Positions 1 to 64,000 of a stretch of 64,000 nucleotides of DNA are shown here, piece after piece. Under the pieces are notes generated by a model. It saw only the letters and a program-made list of their open reading frames with translations, was not told the DNA's origin and searched no databases. The position numbers were made by a program, and so were the translations under genes. Source of the DNA: an uncultured Fidelibacterota bacterium (GTDB lineage Bacteria > Fidelibacterota > Marinisomatia > Marinisomatales > UBA1611); the NCBI GenBank assembly GCA_913043235.1, contig CAJWLO010000005.1, positions 9,597-73,596 on the forward strand, given 5' to 3'. Position 1 is the first letter of the stretch. Each line of letters begins with the position of its first letter.

Positions 1-2
1 GA

Positions 3-140
3 AAATTTTCCCATTGTGGTGCTGAATCGTTTACACTTACGCGAGTAGATAATAGGTGGATGGTGATGGATTGGGCTTATACCGCCAATGAACCTGATAA
101 TTGCAATAGTCCATTAGGATCTTATAAAGAATTAAAATGA
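3..140 (+). CDS. 3' end of an unidentified CDS entering from upstream (45 codons)
   Basis: Frame is open from the window edge to TGA at 138-140 (..KFSHCGAESFTLTRVDNRWMVMDWAYTANEPDNCNSPLGSYKELK*). No family recognised. Confidence 0.3.
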   Translation, partial: KFSHCGAESFTLTRVDNRWMVMDWAYTANEPDNCNSPLGSYKELK

Positions 141-173
141 ATATTCTCTGAATTAAATAAAGGAGAGAAAAAA

Positions 174-344
174 ATGAAGAAAATTATACTAATGACAATG
201 CTAATGAGTGCAGTATTTGCACAAAGTGATTGCAATGAAACTAACTGGCGAGAATATTATTACAGCGATGGTCATGATATGAGAGGTTGTGACCTTTTAA
301 ACGTAGTAATATATATTTGGGATGGTAATACATTTTGTAGATAA
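174..344 (+). CDS. small secreted Cys-containing hypothetical protein (56 aa), absent from the ORF track
   Basis: ATG 174 is preceded by AGGAGAG (161-167). Translation is MKKIILMTMLMSAVFAQSDCNETNWREYYYSDGHDMRGCDLLNVVIYIWDGNTFCR*. It has a classic signal peptide ending AQ/S and 3 Cys in the mature part. TAA at 342-344. Confidence 0.35.
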   Translation: MKKIILMTMLMSAVFAQSDCNETNWREYYYSDGHDMRGCDLLNVVIYIWDGNTFCR

Positions 345-537
345 TCAATCTCTACCAACATTTGGAAAGGTAAGTTATCCAAACAATTTGGCTCTAAGAA
401 ATGTCATAGAGTTAAAAACTACTTAGTTAACTAAAACCTCATTCTAATTCTTAAAAATATCTTCCTCACGGGGGTTTTTTATTTATATCTAATTAATCCG
501 TAGATTTCATGGTATTAATCCAAAATAAGGAGATAAC

Positions 538-900
538 ATGGTCAATATAATCAATTGGGATGAATTAGAATGGGAAGAGGTTGCTCCATCTATTAGAAGA
601 AAAATGATTTGGGGTAAGCATACTATGATCGCCCGTTTAGAATTGAAAGACGGTTGCCTAGTCCCCCTACATCAGCATGAAAATGAACAGCTATCCTTTA
701 TTGAATCCGGCACCATTCGGTTTTGGCTTGGGGAGGATAAATCGGAAGTGGTGGATGTACATGCGGGCGAATCGTTAATTATTCCGCCCAATGTTCCTCA
801 TGAGGCGCTCATCATCGGTGATGTGATGGCGACAGATACATTCTCACCACCTCGCCAAGATTGGATCGATGGAGATGATAGTTACTTAAGAGATTCATGA
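538..900 (+). CDS. cupin-domain protein (cupin_2-like), cytoplasmic
   Basis: 120 aa. Two His-containing cupin motifs (PLHQHENEQLSFIESGTIRF ... IIPPNVPHEA). AGGAG at 528-532 lies 5 nt before the ATG. No signal peptide. Confidence 0.8.
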   Translation: MVNIINWDELEWEEVAPSIRRKMIWGKHTMIARLELKDGCLVPLHQHENEQLSFIESGTIRFWLGEDKSEVVDVHAGESLIIPPNVPHEALIIGDVMATDTFSPPRQDWIDGDDSYLRDS

Positions 901-1022
901 AATCTATGAATTCAGTCAAATCAATCTGCATTATTTTAGCTTTGGGATTTATAGGCGGCAGCTCTTTAAATCACACTCAGACTTTTTAAAGACCTAAAGC
1001 CTTCATTTTATGAAGAAGGATT

Positions 1023-1066
1023 ATATATTATTATATATAGTAATATATATGAATATATTATTATAT
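1023..1066. repeat. two exact copies of ATATATTATTATAT (1023-1036, 1053-1066), 30 bp apart, upstream of the SusC-like gene
   Basis: Read directly in the 268-bp AT-rich intergenic region. The period equals about three helical turns. Could be an operator/UP-like element or plain low complexity. Confidence 0.5.
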
Positions 1067-1177
1067 TAACTGAAACTTATAATGATTGTAGAATAATTTC
1101 ATTTCTTGATAACTCTACATACATCAATTAGAAAATAATTGTGAATCCTTAATCAATAACTGAAGTAGGTGACCATT

Positions 1178-4054
1178 ATGAAAAATGATACCAAATTAAA
1201 GAGATTTTTTATCTATTTAATCACATTGTTGGTGCCGGTTAGTTTGTTCGCTCAAGCAGGTAAAGCTTTAGGAACTGTTACAGATTCTGAAGGAAACCCG
1301 CTTGCTGGGGCGAATATTGCTGTAGTTGGAACGAGCTTTGGTGCAGCAGCTAACGAAAACGGTGAATTTACAATTGATGACTTGCCAGCTGGAGATTATG
1401 AGTTTGTAGCTTCCTATATTGGATATCAACAGTTTCGTCAAGCTGAATCTGTTTCGCCAGGAGGAACTGTAACTCTTCAATTTGTACTTAATCCTTCTGC
1501 AGTTGAATTAAATGAAATATTTGTAACTGGGACTGCAGGTGCTGCTTCTAGAAAAGAGATAGGTAATAGCGTTGGTACATTAAGAACTGGTTCACTAGAA
1601 GAACAACCCGCATCAACGCTAGCAGAAGCTCTTTATGGACAAACCACTGGTCTTACTCAGATGAGAAATGAAGGTCAGGTTGGTGCTGGGTCGCGTATTA
1701 TGTTGAGAGGTATGAATAGTATTTCACAAGATATACAACCTCTGATTTATATTGACGGTGTACGGATGAATAATAATGCTGGGACTTATTCTAGTCAGGC
1801 CGGTCGGAATCCGGGTGCTTATGGTGCACAGACCTCTCCGAATCCAATGGATGATATAAATATGGACGATATAGAGCGTGTTGAAATTATCCGTGGTGCA
1901 TCTGCAACCACACTTTATGGTACTGAAGCAGCCGGTGGCGTTATTCAAATATTCACAAAAAGAGGGTCATCGGGTCAAAAACCAAAGTGGAATGTTAAAA
2001 CAACAACCGGTAATCGCTTTATGTCGGAATATAACATGAGCCCCGTGCTTGCTAAGACAAGTGACTGGGGTTTTCTTAAGCCTTGGTTTAAAACAGGTGG
2101 AGTCAATGCTACGAATGTCTCAGTTAAAGGGGGAACAAATAATTTAAGATATTTTCTTTCTGGAGGTTATGATGATCAAATGGGTGTAGTTGATAAAAAT
2201 GATTCTCAGCTATTAAGTCTCAGAGGAAATTTCGGCTTTAGTCCAAGTGATAATGTTAGGCTAGAGTTCAATTCCAGCTACTCAAGTAGAGAAACAAACT
2301 ATGTTGAAAGTGGCGATAATGGTTATGGATTTATGTTAAATGTTTTAAGAGGCGATCAAGACTATACAAATGCCGCTGTACCGCAAGGCTATGTAGGTGA
2401 CCCTGATCAGTTAATATGGGACGTTGATAATGAGTCCAGTACGGAGCATTTTATTTTTGGTTTTAATATTAATCATTCGATGCCATCATTGAATATTGAT
2501 ACTCGTATTAGTTATGGTATGGACTACACTGATGCGCTTAACCGGCAAACAATCCCTTTTGATTGGCCTTTATTGCCTCGAGGTCGAAGAGCTATCAATC
2601 GCTGGAATCACCGTACACAAACAATTGAATTAGCAAGCACCTGGAGAGCGAATTTTGGTGAAAATATCACTTCAAAAATGACTGTTGGTGGTCAAATTTT
2701 TGATGATAGAGATCATACTATTTATTCTACTTCAGAAGATTTTGGAGGTCCAGGGCCAAAAACAGTATCATCTGGTGGAACAAAATTTACTGATGAAGAA
2801 GCACTAAATATTGTAACGGCAGGTATGTTTTGGGAGGAAGTTGTTGGGATTAACGATAGAGCATTTATTACTCTTGGTGTTAGAGTTGATGGTCATAGTG
2901 CTTTCGGTGGCGATTATGGATTACAGACTTATCCAAAGATTGCAGGTTCCTATATTCTTTCTGATCATGACTTTTGGCCTTCTTTTTGGGAGGTTATGAA
3001 AGTTAGAGCTGCATTTGGTCAGTCTGGAAAAGCTCCCAGTGCATTTGATGCTGTTAGAACATGGAATCCTGTAACGGGGAATGATGGCCAATCTGGAGTT
3101 ACTCCCGCCAATCTCGGGAATGCAGAATTAGGCCCAGAAAGGACAACGGAGGTTGAATTTGGTTTTGAGGCTAGTATATTGAATGGAATGATCGGTCTTG
3201 AGTTTACAACTTACAATGCCAAGACTGAAGATGCCTTGATGCCAGTTACGGCACCCCCATCGCTAGGTTGGTTGAATTCACAATTGACCAATGTTGGTTC
3301 TTTTACCAATAGCGGAATTGAACTTGCCTTAAAAACCCGACCAGTTCAGACAAGGGATTTAAAAGTTGAGTTGGGAGCTACATACTCTACTAATGATAGC
3401 AAGATTAATGATCTAGGTGGTATACCGGAATTTTTTGTAGGGTGGGGACCTCTTCTTGGCCAATGGGTAAAGGAAGGTTATCCGGTTATTTCTATGTGGG
3501 GTAATAAAGTGATGAATCCTGATGAGATGGCAGAACCAATTCTATCAGAAAGTATGGAATATTATGGCCCTGTTTATCCACCAGTTACATACGGTTTAAA
3601 TGCAACAATAACATATAAAAGTTTAACTTTTTCTGCATTAGCCGATGGACAGCAAGGAGCTTATCAATTCATGATCATGCCATGGCAACAGGTCAGAAGA
3701 GGGCTATGGCCAGAATGTAACGATCGAAAACCGCTTTCTGGACAAACAGCTATTTGGCGAGCTCGCTGTAAAGAACCTACACCTAACTTTGATCATTGGA
3801 TGCGGCCAGCGGACTTCTTCAAACTTAGAAATGTAGCCTTAACCTGGCGTATTCCTGATGGAATGTTATTTGACTTGAATGGTTCTAGCCTAACTTTGAC
3901 AGGTCAGAATCTTTGGAGATCAGGAAACTTTATTGGGTTTGATCCTGAGATGACAGTTGGAAATTCCGCATATGGACCATTCCCTGCACGTTATGAATAT
4001 TATCAAATACCTCCTGCAAGTGTGATTTCTCTCACTTTCAGGACTAGTATTTAG
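1178..4054 (+). CDS. SusC/RagA-like TonB-dependent outer-membrane transporter
   Basis: Signal peptide (..VSLFAQA). CarboxypepD_reg-like domain (GTVTDSEGNPLAGANIAVVGTSFGAAANENGEFTIDDLPAGDYEFVASYIGY). Plug motif DIERVEIIRGASATTLYGTEAAGGVIQIFTKRG. About 960 aa, followed by a SusD-like gene. ATG 1178 with AGGTGA 7 nt upstream is preferred over the track's GTG 1169. Confidence 0.9.
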   Translation: MKNDTKLKRFFIYLITLLVPVSLFAQAGKALGTVTDSEGNPLAGANIAVVGTSFGAAANENGEFTIDDLPAGDYEFVASYIGYQQFRQAESVSPGGTVTLQFVLNPSAVELNEIFVTGTAGAASRKEIGNSVGTLRTGSLEEQPASTLAEALYGQTTGLTQMRNEGQVGAGSRIMLRGMNSISQDIQPLIYIDGVRMNNNAGTYSSQAGRNPGAYGAQTSPNPMDDINMDDIERVEIIRGASATTLYGTEAAGGVIQIFTKRGSSGQKPKWNVKTTTGNRFMSEYNMSPVLAKTSDWGFLKPWFKTGGVNATNVSVKGGTNNLRYFLSGGYDDQMGVVDKNDSQLLSLRGNFGFSPSDNVRLEFNSSYSSRETNYVESGDNGYGFMLNVLRGDQDYTNAAVPQGYVGDPDQLIWDVDNESSTEHFIFGFNINHSMPSLNIDTRISYGMDYTDALNRQTIPFDWPLLPRGRRAINRWNHRTQTIELASTWRANFGENITSKMTVGGQIFDDRDHTIYSTSEDFGGPGPKTVSSGGTKFTDEEALNIVTAGMFWEEVVGINDRAFITLGVRVDGHSAFGGDYGLQTYPKIAGSYILSDHDFWPSFWEVMKVRAAFGQSGKAPSAFDAVRTWNPVTGNDGQSGVTPANLGNAELGPERTTEVEFGFEASILNGMIGLEFTTYNAKTEDALMPVTAPPSLGWLNSQLTNVGSFTNSGIELALKTRPVQTRDLKVELGATYSTNDSKINDLGGIPEFFVGWGPLLGQWVKEGYPVISMWGNKVMNPDEMAEPILSESMEYYGPVYPPVTYGLNATITYKSLTFSALADGQQGAYQFMIMPWQQVRRGLWPECNDRKPLSGQTAIWRARCKEPTPNFDHWMRPADFFKLRNVALTWRIPDGMLFDLNGSSLTLTGQNLWRSGNFIGFDPEMTVGNSAYGPFPARYEYYQIPPASVISLTFRTSI

Positions 4055-4068
4055 GAGGATAATAGATT

Positions 4069-5280
4069 ATGAAAAAATTAATAAAAGAAAATAATCGATT
4101 ATTAACTATTGCTCTTTCATTTCTTATTTACAGTTGCGGAGATATTTTTGAGGTCATAAATCCAGGTCCCATTATTGATTCGGCCCTAGATGAAGAGGCT
4201 TCTGGGAAAACTGTATTAATAGGTGCAATCTCTGATGTTGAAGTTTCTGCGAATCTTTTTGCACTCTATGCAGGTGTAGCATCAACGGATATGGCTGCAG
4301 ATGCAACCAGGCCATGGGTACAAATACCAAGTGATGGTGATTTAAATTCACTTAATGATCAGGTTTGGGCTCCAGGCCATCTTGGGCGATGGTCATCAGA
4401 AGCTGCAGTTGCAAGGCTTCAGGCAACCCAGTCTAATGCTAGTTCAAGTGCTCTAGTAGCAGGGGCATATCTACATGCAGGATATGCAAATCGACTATTA
4501 GCTGATAATGTTTGTGTAATGGTTATTGATGGTGGTTCTGGTTCGCAAGCCGACGGCCATTATACTAGGGCTATAGAACATTTTAATAACGCTATTACAA
4601 TTGCTAAAGCTAGTGGAGATCAGACAATTGAGAAAGCTGCAATTGCTGGAAGAGCACAATGCAATTTGATTCTGGGAAATTATTCGAAAGCTGCAGAAGA
4701 TGCAGCTTTAATTTCGGATGATTTTCTATTCGTGGCAAATCGTTCAAGTAACAGTGGAAGAGAAAATAATCTTACTTGGTCTGAATCACATGATCAAAAA
4801 CAAATAACTATATATGGACGTCCCATGGCCGACCCAGCATATGTTGATTATGCTGATCCTAGAACACCAATGGAGGATGTGGGAATTCTTGCAGCTAGTG
4901 GAACCAAACCATTCCTTAGACAGAAAAAATATCCTTTGAATAGTTCAAATATTCCATTGGCTAAAGGGTCAGAAATGCGGCTAATTGAAGCTGAAGTTAT
5001 GTTAAGGGATGGAAATATTGCTGGATGTATGGAAAAAATCAATTCAGTTAGGACTGCCGCAGGTGTGGCTAACAAAACTGCTACGACTACAAGTGAAGCT
5101 TGGCTTGCTTTAGATCAGGAGAGACATTTAGTGCTATGGCTTGAAGGAAGAAGACTAAAAGACAATGTTCGCTTTAATGGGCTTAGTTCTTTATCAACTG
5201 ATTTTATGGAAGGACGAGATGTTTGCTTTCCACCAAGTCTAGCAGAAATTGCAGCAAATAAGAATTTAAACTGGCCGTAA
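4069..5280 (+). CDS. SusD/RagB-like nutrient-binding outer-membrane lipoprotein (short, 403 aa)
   Basis: Starts 15 nt after the SusC-like stop. AGGAGG at 4053-4058. Lipobox LIYSC. Helical Ala-rich TPR-like middle. C-terminal ..HLVLWLEGRRLKDNVRF.. resembles the SusD-family C-terminal region. Confidence 0.7.
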   Translation: MKKLIKENNRLLTIALSFLIYSCGDIFEVINPGPIIDSALDEEASGKTVLIGAISDVEVSANLFALYAGVASTDMAADATRPWVQIPSDGDLNSLNDQVWAPGHLGRWSSEAAVARLQATQSNASSSALVAGAYLHAGYANRLLADNVCVMVIDGGSGSQADGHYTRAIEHFNNAITIAKASGDQTIEKAAIAGRAQCNLILGNYSKAAEDAALISDDFLFVANRSSNSGRENNLTWSESHDQKQITIYGRPMADPAYVDYADPRTPMEDVGILAASGTKPFLRQKKYPLNSSNIPLAKGSEMRLIEAEVMLRDGNIAGCMEKINSVRTAAGVANKTATTTSEAWLALDQERHLVLWLEGRRLKDNVRFNGLSSLSTDFMEGRDVCFPPSLAEIAANKNLNWP

Positions 5281-5314
5281 TAACTAATTATAATTAACTC
5301 ACAATAAATAAAAA

Positions 5315-5343
5315 GGGTCTGCAAATGCAGACCCTTTTTATTT
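5315..5343 (+). terminator. rho-independent terminator after the SusC/SusD pair
   Basis: GGGTCTGC (5315-5322), loop AAAT, GCAGACCC (5327-5334), then TTTTTATTT. An A-run upstream would also allow function on the other strand. Confidence 0.8.
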
Positions 5344-5402
5344 ATATTTTTCTTTATTTTTAGTAGACTTGAAACTCCAAATAAACCCATTAAATTATTT
5401 TC

Positions 5403-5933
5403 ATGAAAAAAATGAGACCAATTGTATTGATTTCACTATTGACTTTTCTAGGTTGTGCTACTTCAGGTCCAAACTATTCAGTTGAGAATTTTCAATGTTA
5501 TCCCGAATCAGTATATTTATTTCGCCATGCTGAAAAACAAATCATCAAGGGCGAGAAGAATCCGGAATTGACGATAGAAGGATTTGCCAGATCCGATGCG
5601 TTGGCCGAAGCCTTAAAGGATGTTCAAAATGGTGTCATCTATTCCAGTGAATTTAAGCGGACGCAGCAAACGGTGAATCCCTTGGCCAGTGTTTGGAATA
5701 CGAATGTAAAAATCCACACAGCCCATGACCCGGAAGGGCAGATCGAGCGTGCCCTTTCCCATTGCGGCAAAACAGTGATTATTTCAGGGCATTCCAACAC
5801 GCTCCCCAATTTGATTGGATTGTTTGGCATCATCGATGAAATCACAATTTCTGATGACCAATACGGTGACCTATTTCAAATTCAATGGAAAGATGGAAAG
5901 CCTGTACTAACTGTCACTCAGATCAGTATATGA
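5403..5933 (+). CDS. histidine phosphatase family (SixA/phosphoglycerate-mutase-like) lipoprotein
   Basis: Lipobox LTFLGC. Catalytic RH motif (YLFRHAEK) and second His motif (ISGHSNT). 176 aa. Confidence 0.7.
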   Translation: MKKMRPIVLISLLTFLGCATSGPNYSVENFQCYPESVYLFRHAEKQIIKGEKNPELTIEGFARSDALAEALKDVQNGVIYSSEFKRTQQTVNPLASVWNTNVKIHTAHDPEGQIERALSHCGKTVIISGHSNTLPNLIGLFGIIDEITISDDQYGDLFQIQWKDGKPVLTVTQISI

Positions 5934-8842
5934 GAAAAATTACACTAAGCATTTTTATTTTTCTTCAGTTCGGATGTGAAAACAATAATCCAACAATTAC
6001 AGAAGAGATACAGACCCTAAAGACCTATCCATTTTCAGAGCCAAACCCTATTCCCTATCTTACTAAGGATAAACGGTTATATCCATACCATCAAATAATG
6101 GGATATGCTCATACAGGGACCCCAGAAGAATGGAAAGTCATAAAAATGGAAAATGATCATATTGAAGTGTATGTTCTGCCAGAAGTGGGCGGTAAAGTAT
6201 GGGGTGCAATTGATAAGGCCAATGGTCAAGAATTCATTTATAGGAATGAAGTGATGAAATTTCGAAATATTGCGCTTCGTGGACCATGGACATCAGGCGG
6301 GATTGAATTCAATTTTGGTGTAATCGGCCATACCCCGTCCACGGCAACCCCTGTTGACTATTTAACTCGGACAAATCCTGATGGAAGTGTATCCACCTTT
6401 GTTGGTGCCATGGATCTGCCATCCCGGACCCATTGGCGGGTGGAAATAAGAGTAGAACCAAATAGAGCCAATTTTGAGACCCATGCACTGTGGTACAATC
6501 CAACGCCCACAATTCAGGCCTATTACAATTGGATGACTGCCGCTGCTTTCGCCCAGGATGATCTTGAAATGGTTTTTCCCGGTGATCGTTACCTAAAACA
6601 TAGCGGTGAAGTTTTGCCGTGGTCAATTGATAGTGAAGAACGCAACTTGACTTATTATGACAATAACCGATTCGAAGGCCATAAATCCTACCATGTGGTA
6701 GGTGCCTGGAAGAATTTTTTCGGAGGATATTATCATAATGATGGATACGGTTTTGGTCATTGGGCTTCACAAGATGAAATGCCGGGTCAAAAACTCTGGC
6801 TGTGGGCTTTATCAGATGAGGGGGGTATATGGGAAGATCATTTGACCGATACTGATGGCCAGTACATTGAATTCCAAGCCGGAAGACAACTGGTTCAATA
6901 TTCTCCAGGTGATCATGAGAACCCAATCCGTAAAGCAGGTTTTGACCCTTATGGTGCAGATCTATGGACCGAAGCCTGGTTTCCAGTTGGCAAACTGGGA
7001 GGAATGGTAGAGGTATCTAAAGATGGAGCCATGAATGTTGAGGTTGAAAATGGAAAGATTAATATTAAACTTCATTCATTTATCCAAACTTCCGGTACGA
7101 TCAAAGTGGTATCAAAAGGGAGAAATATCTTTACAGCAGAATTGGACTTACTACCTCGAGAGATCCACAAAGTCACTGCTGATTATGCTCATGACTTTGA
7201 AGTGGTCTTTTCTGAGCTTGACCTTCATTATTTTTCCAACCCCAATGTTAATCGGCTGAATCGATCCTATAATACAAAGCCGGAGGTGATAGCTGCTATC
7301 TCAAAATCAGATCAAGATTATAGATTAGGATTTGAATATTTAAAAGAACGAAAACATGATAAAGCTGAGACCCTATTTAAATCTATTCTGAGAACCAATC
7401 CAAATCATCTAAGCGCCAATAATTCGATGGCAGATCTGTATTTCCGTAAAGCAATGATCCCAGAGGGATTAAATTTGATTCACAAAAACTTATCGGTGGA
7501 TAGCTACGACGCAGAAGCTAATTTCATCGCAGGAAATCTTTATAGGGCCAATAAGAATTTCAATGATGCTCGTGAAGCTTTTGGTTGGGCTGCCCGTTCA
7601 ATGGCATACCGTTCCGTAGCGTTTGCCCAGATAGGAGAAATTTATCTTATTGAAAAAAAATGGAATCGTGCAATTCATTATGCCAAACAGGCACTGGACT
7701 TTAACCGTTTTAATATGAATGCCCTTCAAGTTTTAGTAATTGCCAATCGGAAATTGGGCAACGTCGCCGAATCCAAAAAATGGGTTGACCAATTATTGTG
7801 GATCGATCCACTCCACCATTTTGCTAATCTGGAAATGCATCTGCTTGACCCATCTAATAGTAATCTTGAACGATTGCAAAAATTGATCCAGAATGAATTT
7901 CCAGAACAAACCTATTTGGAGCTGGCTATTTCTTATTTTAATCGCGGATTGAATGAGGAAGCAGTTACTACTTTGAATAATCAAGTACACCCCATGACTG
8001 TTATCTGGTCGGCTTATCTAATGGATGATCCGTCTCTACTGGAAAAGGCAATTCAAAAATCTCCAGCTTATGTTCATCCCTTCAGGCGCGAGTCAATTTC
8101 TGTATTGGAATGGGCAGTAATGGAGAATGATAGTTGGCAATTCAAATATTTATTGGCATTGAATTACTGGGCAAAGAACAGGGAAGAAGATGCTTTAAAA
8201 TTGATGAATCAATTGAACAATGTTCCAAAATTTGGAGCTTTTTATGCTGCCCGAGCTGCCCTGAAAAGTAAATGGGGTCATCCCGGATCAGTAAATGATC
8301 TGGAACTTTCTCTGTCTCTTTCTCCAGATAGCTGGCCGCTACGTTTGAACGCAATTAACTATCACCAAAAGGAAGGTAATTGGCCTAAGTCGTTGAAACT
8401 TTCTTCTAAAGCCATGGATCAATTTCCAGAAAATTTTGATATAGAAATCATGCATGCCCGGTCATTATTATATAATGATCAATTGGATGCATGTATCACT
8501 GCCTTAAATGACGCTGATGTCTTGCCCTCTGAAATGGCCAGAGAAAGCCGTCAATTATTTGAATGGGTCCATTTAGCAAAAGCAGTTCAGTTGGTTGAAA
8601 ATGGGCAGGATGACCAGGCCAAAGTTCACATTGAGACCAGCCGGGAATGGCCAGTGCATTTAGGTATCGGTAGACCCTACAAATCCGATGAAAGACTACA
8701 AAATATTCTGAGCGCTCATTTGGATGGGGAAATATCTCAAGAGAATAGTATTCGGCGCTTAAAGAGATTAATAAAAGATAAATCTATGGTTGGTTATTTT
8801 CCTATTTTGGTCGAAAAAGCTATCAACGCATTTCAGAAATGA
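5930..8842 (+). CDS. DUF5107-like N-terminal domain plus TPR-repeat lipoprotein
   Basis: ATG 5930 overlaps the upstream stop as ATGA and gives MRKITLSIFIFLQFGC (lipobox). The N-terminal about 400 aa (EVGGKVWGAIDK..GGIEFNFGVIGHTPSTATPVDY..WRVEIRVEP) matches my recollection of DUF5107. The C-terminal half is TPR-like. The track's upstream start at 5885 is rejected. Confidence 0.65.
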   Translation: MRKITLSIFIFLQFGCENNNPTITEEIQTLKTYPFSEPNPIPYLTKDKRLYPYHQIMGYAHTGTPEEWKVIKMENDHIEVYVLPEVGGKVWGAIDKANGQEFIYRNEVMKFRNIALRGPWTSGGIEFNFGVIGHTPSTATPVDYLTRTNPDGSVSTFVGAMDLPSRTHWRVEIRVEPNRANFETHALWYNPTPTIQAYYNWMTAAAFAQDDLEMVFPGDRYLKHSGEVLPWSIDSEERNLTYYDNNRFEGHKSYHVVGAWKNFFGGYYHNDGYGFGHWASQDEMPGQKLWLWALSDEGGIWEDHLTDTDGQYIEFQAGRQLVQYSPGDHENPIRKAGFDPYGADLWTEAWFPVGKLGGMVEVSKDGAMNVEVENGKINIKLHSFIQTSGTIKVVSKGRNIFTAELDLLPREIHKVTADYAHDFEVVFSELDLHYFSNPNVNRLNRSYNTKPEVIAAISKSDQDYRLGFEYLKERKHDKAETLFKSILRTNPNHLSANNSMADLYFRKAMIPEGLNLIHKNLSVDSYDAEANFIAGNLYRANKNFNDAREAFGWAARSMAYRSVAFAQIGEIYLIEKKWNRAIHYAKQALDFNRFNMNALQVLVIANRKLGNVAESKKWVDQLLWIDPLHHFANLEMHLLDPSNSNLERLQKLIQNEFPEQTYLELAISYFNRGLNEEAVTTLNNQVHPMTVIWSAYLMDDPSLLEKAIQKSPAYVHPFRRESISVLEWAVMENDSWQFKYLLALNYWAKNREEDALKLMNQLNNVPKFGAFYAARAALKSKWGHPGSVNDLELSLSLSPDSWPLRLNAINYHQKEGNWPKSLKLSSKAMDQFPENFDIEIMHARSLLYNDQLDACITALNDADVLPSEMARESRQLFEWVHLAKAVQLVENGQDDQAKVHIETSREWPVHLGIGRPYKSDERLQNILSAHLDGEISQENSIRRLKRLIKDKSMVGYFPILVEKAINAFQK

Positions 8843-9078
8843 TACCCTTGCGATCATTAAAATTTTATTCTGAATAATAATATCCAAATGAGTAAAGGTC
8901 TTTAATACTGTAATTTTGTCTATGGGAAAGAAACAAAAAGAAAAGAACACAGAGCCTCAACCTGAGTGGGAAAAACTGGGATTCGCAGGTTTGATACTCA
9001 CGGCTCTAGAAAAGGCAGGAAAAAAGAAGAAGAAAAAAATGGATAATCCAATAATCAAGAAGGATTATTGGTAATAAT

Positions 9079-9990
9079 TCAACGAATCGAATTTTGGATT
9101 TTTCTTAAAAGTTCATTTGTCAGTCTGATACCTTCCATTTCGCTGTGGACACTACCTTCATATTCAATCCCCACATAACCATTGTATCCCGCATCTAATA
9201 CAATATCAATCATGCGGTAGAAGTCCGAGCCTGTCTCATCCCCATTGGCATCAAATTCATGGCTCTTGGCGCTCACGGCCTTGGCATAGGGCATAAGTTC
9301 GGCCATTCCCTTATAGCGCTCATACCATTCATCACCCTGGATGCGAAAATTACCAAAGTCTGGCAACGTGCCCACCCGTGGATGGTCTACTTTTTCCATC
9401 ACCGCTGCCAGCCATTTACCATTGGATGAAAGTCCACCATGATTCTCTACAATCGTATTGATGCCGATGGAATCGCCGAATTCAGTCAGCTTTCTTAATC
9501 CATCTGCCGCCAATTCAACCTGGTCATCCCATGACCCTTCACTTCGGGCATTCACTCGAATGGAATGACAACCTAGAAATTTAGCCGCTTCTGCCCATTT
9601 ATAATGGTTTTCTACTGCCTGATTTCTTTTATTTTTATCAGGATCACCAAGATTGCCTTCATTATCACACATAATAAGCAAACTTTTAACATCATGATCA
9701 TTTGCTCTAGTATTCATCTCACTAAGGTATTTTTGATCTTGAGCTTTATCAAAAAAGAAGGAATTAACATATTCAACCGCATCAAGACCAAACTCAGTTT
9801 TTGTTAAAGAAATAAAATCCAAATGATCAATTTTCTTGGATTGCAAAGCGCGGTGCAAAGACCACTCAGCTAATGATATTTTAAATAGTTCAGTTTTATT
9901 ACAGCCTGAAAGTAAGGAGCCGCTCAATCCCGTGAAGGCCAAACTGCCTGTGACCTTAGCCAATTTTATATTAAAGTTCCGCCGATTCAA
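9079..9990 (-). CDS. Tat-exported sugar-phosphate isomerase/epimerase (xylose-isomerase-like TIM barrel) protein
   Basis: AP_endonuc_2/xylose-isomerase-like features (..GLDAVEY.., ..CHSIRVN.., ..IVENHGG.., ..GYVGIEYEG). In-frame TTG at 9990 lies 1 nt after the upstream stop (9992-9994). It gives (M)[23 protein letters not shown], a twin-arginine signal. The track's ATG at 10077 would overlap the upstream gene by 86 nt. Confidence 0.8.
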
Positions 9991-9991
9991 A

Positions 9992-10645
9992 CTATAATTT
10001 CCGAATTCGGATGTTGCGGTACCATATTTCTCCGTGATCTCCCTGTAGGCCAATGTGACCTTCAGATGCCTTGGCAAAATTAGGCATACTATTGAATTTA
10101 CTTACTTTGGCTAAATTCCACATTTCACTGCTCTGATAAGTATACTCAACTACTTTTACACCGTTTAGCCAATGTGCTACTTTTTTATCCAATACCTTAA
10201 TACGAACTGAGTTGAATTCACCAACAGGTTTCACAATACTTTCCGAAGGTGCAATTAGGGCATAGAGTGCGCCAGCTGAGGTTAATGTGTTCTTACCATC
10301 TGTATGGCCTTTATCATCCAATACCTGCATTTCTGGAGCAGACTGCCAAATATAATCACCTTCTTCAGTAGCAAAATAAAAAATACCACTATTGCCCTTT
10401 GGAGGGACTTTCCAATCCAATTCTAACTCAAAATTTTTATATACTTCAGTGCTAATCAGATCATGGCCGGTCCCTGGCTTTGTCTTTAAAGTCCCATTGA
10501 CAATTTCCCATGAATCGGGCATACCATCCATTCTATAGCCACGAAGGCCCTTAACAGTCTCACCGTCAAAAAGTACGGTCCAACCTGCCTCAGAAGCACA
10601 ACCAGTGATTATTAAACTCATTAGAATTAAACTCCATTTTTTCAT
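9992..10645 (-). CDS. DUF1080 / 3-keto-disaccharide hydrolase family lipoprotein
   Basis: [16 protein letters not shown] lipobox. Family pattern seen: W..LFDG..LKGLRGY.., [61 protein letters not shown] 10645 is preferred; it lies 2 nt after the upstream stop. Confidence 0.85.
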
Positions 10646-10647
10646 AA

Positions 10648-11898
10648 CTATCTCTTCGGGTTCCATGCGCCTCGGGCCACAGCCGGGATGAATGTTTCAA
10701 TATCTTTATTGGGTAGTTGAATGGTCTTGTCTTGCTCAGCGCTCATGTATGCGGCCATTAAGAGGCGTGTCACATCCAATCCATCATCAAAATTTTCTTC
10801 TGGACGTTTGCCTGCCAAAAATGATTCCACCATGTGGCGGTTCTCTGCGGTATAGCCATAGACTTCCGCTTCATTGCTCACCACGGGCATACCACCGGAT
10901 TCTGCATTTTGTTTTTCCACCAGATCTTCACCTTCTGCACCAGCAACTTTCCGGCTAAAAAAGACTTTCAGATCCGGATCCAGCGTATTGACAAACATGG
11001 AATATTCCGGTCCGAACAGCTCCATACTTAAGCGTAATCCTTCACCAACAAAACACCATGATGTGGTGGTCTCAACAATGAGTTTGTTCCCATTTTCGTC
11101 AAGGTATTCGATAAGGGACCGTGCAAAATCTTCGGAAGGCCTCTGAGAATAATCTGTTTTACCTCCACTATTATCAGATAGAATTTTTACATATTCAGGG
11201 CGTTGCCATTTCAGGCAATCTGTATGAGCACTAATACTTATAGGCGTAATAGAATCTCTAGGCTTACCAGGTTCGGTTAGCATAAATCTAGCCTCTTCAA
11301 CTGAATGACACATCATATCATTTAATACACCGCCACCTTGCAGCGATCCTTCCCAAAACCATGGCATATGAGGGCCACTATGTTCTTCTGCAGCCCTCGC
11401 TAGATAAGGCCTGCCAGTTGTAGCCGCTCCTCTGGCCCAAACAATTTCTTTTCCTCTTGTTATTGAGGGCGAGAAAACTTGATTTTCAAGATAGCCATCA
11501 AGCAAACCAACGCTTTCTGCAAGTTCTTTTACCTTTTGAGCTTCTTCGAAATTACGGCCCAAGGGTTTTTCACAAGTCACTCCGACCAATTCTCCTTTAC
11601 CAGAAGAAATTGCATCCGCAATTTCTTCAAATGTCTCAATCCGTGCAAAGTTGGGAGAGCATACCCATAATGCATCAATATTGGGATCAGCGATCATATC
11701 GGTGATGGTGTCGTATGCTTTTGCGTCGTCACCCACGCCGATATCTCGAGCTAAATCAGCAGACTCTTCAGCTGATGCTCTTGTGCGGGACATAACGCCC
11801 ACCACATCGCAATTCCGTACGGATATTAAAGATTGAATATGAAACCGGGTGATGAAACCACCCCCAATAAAACCAATACCGATTCGATTTTTACTCAT
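10648..11898 (-). CDS. Gfo/Idh/MocA family NAD(P)-dependent oxidoreductase (cytoplasmic)
   Basis: N-terminal Rossmann IGIGFIGGGFITRFH, EKP motif (CEKPLGRNFEEA), no signal peptide. Its start overlaps the MFS stop by 1 nt (TAATG). Confidence 0.9.
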   Translation of the reverse strand: MSKNRIGIGFIGGGFITRFHIQSLISVRNCDVVGVMSRTRASAEESADLARDIGVGDDAKAYDTITDMIADPNIDALWVCSPNFARIETFEEIADAISSGKGELVGVTCEKPLGRNFEEAQKVKELAESVGLLDGYLENQVFSPSITRGKEIVWARGAATTGRPYLARAAEEHSGPHMPWFWEGSLQGGGVLNDMMCHSVEEARFMLTEPGKPRDSITPISISAHTDCLKWQRPEYVKILSDNSGGKTDYSQRPSEDFARSLIEYLDENGNKLIVETTTSWCFVGEGLRLSMELFGPEYSMFVNTLDPDLKVFFSRKVAGAEGEDLVEKQNAESGGMPVVSNEAEVYGYTAENRHMVESFLAGKRPEENFDDGLDVTRLLMAAYMSAEQDKTIQLPNKDIETFIPAVARGAWNPKR

Positions 11899-13166
11899 TA
11901 TGAATTATCACTGTTATTTAATTGAACCTTAAAGAATAAGAAGAACAGGATGGCTGTTACCAATCCCATTCCCGCTAAAGTGTACCAGAAATTTGAATAG
12001 TTGAATGTGCCGGCTACTGTATACATATTTTGCAGGTAACCCGAAAGCCAACCACCTACAACCGGACCGCCACCAAAGATAATAATTCCAAAAACGGTTT
12101 GGGCGGAGTGACGAACATCATCATCCGCCAGTTTATCCACGTAAATGAATCCCGCCGCAAAGAAGAATGCGAAACAGAATCCGTGGAATGCTTGGCTCAC
12201 TACCATGACCCACGCCGGTAAGAAGGATGTGCCAAAAATGGCATATCGGGCGAAATAGGCCATAATACCGATGGCGATTACTTTTTTGAACCCAAGCCGT
12301 TTCAGGAAGAATCCTAAATAGGCCATGGTGAGAATTTCCGCAAATTGACCAATGGTCATGGCTGGACCGATAGCGCTATCCTTAATACCGATGGATGAGA
12401 GGAATGGTCCTGTTTGCAGGAAGTAAATCTGGTGAATAATGCTCACACCCAGACTGGCCAAAACCAGTACGAGGAATGATTTATTGCTGAACAATGAAAA
12501 GGCTTTTTTGAATGCGAGGTTTTCCACAGCATCTGCTTTGGGCGGTGTATGGGGAAGCATGAAACAAAAAAGGCCATACGCAATGGAAATCATACCTGAA
12601 AATTTCAATGCATCCGCTAGTCGCGCGGTTACATTGGGGACTTCCTCCCCAGACAAGAAGGGTGGCATGAGTTGAAAAGAAAGATCCTGCTGAAGCCAAA
12701 TCATTGGGAATGCCCAGCTAGCAGCAATCCAACCTATAGTGCCCCATACTCGTATTTTTGGGAATGTATTTTCAGTATCATCAATATGGGAAAAAGCAAC
12801 TGAGTTCGACAACGCCAATGTGGGCATATAAAGTACACTGTACAAAATAGATAGCCAAAGCCAGGATGCATAATCAGTTTGAAGTGCCGTGTACCATTTA
12901 ACGATACCACCAGTGATGACTAGAAATGCCAATACACGTTCTGTACTGAAGTAACGATCTGCAAATTGCCCTGCAATAAAGGGCGCTGCTATCGCACCGA
13001 TTGAACCTGCAAGACCAAGAATCATTCCAATTTCAGATCCAGTGAATCCAAGCCCACCATCGTCTACGCTTGCAGAAAGATAGCGTGCCGTTAATGGTAG
13101 CCAAGCACCCCAAATGGCAAATTGGAGGAACATCATAGCGCCCAAACGAGTGTTCTTATTCATCAA
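11898..13166 (-). CDS. MFS transporter, nucleoside:H+ symporter (NupG/XapB-like) family
   Basis: 12-TM-like hydrophobic profile. The N-terminus RLGAMMFLQFAIWGAWLPLTARYL resembles the NupG-family signature. Confidence 0.75.
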   Translation of the reverse strand: MMNKNTRLGAMMFLQFAIWGAWLPLTARYLSASVDDGGLGFTGSEIGMILGLAGSIGAIAAPFIAGQFADRYFSTERVLAFLVITGGIVKWYTALQTDYASWLWLSILYSVLYMPTLALSNSVAFSHIDDTENTFPKIRVWGTIGWIAASWAFPMIWLQQDLSFQLMPPFLSGEEVPNVTARLADALKFSGMISIAYGLFCFMLPHTPPKADAVENLAFKKAFSLFSNKSFLVLVLASLGVSIIHQIYFLQTGPFLSSIGIKDSAIGPAMTIGQFAEILTMAYLGFFLKRLGFKKVIAIGIMAYFARYAIFGTSFLPAWVMVVSQAFHGFCFAFFFAAGFIYVDKLADDDVRHSAQTVFGIIIFGGGPVVGGWLSGYLQNMYTVAGTFNYSNFWYTLAGMGLVTAILFFLFFKVQLNNSDNS

Positions 13167-13172
13167 CGAGTT

Positions 13173-14768
13173 CTAGATCATTTTTCGGTTAACAGGATCC
13201 CATTCAATCCTGCGCCCCGTAAGATAAGATTCGGTAGCCATATGACAAGCTACTGCTTCGTGCAAGGCCACTTCAATATTGCATCTAGGTGTACCGCCAC
13301 TGCGAATGCAATCCAACCAATCTTTAATATGGAGATGGGTTGGGTCTACACGTTTTCCTTGACGGTAAGTGTAAAGCAACCCTTTATTGGCAAAGTATTG
13401 GGATGTTGCTGACGTTACTCCATCGATTTGTTTTGATCCCGGTGAGTAAGTATAAATGGGGTATTTTGGATTGATGGCACCATTTTTCAGCTTATCTTTA
13501 TACTGGGTGGATTCCGAATCAGCTGTCACCACAAATCCATGAATTGATCCGCCACCACTTTGTCCTCCCATCTGCATGGTGGCATCATGGCCCATAATCC
13601 GGTTACCTCGGGGGTTATTGCTAGATAGGGTTGCACTGTAAAGCACCGTCAAATCTTTATCGGGATACTCTAGTGTGGCGTTCCATACATCTGGCACATC
13701 TCTACCATCTTTGTAATAATAAACGCCACCAGTAGAGGATGCGTATTTAGGTATACCCATTTCTATAATTTGGTTTAGTGCATCGAAGTCATGGGAAAAT
13801 AAATCTCCAGATAAACCAGTGCCATAATCAAACCAGCAGCGCCAACGGAAGAATCGTCTTAGTGCTTCATCACCAAAAGGAATTTTATTTGGAGATGGCT
13901 CCTGAAATGTATCCCAGTCTAGTGTTTTTTCATTCGCTTCAGGATGTATTCCCCAAACCCAGGCACCCCAAGGAGAATTACGGTTAGTGGTCAATTCAAC
14001 CAGGTTGATTGGGCCGAGTAATCCCTGTTGAACTATTTGTTTTGCCTTTTCGTTTGCCTCTACCTGACGGTTCTGATGACCAAGCTGAAATGTAATGCCT
14101 GTTTCTTTTACAGTATCATACAGGTCAATGGCCTCGTCAAATGTTCTGGTGAGGCCTTTTTCACAGTAGACATGCTTGCCGGCTTTTGCGGCATCAATAG
14201 AAATCTGAGAATGCCAGTGGTCTGGTGTCGCCACGATGACTGCATCAATCTCATCATTGGCCAACAATTCTTTATAATGGCGATATCGCGTAGCCGTTTT
14301 TACCGGTTTTCCGCCTGGGCGAACTTCATTTTCTGAAGCAGCCACACCATAGTTTGCATTAACGTCAAAAAGATCACATACCCCAATGAGGGATACATTC
14401 AAATCTTTTTGAGACATATAGGTGGCAAAACCTTTGTCCAATTTATTCTTTCTGGCATTTTCTGATGCACTGGTTGTCCATCCCGGGGTGGCAAATCCGG
14501 CGCCACGGACCAAGTGACTTCCACGGCCACCATAGCCAATCACTCCTAAATTGAGATGTTTACTATCTGAAAGTCCACTGATGACAGCTGGGGCAGATTT
14601 TTCCTGAACAAGCCCTGAAAGCAGGTTGGCCTTTTTGGCAGCATCTCTACTCATTTTCCGCCAGAGATTGGCTAAAAAGATACCGAATACAGGTACGGTA
14701 GCGAGTCCCTTAATGAGATCTCGTCGTTCTAAATTGGTTTTATTCTGTTTTGTTGGTTGATCGCTCAT
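13173..14768 (-). CDS. Tat-exported Gfo/Idh/MocA family oxidoreductase
   Basis: Twin-arginine signal (LERRDLIKGLATVPVFG), Rossmann LGVIGYGGRGSHL, EKG motif (YCEKGLTRTFDEA). 531 aa. Confidence 0.9.
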   Translation of the reverse strand: MSDQPTKQNKTNLERRDLIKGLATVPVFGIFLANLWRKMSRDAAKKANLLSGLVQEKSAPAVISGLSDSKHLNLGVIGYGGRGSHLVRGAGFATPGWTTSASENARKNKLDKGFATYMSQKDLNVSLIGVCDLFDVNANYGVAASENEVRPGGKPVKTATRYRHYKELLANDEIDAVIVATPDHWHSQISIDAAKAGKHVYCEKGLTRTFDEAIDLYDTVKETGITFQLGHQNRQVEANEKAKQIVQQGLLGPINLVELTTNRNSPWGAWVWGIHPEANEKTLDWDTFQEPSPNKIPFGDEALRRFFRWRCWFDYGTGLSGDLFSHDFDALNQIIEMGIPKYASSTGGVYYYKDGRDVPDVWNATLEYPDKDLTVLYSATLSSNNPRGNRIMGHDATMQMGGQSGGGSIHGFVVTADSESTQYKDKLKNGAINPKYPIYTYSPGSKQIDGVTSATSQYFANKGLLYTYRQGKRVDPTHLHIKDWLDCIRSGGTPRCNIEVALHEAVACHMATESYLTGRRIEWDPVNRKMI

Positions 14769-14780
14769 GATCTACTCCTT

Positions 14781-15275
14781 TTAATTCGAATTTGATTTGG
14801 ATAAAAAACGATCCAAACCAACAATATGACTGGTGGGGAAACAATAGAGTACCCACAATGCACATGCTTCAATGAGGTTTTTATTAACGATGAGATAACT
14901 GCCTTCGCCAGGGCGGCTATATTCTAGGCCGAGCAAAGGAGGAGCAAATAAATAATAAAGTATTACCAAGCCCATGCCGACTATAGAACCGTATCGACTA
15001 AACAATCCTAACAGCAAAGAAATACCGACAAAGGTGAGTCCCCACATATTGACATGATCAGAAATACTGAGCATTGTTGGGTTGGACACAATCGATTTTG
15101 CCAAGCCTGAAAAAATCCATTTAGAATCCAATAGGTATGCAGCAGATGACCAATATGGGTTGATCAGTTTTGAAATACCTTCATATAAAAAATGCCAACC
15201 GATGAGCACCCGCAGTGTAACGAGTCCATATAGTTGACATTTGTCATTTATGACTGATGAATCAAATTCACTCAT
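14781..15275 (-). CDS. DoxX family inner-membrane protein
   Basis: 164 aa with four hydrophobic segments. LRVLIGWHFLYEGISKL is typical of the DoxX N-terminus. First gene of the minus-strand operon. Confidence 0.7.
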   Translation of the reverse strand: MSEFDSSVINDKCQLYGLVTLRVLIGWHFLYEGISKLINPYWSSAAYLLDSKWIFSGLAKSIVSNPTMLSISDHVNMWGLTFVGISLLLGLFSRYGSIVGMGLVILYYLFAPPLLGLEYSRPGEGSYLIVNKNLIEACALWVLYCFPTSHIVGLDRFLSKSNSN

Positions 15276-15293
15276 ATTTATTTTACCTCTTAT

Positions 15294-15305
15294 GAATGTA
15301 CATTC
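15294..15305. promoter_or_regulatory. perfect 12-bp palindrome GAATGTACATTC, 19 nt upstream of the DoxX start, in the divergent intergenic region
   Basis: Read directly. Its position fits an operator for the minus-strand operon, but no regulator gene is present in the window. Confidence 0.3.
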
Positions 15306-15521
15306 GTAAAAATAGAACCGTCAAGCATAAGGGAGAAGAACACTACAATACAACTATGAATTCTATAAGTTACATGATAAAGAGAAAAACTCGAATGTCT
15401 CCATTTGGTGACATTTTTACGCGTTTAATATTGTTTATTTAGCAAATGGCAACTATTTGTATTATCAATTGTTTTTAACCCTAACTTGGAAATTAAATTA
15501 TTGGACAAAATTGGAGGTGAA

Positions 15522-16949
15522 ATGAGGAAATATTGTTTAATAATTACTACTTTTTTCTCGATACTATGGTCTCAGCATTATCAGGTTGACTTTCCACCAG
15601 ATGAATTTCAAGATCGTTGGAGAGGTGTATTTGATCAGATCGGCGAAGATGCGGTTGCGGTAGTTCAGGGGATTCCACTAACCAATGGATTCATCATGCC
15701 CAGACAATCCAATGCATTTTATTATTTATCCGGTATTGAATCTCCTCATGCTTATATACTTTTAGATGGGCGGGAGAAAAAAGTAACCCTATACATGCCT
15801 CCCAAAAATGAAAGGTTAGAGCGCAGTGAGGGAAAAATTTTAAATGCAGATGATAAACGACTCATCAAAAAACTGGTGGGTGTAGATGCAGTAAAATCGA
15901 CAGAAGAGATGCGCGAAAATTTTCCTCCAAACATGAAGCGATCCACAACCATTTACACCATGTTTACGCCGGCTGAAGGACAGGGACAGAGCAGATATGA
16001 ATTAGAAGTGGCAAATGCATCCATCGCTTCAGATTCCTGGGATGGCCGTATCAGTAGAGAAGGACGATTGGTACAGCTATTGAAATTGAGAAACCGTCAT
16101 AATGAAGTAAAAGATCTGACCCCAATAATTGATAATTTGAGGAGTGTAAAAAGTCCTCGGGAAATTGCGCTGATACGACGAGCCTCCCAACTGGCAGGGT
16201 TGGGTATGATCGAAGCCATTAAAAGTACAGAACCCGGCGTGTGGGAATATCAATTGGATGGTTCGGCACGTTATATATTCCTGATCAATGGTGCGCGATT
16301 AGAAGCTTATAGGTCAATCACTGCATCAGGCACCAAAAACATCATCAATGCCCACTATTACAGAAATGATAGTCAATTGAAAAGCGGTGATCTGGTCCTT
16401 ATGGATTATGCTCCGGATTTTCGGTATTATGTTAGTGATATTGGACGGATGTGGCCCGTGAATGGAACCTATGAGCCATGGCAAAGAGAATTACTCCAAA
16501 TCATTTTGGAATACCGAAATGTAGTATTGGATATAATTCGCCCCGGAGTTACTACAGATGAAATATTAGATGAAGCCAGAGAGCGAATGAAACCCATTAT
16601 GAAGGATTATAAATTTTCAAAGCAAATCTATAAAGAAGCGGCAGAAAAAATGGTTAGGACCGGTGGAGGTGTATTATCTCATCCTGTGGGTTTGGCTGTT
16701 CATGATGATGGCCCTTATCGCTATGGACCTTTGAAAGTAGGTCACGTATTTTCCGTTGATCCCCAGATGTGGGTACCCAAAGAAAATCTATACCTTCGCT
16801 ATGAGGACACGATTGTGGTTACTGAAAATGGGAACGAAAATTTCACTGATTTTTTACCTTCTGAATTGGATGATCTTGAAGCCTTAACAAGACAAAAAGG
16901 CATCGTCCAGCAATTCCCGCCAAATAAAATGAAATGGAATTATAAATGA
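15522..16949 (+). CDS. M24B Xaa-Pro aminopeptidase (aminopeptidase P-like), exported
   Basis: GGAGGTG at 15513-15519 precedes ATG 15522, so the track's TTG 15486 is rejected. Metal ligand pattern: LVLMDYAPDFRYYVSDIGR, SHPVGLAVHD, LRYEDTIVVTENG. N-terminal hydrophobic signal. Confidence 0.85.
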   Translation: MRKYCLIITTFFSILWSQHYQVDFPPDEFQDRWRGVFDQIGEDAVAVVQGIPLTNGFIMPRQSNAFYYLSGIESPHAYILLDGREKKVTLYMPPKNERLERSEGKILNADDKRLIKKLVGVDAVKSTEEMRENFPPNMKRSTTIYTMFTPAEGQGQSRYELEVANASIASDSWDGRISREGRLVQLLKLRNRHNEVKDLTPIIDNLRSVKSPREIALIRRASQLAGLGMIEAIKSTEPGVWEYQLDGSARYIFLINGARLEAYRSITASGTKNIINAHYYRNDSQLKSGDLVLMDYAPDFRYYVSDIGRMWPVNGTYEPWQRELLQIILEYRNVVLDIIRPGVTTDEILDEARERMKPIMKDYKFSKQIYKEAAEKMVRTGGGVLSHPVGLAVHDDGPYRYGPLKVGHVFSVDPQMWVPKENLYLRYEDTIVVTENGNENFTDFLPSELDDLEALTRQKGIVQQFPPNKMKWNYK

Positions 16950-19363
16950 AGAAACAGCCAATTAAAAAAATAATTCATTGCAGCTTATTAATTGTAAGCA
17001 CATCACTTCTAATAGGAGATGATGGATATAGGATGCCCCCGAAGGCGATTGCAGATTTGGTGGATGCACCTGCAACACCGCTTGTCAATCTGAGTCCTGA
17101 CAAAAGCAAAATTCTCATAATGGAGCGGTCCAGTTTGCCTTCTATTAAAGAGTTATCCCAACCGGAGTTGCGGTTAGCGGGCCTTCGTATTAACCCTATG
17201 ACAAATGGACGGAGTAGAACCAGTTATTATATCGGCTTAGCAATTCAGGATATTCAATCCGGAAAACAGAGAAAAGTGAAAGGGCTACCCAATAATGGAC
17301 GCATTTCTAACGTAACCTGGGCACCGGATGGAAATCATATCGCCATGGCTGTTACCAAAGGGAATGAGATAATATTATATATTGCCAATGTGAGTTCAGG
17401 GAAGGCAAAACAATTATTAAAAACACCATTAAATGCCATTTATGGGTCTGCCTATCATTGGTTGTCTGATAGCAAAGGATTGTTGGCAAAAACTATTTTG
17501 AAGGGGAGGGGAAACCCACCTGAAAAACTAACCACTCCATCTGGGCCAGTCATTCAGGAAAATGCGGGCCAAAAATCTCCAGCGCGGACATATCAGGATC
17601 TCCTTACCAATGCTCATGATGAAGCACTCTTTGAATATTATATGCATGCACAGATAGTTCATGTTTCTCTAAAAGGGAAAACCAAAAAGATTGGACGATC
17701 TGGAATTATTCGTAGAGCGGAGCCATCGCCAGATGGAGAATATATTCTGATGGAAACCATCCATCGGCCCTTTTCATACTTGGTTCCAGTCTACCGATTT
17801 CCAACTCGGATTGAAATTATTAATAAAAATGGAAAACATGTACATACATTGAGAGATATGCCATTGGCTGAGTCAATCCCCATTGGCAGAGATGCCGTTA
17901 TCGATGGCCCTCGATCTTTTGGTTGGCGGTCCGATGTGGGATCCACGATTTATTTTACAGAAGCATTGGATGGTGGTGATCCTAGAGTGGATGTATCATT
18001 TCAAGATGAAGTATTTACATTAAAGTCTCCATTTAATGGTTCTCCAAAATCCTTAATCAAATTGCCATTACGTTATAGTGGAATCCGTTGGGGAAATGAA
18101 TCTGTTGCATTGGTTTCCGATCGAAAGTGGACTGAAAGAAGGACTACAACTTGGCGAGTGAATCCAGAAACGGGTAGGTCAGAAAAAATAATCGATCGTT
18201 TATATGAAGATCGTTATAATGATCCCGGATCGCCTTTAACAGTATTAAATGAATATGGTCGAGCTGTTCTTTATATACAAGACGGGGTTACTATACTTAT
18301 GTCTGGTATCGGCGCTTCACCTGAAGGGGATAAACCATTTTTAGATAAGTTCAATATGGATACGAAAGAGACCAAACGGTTGTGGCGGAGTAAACCCCCA
18401 TACTATGAACGCGTGGTTTCAATCATGGATAAAAAAGGAGAAGTGATTCTTACGAGTCGAGAAGCAAAAGATGAACCCGCAAACTATTATAGGCGTGACG
18501 TAAAAAACGGTAAAAAGGAGTCTGTTACTTCATTTTTACATCCCTATCCTCAAATGAAGGATGTTTATAAAGAAATGCTTACCTATAAGCGGGATGACGG
18601 TATAGATCTTTCTGCCACCTTATATTTGCCACCGGGACATCAGCCGGGAGATGGACCATTGCCCTTGTTGGTTTGGGCCTATCCAAGGGAATTTAAAACT
18701 GCTCAAGCAGCGTCACAGGTAGTGGGATCTCCTCACCGGTTCTCTCGAATCAGTCCCACTTCTCCCTTAATTATGCTGTCATATGGTTATGCAGTACTCT
18801 CAGGCGCTACCATGCCGATTATTGGAGAAGGATCAGAGGAACCCAATGACAATTATGTAAAACAGTTGGTGGCCAGCGCACAAGCGGCAGCAGATATTAT
18901 GGTGGAAAGAAATATCACCAAAAAAGATCAAATCGCCATTGGAGGACACTCCTATGGTGCATTCATGACAGCAAATTTGTTGACCCATTCTGATATTTTT
19001 CAAGCAGGAATTGCCAGAAGTGGTGCCTACAATCGTAGTTTGACACCATTTGGGTTTCAATCGGAACAACGTACATTCTGGGAAGCACCTGAAATTTATT
19101 TTTCCATGTCTCCTTTCATGCATGCCCATAAAATGAATGAACCAATTCTCCTTATCCATGGGGATGCTGATAATAACTCTGGTACTTTTCCGGTACAGAG
19201 CAAGCGTTACTACCATGCTTTAAAAGGACATGGAGCCACAGCCAAATTGGTGATGCTGCCACATGAAAGCCATGGGTATCGTGCCCGGGAATCGGTAATG
19301 CATATGTTATGGGAGACAGCGAATTGGCTCGATACTTATGTAAAGAAGGGAAACAAGGAGTAA
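16946..19363 (+). CDS. S9 family serine peptidase with N-terminal beta-propeller region
   Basis: ATGA overlap with the upstream gene. Triad in Ser-Asp-His order: GGHSYGAFM, IHGDADNN, PHESHGY. Signal peptide present. Confidence 0.9.
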   Translation: MKKQPIKKIIHCSLLIVSTSLLIGDDGYRMPPKAIADLVDAPATPLVNLSPDKSKILIMERSSLPSIKELSQPELRLAGLRINPMTNGRSRTSYYIGLAIQDIQSGKQRKVKGLPNNGRISNVTWAPDGNHIAMAVTKGNEIILYIANVSSGKAKQLLKTPLNAIYGSAYHWLSDSKGLLAKTILKGRGNPPEKLTTPSGPVIQENAGQKSPARTYQDLLTNAHDEALFEYYMHAQIVHVSLKGKTKKIGRSGIIRRAEPSPDGEYILMETIHRPFSYLVPVYRFPTRIEIINKNGKHVHTLRDMPLAESIPIGRDAVIDGPRSFGWRSDVGSTIYFTEALDGGDPRVDVSFQDEVFTLKSPFNGSPKSLIKLPLRYSGIRWGNESVALVSDRKWTERRTTTWRVNPETGRSEKIIDRLYEDRYNDPGSPLTVLNEYGRAVLYIQDGVTILMSGIGASPEGDKPFLDKFNMDTKETKRLWRSKPPYYERVVSIMDKKGEVILTSREAKDEPANYYRRDVKNGKKESVTSFLHPYPQMKDVYKEMLTYKRDDGIDLSATLYLPPGHQPGDGPLPLLVWAYPREFKTAQAASQVVGSPHRFSRISPTSPLIMLSYGYAVLSGATMPIIGEGSEEPNDNYVKQLVASAQAAADIMVERNITKKDQIAIGGHSYGAFMTANLLTHSDIFQAGIARSGAYNRSLTPFGFQSEQRTFWEAPEIYFSMSPFMHAHKMNEPILLIHGDADNNSGTFPVQSKRYYHALKGHGATAKLVMLPHESHGYRARESVMHMLWETANWLDTYVKKGNKE

Positions 19364-19366
19364 AAT

Positions 19367-20524
19367 ATGGCCAAACCAAAAGATATGTCATTTGATACCA
19401 AAGTTATTCATGCTGGTGAGCCAGATCCAAAAATTGAAGGAGCAGCCAATGTTCCAATATTCCAAAGCTCTACTTTTGAATATTCTGGTCAAAAAAATTA
19501 TGATGATTTAAAATATATCAGATTAAATAACACACCTAATCATATTGTATTACATGATAAACTAGCTATCCTTGAAGGTGCTGATCGTGCGCTTGTTACA
19601 TCATCTGGAATGAGTGCAATTACAACATCGCTCTTAACGTTTCTTAAATCAGGTGATCATCTACTAGCCCATAAAACATTATATGGGGGTACTGCCGATT
19701 ATGTTAAGCATGACCTGCCGCAATATGGTATTGAATTTGATTTTATTAACGCAATGGATCCAACTGAATGGGGTTCTAAGTTAAAATCAAATACGAAAGT
19801 CATTTATGTGGAAACAATAACAAATCCTCTGATAGAAGTTGCACCATTAGAAAAGGTCGTCGCATTCGCAAAAGAAAATGGTTTAATCTCAATGGTTGAC
19901 AATACGCTTGCTAGTCCTGCACTATTCTGTCCGATTCAGCTAGGCTTCGACATTTCACTTCATTCTGCAACAAAATATTTAAATGGGCATACGGATATTG
20001 TTGCAGGAGCCATTATTGGTAATGACCTTCATATGGAAAAGATTAATTCAAAATTAAATCATCTTGGAGGATGCCTTGATCCAAACGCGTGTTTTTTACT
20101 GCAAAGAGGCATGAAAACATTATCCTTAAGAATAAAAAAACAGTGTAGTAATGCAATGAAGATCGCTACTTTTTTAAATGATCATGAAATGGTTTCACAC
20201 GTTAATTATCCAGGGCTTGAATCAGATCCAAGTCATAAAAAAGCTAAAGAATTGTTATGTGGTTTTGGTGGTATGTTAAGCTTTACTATAAAAGGCGGTA
20301 TTGAGGAAGCTGATAATGTGATGAACAAATTAAAAATTCCTATGTGTACAGCGAGTATGGGCGGAGTAGAATCATTAGTAACTCGACCTGTGCAAACATC
20401 TCATTCATTGCTTAGTGATGATGAACTTTTAGAATCAGGCATAGATAAATCACTTATTCGTTTAGCTGTTGGGATTGAATCAGCGTCTGATTTGATTAAT
20501 GATCTCAATCAGGCTTTAAATTAA
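19367..20524 (+). CDS. Cys/Met-metabolism PLP-dependent enzyme (methionine gamma-lyase / cystathionine lyase or synthase family)
   Basis: PLP-lysine motif SATKYLNGHTDIVAG, N-terminal TKVIHAG, 385 aa, no signal peptide. Subfamily cannot be assigned by eye. Confidence 0.9.
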   Translation: MAKPKDMSFDTKVIHAGEPDPKIEGAANVPIFQSSTFEYSGQKNYDDLKYIRLNNTPNHIVLHDKLAILEGADRALVTSSGMSAITTSLLTFLKSGDHLLAHKTLYGGTADYVKHDLPQYGIEFDFINAMDPTEWGSKLKSNTKVIYVETITNPLIEVAPLEKVVAFAKENGLISMVDNTLASPALFCPIQLGFDISLHSATKYLNGHTDIVAGAIIGNDLHMEKINSKLNHLGGCLDPNACFLLQRGMKTLSLRIKKQCSNAMKIATFLNDHEMVSHVNYPGLESDPSHKKAKELLCGFGGMLSFTIKGGIEEADNVMNKLKIPMCTASMGGVESLVTRPVQTSHSLLSDDELLESGIDKSLIRLAVGIESASDLINDLNQALN

Positions 20525-20553
20525 CAAAAAATTAACTTTCGAAGGATTTTCTA

Positions 20554-21987
20554 ATGAACAGAGTTTTTCTATTATTATTTTATTTTTTTAGTTCACAATA
20601 TATAAATGGTCAAGTCACGCCATTACAAAACATAATAAATGATATTGATAGTGATGATTATCTAAATCACAATCAATATTCTTTTTTATCTCCTATAGTA
20701 AATGATAAAGATGTTGTTTTGCTAGGTGAATCAATTCATTTGACTCGTGAATTTCCATTATTACGAATAGGAATGATCAAATATCTTAATCAGTATCATG
20801 ATTTTAATGTCATTGCTATGGAAGGAGGAGCTACGGATTATTGGGTAACGCAAGATATACTATTTTCTTCCGAAAAAAATGAATCTGATTTTACAGAAGC
20901 ACTTTCTTCATTCCCTTTTATTTGGAATACACCTGAAGTACAAAAACTAATTGAATATCAAGCTTCAACACTTCAAAGCACTAATCCATTATATATTACA
21001 GCATATGATGTGCAGCAAGGTATTGGACAGGGAACTAAAAATGAGAAAGCATTTAAATTACTAGCTGAAAGACTCATGCGTTATTCTGATCCTCCGCAAA
21101 ATTTTATTTTAGAGGATTGGGTAGCTGCAATGTCTCCAATATCCAATCATTGTATAAAATATGAATCTTCAGATTATCAAAAAGTGCTATCAGCAATTGA
21201 TTTATTTGAAGAATGGGTGGATTCAGTAGCGCCGGAGATAAAGAAGCAGTATCCGAATATACCCCATGATATAATATTAAAAACAATGCCAAAAAGTTTT
21301 AGAGCTTCTTTGGCTTTATGTGATGAGTTAGGCGGGTTTAATATGAGTCGTTATAAAGTAGTCCGTGATTCCTTAGGCTTTATAAATACGATGGATCTTA
21401 TTCAAACAATACCAAATAACAAAATACTGATCTGGGGTCATCTTTCTCATGTTTATTATGATAGTCAAGATAATGTGATTAGTGAATATGGTGAATTCAA
21501 AAATCTCGCTGTTGGTCCAACTGTAGGAGAACGTTTAAAAGATGCATTGGGCTCAAAAGTTTATACAATTATTCCATTCGCTGAATCCGGTTCAACTATT
21601 TTAATCTATAATGATCTGAATCTAGATATTGGATATTCAAAAATAGAGAGCAGCTCAAAACTTGGAGATTTATTAAGTAAAGCGAGTGAAAAAGATTTCT
21701 TTCTTGATCTTCAATCATCTGCTTTAACGGCTGAAGATTATCCTGAATTATTTACAAAGCAACCTTTTGCGCTTGAAGGTCTAAAAAGTGATTTTAAAAT
21801 TAACTATACTTCTGATATGGATGGTTTGATATGGATAAAGAAAATACAAGCACCTGATTGGCCTTTATTTAAAATCATACTTATTTCAAGTCTCCATTAT
21901 AAGACACAAATAAGTCTTATATTTATATTAGGTTTAGGCTGGATTATTTTTTCAAAGATGAAAAAAAGAAAAAATATTAATAAATAA
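20554..21987 (+). CDS. erythromycin esterase (Ere) family-like protein with C-terminal membrane anchor
   Basis: VVLLGESIHLTREF..FNVIAMEGG resembles the Ere GE(A/P)(T/S)HG..EF motif. ILIWGHLSHVYY resembles the Ere W(A)HN(A)H motif. C-terminal hydrophobic segment ISLIFILGLGWIIF followed by KMKKRK. Confidence 0.55.
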   Translation: MNRVFLLLFYFFSSQYINGQVTPLQNIINDIDSDDYLNHNQYSFLSPIVNDKDVVLLGESIHLTREFPLLRIGMIKYLNQYHDFNVIAMEGGATDYWVTQDILFSSEKNESDFTEALSSFPFIWNTPEVQKLIEYQASTLQSTNPLYITAYDVQQGIGQGTKNEKAFKLLAERLMRYSDPPQNFILEDWVAAMSPISNHCIKYESSDYQKVLSAIDLFEEWVDSVAPEIKKQYPNIPHDIILKTMPKSFRASLALCDELGGFNMSRYKVVRDSLGFINTMDLIQTIPNNKILIWGHLSHVYYDSQDNVISEYGEFKNLAVGPTVGERLKDALGSKVYTIIPFAESGSTILIYNDLNLDIGYSKIESSSKLGDLLSKASEKDFFLDLQSSALTAEDYPELFTKQPFALEGLKSDFKINYTSDMDGLIWIKKIQAPDWPLFKIILISSLHYKTQISLIFILGLGWIIFSKMKKRKNINK

Positions 21988-22000
21988 TAAGGATATAAAA

Positions 22001-22975
22001 ATGAAAAGAATCTTTTTAACCATATTTTTGCTAGGATCAATTATTGCTCAAACACCAGTCAAAATGACGGGTCTTCATGAGGCAGAGTATTTTGATTTGA
22101 AGTCCAAATCTGTAGATGAAACTTTTCGAATATTTGTTGCAAAACCATTTCCACTGGAACCCGATAAGAAGTACCCGGTAATTTACGTGTTGGATGGAAA
22201 TGGTTTATTTGGAATGACAATGGAAGTACAGCGGATGATGGCATTAGGAATGGAATTGCCACCGGCATATATAATCGGTATCGGCTATGCAGTAGATAAC
22301 GGTTTTACGGAAACTATGGCAAAACGTTGGAGAGATTATACTCCAACAGCTGGTGGAGAATTAGAGGCTATGACTAAAGTATCAATTGATCCAACAGGAA
22401 CGGTAGAGGGTGGTGGCGGCTCAGACTTTTTAAAATTTCTTCAAGAGGAATTAAAACCATTAATTGAATCTAACTATTCCGTGGACCCAAATGACGCAAC
22501 CATTGCTGGGATTTCATTGGGAGGTCTTTTCCCTAGCTGGGTGTTACTTAATCAGCCAGAGACTTTTCAGCGTTATGTGATCATAAGTCCTTCCATCTGG
22601 TGGAATCAAGAAGAGGTTTGGAAATGGGAATCTCACTTTGCTCAAAATCATAATGATATTAATGCAAAAGTGTTTGTCACGGCTGGTGGCCTTGAAACAA
22701 GTGAAGAATTAAAAAAAACAATCCAGCAGGTTCTTAATATGGGCGGTCCAACGGCTGAAATGTATAAAAACATTTTTAAAGCATATGATAAATATGGTTG
22801 GCCAAAAATGGCAGAGATTACCCCAGTGTTTGTTGATAAGTTGAAATTGCGTGGTTATAAAAACCTAAAAATTCACTGCCATAATATGCCAGATGAAACT
22901 CACACGTCAGTTGGAGCTAGTGCTCTTTCCCGTGGATTACGCTATGTATTTGATCATTGGGATCCAAATCAATAA
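22001..22975 (+). CDS. alpha/beta hydrolase, 'putative esterase' family (IroE/enterochelin-esterase-like)
   Basis: YPVIYVLDGNGLFG plus the nucleophile elbow IAGISLGGLF. Signal peptide present. Confidence 0.7.
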   Translation: MKRIFLTIFLLGSIIAQTPVKMTGLHEAEYFDLKSKSVDETFRIFVAKPFPLEPDKKYPVIYVLDGNGLFGMTMEVQRMMALGMELPPAYIIGIGYAVDNGFTETMAKRWRDYTPTAGGELEAMTKVSIDPTGTVEGGGGSDFLKFLQEELKPLIESNYSVDPNDATIAGISLGGLFPSWVLLNQPETFQRYVIISPSIWWNQEEVWKWESHFAQNHNDINAKVFVTAGGLETSEELKKTIQQVLNMGGPTAEMYKNIFKAYDKYGWPKMAEITPVFVDKLKLRGYKNLKIHCHNMPDETHTSVGASALSRGLRYVFDHWDPNQ

Positions 22976-22987
22976 AAGGAGCAAAAA

Positions 22988-24211
22988 ATGAAATACCTAC
23001 TTCCATTTTTCATTATTATATATGGATGTTCATCAGAAAATCCATCAAAAAATATTTCTGAAGATGATGCGTTTAAACGTGCAAAAAAAATATTAAGTAG
23101 TACCCCATTAATAGATACTCATAATGATGTAGCTTGGACAATCCGAAATAGAAAGCAAGCGCCTCGTGATATATATGAATTTGACCTAAAGAAAAATTTG
23201 GACGGAGATACAGATATTCCACGATTGAGAGAAGGTATGGTAGGTGGGCAGTTTTGGTCTGTATTTATTCCTGGAGAGGTTGAAGAATTTGGCTATGCTA
23301 AAATGCAGCTTGAGCAAATCGATATTGCACATAGGATGATTGAATTATATCCAGATGATTTAGAGCTAGCCTTAACTGCTGACGATATTATCAATTCATT
23401 TAAAAGAGGAAAAATCGCATCCCTTATTGGTATTGAAGGTGCCCATGCTATAGAAAACTCTTTGGGTGCACTGCGAATATATTACAGGTTAGGCGTTCGA
23501 TATATGACGTTGTCACATAATGTTACATTAGATTGGGTGGATGCTGTAATGGATGAGCCAAAAAATGATGGTCTTACTGAATTCGGGAATGAAGTAGTTG
23601 CTGAAATGAATCGGTTAGGCATGCTGATTGATTTGTCACATGTTAGCCCCAAAGCCATGAGTGATGTCCTTAATGTAACAGAATCTCCAGTTATTTTTTC
23701 ACATTCTAATGCACGTAGTCTTACAAGCCATGCGCGTAATGTACCAGATTCAATTCTCGTACGTTTAAAGGATAATGGCGGAGTCGTGATGCTGTCTTTC
23801 ATTCCATTTTTTGTTTCCCAAGAAGCTGCTGATTTCATTGAAGCAGGTGATAAAACTATCAAAGGATGCAATACCTCTGAATGTCTTGAGGCCCTTGCAG
23901 CTGAATCGCCAAAAGCAAATGTTGGTCATGTTGTTGAGCATATTGAATATGTGAGAGATTTAGTAGGTATTGATCATGTTGGAATTGGTAGCGATTATTA
24001 TGGAAGTGCGGATATGCCCATCGGTTTGGAAGATGTATCAAAATACCCAAATCTTTTTGTTGCATTAATACAAAAAGGTTGGCCTGATGAAGATCTTAAA
24101 AAACTTGCAGGAGAAAATATTTTAAGAGTGATAAGAACGAATGAAACTAATGCTAAACGAATTCAAAAATCACGTCGTCCATCTACAAAAGTAATAGAGG
24201 ACTACAACTAA
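22988..24211 (+). CDS. M19 membrane (renal-type) dipeptidase, lipoprotein
   Basis: Lipobox IIIYGC. Zinc-ligand pattern: IDTHNDVAW, GIEGAHAIE, DLSHVS, FSHSNAR. Confidence 0.9.
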   Translation: MKYLLPFFIIIYGCSSENPSKNISEDDAFKRAKKILSSTPLIDTHNDVAWTIRNRKQAPRDIYEFDLKKNLDGDTDIPRLREGMVGGQFWSVFIPGEVEEFGYAKMQLEQIDIAHRMIELYPDDLELALTADDIINSFKRGKIASLIGIEGAHAIENSLGALRIYYRLGVRYMTLSHNVTLDWVDAVMDEPKNDGLTEFGNEVVAEMNRLGMLIDLSHVSPKAMSDVLNVTESPVIFSHSNARSLTSHARNVPDSILVRLKDNGGVVMLSFIPFFVSQEAADFIEAGDKTIKGCNTSECLEALAAESPKANVGHVVEHIEYVRDLVGIDHVGIGSDYYGSADMPIGLEDVSKYPNLFVALIQKGWPDEDLKKLAGENILRVIRTNETNAKRIQKSRRPSTKVIEDYN

Positions 24212-24229
24212 GCACAAAAAAGGCGATTG

Positions 24230-27073
24230 ATGATAAAATATAAAGGTGATTTAGTTTTTTTATTTTTGTTCGCATTTTTCTTCAACGCTTTTGCTTGTGA
24301 AAATGTGAGGCAAAATACATTAACGAGGAATATAGACCGAATCTTTAAAGATTTGTCGGCGAAAGATAGCCCTGGTGCTTCAGTGGCAGTTATCCGAAAA
24401 GGTAAAATTGAATATAGTAGGCAATATGGCAGTGCACAGGTTGAATACGATTTACCTATTAATGAAAATACAATTTTTCATGTTGCCTCAGTATCTAAAC
24501 AGTTTGCTGCAATGTCAGTAATGCTCCTTGCTTATGATGGAAAATTAGATCTTGATAATGAGGTTCAGAAATATTTGCCATATGTTCCCAAATTCAATCA
24601 TCCTGTCACTATCCGGCAGATGATACAGATGACAAGTGGAATCAGAGATCAATGGGAATTGTTAGCCATAGGCGGCTGGCGATTAGACGATGTTATTACA
24701 ACGGAACATGTTTTACAGCTTATTAAAAGGCAAAAGGAACTCAATTTTGAGCCCAATACGCAGTATTTATATTCCAATATGAATTACACTTTACTTGGAC
24801 AAGTTGTTGAAGAAGTTTCTGGAAAAACTTTAGCAGAATTTTCAAGCGAACGAATTTTTGGACCCCTAGGTATGAATTCAACACATTTTCATGATGACCA
24901 TGAGCATATTGTAGATGATCGCTCGTACTCCTATAAGGAAATCGAAGGTGAGTTGAAAAAATCAGTTTTAAGCTATGCAAACGTTGGAGCAACAAGCCTC
25001 TTTACAACTGCGAAGGATCTGGCTAAATGGTTAGATAATTTCCGCCATAAGCGTGTTGGTGGGCCTGAATTATTAGATGAGTTGTTAACTCAGGGCATTT
25101 TAAATAATGAGGAAAAGATTTCATATGCTCATGGTGTGGTAATTGGCGATTATAAAGGATTAAAGACAGTGAGTCATGGCGGGGCCGATGCTGGTTTTAG
25201 GTCACATGTGGTTTGGTTCCCAGATAAAGAGGTGGGAATAGTTGTCTTAACAAACTTAGCAACTGCTGGACCAAGCGGTAGAGCCTATAAAATTGCAGAT
25301 TTATTATTTGAAAAAGAGTTCAGTCAATACAGCGAAGCGGCAAATAGAAATGAACCTGAAACAATAGTAGTGGATGATAAATTACTTAATTCAATAATTA
25401 GTAGATATAAAATTGATACAGGTGTAGAAGTCGAATTATATAAACGGTGGTCATCCGTTTATGCAAAATTTGAAAATAAAGATCCAGTGCGTTTAGCTCC
25501 AGTTGGAGAAAATAAGTTTTGGGTTAAAGATTTGAAAATTTTTTTAGAATTCAAAATTGGGAATAATTCTTCGGATAATTATTTTATTATTTTTAACGAA
25601 GATGGTCTGGAATCTGGTAAGGGTGTTCAAACGGATCCATTTACAGTTTCCGAAAGTGAGCTAAAAAAATTAAAGGGGAAATATTATAGTCCGGAATTAG
25701 AAGCTTTATATACAATCTCACCCAAAAGTAATGGATTGATTGCAAGCCATATTCGTCATGGGGAAATTGAGCTTAAACCGATTTTCAAGAATCAGTATAT
25801 GGGAGATAAATGGTTCTTTTCCAGCCTTAGTATCCAAAAAGAAGATGATATAGTAACTGGATTCATATTAAACGGAGGCAGGGTTAAACATTTAAAATTT
25901 ATCAAACTGGATAATCCTCTACCAGATTTACCTATTATTTCTGAACCATCCATAATACCTGAATATCCTTTTCCTGATCCAAGTGGGAAGTATAGCATTG
26001 GTATGAAAGAATATTTTTGGACTGATAAGTCGCGAGAAGAAATATTTACCAAAAACAAAGATGATTTCCGAAATGTAAATATCCGTGTATGGTACCCCAC
26101 CGATAAAAATACCGGCCAGAAAGCAAAGTATATCACAAATCAGAATGAGTTTGGTTCTTATACTGAATTCAATATGGTCCAACATGTAAAAACCAATGCA
26201 TTAAATAATGCTCCACCATTAAAAACAATAAAACCATTTCCAGTATTAATTTATAATCATGGAGGTAGTTGGACTCGCTTTACAAGTACATTTACCACAG
26301 AGGAATTGGCAAGCCATGGCTATGTAGTATTTTCAATTGGACACAACGGATTTAATAAAACTCAGTTTCTGCCAAATGGATCAAGTGTATTAAAAGATAC
26401 ATTATTATCCCCCCCACCAACTGGAGATTTCAAAAGGGATGCTCTAAAATATTGGAAATACCTTGATGAATTTCATTTTCCACAATGGGTAGCAGATATA
26501 GGATTTGTTATCGAAAAAACCATTACTTTAAATAATAATGGGCATTTTAAAAACATTTTAGATCTTGACAATATTGGTCTTTATGGTTGGTCTTTTGGCG
26601 GTGCTGCTTCAATTCAAACAGCCATTGATGATAAACGTGTTAAGGCTGTTATTGACCATGATGGCCAATTATTTGGTAAAGCAGATCAAGAAATAATAAC
26701 AACTCCATTTATGCTATTTCATAACGGTGATGTTCCAGAAGCTCCTAAAGGGAAGAATGATAAAGAAACAGAAAAAAACCAAAGGATGATGAATGATTTA
26801 ATTGAAATAGTTGAAACTAAAGATGCACAATTAAAAGAAAAATCTACCAATGATTGGTATGATATAACAATTGATGGAGCCAACCATGGTCATTTTTCTG
26901 ACTTAGTTTTATTCTATCCTAACTCTGCAGGTGATTTGCCGGCTAAAAGAGCACATAAAATAATTAATGCTTTAACCGTTGCATTTTTCAACCATTATTT
27001 AAAAGGAAATCCTTTAGATTTATTGAATGGACCAGAATTCAATTATCCAGAAGTGAAAATGGTAAAAAACTAA
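24230..27073 (+). CDS. fusion protein: S12 (beta-lactamase/DD-peptidase fold) serine hydrolase plus lipocalin-like linker plus PAF-acetylhydrolase-like alpha/beta hydrolase
   Basis: N-terminal part: ASVSKQF (SxxK), YLYSNMNY (YxN), SHGGADAGF (HxG). Middle: LKGKYYSPELEALYTI (DUF3471-like). C-terminal part: FPVLIYNHGGSWTRFTSTFTTEELASHGYVVFSIGH, GLYGWSFGG, ANHGHFSD, a PAF-AH family pattern. TTG 24227 and ATG 24230 are both possible starts. Confidence 0.85.
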   Translation: MIKYKGDLVFLFLFAFFFNAFACENVRQNTLTRNIDRIFKDLSAKDSPGASVAVIRKGKIEYSRQYGSAQVEYDLPINENTIFHVASVSKQFAAMSVMLLAYDGKLDLDNEVQKYLPYVPKFNHPVTIRQMIQMTSGIRDQWELLAIGGWRLDDVITTEHVLQLIKRQKELNFEPNTQYLYSNMNYTLLGQVVEEVSGKTLAEFSSERIFGPLGMNSTHFHDDHEHIVDDRSYSYKEIEGELKKSVLSYANVGATSLFTTAKDLAKWLDNFRHKRVGGPELLDELLTQGILNNEEKISYAHGVVIGDYKGLKTVSHGGADAGFRSHVVWFPDKEVGIVVLTNLATAGPSGRAYKIADLLFEKEFSQYSEAANRNEPETIVVDDKLLNSIISRYKIDTGVEVELYKRWSSVYAKFENKDPVRLAPVGENKFWVKDLKIFLEFKIGNNSSDNYFIIFNEDGLESGKGVQTDPFTVSESELKKLKGKYYSPELEALYTISPKSNGLIASHIRHGEIELKPIFKNQYMGDKWFFSSLSIQKEDDIVTGFILNGGRVKHLKFIKLDNPLPDLPIISEPSIIPEYPFPDPSGKYSIGMKEYFWTDKSREEIFTKNKDDFRNVNIRVWYPTDKNTGQKAKYITNQNEFGSYTEFNMVQHVKTNALNNAPPLKTIKPFPVLIYNHGGSWTRFTSTFTTEELASHGYVVFSIGHNGFNKTQFLPNGSSVLKDTLLSPPPTGDFKRDALKYWKYLDEFHFPQWVADIGFVIEKTITLNNNGHFKNILDLDNIGLYGWSFGGAASIQTAIDDKRVKAVIDHDGQLFGKADQEIITTPFMLFHNGDVPEAPKGKNDKETEKNQRMMNDLIEIVETKDAQLKEKSTNDWYDITIDGANHGHFSDLVLFYPNSAGDLPAKRAHKIINALTVAFFNHYLKGNPLDLLNGPEFNYPEVKMVKN

Positions 27074-27076
27074 TCT

Positions 27077-28882
27077 ATGATTAAATATAAAAAATTAATT
27101 TATCATTTATATTTCTATGTTTTAGTTATTGTATTTACCCCCAATTTGATTTTAGGAGATATTTGTGCTCAAAGTTTAAGTTCAGATTATATTGTAACAA
27201 AAGACGGCACAAAATTAGCAGCGGACATTTACAAACCTGATAACCATTCAAATTCAAAATATCCAGCTTTACTCATTATAACGCGATATCGGCGTGGTAT
27301 CCAAGATGGGAAAACTGGAGAAATGATTTCCACCCTTAGCCCTTTAGATAAACACTTTTTGTCTAATGATTATGTATTGGTAAAGGTTGATGCAAGAGGA
27401 AGTGGTGCTTCTTTTGGAACCCGTCCAACTGAATATGGGAAAAAGGAGGTACTCGATGGATACGATATTGTAGAATGGGTGATTTCGCAGAATTGGTCTG
27501 ATGGTAATGTTGGGGCTTATGGTACATCATATACAGGAACCACTGCAGAATTACTAGCTGCTGTTAATCACTCAGCAGTAAAAGCAGTAATCCCTGGATG
27601 GTCAGATTTTGATATCTATTCGAGTCCCGTTAGGCCATATGGTGCAATAGCCACAGGCTTTATTAAACAGTGGGGAGAAAGGGTTGGAGACTTTGATAAT
27701 AATAATGTAAAAAAACTCGGAGTGAGTGTTCGGCCAGTTAATAAGGATAAAATTTTATTTGAATCTGCAATTTCAGAGCACGCTTCAAATCCGAATGTTT
27801 TTCAAAAAGCTTTGGCAGCTGAATATCGAGATGACGAAATTAGTGGCGGGGAAACATGGGCAGATATTGGACCAATTTATTGGCGGAATGAAATTGGAAA
27901 ATCAAATATTCCTATGTTGGTATTTGCAAGTTGGTTAGATGCAGGTACAGCAGATGGAGCATTATTGAGATTCCAGAACTTCAATAATCCCCAAAATTTA
28001 ATTTTAATGGCTTCAACGCATGGTGGAGCCTACCATGCTAGCCCATATACTGTTAGTGATACACCCCTTTCTCCGCAACCAAGTGAATTAGATCAATTTG
28101 AATTAAGAAGAATTTTTTTTGATTATCATCTAAAAGGTAAATTAAATGAAGTAAGTGATTGGGCGCCGATTCGTTTTTTTAATCTTGGAGAAGAAAAATA
28201 TCATACTTCTAATCAGTGGCCACCTGCAGACTTCACATATCAGAATTTTTATATGGATAAAGGTAATAGTTTGGTTTCGCAGAAAACAGTGGAATTAGGA
28301 ATTGATGAGTATATTGTTGATGATAAGGTATCAACTGGTGTATACAATCGTTGGTTTGCCCAAATGGGTAAACCCATTCTTAAATTAGATGATCGTCAAG
28401 AAATGGATAATAGAATGTTGATTTATACCACTGAACCTCTAAATAAGGACCTGCAGATCACAGGATATCCAATTATAGAAATAAACCTTTCAATAAATCA
28501 TGATGATGGGATGATATTTGTTTATTTAGAAGATGTTGATCCAAATGGAAAAAGCCACTATTTAACAGAAGGTGGAATTCGAATGATACACAGAAAAATT
28601 ACACCCAATCCATACTTTGTGAATGATTTACCTTATCATTCCTACAATCGTTTAGATGCGGAATTAATCTCTCCTGGAGAAGTCACTAACCTTAGTTTTT
28701 ATATGTGGCCAATTTCTGTATTAATACGTAAAGGTCATCGTATTCGAATAGCAATTGCTGGAGCGGATGCGGATACATTTACACCAATTTCAAATAATAG
28801 CGGGCAAGTAATTAAAATGCATCGTGGTGGAAGTATTTCCTCCCATGTAAAACTTCCAGTAATAATTGGAGAATTAAAATAA
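27077..28882 (+). CDS. S15 CocE/NonD family hydrolase (X-Pro dipeptidyl-peptidase fold)
   Basis: VDARGSGASFG and the nucleophile VGAYGTSYTGTTA. A C-terminal jelly-roll region follows (..IRIAIAGAD..). Signal peptide present. Confidence 0.85.
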   Translation: MIKYKKLIYHLYFYVLVIVFTPNLILGDICAQSLSSDYIVTKDGTKLAADIYKPDNHSNSKYPALLIITRYRRGIQDGKTGEMISTLSPLDKHFLSNDYVLVKVDARGSGASFGTRPTEYGKKEVLDGYDIVEWVISQNWSDGNVGAYGTSYTGTTAELLAAVNHSAVKAVIPGWSDFDIYSSPVRPYGAIATGFIKQWGERVGDFDNNNVKKLGVSVRPVNKDKILFESAISEHASNPNVFQKALAAEYRDDEISGGETWADIGPIYWRNEIGKSNIPMLVFASWLDAGTADGALLRFQNFNNPQNLILMASTHGGAYHASPYTVSDTPLSPQPSELDQFELRRIFFDYHLKGKLNEVSDWAPIRFFNLGEEKYHTSNQWPPADFTYQNFYMDKGNSLVSQKTVELGIDEYIVDDKVSTGVYNRWFAQMGKPILKLDDRQEMDNRMLIYTTEPLNKDLQITGYPIIEINLSINHDDGMIFVYLEDVDPNGKSHYLTEGGIRMIHRKITPNPYFVNDLPYHSYNRLDAELISPGEVTNLSFYMWPISVLIRKGHRIRIAIAGADADTFTPISNNSGQVIKMHRGGSISSHVKLPVIIGELK

Positions 28883-28886
28883 AGGA

Positions 28887-30647
28887 ATGAGCCAAATGAT
28901 AAAAAGACCAGTAAATCTTAGTAAAATAATTCATTCATTTATTATAATTATTTCATTCTCAGGTATTGAGTTACAAGGACAAGAATTATACGATTTAATT
29001 ATTCGCAATGGAAGATTAATTGATGGTACAGGAAATCCGTGGTTTCAGTCAGATATTGGGGTATCGAATGGCAAAATTGTTGCTATAAAGAATCTTAAAA
29101 ATCAAAAAGCAAATCGGGATATTGATGCAACAGGACTTTATGTTACACCAGGATTTATAGATCTTCATTCTCATGCTGATAGGGCGATGACTTCAGATTT
29201 TATTGAACCTCGTATGGCAAAGAGCTTAACTAGTCAAGGACTTACAACTGTATTAGGAGGGGCAGATGGGAGAAATACAATTTGGCCATTGAGCAAAGAA
29301 ATGGAAGCTTTAAATAGTAAAGGCCATGGCATGAATTTTATTTTAATGGTAGGCCATAGTACTATCCGCCGTGAGGTTATGGGAGATGATTACGAACGAT
29401 TGGCCACTCAGGATGAGATTAAACGAATGAAAGTCCTGCTTAAAGAAGGATTAGAAATGGGTGCTTTTGGAATGGGTGCGGGGCTTGAATATCGACCTGC
29501 ACGTTTTAGTAATACGGAAGAAATTATTGCTCTAGGAAAGGTTATTTCAGACTATAATGGTTTTTATATCGCACATCAGCGGAATGAAGCCATAATGCCG
29601 CTTTCCCAGTTGCCAAGTACAGCCAAAGGTTGGCCTATTGATGGTTTACAGGCTTTGGAAGAAACAATACAAATAGCTCGCGCTACTGGAATTCGGGTAG
29701 TGGGTAGTCATCATAAAGCAAGAGGGAGATCTTCTTTTGGAAGGTCTTCTCATGATATTCAAATAATAAATAATGCTCGAGATGAAGGCCTACAGGTATT
29801 TATTGATGTATATCCATATGAAACATTTGGAGGTGGAGCGAGACCAATGATACCGAAATGGTCTTTGATAGATAAAAATGTTTCTATAGTTGGTGGAAGA
29901 GATGACCCAAAATGGAGTGAAGAAGGTCTGTTCAAAAATTCTAGGAATAATTTAAAACGTAATTGGGCTGATTCTAAAAAACGTGAAATAATTAAAAGAG
30001 ATATTTCTTGGATCGTTGATCATAATGGCGGGCAAGATAGGGTTGTAGTTGTAGACTATCCGGATAAAGATTTTGTAGGAAAAACATTACAGCAAATTGC
30101 TAATGATCGAAATACTACTTATCAAGAAGTAGTTGTTTACATGGCATTAAATGGATATAAGGAAGTAATTGGTGGCGCATGGACACGAGGTTATGGTATA
30201 AATGATATGGATGTAACTAATTACTATAAACAAGATTATACCATTACAAGTTCTGATGCGGCAGTTAGCGGCGTTAAAGATAGAGAGGGGTTCCAATCAG
30301 AACCGGGTGCACACCCGCGTCATTTTGGGGCATTTACACGTCGCATAGCTCGGTATGTTAAAGATTTGAATACAACCACTTTACCATTTGCAATTCGTTC
30401 AATGACTGGTCTTCCTGCAAGTGTTGTTGGGCTAAAAGATCGAGGATATTTAAAGGAGGGTTTTGCTGCTGATATAACAATAATTGATTTCAATAATATT
30501 AGGGATAATGCAACTGTTTTAAACCCAGACCTATATTCGAAAGGTATCGAATATGTAATTATAAATGGAAACTTTACGGTTGATCGAGGTGAGCTTACAG
30601 GTAATTTGCCAGGTAAAATAATTAGGAATGATCATGAAGATTTTTAA
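28887..30647 (+). CDS. D-aminoacylase-like (N-acyl-D-amino-acid deacylase family, Amidohydro_3) amidohydrolase
   Basis: YDLIIRNGRLIDGTGNPWFQSDIGVSNGKIVAI, PGFIDLHSHAD (HxH), and a C-terminal GYLKEGFAADITIIDF pattern. The usual NCG Cys-ligand region reads GGADG here, so it is divergent. Confidence 0.7.
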   Translation: MSQMIKRPVNLSKIIHSFIIIISFSGIELQGQELYDLIIRNGRLIDGTGNPWFQSDIGVSNGKIVAIKNLKNQKANRDIDATGLYVTPGFIDLHSHADRAMTSDFIEPRMAKSLTSQGLTTVLGGADGRNTIWPLSKEMEALNSKGHGMNFILMVGHSTIRREVMGDDYERLATQDEIKRMKVLLKEGLEMGAFGMGAGLEYRPARFSNTEEIIALGKVISDYNGFYIAHQRNEAIMPLSQLPSTAKGWPIDGLQALEETIQIARATGIRVVGSHHKARGRSSFGRSSHDIQIINNARDEGLQVFIDVYPYETFGGGARPMIPKWSLIDKNVSIVGGRDDPKWSEEGLFKNSRNNLKRNWADSKKREIIKRDISWIVDHNGGQDRVVVVDYPDKDFVGKTLQQIANDRNTTYQEVVVYMALNGYKEVIGGAWTRGYGINDMDVTNYYKQDYTITSSDAAVSGVKDREGFQSEPGAHPRHFGAFTRRIARYVKDLNTTTLPFAIRSMTGLPASVVGLKDRGYLKEGFAADITIIDFNNIRDNATVLNPDLYSKGIEYVIINGNFTVDRGELTGNLPGKIIRNDHEDF

Positions 30648-32181
30648 TTGGATAAACAAATCAAACACAATAATACTTAGTATATTCATTGGTCTTCAAC
30701 TAAATAGTTTTATTTTTGCGCAAAATTATTCTAGGCCATCTGAATTCAATGGTTTGGCCTCTTACATACAAAAGGAAATTGTAGATCGCAACCTGCCTTC
30801 TTTAGCTATAGCGGTGGCAAAAGATGGTAAAATTATTTGGGAAGAAGCCTGGGGCATGGCTGATCGTGAAAACCAAATTCCAGCTACTCCTCATACGATG
30901 TATTCATTGGCTTCAATTTCCAAACCAATTACGGCCACGGGAATAATGGTTCTTGTTGAAAAAGGATTAATTGATATAGATGATCCTGCAAATAATTACC
31001 TTGGTTCAGCTCAACTCAATGGACATTCCTTTAATGCCAAAGGTGCTACGGTTAGGCGTTTGTTGGATCACAGTTCTGGGCTTCCACTTCATTACCAGTT
31101 TTTTTATGAAGATGAGCCTTATACAAGACCACCCATGGATATAACTATCATGAGATATGGTAATCTTGTTACAAAGCCTGGGGAGAGATGGCAGTATTCT
31201 AACTTAGGATTTGGAATATTAGATTATATCATTGAGAGAACTTCTGGTCGCTCATATATTGATTTTATGCGAAATGAAGTGTTTTTACCCTTAGGACTTA
31301 ATCATACAACGGTAGATATTGGCCCAGGTCTTGAAAAGTATGCTGCTGTTAGATATAACCCTGAAAATGAACCTATTCCTTTCTATGATTTTGATCATCC
31401 GGGTGCTTCTGCAGTGTTCTCAAGTGCACATGATCTTGTTCGCTTTGGGATGTTTCATTTGAAAAATAACCTTCCAGAACAGCGTCAGATTATTACCACT
31501 AAATCTATAGACATTATGGCGAACGAAAGTTATGCGCGACCTCAAGGAAATATTTCAAGAAAAGAATTTGGCTATGGTTTAGGATGGACAGTAAGAAAAA
31601 ACAATAAAGGATTGAAAATTGTAGGTCATGGTGGAGGAATGGGTGGTGTACGTACCCAGTTGGTTTTATTGCCTGATCAAGATGTTGCTATTGTGATTCT
31701 ATGTAATAAGTATACGTCATTAGTTACGGAATTAGAAAATAAGATTTTGGAGCATTTATTTCCGAAGCAGTTTGAAGCCCCTAGTCAAATCACTTCAAAT
31801 ACAGAAGATGAAAAAGCTAAGGATATAGGTCCTAATAGCATTAAAGAAAAGAAACTTAACGGTATATGGTCTGGGGCAGTACAAACCTATAATGGGGGAA
31901 AAAGGGTCAATTTAAAAATTGATAAATCAGGCTATGCTTTTATTCGAATTGATGACCAACCCTGGTCAGTATTAAATAAACTAAGTTTTGAAAATAATTT
32001 CCTTAATGGTGAGTTTCAAGGTGATCTTGGCACAGATGATGTAAATCGTGTCAAATATAAGCTCAGGCTTGATGTTAAGTATCGCCAAAATAAATTGAAC
32101 GGCGCATTAATTGCGGTACCTGTCCCAGAAAAGCGTGTCCGCAATGCACTAACTCATTGGGTTGAATTAAAAAAGGATTAA
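30628..32181 (+). CDS. S12 serine hydrolase (R61 DD-peptidase / D-aminopeptidase type)
   Basis: ASISKP (SxxK), WQYSNLGF (YxN), VGHGGGMGG (HxG). Signal peptide present. Overlaps the upstream gene by 20 nt; ATG 30634 is an alternative start. Confidence 0.85.
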   Translation: MIMKIFNWINKSNTIILSIFIGLQLNSFIFAQNYSRPSEFNGLASYIQKEIVDRNLPSLAIAVAKDGKIIWEEAWGMADRENQIPATPHTMYSLASISKPITATGIMVLVEKGLIDIDDPANNYLGSAQLNGHSFNAKGATVRRLLDHSSGLPLHYQFFYEDEPYTRPPMDITIMRYGNLVTKPGERWQYSNLGFGILDYIIERTSGRSYIDFMRNEVFLPLGLNHTTVDIGPGLEKYAAVRYNPENEPIPFYDFDHPGASAVFSSAHDLVRFGMFHLKNNLPEQRQIITTKSIDIMANESYARPQGNISRKEFGYGLGWTVRKNNKGLKIVGHGGGMGGVRTQLVLLPDQDVAIVILCNKYTSLVTELENKILEHLFPKQFEAPSQITSNTEDEKAKDIGPNSIKEKKLNGIWSGAVQTYNGGKRVNLKIDKSGYAFIRIDDQPWSVLNKLSFENNFLNGEFQGDLGTDDVNRVKYKLRLDVKYRQNKLNGALIAVPVPEKRVRNALTHWVELKKD

Positions 32182-32184
32182 TTA

Positions 32185-33582
32185 ATGATTATTAAAAGAA
32201 CATTCTTTTATTTAACTCTAGTTTTAATTGGCTGTGAGGGTAATCAGGAAAAAAATGCAGTAGATAATCTTTTTTCAGAATGGAATAAAAACAATTCACC
32301 CGGTGGTTCTTTTGCTATAATTAAAAATGGAAATATTTTATATAAAGGAGGTTTTGGTTATGGAAACTTGGATTACGATTATCCCAATGCTTCCAACTCC
32401 GTTTTTTATTTAGCATCTGTATCCAAACAATTTACTGCGATGGCAATGGCACTTTTAGAGGAGCAAGGTAAAATATCATTGGATGATGATATCCGAAAAT
32501 ACTTTCCTGAGATTCCTGATTATGGTTTCAAAATTACAATACGAAATTTAATCCACCATACAAGTGGACTGCGAGATTACTTAAACCTATGGACTTTAAA
32601 AGGACGATCTTATGCAGATTCTATGGATGAACAAGAAATAATTAATCTCATTGCAAGGCAAAAAGCGCTCAATTTCAATCCCGGTGATGAATACATGTAT
32701 TCTAACTCTGGTTATTTTTTGATGGCAGTGCTCGTAAAAAGAGTGACTGGTATGTCTATTCGTGATTACACAAAAAAATATTTTTTCCAACCTTTAGAGA
32801 TGAACGATACTCATTTCCATGATAACCGTGATATGATCGTAAAAAATCGTGCAGAAAGTTATTATGTAAAAAATGATTCAGTGCTTGAAAGGGTACATAG
32901 TAGTTTTGACTTGGTTGGTTCAGGTGGACTGCTATCTAATATAGATGATTTGATTCTGTGGGATAAAAACTATTATAACAATAAAATTGGATCTGGGGAA
33001 AAATTGATGGAGACAATTCTCACCAAAGGAATATTGAATAATGGGGATACTCTTGATTATGCCTTTGGTCTTGTACACGGGGAGTATAAGGGACTAAAAA
33101 CAATTGGTCACAGTGGTGGTTTTTTAGGATTTAGGACACATATGCTTCGGTTCCCAGATCAGCGATTTTCGGTTATAATTCTTACTAATTTGTTTTCAAT
33201 GAAACCAGGTAATTTGGCTAAAAAAATCAGCGATATTTACTTGGCTGATATATTAGCTGATCCAGATTTTGAGACAAATGAAGAGGAGGTTTCTACCAGT
33301 GAATTAGATGAAACTGATTTTAGAATGGATAATAAGCAACTTTCCAAATTTAGTGGTACGTTCTTTTCACCAGAACTGGAAACATCGTATCATTTTAATA
33401 TGAAAAAGGACACATTGACATGCCAAATTCGTTATTTGGATCCCGTAAGTTTAAATCCAGCAGGTCCTTTTACATTTAAAAAAGATAAATGGATAACGCT
33501 GGAGTTTGAAAAGAATTACAACGGATTTATGCTAAATACTGGTCGGACAAAAAATATAAAATTCAAAAGAAAAAATAATTAA
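32185..33582 (+). CDS. S12 serine hydrolase lipoprotein, paralog of the N-terminal half of 24230-27073
   Basis: Lipobox LVLIGC. ASVSKQF, YMYSNSGY, IGHSGGFLGF. C-terminal FSGTFFSPELETSYHF (DUF3471-like). Confidence 0.85.
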   Translation: MIIKRTFFYLTLVLIGCEGNQEKNAVDNLFSEWNKNNSPGGSFAIIKNGNILYKGGFGYGNLDYDYPNASNSVFYLASVSKQFTAMAMALLEEQGKISLDDDIRKYFPEIPDYGFKITIRNLIHHTSGLRDYLNLWTLKGRSYADSMDEQEIINLIARQKALNFNPGDEYMYSNSGYFLMAVLVKRVTGMSIRDYTKKYFFQPLEMNDTHFHDNRDMIVKNRAESYYVKNDSVLERVHSSFDLVGSGGLLSNIDDLILWDKNYYNNKIGSGEKLMETILTKGILNNGDTLDYAFGLVHGEYKGLKTIGHSGGFLGFRTHMLRFPDQRFSVIILTNLFSMKPGNLAKKISDIYLADILADPDFETNEEEVSTSELDETDFRMDNKQLSKFSGTFFSPELETSYHFNMKKDTLTCQIRYLDPVSLNPAGPFTFKKDKWITLEFEKNYNGFMLNTGRTKNIKFKRKNN

Positions 33583-33635
33583 ATACCTAGAATAATTGGT
33601 AAAATTACTCAGCTGAAATTAGAAGGAGTATAGAT

Positions 33636-36600
33636 ATGAGAATAAACAAACAAGCAATCAACTTTTTAATAGTTGTATTATTATTTCCCACATATTTGCT
33701 AGCTCAAGATAATGTGGAAGAATGGGATGTAACCTTAGCCAGAGGCAAAACGCGAGATATATCTTTCCAGACCAATGAAGGGACTTGGATGTCTGTAGAT
33801 ATTTCACCAAATGGAAAATGGATAGTTTTTGATCTATTGGCTCATATCTATAGAGTTCCTTCAAAAGGTGGTAAAGCAAGCGTGCTTACACAGGAAACCG
33901 GTGTAGCTATCAATTATCATCCACGTTATTCTCCAGATGGTAAATCAATTGCATTTATCTCTGATCGAGCTGGTCAAAATAACCTTTGGATAATGGATGC
34001 TGATGGATCAAACCCCAGATCTATATTTGAAGATTTAAATTTACGTGCAAGCCATCCAACCTGGACACCGGATAGCGAATATATTATTGTATCAAGGCAG
34101 TCAGTAGTTAGAGGCCCGTCCCGAGGTAGAGATTCGGGCATTTATATGTACCATCGTAATGGAGGTAAAGGAATAAAGATAGGCGGTAAAGAACTTCAAG
34201 GTGCAAAATGGCCATCCGTTTCTGAAGATGGAAAATATCTATATTTTCATTTAAGAACGCCTGGACAAACAGTTGCCTGGAATGTTAGTGATATACTTCA
34301 AGGTGCCATCAATATACAAAGATATGAATTTGACACAGGAGAGATCACCCCAGTTACAAGTGGTGCTCCTACAAGACAATTAAGACTTTCCTCTGGAGGG
34401 GCATATGCTCCTGAGATTTCACCTGATGGTCGATGGCTGGCATTTGCAAGACGTATTCCTGATGGTACTATTACTTGGAAAGGTCATGAATTTGGCCCTC
34501 GAACCGCATTATGGCTCCGCGATTTATTAACTGGGGATGAACGAGTAATTATGGACCCTATTGAACAGGATATGACCGAAGGAATGAAAACCATAAGAGT
34601 TTTACCAGCATATAGTTGGGATGCAAAAGGTAATTCTATCATTTTATCCCAAGGTGGTAAGTTAAGGCGTTTGAATGTTAAATCTGGGAAAATTAAAACA
34701 ATCCCCTTTACTGCCAGTGTAAAAAGAACAATTTCTGAGCAGGCTTATAAGCAATTTGATATCTCTGATGAGCCATTTAAGGTGCAATTCACCCGATACC
34801 ATGTTGGTGCCCCGAATGGCAGTGCTGTTGCATTCCAAGCTGTGGGTAAAATATATCTTATGTCTCTTCCAAATGGAACACCAAAAAGATTAACTAATGA
34901 TAATTTTCGTGAATTTGAATATACACCTGCTTTTTCACCAGATGGTAAATGGATAGCATTTGTTAGTGTTGATGAAACTGGAGGCGGTCATTTATGGAAA
35001 GTACGTTCTACAGGTGGTTCTCCTACACGTTTATCAAATATATATGGAGAATATATACATCCTACTTGGAGTTCTGATGGTAAACAGATAGCGCTTGTTA
35101 GAGGTTCTGGCGCTACCGCGAGAACAAGGACTATGATCGATAATCCATACTATGATATCCTTACCATTTCTTCTTCAGGAGGTAAGTTTAAAGAAATCGC
35201 AAGAGTTCCAGTACCAGTTTCATTTGCAAGATCCCAATTTGTTCGACCATCATTTGGGAAAAATAACAGAATATTTTTTCCTCAAATGGGTGTAGGAAGA
35301 TCTGATTCAACTAGATTGATTTCAGTAAATAATAAAGGAAAGGATAAGCGAACACATTTTACTTTCCCACATGCAGACGAAGTCATGATATCTCCGGAAT
35401 CAAAATGGGTTACGTTCAATGAAGGTGATAATATTTATCTTGTGCCAATGCCATTTGAGGGTCTTTTTTCAAGCCCAATAGCTATAGATAAAAAAGATGG
35501 CAAGGGTGCCTTACCAGTAAAAAAATTGAGTGAAGAAGGAGGTATACATCCAAGTTGGCTCAATGAAACTACCGTACAATTTGGAAGCGGCTCACAATAT
35601 TTTACCTATAATATTGAATCTTCAAATAAAGAAACTCATGATATTAATCTTGTTATACCAAGAAATATCCCGCAAGGTACGATTGTTCTTTCGGGTGCCC
35701 GAATCCTTACCATGGATAACCGAAAGGTTATTGATGAGGGTGATATAGTAATAAAAAAAGGAAGGATTGCCTGTTTAGGTAAATGTGATAAATCTAATGC
35801 GGATAAAATTGTTGATTTGCGAGGTAAAACAATTATCCCAGGATTAATTGATATGCATTCACATTTTTATAGGGAATATCGTGGAATTATCCCAATGAAA
35901 ACATTTGAGGCATCAGTGCCATTGGCATACGGCGTTACTTCAAATCTGGATAATTCAATGTGGTCCCAAGATGTCTTTCCGGCTGCGGAAATGATTGAAT
36001 CTGGTGCACTTATTGGTTCTCGCACTTATAGCACCGGGGATCCTTTATACGCAGGAGATGGCCCCAGACAAAATGAATTAACGAGTTATAAAATAACTGA
36101 AGATAATATTAGACGTCTTTCTTCGTGGGGAGCTGTATCACTAAAACAGTATATGCAGCCTCAAAGAAAGCAACGGCAGTGGGTATCAGACATTGCACGA
36201 AAGTATGGGCTAATGGTTACTTCTGAGGGTTCAGACTTACATTATAATTTATCTATGATCATGGATGGGCAAACTGCGTGGGAGCACCCGATTAGTTATA
36301 TGCCAATGTATTCGGATGCTGCAAAATTTTTTGGTAAAGCAAAAACTGTGTATTCTCCTACCTTTATGGTTGGTGGATCAGGCCCGTGGAATGATGAATA
36401 CTTTTTTGCACAATCAGAAGTTTGGAAAGATGAAAAATTAAGATTGTGGATGCCTTGGCAGCAGCTAATTCCGCATAGTCGTAGACGTGAACTGAGAGTT
36501 GATACAGACTATAGTTATCCTTTTTTAGCACAGGTATTGGCAGATATCATGGAAGAAGGTGGACATGGAGCAATTGGATCTCATGGTCAGCAGCATGGGA

Positions 36601-36932
36601 TTGCATCGCATTGGGAGGTCTGGGTGGCTGCCTCAGCAATGGGACCCATGGGTGCATTAGAATTAGGAACAAACGAAGGAGCTTATTTCTTAGGTGCACA
36701 AAATGATATTGGTTCATTGGCAAATGGAAAACTTGCCGATTTAATTGTGTTGAATTCAAATCCATTGGATGATATAAAAAATACACTAGACATAAAGTAT
36801 GTGATGAAAGGTGGGATTTTATATGATGGATTTAATTTAGATGAAATCTGGCCTGAAAAGAAAAAATATGGAGATCGTCCTTGGATTAATGAGGATGCAT
36901 TGCGTCAAGATTCAAGGTCCATAAATAATTGA
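33636..36932 (+). CDS. TolB-like (PD40) beta-propeller protein fused to a canonical amidohydrolase domain
   Basis: Several PD40-type repeats: YSPDGKSIAFISDRAGQNNLWIM, ISPDGRWLAFAR, FSPDGKWIAFVS, WSSDGKQIALV. C-terminal domain with IIPGLIDMHSHFY (HxH) and GKLADLIVLNSNPL. 1098 aa. Confidence 0.85.
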   Translation: MRINKQAINFLIVVLLFPTYLLAQDNVEEWDVTLARGKTRDISFQTNEGTWMSVDISPNGKWIVFDLLAHIYRVPSKGGKASVLTQETGVAINYHPRYSPDGKSIAFISDRAGQNNLWIMDADGSNPRSIFEDLNLRASHPTWTPDSEYIIVSRQSVVRGPSRGRDSGIYMYHRNGGKGIKIGGKELQGAKWPSVSEDGKYLYFHLRTPGQTVAWNVSDILQGAINIQRYEFDTGEITPVTSGAPTRQLRLSSGGAYAPEISPDGRWLAFARRIPDGTITWKGHEFGPRTALWLRDLLTGDERVIMDPIEQDMTEGMKTIRVLPAYSWDAKGNSIILSQGGKLRRLNVKSGKIKTIPFTASVKRTISEQAYKQFDISDEPFKVQFTRYHVGAPNGSAVAFQAVGKIYLMSLPNGTPKRLTNDNFREFEYTPAFSPDGKWIAFVSVDETGGGHLWKVRSTGGSPTRLSNIYGEYIHPTWSSDGKQIALVRGSGATARTRTMIDNPYYDILTISSSGGKFKEIARVPVPVSFARSQFVRPSFGKNNRIFFPQMGVGRSDSTRLISVNNKGKDKRTHFTFPHADEVMISPESKWVTFNEGDNIYLVPMPFEGLFSSPIAIDKKDGKGALPVKKLSEEGGIHPSWLNETTVQFGSGSQYFTYNIESSNKETHDINLVIPRNIPQGTIVLSGARILTMDNRKVIDEGDIVIKKGRIACLGKCDKSNADKIVDLRGKTIIPGLIDMHSHFYREYRGIIPMKTFEASVPLAYGVTSNLDNSMWSQDVFPAAEMIESGALIGSRTYSTGDPLYAGDGPRQNELTSYKITEDNIRRLSSWGAVSLKQYMQPQRKQRQWVSDIARKYGLMVTSEGSDLHYNLSMIMDGQTAWEHPISYMPMYSDAAKFFGKAKTVYSPTFMVGGSGPWNDEYFFAQSEVWKDEKLRLWMPWQQLIPHSRRRELRVDTDYSYPFLAQVLADIMEEGGHGAIGSHGQQHGIASHWEVWVAASAMGPMGALELGTNEGAYFLGAQNDIGSLANGKLADLIVLNSNPLDDIKNTLDIKYVMKGGILYDGFNLDEIWPEKKKYGDRPWINEDALRQDSRSINN

Positions 36933-36953
36933 AAGCATTGAAAGGGATTAATT

Positions 36954-38390
36954 ATGAATAGAGGAATAACTAAACTAACCTTTATTTTTCTGATTCTAAT
37001 TGGTTTTTTATATGGTAAATCAAATGATCGCTTGGCTATTGTTGGTGCGACGATAATTGATGGAACAGGAAAAACTCCAATCCCCAATGGAACCATCCTG
37101 ATAGAAAATGGGATAATTAAAGCAGTTGGTAAAAAGAAGGATATAAGAATCCCTGCTAACTTTAACGAGATTAAGGCAAGAGGTAAATTCTTAATACCAG
37201 GTTTGATGGATGCGAACCTTCATTTGTTTTTAAATATTGATTTAGAAACATTGATAAAACATGAAGATCGCTATCATGAGATAGTAATTGAAGCGGCCCA
37301 AATTGCATTAAAGACCGGTCAGACAACAGTATTTGATACTTGGGGTCCGAGGGCCGCACTGGTGCAAGCTAGAGATATGATTAATGACGGTCAGGTACCA
37401 GGGAGCAGAATTTACCTTGCTGGAAACATAATTGGATTTGATGGTCCATTGTCAGCAGATTTTCGTGCCCAAGCAGCACCATATGTGAGCAAGGCTTTTG
37501 TAAAACGCATTGAAGACGCATGGGTAGAAAATACAGGTCGTTCATTACTTTGGATGACTCCTAATGAAGTACGATCGATTATCAAAGACTATACAACTAA
37601 GAGCATGGATTTTCTCAAGTATGGAGCTAGCGGACATAAAGATATGAATTTTATTTCATTTTCTGAACGTGTCCAGCGGGTTATTGTTGAAGAAGGCCAT
37701 AGAGCTGGAATGACCGTACAAACTCACACGACCTCGGTTGAGAGTTTAGATATGGCGATTGAAGCTGGGGTTGATATTGTTACACATGGCGGTATATCAG
37801 GGCCTACAACTCCTATACCTGATGAAACTATTCAAAAGTTAGTTGATAGAAATGTAGCTATCTCTGCTTTAGCTATAACGCAAAAGCGTTTGGATGCGTT
37901 AATTGAGCATGCACCTAGTAGTACTCTAACACCCTACATGAAAATTCAAAAGACTAATCATGAGAATATGATTAAGGCAGGTGTTATTTTGTTAGTTTCA
38001 ACCGATGCCGGTATTCAAAATCCAGTATTGACTGCGGAATCAGATAATCCATCTGTCTTAATTGATCCACGAACGAAACTTGGTGAGGGACATTTTAATG
38101 CGCTACTTGCTTTTGAGGAGCGAGGTATGAAGCCAATGGAAATTTTAAAATCTGCTACCAGTCATATTGCTCAAGCCTATGAATTAGAAGATGAAATTGG
38201 GACTTTAGAATCTGGCAAAATTGCTGATATGGTTCTTCTTAACGCAAACCCACTTAAAAGTGCAAAAAATTATCGCAAAATAGACATGGTGATTAAAGAA
38301 GGTAAAGTTGTTGATCTTGACGCGCTTCCAATTGCGCCAATTATCAGTTCTATGGAGGTGTCACCAACTGAAACGGATGAAAAGAGGTGA
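36954..38390 (+). CDS. amidohydrolase-family protein with degenerate first metal motif (NxH in place of HxH)
   Basis: AIVGATIIDGTGKTPIPNGTILIENGIIKAVGK, then IPGLMDANLHLF where HxH is expected. C-terminal GKIADMVLLNANPL. Signal peptide present. Confidence 0.8.
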   Translation: MNRGITKLTFIFLILIGFLYGKSNDRLAIVGATIIDGTGKTPIPNGTILIENGIIKAVGKKKDIRIPANFNEIKARGKFLIPGLMDANLHLFLNIDLETLIKHEDRYHEIVIEAAQIALKTGQTTVFDTWGPRAALVQARDMINDGQVPGSRIYLAGNIIGFDGPLSADFRAQAAPYVSKAFVKRIEDAWVENTGRSLLWMTPNEVRSIIKDYTTKSMDFLKYGASGHKDMNFISFSERVQRVIVEEGHRAGMTVQTHTTSVESLDMAIEAGVDIVTHGGISGPTTPIPDETIQKLVDRNVAISALAITQKRLDALIEHAPSSTLTPYMKIQKTNHENMIKAGVILLVSTDAGIQNPVLTAESDNPSVLIDPRTKLGEGHFNALLAFEERGMKPMEILKSATSHIAQAYELEDEIGTLESGKIADMVLLNANPLKSAKNYRKIDMVIKEGKVVDLDALPIAPIISSMEVSPTETDEKR

Positions 38391-38392
38391 GC

Positions 38393-40255
38393 ATGTTTAA
38401 TAATAGACTATTAAAAATGAGATCATCTGAAAATTTTATGCCGCTTGTTAATAAAACCTGGGTTTGGTTAGTACTCATTATTCAGATGTTTAATTTCGGT
38501 TTTGCAACAGGCACCGATGCCTCAAAATCAAAAGAAGTTGAAATAAAATGGGGAATCAAAATTCCATTACGTGATGGTGTTAAAGTGAATGCGACCATAT
38601 ATCAGGAGCGTGGGTTAAAAGATAAGTTGCCTGTCATACTTTGTTTGACACCATATAATGCAGACACATATCAGGATTTTGCCTGGTATTATGCACAAAA
38701 TGGTTACATTTTTGCTGTAGTAGATGTTCGAGGTAGAGGAAATTCAGAAGGTGAGTTTAATCCAATGCTTCAAGAAGCAAATGATGGACATGATATCGTT
38801 GAATGGCTTGGGAAACAAGATTGGTCTGATGGTCAAGTGGCTATGTGGGGCGGTTCCTATGGTGGATATGATCAATGGGCTACTGCAAAAGAATTTCCGT
38901 CACACCTTAAGACTATAGTTCCAGTTGCTTCTTGTTTTATGGGCGTTGATGTACCAATACGTGGTAATATCACTTCACCTTATTGGATTCAGTGGATGAC
39001 GCTTACTAGTGACAAGATTGCAAATTTTAATTTATTTGGCGAGAGTAAATATTGGTCATCTATATACTTTCAAATGTATAAAAACCACCTTCCGTACGCT
39101 GATCTACCGAAATTAGCGAATAATTCAACTACAAAATTTAATGTATGGATGGACAATCCAGAGCAGGGTGAATTTTGGGATAGCTATAATCCGACAGATA
39201 AAGATTTTAAGAAATTCAAATTACCTATTTTAACCATAACTGGACACTATGATGGTGATCAACCAGGTGCTTTGGAATACTTTCATCAGCATATGAAACT
39301 CGGTTCATCAAAAGGACGTAAAAATCATTATCTTATAATTGGACCATGGGATCATGCTGGTACACGTAAACCAAAAAGAGAAGTTGGCGGTCTTGATTTT
39401 GGTGAAGAAAGTCTACTTGATATAAAAAATGTTCATAAAGAGTGGTATGATTGGACAATGAAAGACGGAGAGAAACCCGAATTCCTTAAAAAACAAATCG
39501 CATACTATGTTTTAGGCTCAAATCAATGGAAGTATATTGATTCTCTTAAAGAATTAGATAATAATAGAAAAAAATTATATTTGAATTCTGATGGTAATGC
39601 CACCAGCGTTTTTAATTCGGGTAGTTTAAAATCTGATTTAAACTATGAAAATAGTAAGGATTCAGATACTTATATTTATGATCCTTTAAATACAAAGCCC
39701 GGTGAAATCGAACTTGAAACTGTGGTGGGTAGTGGATATAGAAGTGGCAATGGTTACATTGTTGACCAATCATTTGCAATGTCAATAGATGGTAATGGTT
39801 TAGTTTATCATAGTAAGCCATTTGAGTCGGATACAGAAATTTCCGGCTATGTAAAATTTGTTGCGTGGCTTGAAATGAATGTTGCCGATACTGATTTTAT
39901 CATTAGCCTATATGAAATTCTACCTAATGGAAATAGTATTCTTTTAACTGATGATCAGTTAAGGGCACGTTATAGGAAATCACTAAGGAAAGCTGAGATG
40001 GTAAAACCTGGGAAAATATTAAAATATGAATTTGATGGATTTATGTTTTTCTCGAAACAAATTCAAAAAGATAGCAGACTGCGTTTGGTCTTCAAATCCA
40101 TTAATTCAATAAATTCACAAAAAAACTATAATAGTGGCGGTATAGTTTCACAAGAGTCTGGTAAAGATGCTAAGACTGCAAATGTAACTCTTTACCATAG
40201 TGAGAAATATTCAACTTATCTTGAACTGCCTATTGTGAAAAAAATAAGGAATTAG
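38393..40255 (+). CDS. S15 CocE/NonD family hydrolase
   Basis: VDVRGRGNSEG and the nucleophile VAMWGGSYGGYDQW. ATG 38393 follows AGAGGTGA. The track's GTG 38387 overlaps the upstream stop. Confidence 0.85.
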   Translation: MFNNRLLKMRSSENFMPLVNKTWVWLVLIIQMFNFGFATGTDASKSKEVEIKWGIKIPLRDGVKVNATIYQERGLKDKLPVILCLTPYNADTYQDFAWYYAQNGYIFAVVDVRGRGNSEGEFNPMLQEANDGHDIVEWLGKQDWSDGQVAMWGGSYGGYDQWATAKEFPSHLKTIVPVASCFMGVDVPIRGNITSPYWIQWMTLTSDKIANFNLFGESKYWSSIYFQMYKNHLPYADLPKLANNSTTKFNVWMDNPEQGEFWDSYNPTDKDFKKFKLPILTITGHYDGDQPGALEYFHQHMKLGSSKGRKNHYLIIGPWDHAGTRKPKREVGGLDFGEESLLDIKNVHKEWYDWTMKDGEKPEFLKKQIAYYVLGSNQWKYIDSLKELDNNRKKLYLNSDGNATSVFNSGSLKSDLNYENSKDSDTYIYDPLNTKPGEIELETVVGSGYRSGNGYIVDQSFAMSIDGNGLVYHSKPFESDTEISGYVKFVAWLEMNVADTDFIISLYEILPNGNSILLTDDQLRARYRKSLRKAEMVKPGKILKYEFDGFMFFSKQIQKDSRLRLVFKSINSINSQKNYNSGGIVSQESGKDAKTANVTLYHSEKYSTYLELPIVKKIRN

Positions 40256-40259
40256 CGCA

Positions 40260-41693
40260 ATGAGATTATTTCATATTAAAAATTCATTATTACTTACACT
40301 TCTATTTATTGGGTGCGAGTCAAGTCCTTCCGGCTCTAAATGGAGTTCAGCAATAGATGACATTGCGATGGAAGCTATGAATACTGGCAAAGTGGCGGGC
40401 ATATCTGTGGGAGTGGCGTATGGAGATAGTGAATTTTTTAAAGGTTATGGTATGGCCGACTTGGAATTAGACGTACCAACTCCAGATGATGCAATATATG
40501 AAATTGGTTCTGTAACGAAGCAATTTACAGCAGCAGGTATTCTTAAACTTGCTGAAGAAGGAAAAATCGATCTTAACGCTGATATAAGAGAATATCTTGG
40601 TAGTGATTCTGAATTTCCAGATAAGAAAGGTTATAATACACAAGGTCATATAATTCCTGTAATACGATTATTAGATCATACTTCCGGGATCAAGGGATAT
40701 ACGGAGATGCCATCTGCAAGACCGCTCTTTGTCCAAGACTTACCAAGAGATTCTCTTATATCACTTTTTTCAGATCATCCTTTTGATTTTCCTCCTGGCG
40801 AGCAAATGATTTATAATAATTCTGCATATTTTCTTGCAGGACTGATCATTGAAAAAGTTTCAGGAAAAACATACTCAGATTATGTTGAAGAAAACTTTTT
40901 TAAACCTTTAGGTATGGATAATTCTAGCTATTGTTCGAATGAAGCGATTTGGAAAAACCGTGCCCATGGATATGATACTGATAGAGAAACTGGGGAAATG
41001 ATCAATAAAGGCTATATTGTGCATTCTATTCCATATGCTGCAGGATCCTTATGTTCCACAGTGAGAGACTTGGTTAAGTGGAATCAAGCACTTCATAAAG
41101 GCTCCATCCTGAGTAATAGTGTATATAGACAAATGATTACCCCCGGGCAATTAAATGATGGCACTATATTAAGGTATGCGCAAGGTCTAAGCTTGACAAA
41201 AGTGGCTAACCGTAAAGCGATACACCACGGAGGTGGTATTAATGGCTTTTTAAGTCAGTCACTTTATTTTCCTGAAGAAGATCTTACGGTAGTGGTATTA
41301 GTAAATACTAGCGGACCAATCTCACCAAGCCAGATTGCAGAGAACATCGCAATAAAAATTTTGGGGAATATAGAAGAAGCAGAAAAATCTTATAATCTCA
41401 GTGCGAGCGAACTGCAGCAATTTTCGAAAAATTATACAGGTGTTACTAGAGGTAGAAAAGTTAATGTTGAAATAAATGATAATGGCAAAAACCTAACCTA
41501 TATAATTAAACGAGTTGAGGAAAAAAGAGGTGAAGCCTATTCTGAGGCTGAAGAACAGCCTGAACCAAAAATACTCAAATATAAAGGTGAGGGAATATTT
41601 CGTGATGGAAGAACAATATTTATTTTTTCAAAAAAACTGGATGAGCTGCGAATAGATTTTGGTGGTGGTTATTCTATATTAAAGTCCAAATGA
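40260..41693 (+). CDS. S12 serine hydrolase lipoprotein
   Basis: Lipobox LLFIGC. GSVTKQF (SxxK), MIYNNSAY (YxN), IHHGGGINGF (HxG). Confidence 0.85.
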   Translation: MRLFHIKNSLLLTLLFIGCESSPSGSKWSSAIDDIAMEAMNTGKVAGISVGVAYGDSEFFKGYGMADLELDVPTPDDAIYEIGSVTKQFTAAGILKLAEEGKIDLNADIREYLGSDSEFPDKKGYNTQGHIIPVIRLLDHTSGIKGYTEMPSARPLFVQDLPRDSLISLFSDHPFDFPPGEQMIYNNSAYFLAGLIIEKVSGKTYSDYVEENFFKPLGMDNSSYCSNEAIWKNRAHGYDTDRETGEMINKGYIVHSIPYAAGSLCSTVRDLVKWNQALHKGSILSNSVYRQMITPGQLNDGTILRYAQGLSLTKVANRKAIHHGGGINGFLSQSLYFPEEDLTVVVLVNTSGPISPSQIAENIAIKILGNIEEAEKSYNLSASELQQFSKNYTGVTRGRKVNVEINDNGKNLTYIIKRVEEKRGEAYSEAEEQPEPKILKYKGEGIFRDGRTIFIFSKKLDELRIDFGGGYSILKSK

Positions 41694-41826
41694 CTTTAGA
41701 TTATTTAATAAAAAGTAATAAATAGAAATAACTGCTAAGTTAGCCTTCTCAAAAACCTAAAAATGGGAGGGGATCATCGCCAAGCCGCACAAAATTTCTT
41801 TAATTAAATGCGTTTACCAACGGTTA

Positions 41827-44220
41827 ATTAAATTTCTCATTATAATATATCTTTTTTCTTTTGTAGGATATGCGAATGAAGAAATTGACTTTTACAGTTT
41901 AAAAAATAAAAAGCTCTTTGCATTACGTGTAGAAAACCCACCTATTATTGATGGGGTACTTGATGATGCGGTATGGAAAAGATCAAAAGCCACAAGTGAT
42001 TTTTTACAATTTTTTCCCTATGGTTTAGATCCTCCATCTTTACCAACAGACGCTTATGTACTTTACGATGATGATTATTTATATATTGGGGTTTACAACC
42101 AGGATCCCGAGCCTGAAAAAATAGTTGGAACATTAAGCCGAAGAGATGATTGGAGAACTGCTTTTTCTACTAATTCAGATTGGATAGGAATTGGTATCGA
42201 TTCAAATAATGATAATAAGACGGGGCATTGGTTTGCTGTTAATGCAGCAGAAGTGCAAGCTGATATGTCCATAAATGAAAATGGTATTGGATGGGGAGCT
42301 TATGACCAATCTTGGAATGCGGTATGGGATAGTAAAGTATCCATCGATAATAATGGTTGGTCTGCGGAAATTAGAATCCCATTGGAAATATTTCCATATA
42401 GTTCAGACTCTATTCAGACCTGGGGTATTGGAATTGGGCGATGTATAGAACGTTTTCAAGAGGAAGATTGGTGGCCAGGGAGAAAAAAAGGTGTCCGAGG
42501 ACAGGTTCCTCATTGGGGAGTACTGATGGGGCTCGAAAATTTACCTCAGCATAAACAACTTGATTTAACGCCTTATTTCTTAAGTGGGAAGACAACTGGT
42601 GAAAATGCTTTAAACACTTCTTCAATTGGAATGGATGCTCAATACAACCTATCATCTAATTCAACATTAAATTTTGCATTTAATCCAGATTTTGGTCAAG
42701 TTGAAGCAGATCCTTCAATCTTAAATCTAACAGCATTTGAAACACGGTTAAATGAAAGGAGACCATTTTTTGTTGAAGGGGCAAATTTTTTTAAAAATAG
42801 AATCAATTTGTTCCATTCTCGCAGAATTGGACAGCGCCCCGGATATTATAAACCAAATACAGGTTCTATAATTGATCAGCCTAATGAGACGACTATTTTG
42901 GGTGCAGCAAAAATTCTTGGGGAAAGCCCCAATGGTTTAAAATATGGTATAATTAATGTTATCACAAATAGGGAGTATGGTATTCGCGAATATGAAAATA
43001 ATGGAGAATTGAAGCAGGATAAATTTTTGCTAGAACCATATACAAATTATTTTATTGGGAGAGTTCAAAAACCAATAATTAATAGCGTTTCAACCATTGG
43101 GTTTACAGGAACAGATTTAAGACGCCAAAATGATAAAAATCTGTCAAATGCTTTTAGTTTTGACTGGAATATTAATTTAAAAAATAACCGCCTTTTTCTG
43201 TTTGGGCAGCTTCTCACTTCTAGAAAAGAAGAAAATGGGTTTGGTGGTGCAGTTTCAATTAATTATCGAGACCCTTCTTGGTGGGAGCTAGGTGGATATA
43301 TGGGTGTTGGAGATGATATTTTAAATCTAAATGATATTGGATTTCTACCTAGAGCCAATATGAGAAATTTCGGATTAAATGCAGCAATTCGAAGAGATGA
43401 ACCAAAAGGTATATTTATTAGTCAAAAGCTTTCGGTCGATTATCGTCTAAGTTTTAGATATACGGATAATACGATAATTAGAAATAGAATAAACTTAAAG
43501 CAAGAGAACACATTTAACAATTATTGGAGATTTGGATTTGAAGTTGAGTTAAATCCAGAATCTTTCAGTGATAATGATCAATTTAGAAATTCAAAAGCTA
43601 AGATTATTAAACTAGAATCTAAACAGGTAAATAAAATTTGGATACAGTCAGATCGTAGAAAGCGTATTATTGTTAAACCAAATATTGATTTTATTAATAA
43701 AGAAAGATCAGGCCTTGGGAAAAGAATAGGATTAGATATTACCTTAAAACCAACGGATTATATAAATTTTTCAATCGAATCTTCTGATGACTCTGAGCTT
43801 GATGAAATGCAGTGGGTAGGACTAATTGAAGATTCATTAAACACAGATATTATTTATGCATCTACTAAGCAGACAACAAAAAATACAAATTTTCGATTAA
43901 ATTGGACGTTTTCACCTACTTTAACTTTAGAATGTTTTTATCAACCATTTAAAGTGGATGTGAATTATTATGATTATGGTCGATTGATGAAAGAAAAATC
44001 TTATGATTTAGAAGATTATAATTATTCATCGGAGAAAAGTTTCAAACTTGATAATAAAATTGGCACTTTTGTGTTACGTTGGGAATATCTACCAGGCAGT
44101 TTAATCTATTTAGTTTATAATCTTAATGAACAGGGATATTATTCCTATAGCTCTGAAAGCTGGCAAAGATTAAAATCCAATTCACTATTCTTGAAAATAA
44201 ATTATTTCTTTCAGCCTTAA
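41827..44220 (+). CDS. CBM9-like plus DUF5916 family protein (probable outer-membrane protein); start codon unresolved
   Basis: The frame is open from 41761. Residues upstream of the track's GTG 42253 encode a signal peptide (KFLIIIYLFSFVGYA) and a conserved CBM9-like N-terminal domain (PPIIDGVLDDAVW..DFLQFFP..YVLYDDDYLYIGV..RRDDW..DWIGIGIDSNNDNKTGHWFAVNAAEVQAD). No in-frame ATG, GTG or TTG exists in 41761-42252. ATT 41827 is my best guess; ATT 41803 and ATC 41776 (after GGGAGG) are alternatives. Confidence 0.6.
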   Translation: MKFLIIIYLFSFVGYANEEIDFYSLKNKKLFALRVENPPIIDGVLDDAVWKRSKATSDFLQFFPYGLDPPSLPTDAYVLYDDDYLYIGVYNQDPEPEKIVGTLSRRDDWRTAFSTNSDWIGIGIDSNNDNKTGHWFAVNAAEVQADMSINENGIGWGAYDQSWNAVWDSKVSIDNNGWSAEIRIPLEIFPYSSDSIQTWGIGIGRCIERFQEEDWWPGRKKGVRGQVPHWGVLMGLENLPQHKQLDLTPYFLSGKTTGENALNTSSIGMDAQYNLSSNSTLNFAFNPDFGQVEADPSILNLTAFETRLNERRPFFVEGANFFKNRINLFHSRRIGQRPGYYKPNTGSIIDQPNETTILGAAKILGESPNGLKYGIINVITNREYGIREYENNGELKQDKFLLEPYTNYFIGRVQKPIINSVSTIGFTGTDLRRQNDKNLSNAFSFDWNINLKNNRLFLFGQLLTSRKEENGFGGAVSINYRDPSWWELGGYMGVGDDILNLNDIGFLPRANMRNFGLNAAIRRDEPKGIFISQKLSVDYRLSFRYTDNTIIRNRINLKQENTFNNYWRFGFEVELNPESFSDNDQFRNSKAKIIKLESKQVNKIWIQSDRRKRIIVKPNIDFINKERSGLGKRIGLDITLKPTDYINFSIESSDDSELDEMQWVGLIEDSLNTDIIYASTKQTTKNTNFRLNWTFSPTLTLECFYQPFKVDVNYYDYGRLMKEKSYDLEDYNYSSEKSFKLDNKIGTFVLRWEYLPGSLIYLVYNLNEQGYYSYSSESWQRLKSNSLFLKINYFFQP

Positions 44221-44383
44221 AATATAATCTGCTATTTATTTTTATCCAGCCGATTAAATTTTTATACGGCCCTACCTAATCAAAAAACAACATTTTTATT
44301 GAAAAACGCTACCTATAGGTATTAGATTATATCATGAGGTAGGTATCAAATCTAATTCATTAATAATTTTTAGAAATAAATCA

Positions 44384-46234
44384 ATGGAGAAGTCTCAAAA
44401 TTTGCTCTATTTTTTCTCATCGTTAGTCTTAACAATTCTGTTTTCATGTACGATGAATCCAAAATCTATTGATTCTACAGATTACACAAAAAAAATTGTA
44501 AAGATAACAATGCGGGATGGAATAGAATTAAATACTGAGGTATATACGCCAAATTATTCAGGTGAAAATCTACCTATACTTTTAACACGTACACCGTACG
44601 GGTTAAGGCATGATAATTCAGGAATACATTCATCTTTGAGTACTTCATATAAAGAACTAGCAGAGGACAAATATATTTTTGTCTTTCAAGATATTAGAGG
44701 TAGGTATGGTTCAGGGGGTAAGTTTAGTATGCTCCGCACTCCAATTAAAGAAGACCCAGATGCAGAGGTTGATGAAGCAACCGATACTTATGATACAGTA
44801 GAATGGTTATTAGATAATTTAGATAAACATAATAGTAAGGTTGGAATTCTTGGCATATCTTATGGTGGATGGCTAACTGCTATTGCTTTAACGGATCTGC
44901 ATCCTGCCGTGAAAGCTATTTCGCCCCAGGCGTCTCCGTCAGATATGTACATAGGTGATGATTTTTATCATAACGGTGCATTTCGCCTAGCTCCTTCTTT
45001 TGGATATGCAGCCATGATGGAACGGTCAAAAGAAAACTATCCTTTTGATTTTGGAGATCAAGATGTTTATGATTTTTATTTGAATCTTGGTCCATTGTCA
45101 AATGCAAATAAAAAGTATTTTTTTGGTGATGTTCCAACTTGGAATGATTTTATGAACCATAGTAATTACGATGAATTTTGGAAAGAAAAAGAAGTCACTC
45201 ATTATTTAGATAATATCAGTGTTCCTGCATTAAATGTGGCTGGATGGTGGGATGCAGAAGATTTTTATGGCCCCATGAAAATATATGAAAAATTAGAAGA
45301 AAATGATCAGTCTGGTATTAACCGCTTAGTAGTGGGGCCTTGGCGCCATGGTGGCTGGGCACGTGGCAAAGGAGATAGCTTAGGCGCTATTGGATTTGGT
45401 AGTAATTCCTCAACTTATTATAGAAAAAATGTTCAAGCACCTTGGTTTGCGCATTACTTAAAGGGGGAAAATCTAGATTCTAATCCTGAAGCACATGTAT
45501 TTGTTACAGGTCAGAATGAATGGAAAAGCTATAGTACTTGGCCCCCGCAAACTGAAACAACATCCACAAAATTTTATTTCCTTCCTAATGGTACAATCTC
45601 AAAGGATCCTGCCAATAGTGATTCTGGTGAAAAGTTTCTTACATATATTTCTGATCCAAATGATCCTGTCCCATACACAAAAAGACCGATCAAAGGATTT
45701 TGGCAAGGGGCTCAAGCTCTCTGGAAGGTTGAGGACCAGAGATTCATAAGTAATAGAGAGGACGTTTTAACATGGCAATCGGAGTCTTTAAAAGAAGAAA
45801 TCGAAATTGCTGGTGAAGTTATTGTTAATCTATTCGTATCAACAACAGGTACAGATGCAGACTTTATTGCAAAATTGATTAATGTGTATCCTGAAGATTC
45901 ATCTAACCCGGCTATGGATAATTATCAGTTAATGATCGCAGATGAAGTTATCCGTTCAAAGTTTAGAAATGATTTTTCCAATCCATCACCATTAGTAGCT
46001 AATGAAATTACACCAATTAAAATTTCTCTTGGTTCAAGAGCACACAAGTTTAAAAAAGGTCACCGAATTATGGTAAAAATTCATAGTACTTGGTTTCCAC
46101 TAATTGGCCGTAATCCACAAAAGTTTATCGAAATCCCAAAAGCCAAAACAAAGGATTATCAGAAAGCAAAACATACAATTTACTTGTCAGGTAATAATTC
46201 TACATTTTTGGAGTTGCCGATAGTCAAAAATTGA
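44384..46234 (+). CDS. S15 CocE/NonD family hydrolase (alpha-amino-acid ester hydrolase / glutaryl-7-ACA-acylase-like), lipoprotein
   Basis: Lipobox ILFSC. LLTRTPYG, QDIRGRYGSGG, nucleophile VGILGISYGGWLTA, GPWRHGGW. Confidence 0.85.
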   Translation: MEKSQNLLYFFSSLVLTILFSCTMNPKSIDSTDYTKKIVKITMRDGIELNTEVYTPNYSGENLPILLTRTPYGLRHDNSGIHSSLSTSYKELAEDKYIFVFQDIRGRYGSGGKFSMLRTPIKEDPDAEVDEATDTYDTVEWLLDNLDKHNSKVGILGISYGGWLTAIALTDLHPAVKAISPQASPSDMYIGDDFYHNGAFRLAPSFGYAAMMERSKENYPFDFGDQDVYDFYLNLGPLSNANKKYFFGDVPTWNDFMNHSNYDEFWKEKEVTHYLDNISVPALNVAGWWDAEDFYGPMKIYEKLEENDQSGINRLVVGPWRHGGWARGKGDSLGAIGFGSNSSTYYRKNVQAPWFAHYLKGENLDSNPEAHVFVTGQNEWKSYSTWPPQTETTSTKFYFLPNGTISKDPANSDSGEKFLTYISDPNDPVPYTKRPIKGFWQGAQALWKVEDQRFISNREDVLTWQSESLKEEIEIAGEVIVNLFVSTTGTDADFIAKLINVYPEDSSNPAMDNYQLMIADEVIRSKFRNDFSNPSPLVANEITPIKISLGSRAHKFKKGHRIMVKIHSTWFPLIGRNPQKFIEIPKAKTKDYQKAKHTIYLSGNNSTFLELPIVKN

Positions 46235-46253
46235 ATTAAGTAGTGAGGTAAAA

Positions 46254-48317
46254 ATGTGGAAATATAAAACCCTATTTATTATTGGAATTTTGATTATTTC
46301 AGTGGTTAATGCTGATGATAACATCTTAAAACCAATGGATAATTTTGATTTTGAAGGCGTATCTGATCCACAGATTTCGCCCGATGGTTCTCAGATCCTG
46401 TATGTCCGCTCTGGCAGTGATGTTATGAAGGATATTCGATTTCATAATATATGGATCATTAATTTCGACGGGACCAATAACCGTCCATTAACCAATGGGC
46501 AAAATTTTAATATGTTTCCTAGGTGGTCACCGGATGGCAAACAGATCATTTATGTATCCAGTGCTTCAGGCTCTTCCCAAATCCATAAGCGCTGGATGGA
46601 TACAGGTGAGACAACTGTACTGACAAATGTGCAGACCGGTCCCCATGGTATAAGCTGGTCCCCAGATGGGAAGAATATTGCATTTTTTGGTACGGTACCT
46701 CAAGGTGCAGATTTTAAAGCTGATCTTCCCACACCTCCTGAAGGAGCTAAATGGGCAGCACCGGCTAAGATAATTGATCGTTTAGTGTATAGATTTGATG
46801 GGCTTGGATACTTAAATGGTTATAAGCATTTGTTTGTGGTACCATCAGAAGGTGGTACAGCGCGTCAATTAACTTCCGGACGCTTTAATTTTGTGTTTTA
46901 TCTTGGTGGTCAGTCCGTATGGTCCCAAGATAGCAAATACGTTTATGTCTCTACCAATCTTGAAAAAGATTGGGAGTCTGTTGGATGGGAAGAATCTGAT
47001 ATTTATCAAGTAGATGTTATTAATGGAAAGATGGATCGTCTTACCGATCGAGATGGTCCAGATCAACATCCATCTCCTTCTCCTGATGGAAAGTATCTAG
47101 CTTATACTGGTTACGACGATAATAAAATGGCTGTTAATGTTGCTGAATTATATGTCTTGAACCGAAAAACTAATAAAACAAAAAAAATCAATTTAAAATT
47201 AGATAGAAGTATAGGAAATTTAATTACTCCGCCAACTTTAACTTGGTCCAAGGATGGTAAAAATATATATATCAACTATGATGATCAGGGTAATACCAAA
47301 CTGGCCAGAGCGACGCTTGATGGGAAATTAAAAGTTATTGCACATAATATTGGTGGTGTTGCCGCATTTGGTATGGGTGCCTATGGTGGAGGATCGTATA
47401 CCATGTCATCAAATGGAAACTATGTACATACCTATTCGCGCCCAGATGTTCCTTCAGAGCTTGCTGTTGGGAATATTAAAGGAGGCAAACCGAAAGTTAT
47501 TACATCAATAAATGAAGACATTTTAGCTGGTAAAGAGCTTGGGAAAGTAGAAGAGATATGGTATAAATCTTCTTATGATGGACTGGATATCCAGGGCTGG
47601 ATCATTAAACCGCCTGGTTTTGATCCTTCAAAAAAATATCCATTGATTTTAGAAATTCATGGCGGTCCTTTTCTCAATTATGGTGATCGTTTTGATCTGG
47701 AAAAGCAGATGATGGCAGCGCAAGGCTATGTTGTGCTCTATACCAACCCCCGCGGTAGTACCAGCTATGGTGAGAAGTTTGCACAGTTGATCCACCATGA
47801 TTATCCTGGAGATGATTTCTATGATCTTAACTCTGGAGTAGATGCGGTCATAAAAAAAGGTTATATCGATGAAGATAATCTCTTTGTTACTGGTGGAAGC
47901 GGTGGCGGCGTCTTGACCTGCTGGATGATTGGCCGGACCACTCGTTTCAAGGCAGCAGTGACCATATATCCGGTGATTAACTGGTACAGTTTTGTACTAT
48001 ATACAGATATACCATTTATTGCAAACTACTGGTTGCCTGGTATGCCCTGGGATAATGTGGAGTTTTACGAAAGCAAGAATCTATTATCAGTAGTAAAGAA
48101 TGTAACGACACCTACAATGGTGTTAACGGGTGAAGCAGACTATCGTACACCAATTCACGACTCGGAACAGTATTATGCGGCGTTGCAGCTGCTAGGCGTA
48201 GAGTCAGTACTGGTGAGGGTTCCCGATGAACCTCATGGAATTGCGGTGCGTCCGAGCCATCATATAAGTAAGCTCCAACATATCATGGGCTGGATGAATA
48301 AATTCAATGATAATTAA
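46254..48317 (+). CDS. S9 (acylaminoacyl-peptidase-like) serine peptidase, tandem copy 1
   Basis: PD40-type propeller repeats (ISPDGSQILYV, WSPDGKQIIYVS, WSPDGKNIAFF). Triad: FVTGGSGGG, LTGEADYRTP, DEPHGI. Confidence 0.9.
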   Translation: MWKYKTLFIIGILIISVVNADDNILKPMDNFDFEGVSDPQISPDGSQILYVRSGSDVMKDIRFHNIWIINFDGTNNRPLTNGQNFNMFPRWSPDGKQIIYVSSASGSSQIHKRWMDTGETTVLTNVQTGPHGISWSPDGKNIAFFGTVPQGADFKADLPTPPEGAKWAAPAKIIDRLVYRFDGLGYLNGYKHLFVVPSEGGTARQLTSGRFNFVFYLGGQSVWSQDSKYVYVSTNLEKDWESVGWEESDIYQVDVINGKMDRLTDRDGPDQHPSPSPDGKYLAYTGYDDNKMAVNVAELYVLNRKTNKTKKINLKLDRSIGNLITPPTLTWSKDGKNIYINYDDQGNTKLARATLDGKLKVIAHNIGGVAAFGMGAYGGGSYTMSSNGNYVHTYSRPDVPSELAVGNIKGGKPKVITSINEDILAGKELGKVEEIWYKSSYDGLDIQGWIIKPPGFDPSKKYPLILEIHGGPFLNYGDRFDLEKQMMAAQGYVVLYTNPRGSTSYGEKFAQLIHHDYPGDDFYDLNSGVDAVIKKGYIDEDNLFVTGGSGGGVLTCWMIGRTTRFKAAVTIYPVINWYSFVLYTDIPFIANYWLPGMPWDNVEFYESKNLLSVVKNVTTPTMVLTGEADYRTPIHDSEQYYAALQLLGVESVLVRVPDEPHGIAVRPSHHISKLQHIMGWMNKFNDN
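47739..47920 (+). repeat. 182-bp tract identical to 49801-49982 (copy 1)
   Basis: Base-by-base comparison by eye: tataccaacccccgcgg ... ggcgtcttgacctg is identical in both paralogs. The flanking paralogous DNA differs at roughly one base in eight to ten. Confidence 0.9.
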
Positions 48318-48333
48318 TCCAAGGAGGATAATA

Positions 48334-50397
48334 ATGTTTAAAATAAAGAAACAAAGAACAATCGTTAGTGCAATTTTATGCTCATTAACTATTCTTATTG
48401 CAGGTGATGATAATGTGTTACAATCGATGGATATTTTTGAGATGGAAGGTGTATCAGATCCTCAGATTTCTCCTGATGGTTCTCAGATCCTGTATGTCCG
48501 TTCTGGTAGTGATGTAATGAGTGACAAGCGTTACTCTAATATTTGGATCATTAATTTTGACGGAAGCAATAACCGTCCCCTTACCAGTGGACAGAATGGC
48601 AACAGTCAGCCGCGCTGGTCTCCGGATGGCAAACAGATCATCTATGTATCCAGTTCCTCAGGCTCTGGTCAGATTCATAAACGCTGGATGGATACAGGCG
48701 AGACCACTATTCTGACCAATGTTCAGACAGGTCCCCATGGTATCAGCTGGTCTCCGAATGGTAAGCATGTTGCATTTTTTGGTACGGTTCCACAAGGTGC
48801 AGATTTTAAAGCTGATCTTCCCACGCCTCCTGCGGGAGCGGAATGGGCAGCACCGGCTAAGGTAATTGATCGTTTGGTGTATCGATTTGATGGTGTTGGG
48901 TATTTAAAGGGTTATAAACATTTATTTGTTGTGCCATCGGAAGGTGGTACTGCGCGTCAGTTAACTTCTGGGCGGTTTAATTTTGCTTCATACAGAGGTG
49001 GCCAGACGGTATGGTCTCGTGATAGTAAGTATATTTATGCCTCAACCAATTTACAAGATGATTGGGAAGCCACACCTGAAATTGAAATTTATCAGATCAA
49101 TGCTGCAGATGGTTCAATGGATCGTCTTACAAATAGATTTGGTCAAGATGTAAATCCTACGCCATCACCTGATGGGAAGTCTCTGGCTTATACTGGTTAC
49201 GATGATAAAAAAATGGCCACTCAAATTTCCCATATATATGTGATGAATCTCAAAACGAGAAAGATTAAAGAGATTAAAACAAAACTTGATCGAAGTGTCC
49301 GTAGTCTTAAATGGTCTCCTGACGGAAAAACTATTTTCTTTATGTATGATACTGAAGGGAACACGAAATTAGCTAAAACCACATTAAATGGTAAAACTAA
49401 GATATTAACAAACAATGGTGGTGGACGTTATACGATGGCATATGGTGGAGGGGGTGCGTTTAGTATGTCTTCAAATGGAAATTATGTTTATATATATTCA
49501 CGTCCAGATATTCCCTCGGATCTTGCTGTTGGGAATACTAAAGGTGGTAAAACAAAAGTAATAACTTCAGTCAATGCAGACCTGTTTGCGAATAAGGAGC
49601 TTGGCAAGGTAGAAGAGATTTGGTATAAGTCTTCCCATGATGGTCTAGATATCCAGGGCTGGATCATTAAACCGCCTGGTTTTGATCCTTCGAAAAAATA
49701 TCCTTTAATAATTAAAATCCATGGTGGTCCATTTTCAAATTATGGTGATCGTTTTTATTTGGAAAAACAACTTATGGCAGCGCAAGGGTATGTAGTACTG
49801 TATACCAACCCCCGCGGTAGTACCAGCTATGGTGAGAAGTTTGCACAGTTGATCCACCATGATTATCCTGGAGATGATTTCTATGATCTTAACTCTGGAG
49901 TAGATGCGGTCATAAAAAAAGGTTATATCGATGAAGATAATCTCTTTGTTACTGGTGGAAGCGGTGGCGGCGTCTTGACCTGTTGGATGATTGGTAGGAC
50001 CACCCGTTTCAAGGCAGCGGTAACTGTATATCCAGTGATTAACTGGTATAGTTTTGCCCTTTACACTGACATTCCTAGAGTTGCAAACTATTGGTTCCCT
50101 GGTATGCCCTGGGATCATGTGGAATTATACGAGAGTAAAAATCTATTATCGGTCGTAAAGAATGTAACAACACCTACAATGGTGTTAACGGGTGAGGCAG
50201 ACTATCGGACACCAATGCCCGACTCGGAACAGTATTATGCAGCGTTGCAGCTGCTAGGTATAGAGTCCACACTAGTACGTGTTCCAGATGAACCTCATGG
50301 TATAAATGTTCGTCCTAGTCATCATATAAGTAAGTTGCAGCATATCATGGGCTGGATGAATAAATATAACTCAGGGAATCGTTATGAAAGGAATTAA
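48334..50397 (+). CDS. S9 (acylaminoacyl-peptidase-like) serine peptidase, tandem copy 2
   Basis: AAGGAGG at 48321-48327 precedes ATG 48334 (MFKIKKQRTIVSAILCSL..). Same domain order and triad as copy 1. The track's start at 48307 overlaps the upstream gene. Confidence 0.9.
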   Translation: MFKIKKQRTIVSAILCSLTILIAGDDNVLQSMDIFEMEGVSDPQISPDGSQILYVRSGSDVMSDKRYSNIWIINFDGSNNRPLTSGQNGNSQPRWSPDGKQIIYVSSSSGSGQIHKRWMDTGETTILTNVQTGPHGISWSPNGKHVAFFGTVPQGADFKADLPTPPAGAEWAAPAKVIDRLVYRFDGVGYLKGYKHLFVVPSEGGTARQLTSGRFNFASYRGGQTVWSRDSKYIYASTNLQDDWEATPEIEIYQINAADGSMDRLTNRFGQDVNPTPSPDGKSLAYTGYDDKKMATQISHIYVMNLKTRKIKEIKTKLDRSVRSLKWSPDGKTIFFMYDTEGNTKLAKTTLNGKTKILTNNGGGRYTMAYGGGGAFSMSSNGNYVYIYSRPDIPSDLAVGNTKGGKTKVITSVNADLFANKELGKVEEIWYKSSHDGLDIQGWIIKPPGFDPSKKYPLIIKIHGGPFSNYGDRFYLEKQLMAAQGYVVLYTNPRGSTSYGEKFAQLIHHDYPGDDFYDLNSGVDAVIKKGYIDEDNLFVTGGSGGGVLTCWMIGRTTRFKAAVTVYPVINWYSFALYTDIPRVANYWFPGMPWDHVELYESKNLLSVVKNVTTPTMVLTGEADYRTPMPDSEQYYAALQLLGIESTLVRVPDEPHGINVRPSHHISKLQHIMGWMNKYNSGNRYERN
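49801..49982 (+). repeat. 182-bp tract identical to 47739-47920 (copy 2)
   Basis: See 47739-47920. The tract encodes YTNPRGSTSYGEKFAQLIHHDYPGDDFYDLNSGVDAVIKKGYIDEDNLFVTGGSGGGVLTC, including the nucleophile elbow. Confidence 0.9.
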
Positions 50398-50398
50398 T

Positions 50399-51406
50399 AT
50401 GAAAAAATTATTTAGAGTTAAATTTAATTTGCTTCAAATCTGTTGCTTAATGTTGATATTTGTATTGCAGTCAACGCACTTAAATGCTCAAGCAAGTTTA
50501 AAAGGATTAGAAACGGAGTTATCAAGATTAGCTGATTTATCCGGTGGTAAAATGGGTATAGGAGTTATTCATTTGGAAACAGATCAAAGACTCTATGTTA
50601 ATAATAATGAGAGATATCCTCTTGCCAGTACCTATAAAGTACCCATTGCTGTTCAATTGTTAAAAAGGGTGGAAAAAGGAGAACTAAACCTTAATGATAT
50701 AACAGATGTACAACCCAAGGATCAACATCCAGGCAGTGGCATTTTATCAAACCTGTTTGTTGCACCAGGCGTACAATTGTCTCTAAGGAATCAATTAGAG
50801 TTAATGATGATTCTAAGTGATAATAGTGCGACAGATATTTGTTTAAATGCTGCTGGTGGTCCGGAAAAAGTAAAAAGTATGTTGAAAAAAAATAAAATTC
50901 GAAACATGTCTATTGATCGATCTACTATTAGTCTTATCGGAGATTGGTTAGGGCTTAAATTGGAAGGCGGAGCAACTTCGAACAAAGAATTCATGGAACA
51001 ATATAATAATCTTCCAAAAGAAGTTGTAATGGAAGCAAGTGAAAAGTTCGGAAAAGATCTGCGTGATACAGCAACTCCTCAAGCAATGGCAGAATTATTA
51101 CAGATGATATGGTCGAACAAAATCCTTAAAAAAGAAAGTTCTGAACTATTGGTTGATATAATGAGTCGATGCCAAACTGGAGAAGGTAGATTAAAAGGAT
51201 TATTGCCTCAGGGCACATATGTTGCTCATAAAACAGGAACAATTGGTGCAACCACTAATGATGTTGGTATTATCCGTCTGCCTCAAAATAAAGGAAATGT
51301 TGTGGTAGTTGCATTTGTTAAAGATTCTGATTTGAGTGTTCCCGAAAGAGAAAGAGCAATTGCACATGTAGCTAGATCAGTGCATGACTACTTCCTCTTC
51401 CAATAA
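50399..51406 (+). CDS. class-A-beta-lactamase-fold serine hydrolase lacking the Glu166 general base (PBP-A-like candidate DD-peptidase)
   Basis: Signal peptide present. ASTYKV (S70xxK73), LSDNSA (SDN), HKTGT (KTG). The omega-loop position reads IDRSTISLI where TEM has LDRWEPELN. ATG 50399 lies 1 nt after the upstream stop; ATG 50384 is an alternative. Confidence 0.8.
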   Translation: MKKLFRVKFNLLQICCLMLIFVLQSTHLNAQASLKGLETELSRLADLSGGKMGIGVIHLETDQRLYVNNNERYPLASTYKVPIAVQLLKRVEKGELNLNDITDVQPKDQHPGSGILSNLFVAPGVQLSLRNQLELMMILSDNSATDICLNAAGGPEKVKSMLKKNKIRNMSIDRSTISLIGDWLGLKLEGGATSNKEFMEQYNNLPKEVVMEASEKFGKDLRDTATPQAMAELLQMIWSNKILKKESSELLVDIMSRCQTGEGRLKGLLPQGTYVAHKTGTIGATTNDVGIIRLPQNKGNVVVVAFVKDSDLSVPERERAIAHVARSVHDYFLFQ

Positions 51407-51431
51407 ATTTAATTTCATAGGAGTAAAAACA

Positions 51432-53420
51432 ATGGTTTATTTTAAAAGGTTAATCTCAATTTCCATATTACTGCTGTTTGTAAATGTACAGTCACAAAAT
51501 TGGACTCCAGAGACAAGCATCCAGTTAAAGCAAATTTCAGATTTAAATTTTTCAAACAAGGGCAATAAAATCGCTTTTGTGGTTAGAGAAGCACTCATTG
51601 AAGGTGAACAATCTGAATATTTAAGTCAAATCTGGGTGGCAAATTCTGATGGCTCTGATTTAGTACAGTTCACATATGATGAGAAATCGAGTAATCGACC
51701 CCGTTTTTCACCTGATGGAAAATACTTAGCATTCATTAGCCAGCGAAGCGAAAAACCCCAAATATGGATTATGAATATTGCTGGCGGAGGATCTTGGCAG
51801 TTCACTCATGAAAAAGAAGGTGTTGGTGCATTCCATTGGTCTCCAAATGGTCAATCCATTGCGTTTTTAATGAAAGATCCTTTAACTGAAGAAGAAGAAA
51901 AGGAAAAAAAGGAAAAAAGAGATGTGATTGTAGTTGATCAAAATTTTAAATATGCACACGTCTATACCAAAAATTTCGATTCAAAATCAGACACCAGTAA
52001 GGCAGAAAGAATCACCACTGGTAATTATGACATTACTGGATTTGATTGGAAGCCTGATGGGAAAAAGATTGTTTTTTCCCATAGACCGGAACCTACTTTT
52101 AATAGTGGATTTGGTTTGGGGGACATATCCATTGTTAATTTGTCCAATAAAAAAGTAAAAACCTTAGTGGATTGGGAAGGTGTTGATACTAGTCCTTCTT
52201 TTTCTCCAGATGGTAAATTAATTGCATTTGTTTCAAATGGCGGTAAGCGGGAAGAAATTGGTTTAAGCGACGTATATGTAATTAAATCAAATGGAGGCAA
52301 ACCGAAAAAACTAGCTGAAACTCCTAACAGAGGTAGGCCTGGCGTAATTAACTGGTCCTCAGATAGTCAGCATCTTTATGTTGGTGACCTTGATCGCACT
52401 CAATCCCAGATATATAAAATTGGTGTTCAAGGAAAAACTATTAATGCATTGCTTGATTATGAAGGAACCGTTTCTTCACCTGCAATAAGTAATGATGAAT
52501 TGAAGATCACTTTTGTAAAACAAACTGTCAGTGAACCTAGCGAAGTATTCTCTGGTTTATTAAAAGGAGTAAAAACAAAACAAATTACTAATTTTAATTC
52601 TGATTTAGATTTTCCAGCTATCACCAAAACTGAAATAATAAAATGGAAATCAAAAGATGGACTTGAAGTCGAAGGATTATTAACCTATCCTGCCAATTAT
52701 AATAAACGAAAAAAATATCCCTTGGCACTTATTATCCATGGCGGACCTGCAGGGGTATTTACTCAGGCGTTTACAGGTAATCCAGGTATTTATACAATCC
52801 AATATTTCACTAATAATGGCTATGCGGTGCTTCGACCAAATCCACGTGGAAGTACAGGATATGGTAAAGATTTTCGCTATGCAAATTTTAAGGATTGGGG
52901 TTTTGGCGACTATGAAGATATCATGTCAGGAGTAGATAAAGCTATAGATATGGGTGTTGCTGATCCAAAACGATTGGCAGTAATGGGTTGGAGTTATGGT
53001 GGATATATGACCTCATTTGTTGTAACCCGAACAGATCGTTTCAAAGCAGCAAGTATGGGTGCGGGACTGCCTAATCTAATCAGTATGACAACGACAACTG
53101 ATATACCTGACTATTTAGTTGCGCATATGGGTGGCGAATTCTGGGATGATTATGAGACCTATGAAAAACATTCAGCGATGTATCGCATAAAAAATGTGGT
53201 TACGCCTACCCAAATTTTGCATGGTGAAAATGATCTTCGAGTTCCTTTTACACAGGGGCAAGAATTCTATGTTGCGTTAAAGAGGAGAGGTGTACAGACT
53301 GAAATGGCCGTATATCCACGGACACCACATGGCCCAAGAGAGCCCAAATTACTAATGGATGTATCTCCTAGAATATTAAACTGGCTTGATAAATATATTG
53401 ACCGCAGTACTGATAGATAA
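51432..53420 (+). CDS. S9 family serine peptidase with beta-propeller N-terminal region
   Basis: TAGGAG at 51418-51423 precedes ATG 51432 (MVYFKRLISISILLLFVNVQSQ). PD40 repeats (FSPDGKYLAFIS, WSPNGQSIAFL, FSPDGKLIAFVS). Triad: MGWSYGGYM, LHGENDLRVP, RTPHGP. Confidence 0.9.
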   Translation: MVYFKRLISISILLLFVNVQSQNWTPETSIQLKQISDLNFSNKGNKIAFVVREALIEGEQSEYLSQIWVANSDGSDLVQFTYDEKSSNRPRFSPDGKYLAFISQRSEKPQIWIMNIAGGGSWQFTHEKEGVGAFHWSPNGQSIAFLMKDPLTEEEEKEKKEKRDVIVVDQNFKYAHVYTKNFDSKSDTSKAERITTGNYDITGFDWKPDGKKIVFSHRPEPTFNSGFGLGDISIVNLSNKKVKTLVDWEGVDTSPSFSPDGKLIAFVSNGGKREEIGLSDVYVIKSNGGKPKKLAETPNRGRPGVINWSSDSQHLYVGDLDRTQSQIYKIGVQGKTINALLDYEGTVSSPAISNDELKITFVKQTVSEPSEVFSGLLKGVKTKQITNFNSDLDFPAITKTEIIKWKSKDGLEVEGLLTYPANYNKRKKYPLALIIHGGPAGVFTQAFTGNPGIYTIQYFTNNGYAVLRPNPRGSTGYGKDFRYANFKDWGFGDYEDIMSGVDKAIDMGVADPKRLAVMGWSYGGYMTSFVVTRTDRFKAASMGAGLPNLISMTTTTDIPDYLVAHMGGEFWDDYETYEKHSAMYRIKNVVTPTQILHGENDLRVPFTQGQEFYVALKRRGVQTEMAVYPRTPHGPREPKLLMDVSPRILNWLDKYIDRSTDR

Positions 53421-53451
53421 GAATATAGATGTCAATAAGGAATAAAATTGT

Positions 53452-54723
53452 GTGATACTTAAAGAAAAAATAAAGCCATCAGAAAAAAAAGCACTAATTT
53501 GGGCTTTTTCTTATTTTTTCTGCCTATTAGCTAGTTACTATATAATTCGGCCACTAAGAGATGAGATGGGAATTTTTGGTGGTATTGAAAATTTGCCTTG
53601 GCTGTTCACTGGAACATTCTTGGTAATGCTCATTGCAGTACCTTTTTTCGGATGGGTAGCATCTAATTACCCTAGGGAAAGATTTATCCCATACGTCTAT
53701 GGATTTTTTATCTCAATTATAATCACCTTTTATTTGCTCTTCTCCAGTGGTTTCAATCATACTCGCATTGCTCAAGCATTCTATATCTGGGCAAGTGTTT
53801 ATAATTTATTTATTATATCAGTTTTTTGGAGTTTTATGGCAGATATTTTTTCCAATAGCCAAGCCAAAAGATTATATGGATATATTGCTGCTGGGGGAAC
53901 GATCGGAGCTATTGCCGGACCTGCCCTAACATTATTTCTAGTAAAATTTACAGGCCCAATTAATTTGTTGATTCTCTCAGCATTATTATTAGTGGGAGCA
54001 ATAATTTGTGTAAAAAAATTGAATCAATGGCAATTATCTTTTAATAAAGATAAAATGACTGAAAATACTGAGGATATGAGTATTCCTATGGGTGGGAATC
54101 CTTTTGCCGGTATAAAACTTGTTGCAACTTCTCATTATTTAATGGGCATATGCCTATTAATGCTTTTATATACTACTCTTTCAACTTTTTTGTATCTCCA
54201 ACAAGCAGAAATAATTAAGATGAATATATCTGACCCTTCCCAACGCACAGCAATTTTTGCTGGGATGGATTTCGCTGTGAATATTTTAACTGTTTTAACA
54301 CAAGTATTTGTTACAGGAAAGATTGTTAATTTTTTTGGCTTAGGTAAAACGTTAATGATAATTCCTATTGGTTTAGCGATAGGTCTATTGATTTTAGGAT
54401 TGTCACCAATTTTATCGGTACTTATTGTGGTTCAAGTATTGCGGCGGGCAGGGAATTATGCAATTATGAAACCGGCTCGTGAAATGCTGTATGTTTCCCT
54501 TGGAAAAGAAGAAAAGTACAAGGCGAAAAATTTTATTGATACCACAATTTACCGAGGAGGAGATGCCGTAAGTGCTTGGTTCTTTGGTGGCCTCAGAGCT
54601 CTTGGCGTCGGATTAGCAGGTATCGCATTTATTGGTGTCCCACTTGCGTTGGTTTGGGCGTGGGTATCTTTTAGACTGGGTAATGAGAATGAAAAAATGA
54701 ACACCAAGGCTAAATTAACATAA
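53452..54723 (+). CDS. polytopic inner-membrane transporter, MFS-type with ATP:ADP-antiporter (TLC/Npt)-like N-terminal signature
   Basis: About 11-12 hydrophobic segments. KKALIWAFSYFFCLLASYYIIRPLRDEMG resembles the TLC-family N-terminal pattern (..F..Y.ilR..KD..). GTG start. Substrate unknown. Confidence 0.6.
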   Translation: MILKEKIKPSEKKALIWAFSYFFCLLASYYIIRPLRDEMGIFGGIENLPWLFTGTFLVMLIAVPFFGWVASNYPRERFIPYVYGFFISIIITFYLLFSSGFNHTRIAQAFYIWASVYNLFIISVFWSFMADIFSNSQAKRLYGYIAAGGTIGAIAGPALTLFLVKFTGPINLLILSALLLVGAIICVKKLNQWQLSFNKDKMTENTEDMSIPMGGNPFAGIKLVATSHYLMGICLLMLLYTTLSTFLYLQQAEIIKMNISDPSQRTAIFAGMDFAVNILTVLTQVFVTGKIVNFFGLGKTLMIIPIGLAIGLLILGLSPILSVLIVVQVLRRAGNYAIMKPAREMLYVSLGKEEKYKAKNFIDTTIYRGGDAVSAWFFGGLRALGVGLAGIAFIGVPLALVWAWVSFRLGNENEKMNTKAKLT

Positions 54724-54753
54724 TTTCAACCTAGCAAAAGAAGGAGTATAGAA

Positions 54754-55881
54754 ATGAAATCATCTAGAAGAGAATTCATGATCAAAAGCGCAGCCGCTGC
54801 TGCGGCATTAGGGCTGGGAATGTCTTATGGAAATACCCTAAAAACAAAAAAGACCAAAAAAGCAAAAAAATCTTTAAAAATCCTTATTTTGGGTGGCACT
54901 GCATTTACAGGCCCTCATCTAATTAAATATGCTATGGATCGTGGACACTCCATTTCTGTTTTTAATCGAGGTAAAACAAAAGCAACAGTTCATAAAGAAC
55001 TATTTAATAAAGTAGAAAAACTGGTAGGCGATCGCAATGACAATTTAGAAGCCTTGAAAGGGCGCCAATGGGATGCAGTGATTGATAATTATGCTGTTTA
55101 TCCTCGATGGGTGAGACAGACCGCTGATATTCTAAAAGATAATGTGGATACGTATCTATTTAATTCGACTTTAAGTGTACACGCCGCTTTTTCAAAGCGA
55201 GGGTTAAATGAAGATGATCCAGTTGCAACTACGGATACACCTGATAAAGAAGATGGCAGTTTATATGGACCACTGAAAGCATTATGTGAAGATGTAACTC
55301 GCAATGTTTTTAAAGAACGGGCAATCATCGTCCGACCCCATTTAATTGTTGGCCCTGGAGACACAACGGACCGATTTACCTATTGGCCGGTTAGAATACA
55401 GAAGGGCGGGGAAATCTTGGCACCTGGGAATATAAATCGTCCTGTTCAATATATAGATGCGAGGGACCTTTCTCAGTTTATGATTCATTTAATTGAAAAT
55501 AAAACTAGCGGTACATTCAGTGGAGTAGGCCCTTTATCAGGGTTAAGTATGGCTGAATTACTTTATGGTATGAGAGCTGTGGTGAGTAATGATATTTCAT
55601 TTACATGGGTCGATCAAGAATTTCTCACTAAAAATGAAGTTAGACCATGGAACGAAATGACGACATGGATGCCTGAAGGAGGGGAATGGGATGGATTTGG
55701 GTCTTTTGATAATAGTAAATCTGTAAAGGCAGGACTGACCTACAGGCCACTGGCAGAAACAGTAAAAGATACTCTTGACTGGTGGGAGGGTCTTCCTGAA
55801 GAAAGAAGGAATAAACCAAAAGCAGGTCTCGATTATAAAAAAGAACAAAAGGCACTAAAGGCTTGGAAGCTAAATCAATGA
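54754..55881 (+). CDS. Tat-exported NAD-dependent epimerase/dehydratase (extended SDR) family protein
   Basis: Twin-arginine signal SSRREFMIKSAAAAAALGLG. Rossmann ILILGGTAFTGPHL. AAGGAG SD. Confidence 0.85.
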   Translation: MKSSRREFMIKSAAAAAALGLGMSYGNTLKTKKTKKAKKSLKILILGGTAFTGPHLIKYAMDRGHSISVFNRGKTKATVHKELFNKVEKLVGDRNDNLEALKGRQWDAVIDNYAVYPRWVRQTADILKDNVDTYLFNSTLSVHAAFSKRGLNEDDPVATTDTPDKEDGSLYGPLKALCEDVTRNVFKERAIIVRPHLIVGPGDTTDRFTYWPVRIQKGGEILAPGNINRPVQYIDARDLSQFMIHLIENKTSGTFSGVGPLSGLSMAELLYGMRAVVSNDISFTWVDQEFLTKNEVRPWNEMTTWMPEGGEWDGFGSFDNSKSVKAGLTYRPLAETVKDTLDWWEGLPEERRNKPKAGLDYKKEQKALKAWKLNQ

Positions 55882-55931
55882 AGTAATGCTTGAAATAGAA
55901 GCGACAAACTCGTGCGAAAGGTTTTGAAAAT

Positions 55932-57491
55932 ATGAAAATGATGACTAGAAATATTATACTAATATTAATCTTATTTACCGTTGTTAAAGGTGTGTCTCAA
56001 GAATCAGTACCAGAAGGATTGGAAAAACGTATTGAAAATATTTATAAAGAATGGAATATACCTGGTATGGCAGTAGCAATTATCAAAGATGATAAAGTTA
56101 TCTATGCGAAAGGATTTGGTGTTCGCGAAATAGGTAAGTCTGCAAGAGTAGATGAAAGGACTCTTTTTGCAGTTGCTTCAACGACAAAAGCAATGACTGC
56201 TGCTACTTTGGGTATGCTTGTAGATGAAGAAAAACTAAGTTGGAATGATCGGGTTATAGATGTTTTACCTGGTTTCCGTATGTATGATGCATATGCAACT
56301 GCTGAGATGAGAGTTCGGGATTTATTAACCCATAAAAGTGGTTTGTCTAGAGGTGATGGAGCGTGGCTTGAGTTTCCTATTTCTAGAGAAAAAGTTTTAC
56401 ATCAAGTTCGTTATTTAAAACCTTCATACAGTTTTAGATCAAAATACCATTATAGTAATTTAATGTATTTGGTGGCAGGATTGGCATCAGAGGAAATACA
56501 TGGCGATACTTGGGATAACGTAATGTATAAACGATTATTTAAACCATTAAATATGAGTAGGAGTCTGTCAACGACAAGCGAGATTAATAAACGCAGTAAT
56601 GTAGCAACGCCTCATGCCAAAGAAAATGGATTTTTTTCAGAAGGAAATTTTAAGCCAATAACTCATCGTAAAGCTGACGGCATTGCTCCTGCTGGAGCAG
56701 TTTATTCAAATGTATTAGAAATGGCCAATTGGGTTAGACTAAATATGAATAATGGTGAGTTTGAAGGAAAAAGAATATTAAGTGAATCAGTGATGAATCA
56801 AATGCATACGCCCCAGATGCATTATAAATTTAACCCAAGATTCCCTGAGGAAGAAGAAGTCACGAATTTTAAAACCTATGGTCTTGGTTGGTTAATAGAT
56901 GACTATAGAGGACATAAGCGGGTTAGTCATGGAGGTTATTTAGACGGATTTAGTACTTGGATTGGTTTTATTCCATCAATAAACGTAGGATGGGTTGTAA
57001 TGAATAATGGTGGTATTCGTATGACCCAGGTGGTTGGAACTGAGATTATCGATGCTTTTTTAAATGTAAATAATAAAATTGATTGGTCTATGTTGGAGAT
57101 GAAATATCAGAAGGATAATCCATCATATGGATATCAAGTTTCCGATAGCTTATTGGCTGATATAGTATCTAACCGTGTTAACGGAACCAGCCTTCGCCTG
57201 GATAATTCTGGTTATACAGGTGAATACTCAAATGAATTTTATGGTAAACTAAGAGTTTATGAAAAAAATGGAAAACTTTTTATATCAAGAGGAAATAAAT
57301 TGCAGGGTATTTTAAATCAATGGCATTATGATACTTTCCGTGTAAGATGGGATTTATTAGCAGATAGAGTCAGGGGATGCTGCGGAGGAGGAAATGAATT
57401 CATTACCTTTCATTTTAATATGAAAAATGAAGCTGCTGTGTTGGAAAGAATCATTGATGGAAATCCAACATATTTTCATAAATTAGATTAG
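55932..57491 (+). CDS. S12 serine hydrolase, tandem copy 1
   Basis: ASTTKAM (SxxK), YHYSNLMY (YxN), VSHGGYLDGF (HxG). C-terminal YTGEYSNEFYGKLRVYEKNGKLFI (DUF3471-like). Confidence 0.85.
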   Translation: MKMMTRNIILILILFTVVKGVSQESVPEGLEKRIENIYKEWNIPGMAVAIIKDDKVIYAKGFGVREIGKSARVDERTLFAVASTTKAMTAATLGMLVDEEKLSWNDRVIDVLPGFRMYDAYATAEMRVRDLLTHKSGLSRGDGAWLEFPISREKVLHQVRYLKPSYSFRSKYHYSNLMYLVAGLASEEIHGDTWDNVMYKRLFKPLNMSRSLSTTSEINKRSNVATPHAKENGFFSEGNFKPITHRKADGIAPAGAVYSNVLEMANWVRLNMNNGEFEGKRILSESVMNQMHTPQMHYKFNPRFPEEEEVTNFKTYGLGWLIDDYRGHKRVSHGGYLDGFSTWIGFIPSINVGWVVMNNGGIRMTQVVGTEIIDAFLNVNNKIDWSMLEMKYQKDNPSYGYQVSDSLLADIVSNRVNGTSLRLDNSGYTGEYSNEFYGKLRVYEKNGKLFISRGNKLQGILNQWHYDTFRVRWDLLADRVRGCCGGGNEFITFHFNMKNEAAVLERIIDGNPTYFHKLD

Positions 57492-57501
57492 GAGGAGTAA
57501 A

Positions 57502-59031
57502 ATGAAAAAATACAATAAACTAACAAAATCAATGATCTCTACAGCATTATTTTTATTTATGCTTACATATGTTCAAGGAATGCAGCAGGAGTCTATACCT
57601 CAAGGATTAGAACAGCAAATTGAACAGATTCGTAAAGATTGGGATATTCCTGGAATGGCGGTAGCGATTATCAAAGGTGATAAAGTTATTTATGCAAATG
57701 GATTTGGTGTTCGTGAATTAGGTAAGTCAGCTAAAGTAGATGAAAAGACATTATTTGCGGTTGGATCTACTACCAAAGCAATGACAGTTGCCACATTGGG
57801 TATGCTTGTTGATGAGGGTAGACTAAGTTGGGATGATCGAGTTATAGATGTATTGCCCGGTTTCCGTATGTATGATGCATATGCGACGGCTGAGATGAGA
57901 GTCCGTGATTTATTAACACATAAAAGTGGATTAACCCGAGGCGATCAAGTTTGGTTTGGATCTCCGATGGATCTACAAGAAGTTTTTCATCAAATACGCT
58001 ATCTAAAACCAGCATATAGTTTTAGATCTAATTATCACTATCAGAATCTAATGTATTTGACGGCAGGATTGGTCTCAGGTGAAATACATGGTGATAGTTG
58101 GGATAATGTAATGTATAAAAAATTCTTTAGACCTCTGAAAATGAGAACAAGCGTCACAAACCTTAAAGATTTGGCCAAAAGAAGTAATGTTGCCACTCCT
58201 CATGGAATTGTCGATTACAGCGGAAAACTTGAGCCCATTGAAGATCGCAATTTGGATAATATTGCTCCAGCAGGTTCGGTGTATTCAAATGCATTAGAAA
58301 TGGCTAATTGGATAAGATTAAATATGAATAAAGGTGAGTTTGAAGGTAAAAGAATATTAAGTGAAAAAGTGATGAATGAGATGCATACACCTCAAATGCA
58401 TATGTCTTATTCCACGCCAAATCAAGTAACAAATTTTAGTTTATACGGCTTAGGGTTTAGAGTCTCAGATTATAGAGGGCATAAAATGGTGAGTCATGGA
58501 GGTGGTATTGATGGTTTTATAACTTGGATTGGTTTTATCTCTGATATTGATCTAGGCTGGGTAGTTGTTAATAATGGAGGCAGTCGCGCATCCACATTAG
58601 TAGGTTATGAAATTATTGATGCCTTTATGGGTCTAGCTGATGATATCGATTGGTCAGGAGATGCAAAGAAATCTTATGATAAAAGTATGGCACGCCTTGA
58701 TAGTCTAAGAAATGATGTTGATTCTCGAAGAGTTTTTAGCACAGAAACAAGATTGCAAAACTCAGGATATGCAGGTGACTATAATCATGAATTTTATGGT
58801 GAAATGACAATATCAGTCAGTGGCGATAAGCTAATTATTTCTCGAGGAGATGCTTTAAATGGCACATTAAACCATTGGCATTATGATACTTTTCGGGTAC
58901 GATGGGATGAGCCAAGGGAGCGAGCAAGATATGGCAATGAATTTATTTCATTTCACTTTAATGCCAAGAATGAGGTGGTTTATCTAGAAAGATCCTTAGA
59001 TGGTGCACCAAGGTATTTTAAGAAAAAATAA
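57502..59031 (+). CDS. S12 serine hydrolase, tandem copy 2
   Basis: GGAGGAG at 57491-57497. GSTTKAM, YHYQNLMY, VSHGGGIDGF. Long blocks are shared with copy 1 (VIDVLPGFRMYDAYATAEMRVRDLLTHKSGL). Confidence 0.85.
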   Translation: MKKYNKLTKSMISTALFLFMLTYVQGMQQESIPQGLEQQIEQIRKDWDIPGMAVAIIKGDKVIYANGFGVRELGKSAKVDEKTLFAVGSTTKAMTVATLGMLVDEGRLSWDDRVIDVLPGFRMYDAYATAEMRVRDLLTHKSGLTRGDQVWFGSPMDLQEVFHQIRYLKPAYSFRSNYHYQNLMYLTAGLVSGEIHGDSWDNVMYKKFFRPLKMRTSVTNLKDLAKRSNVATPHGIVDYSGKLEPIEDRNLDNIAPAGSVYSNALEMANWIRLNMNKGEFEGKRILSEKVMNEMHTPQMHMSYSTPNQVTNFSLYGLGFRVSDYRGHKMVSHGGGIDGFITWIGFISDIDLGWVVVNNGGSRASTLVGYEIIDAFMGLADDIDWSGDAKKSYDKSMARLDSLRNDVDSRRVFSTETRLQNSGYAGDYNHEFYGEMTISVSGDKLIISRGDALNGTLNHWHYDTFRVRWDEPRERARYGNEFISFHFNAKNEVVYLERSLDGAPRYFKKK

Positions 59032-59066
59032 GAGTTTTTATTTCAACTAGATTATTTTTTGCAAAA

Positions 59067-60260
59067 ATGATGATAAAATACATTCCAATTATAATTACGT
59101 TGTTTTCATCCATGCTATACTGCCAGACAATTGCAGTAAAAGCGGGAATAATCTATACGGCCAATAAAGGAAAAGTATATAAAAATGGTATCCTTTTATT
59201 AAAGGACGGGAAGATTAAAGCAGTTGGAAAAAATATTAGGATACCATCGAAAGCTAAAATACTAGACTATTCAAATTATGAAATTGTGCCGGGTTTCATA
59301 GATAACCATTCCCATATTGGGACTGATCCAGAAAACCTAAATGAATTTCCAGTGGTATTTGGTCCACAACACAAAATTATTGATATTTTATCTCCTGACT
59401 CTTCTTATTGGGAAAAAGTTTATAAAGGTGGAGTTACAACTGTTGTTACCGGACCAGGAAGCGGAGAAGTCTCCTCAGGTCAAGCAGTCGTAATTAAAAC
59501 ATGGGGTGGTACAATTGAAGAAAGGGTCCTCAAGGAAAAAGGTGGTGTTAAAATTGCTATGGGCAGAAAGAGAAATTCACCAAAGACCAGCATGGGGACA
59601 ACTGCATTATTGAGAGAAAAATTCATAAAAGCAAAAGAATACGATAAAAAAATAAAAGAATGGAAAAAGAATAAGAAAGATACTCCACGTCCTGAAAAAG
59701 ATTTGGCCCTAGAGGCTTTTGCAGACGTTTTATCAGGTAAAGATAGAATTAGATCGCATGTACACTCGGCGCATGATATTTTATCTATTTTAAGGTTAAA
59801 AGATGAGTTTGGCTTCGATCTGACACTACACCATTCAACAGAAGCATATAAAGTGCCCAAAGAAATTGCTAAACGTAACGTTAAAGTTGTTGGGATGCCC
59901 TTATTCGCAAGAATTGGTATCAGTGATAGTGTGATGTATACAGGTAAAATAATGAATGATCATGGTATTCTTTTCGCTTTTCATACAGATGACCCTGTAG
60001 TAGCATCAAAATGGCAGCGAGGTAATGCAGGAATGGGAATACGATATGGTATGACTGAACAGTCCGCCTTGGAAGCTGTTACAATTAATCCGGCTATGAT
60101 TGCAAAAGTGAGTGACCGTGTCGGCTCATTGGAAGAAGGAAAAGATGCGGATTTTATAGTAATTAATGGTACATGGTATGAGCCCAAGTCCATCATTGAA
60201 AAGGTTTATATCGATGGGAAGAAAGCTTTTGATCGTTCTATTGAGCAACGGGATAAATGA
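59067..60260 (+). CDS. amidohydrolase (cog1228-type, canonical HxH)
   Basis: [44 protein letters not shown]-terminal [12 protein letters not shown]. Signal peptide present. Confidence 0.85.
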
Positions 60261-61531
60261 TTAATATGATAAGATACAATTTTACTAGGAAATATTTAAT
60301 CTATCTGTGTGCATCATTCTTGTTAATTATTAATCATGCGCTTTATGCCCAAGCCATAGCTCTAAAGGGCGGGAAAATTATAACAATTTCGGATGGAGAT
60401 ATAATTAATGGGACGATATTGATCGATAAAGGAAGGATAAAAGCCGTCGGGAAAAACATCAAAATTCCTAAAGAAGCTGAGATTATTGATATAGGTGGCA
60501 AAATAGTGATGCCTGGTCTTATTGATGCCATGACTTATTATGGTATTGACCCTAACGACTTAAATGAAACATTAAAACCTATTTCTCCAGAATTAAGAAT
60601 TATTGAAGCATATTACCCATTTGGGGATTTTGGTGATGGATCCGGGGAAATACGCGCGAATGACCTTCTGAGCGGCGGAATAACAACAATCTATATAGCT
60701 CCAGGCGACGCCACAATTTTAGGTGGTCAGGGAGCTGTTGTTCAAACTGCTGCACCTTCATTCGAAGCAATGATTCTTAAGATTCCATCAGCTATTGATA
60801 TGACCTTGGGTTCAAAGCCTGGCAAATTAAATAGAAAAGATAACAGGACACCTGTCACAAAAATGGCTGCCATATCTCAGCTCCGAGAAACTTTTATAAA
60901 AGCTCAGGAATATTTAAGCAAAAATGATAATCCCAGAAATTTAAGTATGGAATCTATCGGTCTAATGTTGAATAGAAAAATTCCGGCTAGAATTCAAGCA
61001 AATAGCCCTGGCGATATCAGAGCTTCAATGAATCTAGCAACCGAATTTAAGTTTGACTTAATTATTGATGGTGGAGCATCATCTGACAGTTATATCGATG
61101 AAATTGTAAAACGTAAGATTCCTGTTATCCTTGGGCCAGTATCCCATCCATATATTTCTGGTGATGAGATTCCTGAGCATTCGGAATATCCATCAATCGA
61201 TGAAGGGTTAGCTGGTAGGTTAGATAAGGCAGGTGTGAAGGTAGCTTTTGGGAGCTTTTCTTATGGTTTAGGTTCTCTTGCAAAAGGAATTACGGGGAAA
61301 TGGTTATTAATCGATGCCGCTATATCTACAGGGTACGGAATGTCTGAAAAATCAGTACTACGAAGTTTAACGTTAAGTGCCGCAGAAATTTTAAATATTG
61401 ATGACCAAGTTGGCAGTATTGAAATAGGTAAAAAAGCAGATTTAGTTGTTTTAAATGGAGACCCCTTAAGTATAAAAACATGGGTAGATCGGGTTTATAT
61501 TTCCGGCAGCTTAGTCTATAAAAAACAATGA
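60257..61531 (+). CDS. amidohydrolase-fold protein lacking the HxH metal motif
   Basis: ATGA overlap with 59067-60260. [32 protein letters not shown], then [12 protein letters not shown] where HxH is expected. C-terminal [14 protein letters not shown]. Confidence 0.8.
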
Positions 61532-61544
61532 TTCTACTCAAAAA

Positions 61545-61572
61545 TAATAAATAATAAATAATAAATAATAAA
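61545..61572. repeat. (TAATAAA)x4 perfect heptanucleotide microsatellite
   Basis: Read directly. Lies 97 nt upstream of the second SusC-like start and 14 nt after the preceding stop. Confidence 0.9.
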
Positions 61573-61668
61573 TTGTTGCATAAGTAGAATTGTTTATTAA
61601 ATTCGCAGCTCAAAAAGCCATGCAGGAGTGGCTAAAAAAGCTTAAAATCACATATGGAGGGTGAAAAA

Positions 61669-64000
61669 ATGAAGCAATCTTCATTAGTCCTAAGTATACT
61701 CGTTTTGTCTGCAATATTAGTCGGTCAAAACACTATAACAGGTAAAGTAACAGATTCTGAATCTGGCGATGCACTATTGGGTGCTAATGTTATTATCCAA
61801 GGAACAAATCTTGGTTCTGCAACAGATGCGGATGGTAACTATAGCATATCAAATGCACCTACAGATGGTCCTGTAACTATCGTCGCAAATTATATTGGCT
61901 ACGCTTCCCTTAGTCAGGAGGTAGATTTAAGCCAAACAACAACATTAGACTTTGCATTAAATCGCTCGGCGGTTGGTCTAGATGAAGTTATAGTAACAGG
62001 TACTGCAGGTGAGCAGCGGAAAAAAGCCTTAGGCAATGTTATTGCTTCATTAGATGTATCGGATTTAGTTGAACTAGCGCCAAGACCAGATATTACAAAT
62101 ATGATTAGTGCTACTATCCCAGGTGTAAGGATCATGGATAGTGGCGGTGAAGTTGGTACTGGCGGTACATCTAGAATTCGAGGCGTAAGCTCAATGACAC
62201 TAGCTGGTACTCCGATTGTAGTTGTTGATGGAGTCCGAGTCAATGGAATGGATAATGAAACACGATTTGGTGGTATTGGTTTTGATGGTGCACAAGCACC
62301 TTCTAGAATTAATGATTTCAGTCAAGAGGAAATAGAAAAAATTGAAGTGTTAAAAGGACCTGCAGCTGCAACGCTTTATGGCACAGAAGCATCAAATGGT
62401 GTGATACAGATTATTACTAAAAAAGGTAGTAAAGGTAAAGCAAGAATTAATTATACTGCAAAAGCAGGATCAAATTCACTTCCTGAAGATCCAAAAACAT
62501 ACTTTATGCCAGTTTACTATACCAGTACTGGTAAAGATGGGAAGGCGCCAGGAACAATTGTTGAGGTTAATGTTGTTGCAGAAGATGCTAAGAATGGTAT
62601 GACTTGGTTTCAAGATGGAGACATTCGTTCGCATAACCTTGATGTAAGTGGTGGTGGTGATAACCATACTTATTATGTGTCTGCTGGTTGGAATGATGAG
62701 AATGGAATTGTTCCTTATAACTGGAAAAAAGGTATTAGTGGAAGAGCGAATCTTACCCTTCTGCCAACACCTACCTTAAGACTTAGTTTTGGTTTAGGAA
62801 CCGTACAGAGTAGAACTCAGTTTTCATCTGCTCAACAGCCTCTTCCTACAGCTATAATCTGGGCTTGCCCCGCGCCGGGCTGTGAGCCGAATACCGGTCT
62901 TCCCAATGCACTAGATGGTCCTTATAGAGGATATATTGCTTACCTTCCTGAAGCATATGCAAATGAAATTGAAGGATTTCAAGATCTCGATAGAACTACA
63001 TGGAATGCCTCAGCTACTCATGATCCATTCCCTTGGTTAAACCACAGGTTAACCATTGGCGGAGACATGGGTAATACAAGAAGTACCGAGTTATATAAAG
63101 CTACTGGTAATTTAGGTAATTTTGGAAACAATGGTAGAAAGACAGTCCTACAATCAAGGTCAAACTATACTACTATTGATTATAATGCTAATGCAACTTT
63201 ACAACCTATGTCCTTCTTAAGCTCGATTACTTCGGTTGGTGTTCAGTATTATGAAAGAAGACAGCAGATTGTATACGGATATGGGGAAACTTTCCCAGTT
63301 GAAGCACTCGAGACAATTTCTTCAGGTGCAACAAAAACTGCTGATGAAGAATTTCTTCAAAACAAGACTTTTGGAGTTTATATCCAACAACAAATTGGTT
63401 TGAATGATCGAATCTTCTTAACTGCTGCAATGCGTGGTGATGATAACAGTTCTTTTGGTAAGAACTATGACTTTGTAGTTTATCCAAAGTATTCACTCGC
63501 TTATGCCTTAAGTGAAGAGCCGTTCTTCCAAAATGCACTTCCGTTCCTTACGGAATTTAAACTTCGAGCTGCTTATGGACAGGCAGGTAGACAACCTGAT
63601 TTATTTGCAGCTATAAGAACTTATGCACCATCTGTTGGCCCAGGTGGATCTGGTACGTTAACACCAAATAATATTGGTAACCCTGATCTGGAGCCTGAAA
63701 TTGGAGAAGAAACAGAGATTGGTTTTGATGCTGGTCTTTTCAATGGATTTGCTGGTGTAGAATTCACTATCTTTAAGCAAAGAACCAACAATGCGATTGT
63801 TTCAGTTCCTGTGCTTCCTTCAACGGGTTTTCCTGGTTCACAATTCAGAAATATTGGTGAAATAAAAAATGAAGGTATTGAATTTGGTGCTAATATAACG
63901 CCAATTAGAAGCCGCGGTCTTTTGTTGAATTTTGGTATGACCTACTCCACTTCTAAAAACGAAGTTGTTAGTCTTGGTGGTCAACCGCCTATTGTTCAGG
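61669..64000 (+). CDS. SusC/RagA-like TonB-dependent transporter, 5' part (runs off the window); absent from the ORF track
   Basis: GGAGGGTG at 61656-61663, ATG 61669. MKQSSLVLSILVLSAILVGQNTITGKVTDSESGDALLGANVIIQGTNLGSATDADGNYSISNAP (CarboxypepD_reg-like). Plug motif EIEKIEVLKGPAAATLYGTEASNGVIQIITKKG. The portions I translated by hand (about 61669-62440) contain no stop. Antisense shadow ORFs in the track are consistent with a + strand gene. Confidence 0.9.
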   Translation, partial: MKQSSLVLSILVLSAILVGQNTITGKVTDSESGDALLGANVIIQGTNLGSATDADGNYSISNAPTDGPVTIVANYIGYASLSQEVDLSQTTTLDFALNRSAVGLDEVIVTGTAGEQRKKALGNVIASLDVSDLVELAPRPDITNMISATIPGVRIMDSGGEVGTGGTSRIRGVSSMTLAGTPIVVVDGVRVNGMDNETRFGGIGFDGAQAPSRINDFSQEEIEKIEVLKGPAAATLYGTEASNGVIQIITKKGSKGKARINYTAKAGSNSLPEDPKTYFMPVYYTSTGKDGKAPGTIVEVNVVAEDAKNGMTWFQDGDIRSHNLDVSGGGDNHTYYVSAGWNDENGIVPYNWKKGISGRANLTLLPTPTLRLSFGLGTVQSRTQFSSAQQPLPTAIIWACPAPGCEPNTGLPNALDGPYRGYIAYLPEAYANEIEGFQDLDRTTWNASATHDPFPWLNHRLTIGGDMGNTRSTELYKATGNLGNFGNNGRKTVLQSRSNYTTIDYNANATLQPMSFLSSITSVGVQYYERRQQIVYGYGETFPVEALETISSGATKTADEEFLQNKTFGVYIQQQIGLNDRIFLTAAMRGDDNSSFGKNYDFVVYPKYSLAYALSEEPFFQNALPFLTEFKLRAAYGQAGRQPDLFAAIRTYAPSVGPGGSGTLTPNNIGNPDLEPEIGEETEIGFDAGLFNGFAGVEFTIFKQRTNNAIVSVPVLPSTGFPGSQFRNIGEIKNEGIEFGANITPIRSRGLLLNFGMTYSTSKNEVVSLGGQPPIVQ

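Follow-up and report, generated by a model that had tools for sequence, protein, structure and literature searches.

Which substrates are taken apart by the long array of hydrolase genes in this genome, and where does the array really begin and end? The window, the whole 64-kb stretch of DNA that was analysed, contains 27 consecutive plus strand ORFs, extending from 15486/15522 to 61531. They are packed as tightly as a preliminary description of this DNA had claimed: 22 of the 26 junctions are 35 bp or shorter and seven are overlaps, exemplified by the ATGA overlaps at 16946 and 60257, and the gene at 19367 starts 3 nt past the preceding stop. A Pfam search gave every family count of that description again: six S12 genes (PF00144, starting at 24227, 30628, 32185, 40260, 55932 and 57502), four S9 (16946, 46254, 48307 and 51384), three S15 (27077, 38387 and 44384), one M24B (15522), one M19 (22988), five amidohydrolases (28887, 33636, 36954, 59067 and 60257) and one class-A-fold protein (Beta-lactamase2/class A, 50384). 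The Cys/Met PLP enzyme (19367) and the MFS transporter (53452) are also single genes. Neither a glycoside hydrolase nor a classical endopeptidase family was found in the array by Pfam, as had been stated. The original gene list was incomplete, leaving out an erythromycin-esterase-like gene (20554), a PF00756 esterase (22001), a DUF5916 gene (42253) and a Tat-exported SDR (54754). Export was predicted by a hydrophobicity/lipobox/Tat heuristic, not by SignalP, and agrees with the claim that the array is exported apart from the PLP enzyme and the MFS transporter; the DUF5916 protein, as called, also lacks a signal.

The array had been placed between two SusC transporters and was said to stop at 61531, and both statements have to be revised. 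The upstream SusC (1169-4054), away from the array end, is unrelated and is separated from the array by a DUF5107 gene and a six-gene minus strand operon (9079-15275), which is a conserved sugar operon. SusC and SusD genes lie on the array strand, 134 bp downstream of the array, and the locus extends approximately 14 kb beyond the window. This continuation was read from locus L103, which is 100% identical across 61654-64000, and encodes SusD, a propeller-CehA/McbA metallohydrolase (gene 30), two members of the D-aminoacylase family and a dipeptide-epimerase-like enolase, together with a permease and proteins resembling DgcN and CDO. On balance, the window appears to hold most of a composite nutrient-scavenging locus of about 60 kb from pelagic Marinimicrobia (SAR406/Neomarinimicrobiota). 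The locus is presumably co-expressed. Promoter and terminator scans gave signal at chance level, so the operon structure is unproven, and no regulator was found at the locus.

The array, treated as one unit in the preliminary description, consists of two parts. In sister Marinimicrobia populations a compact form of the locus exists in which genes 01-03 directly abut the D-aminoacylase/epimerase operon. The compact form was found on three independent contigs (L104-L106) and also in L108/L109, where the upstream flank is 97.6% identical. Genes 04-31 (approximately 49.7 kb, 28 genes, i.e. array genes 04-27 and four more) are therefore a strain-variable, flexible island within a conserved operon. 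The exported part of this core operon comprises an M24B aminopeptidase, an S9 hydrolase and a lipoprotein D-aminoacylase, and the rest comprises a permease, a CDO-like cupin, a DgcN-like protein and two cytoplasmic enzymes, namely the Cys/Met PLP enzyme and a dipeptide-epimerase-like enolase. Three core genes, all outside the island, open the array:

15522..16949, + strand: gene 01, exported M24B Xaa-Pro-aminopeptidase-like core protein (Pfam Peptidase_M24 and AMP_N; signal peptide by heuristic; 164 bits to the NCBIfam Xaa-Pro aminopeptidase, below the 465 cut-off; orthologue in L104, 84%).
16946..19363, + strand: gene 02, exported 805-aa S9 serine hydrolase of the core (Pfam Peptidase_S9; GHSYG nucleophile motif; orthologues in L104, 73%, and L109, 98%).
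19367..20524, + strand: gene 03, cytoplasmic Cys/Met-metabolism PLP enzyme of the methionine-gamma-lyase/cystathionine family (PF01053, 421 bits; no signal peptide; every NCBIfam equivalog below cut-off); the final core gene ahead of the island, directly followed by the D-aminoacylase in L104/L108.

The island carries its own SusC/SusD, some 24-25 exported hydrolases, an MFS transporter and a Tat-exported SDR. Its hydrolases are six S12, three more S9, three S15, the M19, five amidohydrolases, a further D-aminoacylase, the propeller-CehA/McbA hydrolase, two esterases and the class-A-fold protein. Within the window these genes are:

20554..21987, + strand: gene 04, exported erythromycin-esterase-family protein, first island gene (Pfam Erythro_esteras, 53 bits; weak PDB match to EreC 6XCQ).
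22001..22975, + strand: gene 05, exported PF00756 esterase, esterase D/enterochelin-esterase fold (Pfam Esterase; GISLG motif; weak NCBIfam enterochelin esterase match).
22988..24211, + strand: gene 06, lipoprotein M19 membrane-dipeptidase homologue (Peptidase_M19, 376 bits; lipobox IYGC; catalytic metal site intact, with HND, IEGAH, DLSHVS and FSHSN motifs).
24227..27073, + strand: gene 07, exported fusion of S12 and a PAF-acetylhydrolase-like alpha/beta esterase (Pfam Beta-lactamase and PAF-AH_p_II; SVSK/YSN/HGG in the S12 domain, GWSFG; best PDB matches Pab87, ClbP and DAP).
27077..28882, + strand: gene 08, exported S15 CocE/NonD-family hydrolase (Pfam S15 and PepX_C; TIGR00976 above cut-off).
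28887..30647, + strand: gene 09, exported, divergent N-acyl-D-amino-acid-deacylase-family amidohydrolase (best PDB matches D-aminoacylase 1M7J, 188 bits, and N-acyl-D-Glu deacylase 3GIP; HxH and His220/His250 equivalents retained, Cys96 ligand missing; about 100 aa inserted; score of 182 with NCBIfam PRK09061, short of its cut-off of 340).
30628..32181, + strand: gene 10, exported S12 serine hydrolase (PF00144; SISK/YSN/HGG; best PDB match Pab87, 127 bits).
32185..33582, + strand: gene 11, lipoprotein S12 serine hydrolase (PF00144; SVSK/YSN/HSG; best NCBIfam match D-aminopeptidase, 147 bits, below the 443 cut-off).
33636..36932, + strand: gene 12, exported fusion of a TolB/Tricorn-type double beta-propeller and a COG1228-type amidohydrolase (Pfam PD40 and Amidohydro_1/3; HSH motif).
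36954..38390, + strand: gene 13, exported amidohydrolase of the molinate/phenylurea-hydrolase subgroup (PDB: molinate hydrolase 4UB9, 304 bits, PuhB, 243 bits, then Xaa-Pro dipeptidase and Arg carboxypeptidase Cc2672; N-x-H in place of H-x-H).
38387..40255, + strand: gene 14, exported S15 CocE/NonD-family hydrolase (Pfam S15 and PepX_C; TIGR00976 above cut-off; GGSYGG).
40260..41693, + strand: gene 15, lipoprotein S12 serine hydrolase (PF00144; SVTK/YNN/HGG; lipobox FIGC).
41761..44220, + strand: gene 16, DUF5916 protein (Pfam, 229 bits) with an anomalous start: called from GTG 42253, the frame is open from 41761, and the 164 in-frame upstream codons hold a signal-like peptide and GGAGG, without ATG, GTG or TTG.
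44384..46234, + strand: gene 17, lipoprotein S15 hydrolase near alpha-amino-acid ester hydrolases (GISYGG; PDB 4PF1 408 bits, 1MPX 406 bits, cocaine esterase 205 bits).
46254..48317, + strand: gene 18, exported propeller-S9 (acylaminoacyl/Dpp5-like) peptidase (Pfam S9 and PD40; PDB 8WT1, 318 bits, and Deinococcus acyl-peptide hydrolase 5YZM).
48307..50397, + strand: gene 19, exported propeller-S9 peptidase (Pfam S9 and PD40), a tandem duplicate of gene 18 (78% identical); assemblies break or collapse at this pair.
50384..51406, + strand: gene 20, exported class-A-beta-lactamase-fold protein with an atypical omega loop (Pfam Beta-lactamase2; nearest PDB LRA-5; NCBIfam class A 208 against a cut-off of 200; STYK, SDN and KTG present; insertion of about 50 aa and DRST at the expected R-W-E166 site).
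51384..53420, + strand: gene 21, exported propeller-S9 peptidase (Pfam S9 and PD40; GWSYGG; NCBIfam Dpp5 271, below the 900 cut-off).
53452..54723, + strand: gene 22, polytopic MFS/TLC-like transporter (Pfam MFS_1 and TLC; no AmpG or other specific match in NCBIfam), a candidate inner-membrane importer of the products.
54754..55881, + strand: gene 23, Tat-exported SDR of the NAD-dependent epimerase/dehydratase family (Pfam Epimerase; SRREFMIK).
55932..57491, + strand: gene 24, exported S12 hydrolase with C-terminal DUF3471 (PF00144 and DUF3471; STTK/YSN/HGG; best PDB match Pab87; 62% identical to gene 25).
57502..59031, + strand: gene 25, exported S12 hydrolase with DUF3471, paralogue of gene 24 (Pfam; motifs).
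59067..60260, + strand: gene 26, exported COG1228-type amidohydrolase, HxH intact (Amidohydro_1; NHSH; ATGA overlap with gene 27).
60257..61531, + strand: gene 27, exported amidohydrolase-fold paralogue (Amidohydro_1), with DAMTY instead of the HxH metal motif, and hence may be non-catalytic.
61654..64000, + strand: gene 28, SusC/RagA-type TonB-dependent transporter, cut at the window end (Pfam CarbopepD_reg, Plug and TonB barrel; full length 1024-1029 aa).

The preliminary description proposed a coherent battery of exported exopeptidases and amidases with an importer, and this is borne out by the Pfam families and the attached SusC/SusD. Orthologues of this SusC/SusD pair (49-54% and 46-51% identity, respectively) occur in three Gemmatimonadota-type genomes (L077, L100 and L101), next to S9, S15, S12-DUF3471 and M14 peptidase genes and an amino-acid permease; the importer is therefore linked to these hydrolases. 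The neighbouring S12 genes include homologues of gene 25 (34-42%), and in L093 a BlaA-like gene and an S12-PAF-AH fusion like gene 07 adjoin SusC/D. Gemmatimonadota homologues of gene 12 (50-71%) are often located beside SusC/D, S9 or Tat-SDR genes, homologues of gene 23 (39-47%) adjoin propeller-amidohydrolase genes, and a 26/27-like pair is adjacent in the Gemmatimonadales genome L011.

We somewhat favour the view that the locus encodes a SusCD-fed periplasmic system for disassembly of peptides and amides, including peptides with D-residues. The D-amino-acid part, already suggested in the preliminary description, has gained support. Three D-aminoacylase-family genes are present in the locus; gene 31, downstream of the window, passes NCBIfam PRK09061 (486, cut-off 340), and homologues of gene 32 are named D-aminoacylase by NCBI and JGI. 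The enolase, gene 33, carries the KxK, D/E/D, K and DxD motifs and has L-Ala-D/L-Glu epimerase as top match, and gene 34 matches DgcN alone, both far under the equivalog cut-offs (209 against 500, 170 against 400 and 122 against 480). Among the S12 proteins, all six have HxG rather than KTG, the CubicO-specific motifs YAEAF, FFYLN and ERY are absent, and Pab87 ranks first in the PDB for all three searched (07, 10 and 24; 76-127 bits). Pab87 is D-stereospecific and trims C-terminal D-Ala off muropeptides (PMC2651629), the cultured Fidelibacter of the same phylum feeds on muropeptides (PMC11652737), and dgcN has been reported in Marinisomatia (PMC12363236). No enzyme is close to a characterised one, and nearly all NCBIfam equivalog models scored far below cut-off; hence stereospecificity is unproven, and we infer it. 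A D-amino-acid bias of the locus is plausible.

The lack of hallmark enzymes counts against peptidoglycan peptides, one of the substrates suggested earlier: MurNAc-L-Ala amidase, LD-carboxypeptidase, gamma-D-Glu-DAP peptidase and VanX are absent, and none of the murein-peptide hallmarks Amidase_2/3, S66 LdcA, M15 VanX, NlpC/P60, M14 MpaA and AmpG was found in the 82 kb examined. The substrates are likely to be peptides derived from peptidoglycan, as well as other peptides of the D-residue, N-blocked or depsi type.

The main contender, which we consider unlikely though worth serious attention, is ordinary scavenging of L-oligopeptides, including proline-rich or N-acylated ones, with the "D" in the family names being annotation heritage. 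The S12, S9 and S15 families also include L-peptidases and esterases, and exopeptidase action on Xaa-Pro or acyl-peptides is the classical role of M24B, S9, S15 and COG1228 amidohydrolases. All D-specific models are below cut-off for the genes within the window, which also contains no gene for free-D-amino-acid catabolism (no racemase, D-amino-acid dehydrogenase or D-transaminase), and the RagAB importer takes up ordinary peptides. The flavoprotein of the sister locus proved to be a PF01593 amine oxidase and not a DAO. Against L-peptides alone stands the sharing of one locus by the three D-aminoacylase-family genes, the DxD epimerase-like enolase and the DgcN-like gene, together with the HxG-type S12s and their closeness to Pab87 in the searches. 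Furthermore, the redundancy is hard to justify if a few L-peptidases could finish the substrate.

Nonribosomal (lipo/depsi)peptides or xenosiderophores are a still less probable target, for which esterases would open lactones, deacylases uncap and S12s cut D-bonds. The island does encode the erythromycin-esterase-like protein, the Fes-type PF00756 esterase and the PAF-AH-like esterase-S12 fusion, ClbP is among the S12 matches, and the D-aminoacylase-family genes, the TonB-dependent import and the missing murein-specific amidases and glycosidases would all fit. However, at 40-75 bits the esterase matches are weak, no gene for a siderophore reductase or with a link to iron was found at the locus, and the epimerase-like and DgcN-like proteins point to D-Glu, the signature residue of murein. 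This proposal also largely overlaps with the peptide disassembly that we favour.

It is improbable that the genes have no common substrate and that the island is a recombination hot spot where unrelated exported hydrolases accumulate, duplicate and shuffle. In support of a hot spot, presence and absence vary between near-identical strains, the locus has rearranged or variable versions (L012, L090, L094 and L107), gene 08 is replaced by a 69-aa ORF in the 92%-identical L090-L092, the tandem duplicates are recent, and the absence of a regulator would fit. Gene order, whose conservation had been suggested as a check, differs among relatives along with content and is shuffled in UBA7303 and L107; since it is not conserved, selection may be confined to content or may be absent. 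Nevertheless, the same gene set is kept despite the reshuffling, more than 24 of the 28 island genes encode exported hydrolases from six families with a dedicated SusC/D, another phylum has these families together with orthologous SusC/D, and searches around the island yielded neither integrase, transposase or tRNA genes nor flanking repeats.

Renal dipeptidase (M19) hydrolyses carbapenems, yet a detoxification or resistance island against antibiotics or xenobiotics is very improbable despite its class-A and class-C-like beta-lactamase folds, M19, Ere-like, AEH-like and carbamate/urea-hydrolase-like enzymes, with gene 20 above the class A cut-off, genes 13 and 17 nearest to molinate and phenylurea hydrolases and to alpha-amino-acid ester hydrolases, respectively, and gene 30 matching CehA/McbA carbaryl-hydrolase-family domains. 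A TonB-dependent importer actively draws its substrate in, which runs counter to resistance, and HxG instead of KTG is present in all S12s. Gene 20 has no recognisable E166, the organism is an oligotrophic pelagic bacterium, and true resistance enzymes are distant (scores 5-10 times below exception-model cut-offs).

In the peptide disassembly system that we favour, SusD would bind oligopeptide-like dissolved organic matter and SusC would bring it in with TonB energy. In the periplasm, propeller-gated and lipoprotein-anchored exo-hydrolases would trim both ends, strip N-acyl caps and open ester links, with the S12, M19 and D-aminoacylase members handling D-residues that block ordinary peptidases. 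Amino acids and dipeptides would then enter via the MFS transporter or the permease, and the epimerase-like and DgcN-like enzymes may turn D-Glu-type products into L-forms. Because the core operon looks built for D-amino-acid peptides, the island within it is a testable candidate for marine recycling of bacterial cell-wall debris.

Fidelibacter multiformis IA91, the sole cultured member of the phylum, shares with the window lineage the phylum itself (Fidelibacterota = Marinimicrobia), and uses exogenous wall fragments as carbon and energy source; muropeptide reliance has been traced to the phylum ancestor (PMC11652737). It differs in belonging to class AB16, in living anaerobically in the subsurface and in being unable to build a wall of its own, whereas the window lineage is pelagic marine. 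The D-stereospecific S12 enzymes (Pab87/CubicO, Ochrobactrum DAP, Bacillus alkaline D-peptidase, Streptomyces R61 and ClbP) have the same fold and SxxK/YxN/HxG triad, but the S12s here are exported or lipoproteins instead of cytosolic cages, one being fused to an esterase and two carrying DUF3471. Murein-peptide salvage by the YcjG/YkfB L-Ala-D/L-Glu epimerase systems and the DgcN-DgcA D-glutamate pathway of marine bacteria resemble the locus in the enolase with KxK...K and DxD adjacent to a DUF1611/DgcN-like gene, here with a D-aminoacylase before and a permease after; the classic partners LdcA, MpaA, YkfC and AmpG are missing here, and the genes concerned are found beyond the window, as part of the core and not of the island.

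RagAB of Porphyromonas gingivalis is a SusCD-type peptide importer (10.1101/755678). Like the locus described here, it combines a SusC/SusD-family pair with exo-acting S9-type peptidases, and by analogy import would come first and periplasmic disassembly next. There the peptidases, periplasmic dipeptidyl/acyl-peptidases, are scattered, whereas here 24-25 hydrolases are clustered with the importer, the host belongs to Marinimicrobia and not Bacteroidota, and the dominant families are S12, amidohydrolase and D-aminoacylase, which have no role in the RagAB system. The locus differs from Bacteroidota PULs in having peptidases, amidases and esterases instead of CAZymes, and regulators of the PUL types (HTCS, SusR, ECF-sigma/anti-sigma) were not found at the locus. 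It shares with them the tandem susC/susD beside co-directional genes for exported and lipoprotein hydrolases, and the organisation as a strain-variable accessory unit.

An unbroken series of plus-strand ORFs runs from 15486/15522 to 61531 and forms the larger part of a locus in which 30 co-directional plus-strand genes follow in succession. The genes are tightly packed, with 22 of the 26 junctions in this array measuring at most 35 bp and seven overlaps. The packing examples of the preliminary description were exact: the genes at 16946 and 60257 each start in an ATGA overlap, and that at 19367 begins three bases past a TAA. Scans over 15–55 kb for sigma-70 promoters and intrinsic terminators gave counts equal to those of shuffled sequence, and are thus uninformative on operon structure. 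A Pfam profile search recovered the following families.

Genes of the array by family (start coordinate, strand, gene number)
15522, +: M24B metallopeptidase (01)
16946, 46254, 48307, 51384, +: four S9 serine hydrolases (02, 18, 19, 21)
19367, +: Cys/Met PLP enzyme (03)
20554, +: erythromycin-esterase-like protein (04)
22001, +: PF00756 esterase (05)
22988, +: M19 metallopeptidase (06)
24227, 30628, 32185, 40260, 55932, 57502, +: six S12 serine hydrolases, PF00144 (07, 10, 11, 15, 24, 25)
27077, 38387, 44384, +: three S15 serine hydrolases (08, 14, 17)
28887, 33636, 36954, 59067, 60257, +: five amidohydrolase-superfamily proteins (09, 12, 13, 26, 27)
42253, +: DUF5916 protein (16)
50384, +: Beta-lactamase2/class-A-fold protein (20)
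53452, +: MFS transporter (22)
54754, +: Tat-signal SDR (23)

All family counts reported previously were thereby recovered, although the earlier gene list had omitted the two esterases, the DUF5916 protein and the SDR. Neither a glycoside hydrolase nor a classical endopeptidase family was found in the array by Pfam, as had been claimed. The claim that all products except the PLP enzyme and the MFS transporter carry export signals also agreed with our n-region/h-region/lipobox/Tat heuristic (SignalP was not the source of these calls), the DUF5916 protein as called being a further exception. Almost none of the array proteins reaches an NCBIfam equivalog cut-off; the exceptions are the three S15 proteins, which match a generic CocE/NonD model, and marginally 50384, which matches the class A beta-lactamase model. 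Paralogues within the array are 22–35% identical, except for the tandem pairs 18/19 (78%) and 24/25 (62%). Most paralogues are therefore judged to be old and these two pairs recent, which makes the array a diversified arsenal rather than a recent amplification.

The motifs SxxK, Y(S/N/Q)N and H(G/S)G are in register in all six S12 proteins, with PF00144 scores of 193–228 bits. Pab87 was the top PDB match for each of the three S12s searched, followed by ClbP, Flp, DAP and alkaline D-peptidase. The NCBIfam D-aminopeptidase model gave 43–147 bits against a cut-off of 443. Pab87 is D-stereospecific and takes terminal D-Ala off muropeptides (PMC2651629), and as a homology ranking only, D-stereospecific activity of the six S12s is plausible. 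Membership of the CubicO (Pab87) family itself was rejected, as its hallmark motifs YAEAF/L, FFYLN and ERY, which accompany a C-terminal lipocalin domain (PMC2651629), are missing from the alignment of the six proteins.

The class-A-fold protein at 50384 scored 208 against a cut-off of 200 with the NCBIfam class A beta-lactamase model and has STYK, SDN and KTG. Roughly 50 extra residues are inserted in its omega loop, DRST occupies the expected position of RWE166, and E166 is not recognisable. In the PDB comparison it resembled the environmental class A enzyme LRA-5. Proteins near-identical to 50384–51406 carry the NCBI name "class A beta-lactamase", and annotation of this gene as a resistance enzyme is probably mistaken.

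The closest structures to the product of 28887 (gene 09) are D-aminoacylase 1M7J and N-acyl-D-Glu deacylase 3GIP (about 188 bits); it scores 182 with NCBIfam PRK09061 (cut-off 340). Measured against the D-aminoacylase ligand set (His67/His69, Cys96, His220, His250 and Asp366; A. faecalis numbering), the equivalents of HxH, His220 and His250 align, Cys96 is replaced by Ala/Asp (GGADG), and an insertion of about 100 residues interrupts the Asp366 region. The M19 family accepts L-D dipeptides, as known from renal dipeptidase and Sco3058. The M19 protein (22988; Pfam 376 bits) retains HND (45–47), IEGAH, DLSHVS and FSHSN, at positions which we take to be the zinc ligands of DPEP1 and Sco3058. Since these are kept, 22988 appears to be a real dipeptidase type rather than an inactive protein of the PvdM-like kind, whose M19 sites are inactivated (PMC9305348).

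Among the remaining amidohydrolases, 36954–38390 (gene 13) matched molinate hydrolase (304 bits) and phenylurea hydrolase B, and then Xaa-Pro dipeptidase and Arg carboxypeptidase Cc2672 in the PDB. N-x-H stands in place of the H-x-H usual for the superfamily, and the protein could be a natural-substrate relative of herbicide-degrading enzymes. Gene 26 (59067) retains HxH, whereas the overlapping (ATGA) gene 27 (60257) lacks it and has MTY there, which hints at a two-subunit enzyme with one catalytic and one non-catalytic partner. A similar pair lies side by side in a Gemmatimonadales genome (L011, 4525–6994).

Nucleophile elbows (GxSxG) are present in the S9 and S15 proteins. The S15 protein at 44384 (gene 17) is alpha-amino-acid ester hydrolase-like (about 406 bits to 1MPX; nucleophile GISYGG), and the nearest structures to the S9 protein at 46254 (gene 18) are of the acyl-peptide hydrolase and carboxypeptidase types. 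Many contigs stop at the 18/19 tandem (46254–50397), and one Tara scaffold (L095, 15975–17815) spans it with 100 Ns and merges the pair into one copy. Such a collapse is an assembly artefact by which these genes would be undercounted.

Inspection of the DUF5916 gene revealed that its frame continues without a stop for 164 codons 5' of the GTG start called at 42253. This stretch (41761–42252) encodes a signal-peptide-like segment and IDGVLDDAVW, is preceded by GGAGG, and contains no ATG, GTG or TTG; all metagenome gene callers give a shortened protein of 651 aa. The start may be non-canonical (ATC/ATT). The SDR (54754–55881) belongs to the NAD-dependent epimerase/dehydratase family, and its Tat signal (SRREFMIK) predicts a periplasmic location. 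Homologues of 39–47% identity repeatedly adjoin propeller-amidohydrolase genes in many Gemmatimonadota (L018, L070, L031, L038, L039, L044, L066).

The array had been described as lying between two SusC transporters, which does not hold for the upstream one. The upstream SusC/SusD genes (1169–5280) are parted from the array by a DUF5107 gene and a six-gene minus-strand operon, and this SusC therefore lies outside it. The region 1169–8842 contains the SusC/SusD pair, a small lipoprotein and a 985-aa DUF5107 and TPR protein, and is unrelated to the hydrolase genes. The operon (9079–15275, minus strand) is conserved, with an identical arrangement in the sister contig L104, and looks like an oxidative pathway for 3-keto-glycosides. 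Its six products are a xylose-isomerase-like TIM barrel, a 3-keto-disaccharide hydrolase, a pair of GFO/IDH/MocA oxidoreductases, an MFS protein resembling nucleoside:H+ symporters, and DoxX.

The downstream SusC gene begins 134 bp past gene 27 (61654) and is truncated by the end of the window. Over 61654–64000, contig L103 matches the window at 100% identity, and it continues the locus (window coordinate = L103 coordinate + 60452), giving a composite of about 82 kb.

Continuation of the locus on L103 (gene number, product)
28: SusC, 1029 aa
29: SusD, lipoprotein
30: TolB-propeller and CehA/McbA metallohydrolase (NCBIfam 183, above the cut-off of 80)
31: exported D-aminoacylase-family protein, minus strand (PRK09061 486, above 340)
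32: lipoprotein D-aminoacylase, 562 aa (PRK09061 214, below 340; NCBI and JGI call its homologues D-aminoacylase)
33: cytoplasmic enolase-superfamily protein, top match L-Ala-D/L-Glu epimerase (motifs KxK, D/E/D, K and DxD)
34: cytoplasmic DUF1611 protein, sole NCBIfam match N-acetyltransferase DgcN
35: polytopic membrane protein, candidate permease
36: CDO-like cupin

The TonB-dependent SusC consists of CarboxypepD_reg, Plug and barrel domains and is 1024–1029 aa at full length in L103 and four other contigs (L007–L010), where the adjacent SusD has 444–459 aa and the lipobox LTGC. Homologues of gene 32 are very common in Marinimicrobia. Genes 33 and 34 are adjacent (L103 11716–13855), and their NCBIfam scores are all under cut-off: DgcN 122 (480), DgcA 170 (400) and L-Ala-D/L-Glu epimerase 209 (500). 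Beyond gene 36 the contig carries unrelated minus-strand genes, including those for acetoacetate-CoA ligase and a BNR/sortilin protein.

The locus is present on at least 18 Tara and other marine contigs. NCBI labels proteins at least 90% identical as Candidatus Marinimicrobia/Neomarinimicrobiota, and UBA7303 is the sole close species-level genome. A low-GC member of Gemmatimonadota was considered as the source, since the closest homologues outside the clade belong there, but these labels, which the flanking genes share, and the proximity of UBA7303 led to its rejection. A sister lineage that is far more often assembled, represented by three independent contigs (L104–L106), shares the flanks of the locus, with orthologues 66–92% identical, and has a compact gene order in which 01-02-03 are directly followed by 32, a SnoaL-like gene, a flavin amine oxidase gene and 33-34-35-36. 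In L104 the SnoaL/DUF4440-like and PF01593 flavin amine oxidase genes (11681–13616) sit between the D-aminoacylase and the epimerase-like gene, and neither occurs in the window lineage. The flavoprotein was considered as a DAO, which its assignment to the PF01593 amine oxidases rejects.

Two further contigs (L108 and L109) have the compact junction as well, composite position 20497 being joined to 70696. In the population they come from, the upstream flank shares 97.6% DNA identity with the window, and the proteins encoded nearby are 96–99% identical. Genes 04–31, from window position 20554 to composite position ~70273 (49.7 kb; 28 genes including SusC/D), are therefore a strain-level presence/absence polymorphism and form a flexible island within a conserved operon. 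Conservation of gene order had been proposed as a check, with a mixed outcome: an 84%-identical strain keeps the order of the window, but order and content differ elsewhere. The island order is 10-11-09-07-12-13-14-04-05 in UBA7303 and 03-04-05-06-09-15-like in L107, and gene 08 has been lost in 92%-identical strains.

The PLP gene (19367–20524) is 77% identical to that of the island-free L108/L109 and 97% identical to that of the island-bearing L107. This co-variation of the PLP allele with the island suggests that the recombination tract exceeds the island. No tRNA, Rfam family, integrase or flanking direct or inverted repeat was found at the island borders. Island and core genes are not told apart by their GC or GC3 values; the core genes 33–35 are as AT-rich as those of the island, so composition gives no proof of horizontal transfer. 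Outside the small clade, the nearest homologues of 07, 12 and SusC are from Gemmatimonadota (50–71%), which is compatible with, but not proof of, inter-phylum transfer of island genes.

Orthologues of SusC (49–54% identity) and SusD (46–51%) were found amid related hydrolase genes in three other genomes.

Neighbours of the SusC/D orthologues
L077: propeller-amidohydrolase (59% to gene 12), S9 (50%), S12-DUF3471 (42%)
L100: two S9s, S12-DUF3471, PF01266 oxidoreductase, second S12
L101: M14 peptidase, amino-acid permease, S15, S9, S12-DUF3471

Furthermore, L093 has a class-A-like gene and an S12-PAF-AH fusion directly 5' of a SusC/D pair. This recurrence is the best evidence for a functional link of SusC/D to the hydrolases, as far as gene neighbourhood can indicate one, and the window locus looks like a greatly enlarged version of a small "peptide module".

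On balance we lean towards a composite system for scavenging peptides and amides that has a D-capable component. SusD would capture oligopeptide-like material, which SusC would bring in with TonB energy, and the periplasmic enzymes would attack from the chain ends. The propeller-gated S9s, the propeller-amidohydrolase and the propeller-CehA/McbA hydrolase would let in unfolded oligomers only. Termini would be trimmed by the M24B, S15 and S9 proteins and dipeptides cut by the M19 protein; the D-aminoacylase-family proteins would take N-acyl groups off D-residues, the S12s would make DD-carboxypeptidase- or D-aminopeptidase-type cuts, and the two esterases and a PAF-AH-like domain would open ester links. 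Products may cross the inner membrane via the MFS transporter (22) or the permease (35). An AmpG-like identity was rejected for the former, which gave no such NCBIfam match even at E 1e-3. Conversion of D-Glu-type products to L-forms would fall to the cytoplasmic epimerase-like and DgcN-like proteins, and the PLP and CDO-like enzymes may handle sulphur amino acids.

The further proposal, that the island and the operon it interrupts are a dedicated "D-peptide utilisation locus", exchanged as a flexible island and with its nearest outside homologues in Gemmatimonadota, is held only tentatively, and we think it rather less probable. The D-amino-acid reading of the preliminary description draws support from the three D-aminoacylase-family genes, the epimerase-like/DgcN-like pair, the S12s nearest Pab87 and the intact M19 site, but the specific assignments are all distant homology, and the reading is weakened because these families also contain L-peptidases and esterases. 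The 82 kb contain no MurNAc-L-Ala amidase, LdcA, MpaA/YkfC-type gamma-D-Glu peptidase, VanX or AmpG, and no racemase or D-amino-acid dehydrogenase. In favour of the reading, carriers of dgcN have been noted in Marinisomatia (PMC12363236), and the sole cultivated representative of the phylum feeds on exogenous muropeptides (PMC11652737).

What the locus offers is a concrete, clonable set of genes (SusC/D, six S12s, the M19 protein, three D-aminoacylase-family proteins and the epimerase/DgcN-like pair) with which one can test what becomes, in the ocean, of D-amino acids bound in peptides. D-amino acids and peptidoglycan remnants are a large, slow-cycling part of oceanic dissolved organic nitrogen, and the phylum is among the most abundant in the dark ocean. 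To our knowledge, it is poorly defined which organisms and genes remove D-residues bound in peptides. If a dedicated D-peptide locus is real, a sink for a major refractory part of this nitrogen would thereby have a defined genetic basis. Near-identical strains differ in whether they carry the island, so its ecological value can be tested by setting its occurrence against depth, particles and D/L ratios. The analysis also exposes misleading pipeline labels, such as that on 50384.

A limited literature search found no described locus of comparable size and composition, and no instance of the term "peptide/protein utilization locus". Gemmatimonadota genomes clearly contain small SusCD-peptidase modules that have gone unremarked. 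The locus is like a PUL in its adjacent susC and susD genes and co-directional, predicted-exported degradative enzymes. It differs in having no CAZymes and no known PUL regulator, GH, PL and CE families and regulator domains (HTCS, SusR, ECF/anti-sigma) being absent from all ORFs of the window and L103, and in lying outside Bacteroidota. A precedent for SusCD-type import of peptides is the peptide importer RagAB (10.1101/755678). The present locus would work in a similar manner, but outside Bacteroidota, and would thus widen the SusCD "utilisation locus" concept to peptides beyond that phylum.

Follow-up and report, generated by a model that had tools for sequence, protein, structure and literature searches.

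A catalytic amidohydrolase and its ligand-less paralog within the peptidase island of a Marinimicrobia-like marine bacterium

The peptidase island and its S12 and amidohydrolase genes

The window, by which we mean the whole 64,000-nucleotide stretch of DNA that was analysed, carries from 15.4 to 64 kb a single co-directional array of ~28 genes in a Marinimicrobia-like marine genome. These genes code mainly for predicted exported hydrolases (M24, S9, M19, S12, S15, a class-A beta-lactamase fold, and five amidohydrolases), together with a TonB-dependent receptor and an MFS transporter, and the most likely role of the array is peptide degradation. The initial annotation of this DNA described a cassette of two S12 hydrolases, an amidohydrolase with an intact HxH motif and an amidohydrolase without it, found first at 30628-38390 (copy 1) and again at 55932-61531 (copy 2). 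All eight ORFs are present where they had been placed (Table 1), and the motifs quoted for them (40 residues) were verified. Pfam assigns PF00144 to 30628, 32185, 55932, and 57502, and PF01979/PF07969 to 33636, 36954, 59067, and 60257. The four S12 genes score 193-228 bits against PF00144, for which the cutoff is 27 bits, and each has an SxxK motif between residues 78 and 96.

Table 1 Features of the two S12-amidohydrolase stretches and their flanking genes (window positions)
Feature	Coordinates	Strand	Evidence and remarks
Predicted exported S12 serine hydrolase, copy 1 first (S12_30628)	30628..32181	+	PF00144 E 2e-67; SxxK at residue 96; signal-like N-terminal segment
Predicted exported S12 serine hydrolase, D-aminopeptidase-like, copy 1 second (S12_32185)	32185..33582	+	PF00144 E 7e-57
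Predicted exported PD40/TolB-like beta-propeller with C-terminal amidohydrolase (AH_33636)	33636..36932	+	PD40, Amidohydro_1/3 matches
MolA/PuhB-type mononuclear amidohydrolase, predicted active (AH_36954)	36954..38390	+	4UB9 E 2e-89; 4WHB E 9e-71
S15 Xaa-Pro dipeptidyl-peptidase-like hydrolase	38387..40255	+	PF02129, PF08530; start overlaps 36954 stop by 4 nt
Predicted exported S12 hydrolase with C-terminal DUF3471, copy 2 first	55932..57491	+	PF00144, PF11954
S12 hydrolase with DUF3471, tandem paralog of 55932	57502..59031	+	62% identical to 55932
AHcat, predicted exported 3OOQ-like amidohydrolase (AH_59067)	59067..60260	+	3OOQ E 6e-66; full ligand set
AHdeg, predicted exported ligand-less AHcat paralog (AH_60257)	60257..61531	+	3OOQ E 4e-52, ligand positions replaced
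TonB-dependent receptor	61654..63999, truncated by window end	+	Plug, TonB_dep_Rec_b-barrel, CarboxypepD_reg matches; 3' of the AHcat/AHdeg pair

The locus was found in marine DNA metagenomes only, and none of its sequence words was found in two metatranscriptome runs from the same sample. Scans for promoters and terminators across 24-64 kb returned as many matches as shuffled sequence, with no intergenic terminator among the cassette genes, and are uninformative on where operons begin or end. An NCBIfam search with nine proteins placed no family above its cutoff for any of them. Literature searches, with most subscription journals outside their reach, found nothing on the AHcat/AHdeg pair under Marinimicrobia peptidase loci, under 3OOQ, or under amidohydrolase pseudoenzymes and heterodimers.

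Copy 1 is composed of four unrelated enzymes. Its first S12 protein is 23-27% identical to the other S12 proteins of the window and forms a clade apart from all of them; in the S12 tree, it groups (100/100) with the S12 of an Acidobacteriota locus (L015), whose gene lies directly upstream of an AHcat-AHdeg pair. The PD40-amidohydrolase of L015, considered as a sign of copy-1 genes beside the pair, was rejected, as it matches the propeller part only and is Tricorn-like. The second S12 protein has a D-aminopeptidase as its best NCBIfam match, below the curated cutoff; the S12-PAFAH fusion at 24227 has an N-domain paralogous to it (35% identity over 440 amino acids, clade support of 98/97). The intact HxH and the propeller fusion described for AH_33636 are both real (HSH in GLIDMHSHFY, N-terminal PD40 repeats); this protein has only distant PDB relatives, the best being 2QS8 at E 2e-17, and its gene adjoins that of AH_36954 only in Marinimicrobia relatives (L048-L052). 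The arrangement of AH_36954 followed by S15, with the same 4-nt overlap, was also observed in a Longimicrobiales genome (L055).

AH_36954 had been described as degenerate and, as one possibility, as the non-catalytic partner of its neighbor. It indeed has an HxH-less motif (GLMDANLHLF). However, it aligns over its full length with molinate hydrolase (MolA) and the phenylurea hydrolases PuhA/PuhB (4UB9, 4WGX, 4WHB), where Asn-x-His replaces HxH, and MolA, with Asn in place of one M-alpha His, is mononuclear and active (PMC4407906). N88 and H90 of AH_36954 align with the MolA Asn-x-His motif, and K222, H228, H258, H278, and D351 align with MolA K240, H246, H282, H302, and D373, the Lys, three His, and Asp that serve the single M-beta metal and the water network of MolA. 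A residue test for the MolA/PuhB type found the Asn-x-His, two M-beta His, water-holding Lys, His, and Asp all present, and D-[AG]-N-x-H occurs in 120/120 homologs, 64-92% identical, across phyla. With the five MolA active-site residues all kept, the degenerate state does not hold, and these alignments indicate that AH_36954 is very probably an active MolA-type enzyme for which Asn-x-His is the normal mononuclear (M-beta site) configuration. Nor is it a paralog of its neighbor, as BLASTP could align AH_33636 with AH_36954 over only 75 residues. Synthetic thiocarbamates and phenylureas are the substrates of MolA and PuhB, which belong to actinobacteria that degrade herbicides, whereas AH_36954 is predicted to be exported and is encoded within the peptidase island of a marine organism; its orthologs in several phyla are 64-77% identical. 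Its substrate is presumably natural.

In copy 2, the two S12 genes and the single S12 of a Marinimicrobia relative (L007) form one clade, sister (100/100) to the S12 that heads an S9-M19-AHcat-AHdeg block in Gemmatimonadota. L007 has one such gene, and 57502 is a lineage-specific duplication.

AHcat and AHdeg

The two amidohydrolases of copy 2 differ from those of copy 1 in being full-length paralogs (BLASTP, E 1e-57), and their identity of only 32% implies that the duplication is ancient. AHcat keeps its metal ligands, with H81, H83, K162, H231/H233, H256, and D308 aligning with 3OOQ. At the seven positions scored (the HxH pair, the beta-4 Lys, two candidate beta-5 His, the beta-6 His, and the beta-8 Asp), HHKHHHD in AHcat becomes MYDQNGF in AHdeg. 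Every canonical metal ligand is lost, and this HxH-less protein is, as had been proposed, truly degenerate. The residues now at the former ligand positions are nevertheless invariant among AHdeg orthologs, the invariant motifs including D90-A-M-x-Y94, Q247-A-N249, S296-H-P298, and S333-F-S335. Orthologs of AHdeg are ~52% identical across Marinimicrobia, Gemmatimonadota, and Acidobacteriota, and an alignment of 16 sequences has a mean column identity of 71% with ~135 invariant columns; AHdeg is evidently under strong purifying selection. Its AF2 model (pLDDT 78.8, pTM 0.81) matches 3OOQ in Foldseek (E 1e-37, TM 0.80/0.88), and AHdeg is confidently predicted to retain the (beta/alpha)8 barrel and beta-sandwich fold.

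AHcat lies directly upstream of AHdeg in 41 of the 44 loci from Gemmatimonadota, Acidobacteriota, and Marinimicrobia, with median ortholog identities to the window proteins of 60% for AHcat and 52% for AHdeg. In the window, the two genes are joined by an ATGA stop/start overlap. A TonB-dependent receptor gene adjoins the pair in four other loci as well (L002, L003, L007, L037). In one Marinimicrobia lineage (L003-L005), the AHcat and AHdeg genes are 6.4 kb apart.

The same two domains also occur as single proteins. With C for the catalytic and d for the ligand-less domain, 85 of the 150 best database representatives are natural fusions of the two (41 d-C-d, 29 C-d, and 15 d-C). Stand-alone catalytic proteins account for 13 of the 150, to which 3OOQ itself is added, and the partner is therefore not universally required. 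A further 25 of the 150 are d-d fusions lacking a catalytic domain, and 20 are stand-alone d proteins; if d were purely auxiliary, such proteins would be harder to explain. The window's C and d proteins each cluster, in the domain tree, with the matching domain of one fusion (P0126) and with the split partners, in mirrored topologies. The AF2 model of P0126 has a pLDDT of 90.1 and a pTM of 0.90 over 838 residues, which bears only indirectly on an interaction between the split proteins. Ligands were apparently lost at least two to three times within the 3OOQ-like subfamily, and the d-domain residues at the old metal site are highly variable across the wider family.

The idea of a catalytic amidohydrolase accompanied by a non-catalytic paralog thus fails for copy 1, where AH_36954 is of the MolA type, and is well supported for copy 2 by the conservation of a protein that lost all its ligands, by the adjacency and the fusions, and by the mirrored phylogenies. 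Taken as a whole, the reading we consider probable is that of a coincidental four-gene cassette, an AH_36954 that is active and of the MolA type, and a real two-gene unit, AHcat and AHdeg, whose products form a complex. AHcat and AHdeg are ancient paralogs of an uncharacterized 3OOQ-like amidohydrolase subfamily, kept adjacent across three phyla. They are presumably exported separately, because each has its own signal-like N-terminus, and would come together in the periplasm as an asymmetric hetero-oligomer in which each pair has one active barrel. For such a physical association taken by itself, the genomic evidence tips the balance slightly in favor. The AHdeg barrel may provide structure and/or substrate-binding loops, with the invariant SHPYxSGxEIP and SFS placed at the barrel mouth. 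By analogy with COG1228 enzymes, the complex might hydrolyze a small peptide or N-acyl-amino-acid product of the neighboring endo- and exopeptidases. The invariance of the canonical-site positions in AHdeg could mean that its pocket still does something.

Other readings of the pair and of the repeated gene order

This last point is the starting point of the strongest alternative, which we nonetheless consider unlikely: AHdeg would act independently of AHcat with a reused barrel pocket, the two being co-located only through a common pathway. It could be a metal-independent enzyme that uses the invariant S296-H297, E304, S333/S335, D90, D181, and D271, or else a periplasmic protein that binds or chaperones the substrate class of AHcat. 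Such independence would agree with the invariance of the barrel-mouth positions among orthologs, former ligand sites included, with the stand-alone d proteins and d-d fusions, with the distance between the two genes in L003-L005, and with the low confidence of the loops even in the fused model, as expected of substrate lids. However, it leaves aside that in most loci the two genes are closely adjacent with overlapping start and stop, that d is fused to C in more than half of the representatives, and that the partner phylogenies mirror each other, and the family-wide variability of the old-site residues argues against a shared new catalytic site.

A further alternative is the one proposed in the initial annotation, in which two S12 enzymes feed a catalytic amidohydrolase and a non-catalytic scaffold paralog, as a module present twice in the locus. 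The S12, S12, AH, AH order of families does recur. When the array's 28 family labels were shuffled freely, finding this word twice had P = 7e-5, an unlikely outcome, with P rising to 0.006 once tandem same-family runs were kept as blocks; for the repeat of any four-family word, the free shuffle gave P = 0.0075. In other phyla, S12 genes are often found near the AHcat-AHdeg pair, the S12 heading the Gemmatimonadota block being orthologous to the copy-2 S12 genes and the one upstream of the pair in L015 being an ortholog of S12_30628. However, the two cassettes do not have a single orthologous member in common. Their S12 proteins are 21-24% identical between cassettes, not above their identity to other S12 proteins of the array, as against 27% inside copy 1 and 62% inside copy 2 (all-vs-all BLASTP); the four genes fall in three clades of the S12 tree, and the amidohydrolases belong to four different subtypes. 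The copies are therefore not one duplicated unit. The "degenerate" state they seemed to share is two unrelated conditions, with N-x-H and the other ligands kept in AH_36954, an active-type homolog unrelated to its neighbor, and every ligand gone in AH_60257. The N-terminal likeness of these two proteins (22 residues) was rejected as a special feature, since it reflects a general beta-sandwich motif of the family that the catalytic AH_59067 also carries.

The module fares no better in other genomes. Neighborhoods were sampled at 42 genome loci anchored on AHdeg and 10 loci anchored on AH_36954. A metagenome scan with AH_36954 returned near relatives only, and distant neighborhoods of this gene amount to four loci (L054-L057), a small sample. 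The four-gene order was seen neither in the 42 AHdeg-anchored loci nor in these four, and among the 10 loci anchored on AH_36954 the copy-1 order is kept only in relatives with >90% identity (L048-L050). Already in Marinimicrobia relatives at 85% identity (L051/L052), the copy-1 S12 pair is replaced by one different S12 gene, and in L007, the closest named relative, a TonB-dependent receptor gene separates the single S12 from the copy-2 pair. The fusion proteins that combine C and d stand alone, without an S12 gene nearby. The absence of the order outside close relatives in the loci sampled refutes the four-gene module, to which we give very little credence. The S12, S12, AH, AH order is a coincidence at the level of families in a large island that encodes exported enzymes of peptide degradation, where families recur because of tandem duplication and reshuffling, and we are highly confident that the four genes are not a unit.

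Finally, that AHdeg is a functionless, decaying duplicate left adjacent by a recent tandem duplication can be practically dismissed: although every canonical ligand is lost, its frame is intact with a signal-like N-terminus, it is ~52% identical across three phyla with ~135 invariant columns among 16 sequences, its divergence from AHcat is ancient, and its fold is confidently predicted.

Known systems and significance

The best solved relative of both AHcat and AHdeg is 3OOQ, a structural-genomics entry from Thermotoga maritima, for which a literature search found no published function (most subscription journals were outside its reach). 3OOQ was deposited as one protein species, whereas the window encodes a catalytic and ligand-less pair, and AHdeg differs from it by lacking every ligand and by having the extra invariant loop SHPYxSGxEIP. 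The next-best sequence and fold matches of all four amidohydrolases are COG1228 peptidases (Xaa-Pro dipeptidases; the L-Arg/L-Lys carboxypeptidase Cc2672; 2QS8, 3FEQ/3N2C, 3MTW, 3BE7), which belong to the same superfamily, have the same two-domain fold, and, as enzymes of short peptides, offer the best functional analogy. However, the E-values are only 1e-8 to 1e-21, and every NCBIfam score falls well short of its equivalog cutoff. We know of no report that COG1228 peptidases need a ligand-less paralog.

Inactive proteins of the amidohydrolase fold include the DHOase-like PyrC', found with ATCase, and the CRMP/DRP proteins. In prozymes, such as those of Trypanosoma AdoMetDC and PRMT1, a dead paralog persists beside its active relative or forms a complex with it (PMC5201418, PMC10211241). 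As in these cases, AHdeg is a presumably dead paralog retained under selection beside AHcat. The prozymes belong to other enzyme families and other cellular settings, while AHcat and AHdeg are predicted to be exported; the complex proposed here is drawn from genomes (adjacency, fusions, and co-phylogeny), and the repeated ligand loss within the subfamily sets it apart from the prozymes.

A broader and more tentative idea, which we hold to be less than an even bet, is that 3OOQ-like amidohydrolases make up a widespread and so far undescribed enzyme class that is obligately asymmetric, every catalytic barrel being dependent on one or two paralogous barrels without ligands. The dead barrel would then have at least two to three independent origins, and the conserved loops at its mouth would be required to recognize the substrate or to activate the exported peptide-degrading activity. 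Such asymmetry would have two encodings, translationally coupled neighbors in Marinimicrobia, Gemmatimonadota, and Acidobacteriota, and C-d or d-C-d single chains in Planctomycetota and others.

As a cassette, the four genes are unremarkable: their order is a by-product of the expansion of families in a large peptidase island, and one of the two "degenerate" enzymes belongs to a known active subtype. For annotation, the absence of HxH is by itself no proof of inactivity, as the MolA type illustrates, and conversely some "amidohydrolase" calls are pseudoenzymes. The AHcat/AHdeg subfamily is of wider interest, with a metal-free paralog beside or fused to the catalytic protein in at least four phyla and repeated independent ligand loss. 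The pair would extend the few known enzyme-pseudoenzyme partnerships to an exported metallo-hydrolase of bacteria, and it offers a hypothesis for the thousands of "amidohydrolase family proteins" of 800-1500 residues that have no known function.

The catalytic and ligand-less amidohydrolase pair

The last two genes of copy 2, AHcat (AH_59067) and AHdeg (AH_60257), overlap by ATGA in the window, and their products are paralogous over the full length (32%, E 1e-57). By homology, both fall within the subfamily of the Thermotoga maritima amidohydrolase structure 3OOQ. AH_59067 matches 3OOQ at E 6e-66 and keeps its full ligand set, and 3OOQ is also the closest solved relative of AH_60257 (E 4e-52), in which the H-x-H, Lys, His, His, and Asp of 3OOQ and AH_59067 are replaced by M-x-Y, D, Q/N, G, and F. 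The AF2 model of AH_60257 (pLDDT 78.8, pTM 0.81; Foldseek TM 0.80/0.88 against 3OOQ) predicts that the fold is kept. In the Gemmatimonadota and Acidobacteriota orthologs, which share ~52% identity with the window AHdeg, the replaced ligand positions are invariant, as are two loops, S-H-P-Y-x-S-G-x-E-I-P and S-F-S. These comparisons mark AH_60257 as a true ligand-less paralog under purifying selection.

In 41 of the 44 loci with both genes, AHcat ends within ~120 nt of the AHdeg start or overlaps it, these gaps being approximate because ORF starts are approximate in high-GC loci. The exception is one Marinimicrobia lineage (L003-L005), where four genes lie between the two. The inserted genes encode a 432-aa amidohydrolase, an aldehyde dehydrogenase, an MFS transporter, and a 646-aa S12 protein; AHdeg there is preceded by an S12 gene and followed by another amidohydrolase. 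Median identities to the window proteins over the 44 loci are 60% for AHcat and 52% for AHdeg, so AHdeg evolves only slightly faster. Judged by this adjacency, AHcat-AHdeg is a conserved unit. Across Gemmatimonadota/Longimicrobiales (L001, L011-L046), the pair keeps recurring company: a divergent S12 comes first, then a PD40-S9, an M19 dipeptidase, AHcat, and AHdeg, and a D-aminoacylase-like amidohydrolase encoded on the other strand closes the block. The next gene in L001 encodes a DAO-family oxidase.

The two kinds of domain are also found in natural fusions. We searched 1.84 billion representatives with profiles, cut the domains, scored the ligand positions, and classified the best 150, where C marks a domain whose ligand signature is complete and d one whose signature is not. 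These comprised 41 d-C-d, 29 C-d, 15 d-C, 25 d-d, and 4 d-d-d proteins, 20 single d, 13 single C, and 3 with no scorable full-length domain. Nearly all C domains carry HHKH[YH]HD, and the d domains are highly variable at those positions. The d-d (P0141, P0156, P0173, and others) and d-d-d fusions have no full-ligand domain at all. Planctomycetota (Telmatocola sphagniphila, Gemmataceae, Isosphaeraceae) and one Pseudomonadota MAG supply the named examples; no S12 gene was found near the fusions at the two loci examined, where both stand alone. In the domain tree, each window protein joins its own kind from the split loci and from the fusion P0126: AHcat groups with the catalytic partners and the C domain, AHdeg with the dead partners and the d domain. 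The branching orders of the two sides mirror each other. The C/d label requires three changes on this tree, at least two of them forced by well-supported branches, so ligand loss was recurrent. The AF2 model of P0126 (pLDDT 90.1, pTM 0.90 over 838 residues) predicts the relative placement of the two barrels with confidence. Its low-confidence segments are d-domain loops only, two of them in regions with conserved AHdeg-type motifs (SAPYPTGGEVPDP and SYSQDFGS).

A literature search gave no functional paper on the 3OOQ subfamily and no description of an enzyme-pseudoenzyme pair within it, and no NCBIfam model matched AHcat or AHdeg at cutoff. As such pairs are already known as a concept and none was found described in this subfamily, the AHcat-AHdeg pair is a new case of a known concept.

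The repeated gene order and its array

The initial annotation had proposed that S12, S12, amidohydrolase, amidohydrolase recurs as a functional module. All eight ORFs lie where it placed them, and Pfam agrees with its calls of four S12/beta-lactamase-fold proteins, four amidohydrolases, and N-terminal PD40 propeller repeats in ORF 33636. The motifs HSH (33636 and 59067), A-N-L-H (36954), and A-M-T-Y-Y (60257) read correctly in the translations. Both copies belong to a single co-directional array of ~28 genes. Upstream of copy 1, it runs M24, S9, Cys/Met PLP enzyme, Ere-like esterase, esterase, M19, S12-PAFAH fusion, S15, and D-aminoacylase-like amidohydrolase; past copy 1, it continues with S15, S12, DUF5916, S15, S9, S9, class-A beta-lactamase fold, S9, MFS, epimerase, copy 2, and TonB-dependent receptor. 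A signal-like hydrophobic segment opens nearly all array products. The nearest named relatives are Candidatus Marinimicrobia MAGs, and the locus DNA was found only in marine metagenomes.

Coordinates of the array features in the window
Feature	Position	Description
Array	15.4 kb to window end	co-directional genes
S12-PAFAH fusion	24227 (start)	N-domain used in S12 tree
Copy 1	30628-38390	S12, S12, amidohydrolase, amidohydrolase
S12_30628	30628 (start)	copy 1
S12_32185	32185 (start)	copy 1
AH_33636	33636-36932	copy 1, PD40-fused
AH_36954	36954-38390	copy 1, MolA-like
AH_36954/S15 overlap	38387-38390	4 nt
S9 gene pair	46254-50397	adjacent genes
Copy 2	55932-61531	S12, S12, amidohydrolase, amidohydrolase
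S12_55932	55932 (start)	copy 2
S12_57502	57502 (start)	copy 2
AH_59067 (AHcat)	59067-60260	copy 2
AH_60257 (AHdeg)	60257-61531	copy 2

Shuffling the 28 family labels of the array gave P = 7e-5 for this order occurring twice and P = 0.0075 for any repeated four-family word; when tandem runs of one family were shuffled as intact blocks, the former became P = 0.006. The repeat is therefore non-random, yet tandem runs supply most of its signal. A further tandem duplication is seen in two S9 peptidase genes lying side by side (78% identity over 684 residues), so same-family runs are common in the array.

The copies are not duplicates of each other, as seen from member-by-member identities and the S12 tree. 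S12 proteins of copy 1 and copy 2 share 21-24% identity. The two copy-2 S12 genes are a tandem duplication, 62% identical; the two in copy 1 share 27% only, and AH_33636 and AH_36954 are alignable over 75 residues only. The maximum-likelihood tree gives three placements: S12_30628 with an Acidobacteriota S12 gene (100/100), S12_32185 with the N-domain of the S12-PAFAH fusion (98/97), and S12_55932 and S12_57502 with the sole S12 gene of Marinimicrobia L007, the sister of this last clade being a Gemmatimonadota S12 gene (100/100). The block-head S12 of Gemmatimonadota is, in this tree, orthologous to the copy-2 S12 genes. S12 genes are frequent near the AHcat-AHdeg pair, and neither an S12 pair nor an S12 gene directly adjoining AHcat-AHdeg is conserved across the compared loci. 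The four-gene cassette is thus not a real unit.

The copy-1 amidohydrolases

The second amidohydrolase of each copy had been called degenerate, a label that holds for AH_60257, with its replaced ligand positions, and fails for AH_36954. The latter aligns along its entire length with both MolA (molinate hydrolase; 4UB9/4WGX, E 2e-89) and PuhB (phenylurea hydrolase B; 4WHB, E 9e-71), and its A-N-L-H (N88/H90) aligns with MolA G-N-V-H. In MolA, asparagine replaces one M-alpha histidine, a single catalytic metal occupies the M-beta site with ligands H282 and H302, waters are held by K240, H246, and D373, and activity is lost when K240, H282, or H302 is mutated to alanine (PMC4407906). MolA K240, H246, H282, H302, and D373 correspond to K222, H228, H258, H278, and D351 of AH_36954, all identical. 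Decay of HxH was ruled out, since D-[AG]-N-x-H occurs in 120/120 homologs (64-92% identical; from Chloroflexi, Gemmatimonadota, and Xanthomonadales, among others), making N-x-H a conserved family signature. We accordingly assign AH_36954, by sequence, to the MolA/PuhB kind, a known active type. The MolA-like enzyme is unusually conserved (64-77% between Marinimicrobia, Chloroflexi, Gemmatimonadota, and Xanthomonadales; P0278-P0395). A 5'-nucleotidase domain (PF02872) is appended at the C-terminus of about ten homologs (700-765 aa), and in L055 PF02872 is encoded by a gene of its own close to the ortholog.

Neighbours of distant AH_36954 homologs vary among four loci: a second copy of the same enzyme; S12, S15, and M19; an S9-PPIase fusion; or nothing related. 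A PD40-amidohydrolase lies upstream of the ortholog only in Marinimicrobia relatives (L048-L052), and L051/L052 have one S12-PAFAH gene where the window has two upstream S12 genes. The sole adjacency recurring at a distance is amidohydrolase then S15, with the same 4-nt stop-start overlap in the Longimicrobiales genome of L055 (9461-9464) as in the window; the two may form a conserved two-gene unit.

The "canonical" copy-1 enzyme, AH_33636, may itself have an atypical metal site. Its C-terminal 430 residues contain HxH, and a low-confidence alignment to 2QS8 places Glu (MVTSEGS) at the beta-5 His position and His (IGSHGQQHG) at the beta-8 Asp position, both kept in the 84%-identical relative in L051.

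Proposed role of the pair

Beyond the paralogy, the ligand loss and purifying selection in AHdeg, the gene adjacency, and the catalytic/ligand-less fusions, we propose that AHcat and AHdeg, both exported, would assemble into a hetero-oligomer that is asymmetric and has a single active site for each pair; the dead AHdeg barrel would contribute structure or bind substrate. The neighbouring S9, S12, S15, and M19 enzymes probably release the substrate, likely a short peptide or acyl-amino acid, whose import probably runs through the TonB-dependent receptor encoded next to the pair. The frequency of D-aminopeptidase-like S12, M19, and D-aminoacylase-like amidohydrolases nearby, together with the DAO-family oxidase in one locus, tentatively suggests peptides containing D-amino acids, and the Gemmatimonadota/Longimicrobiales block hints at the catabolism of such peptides.
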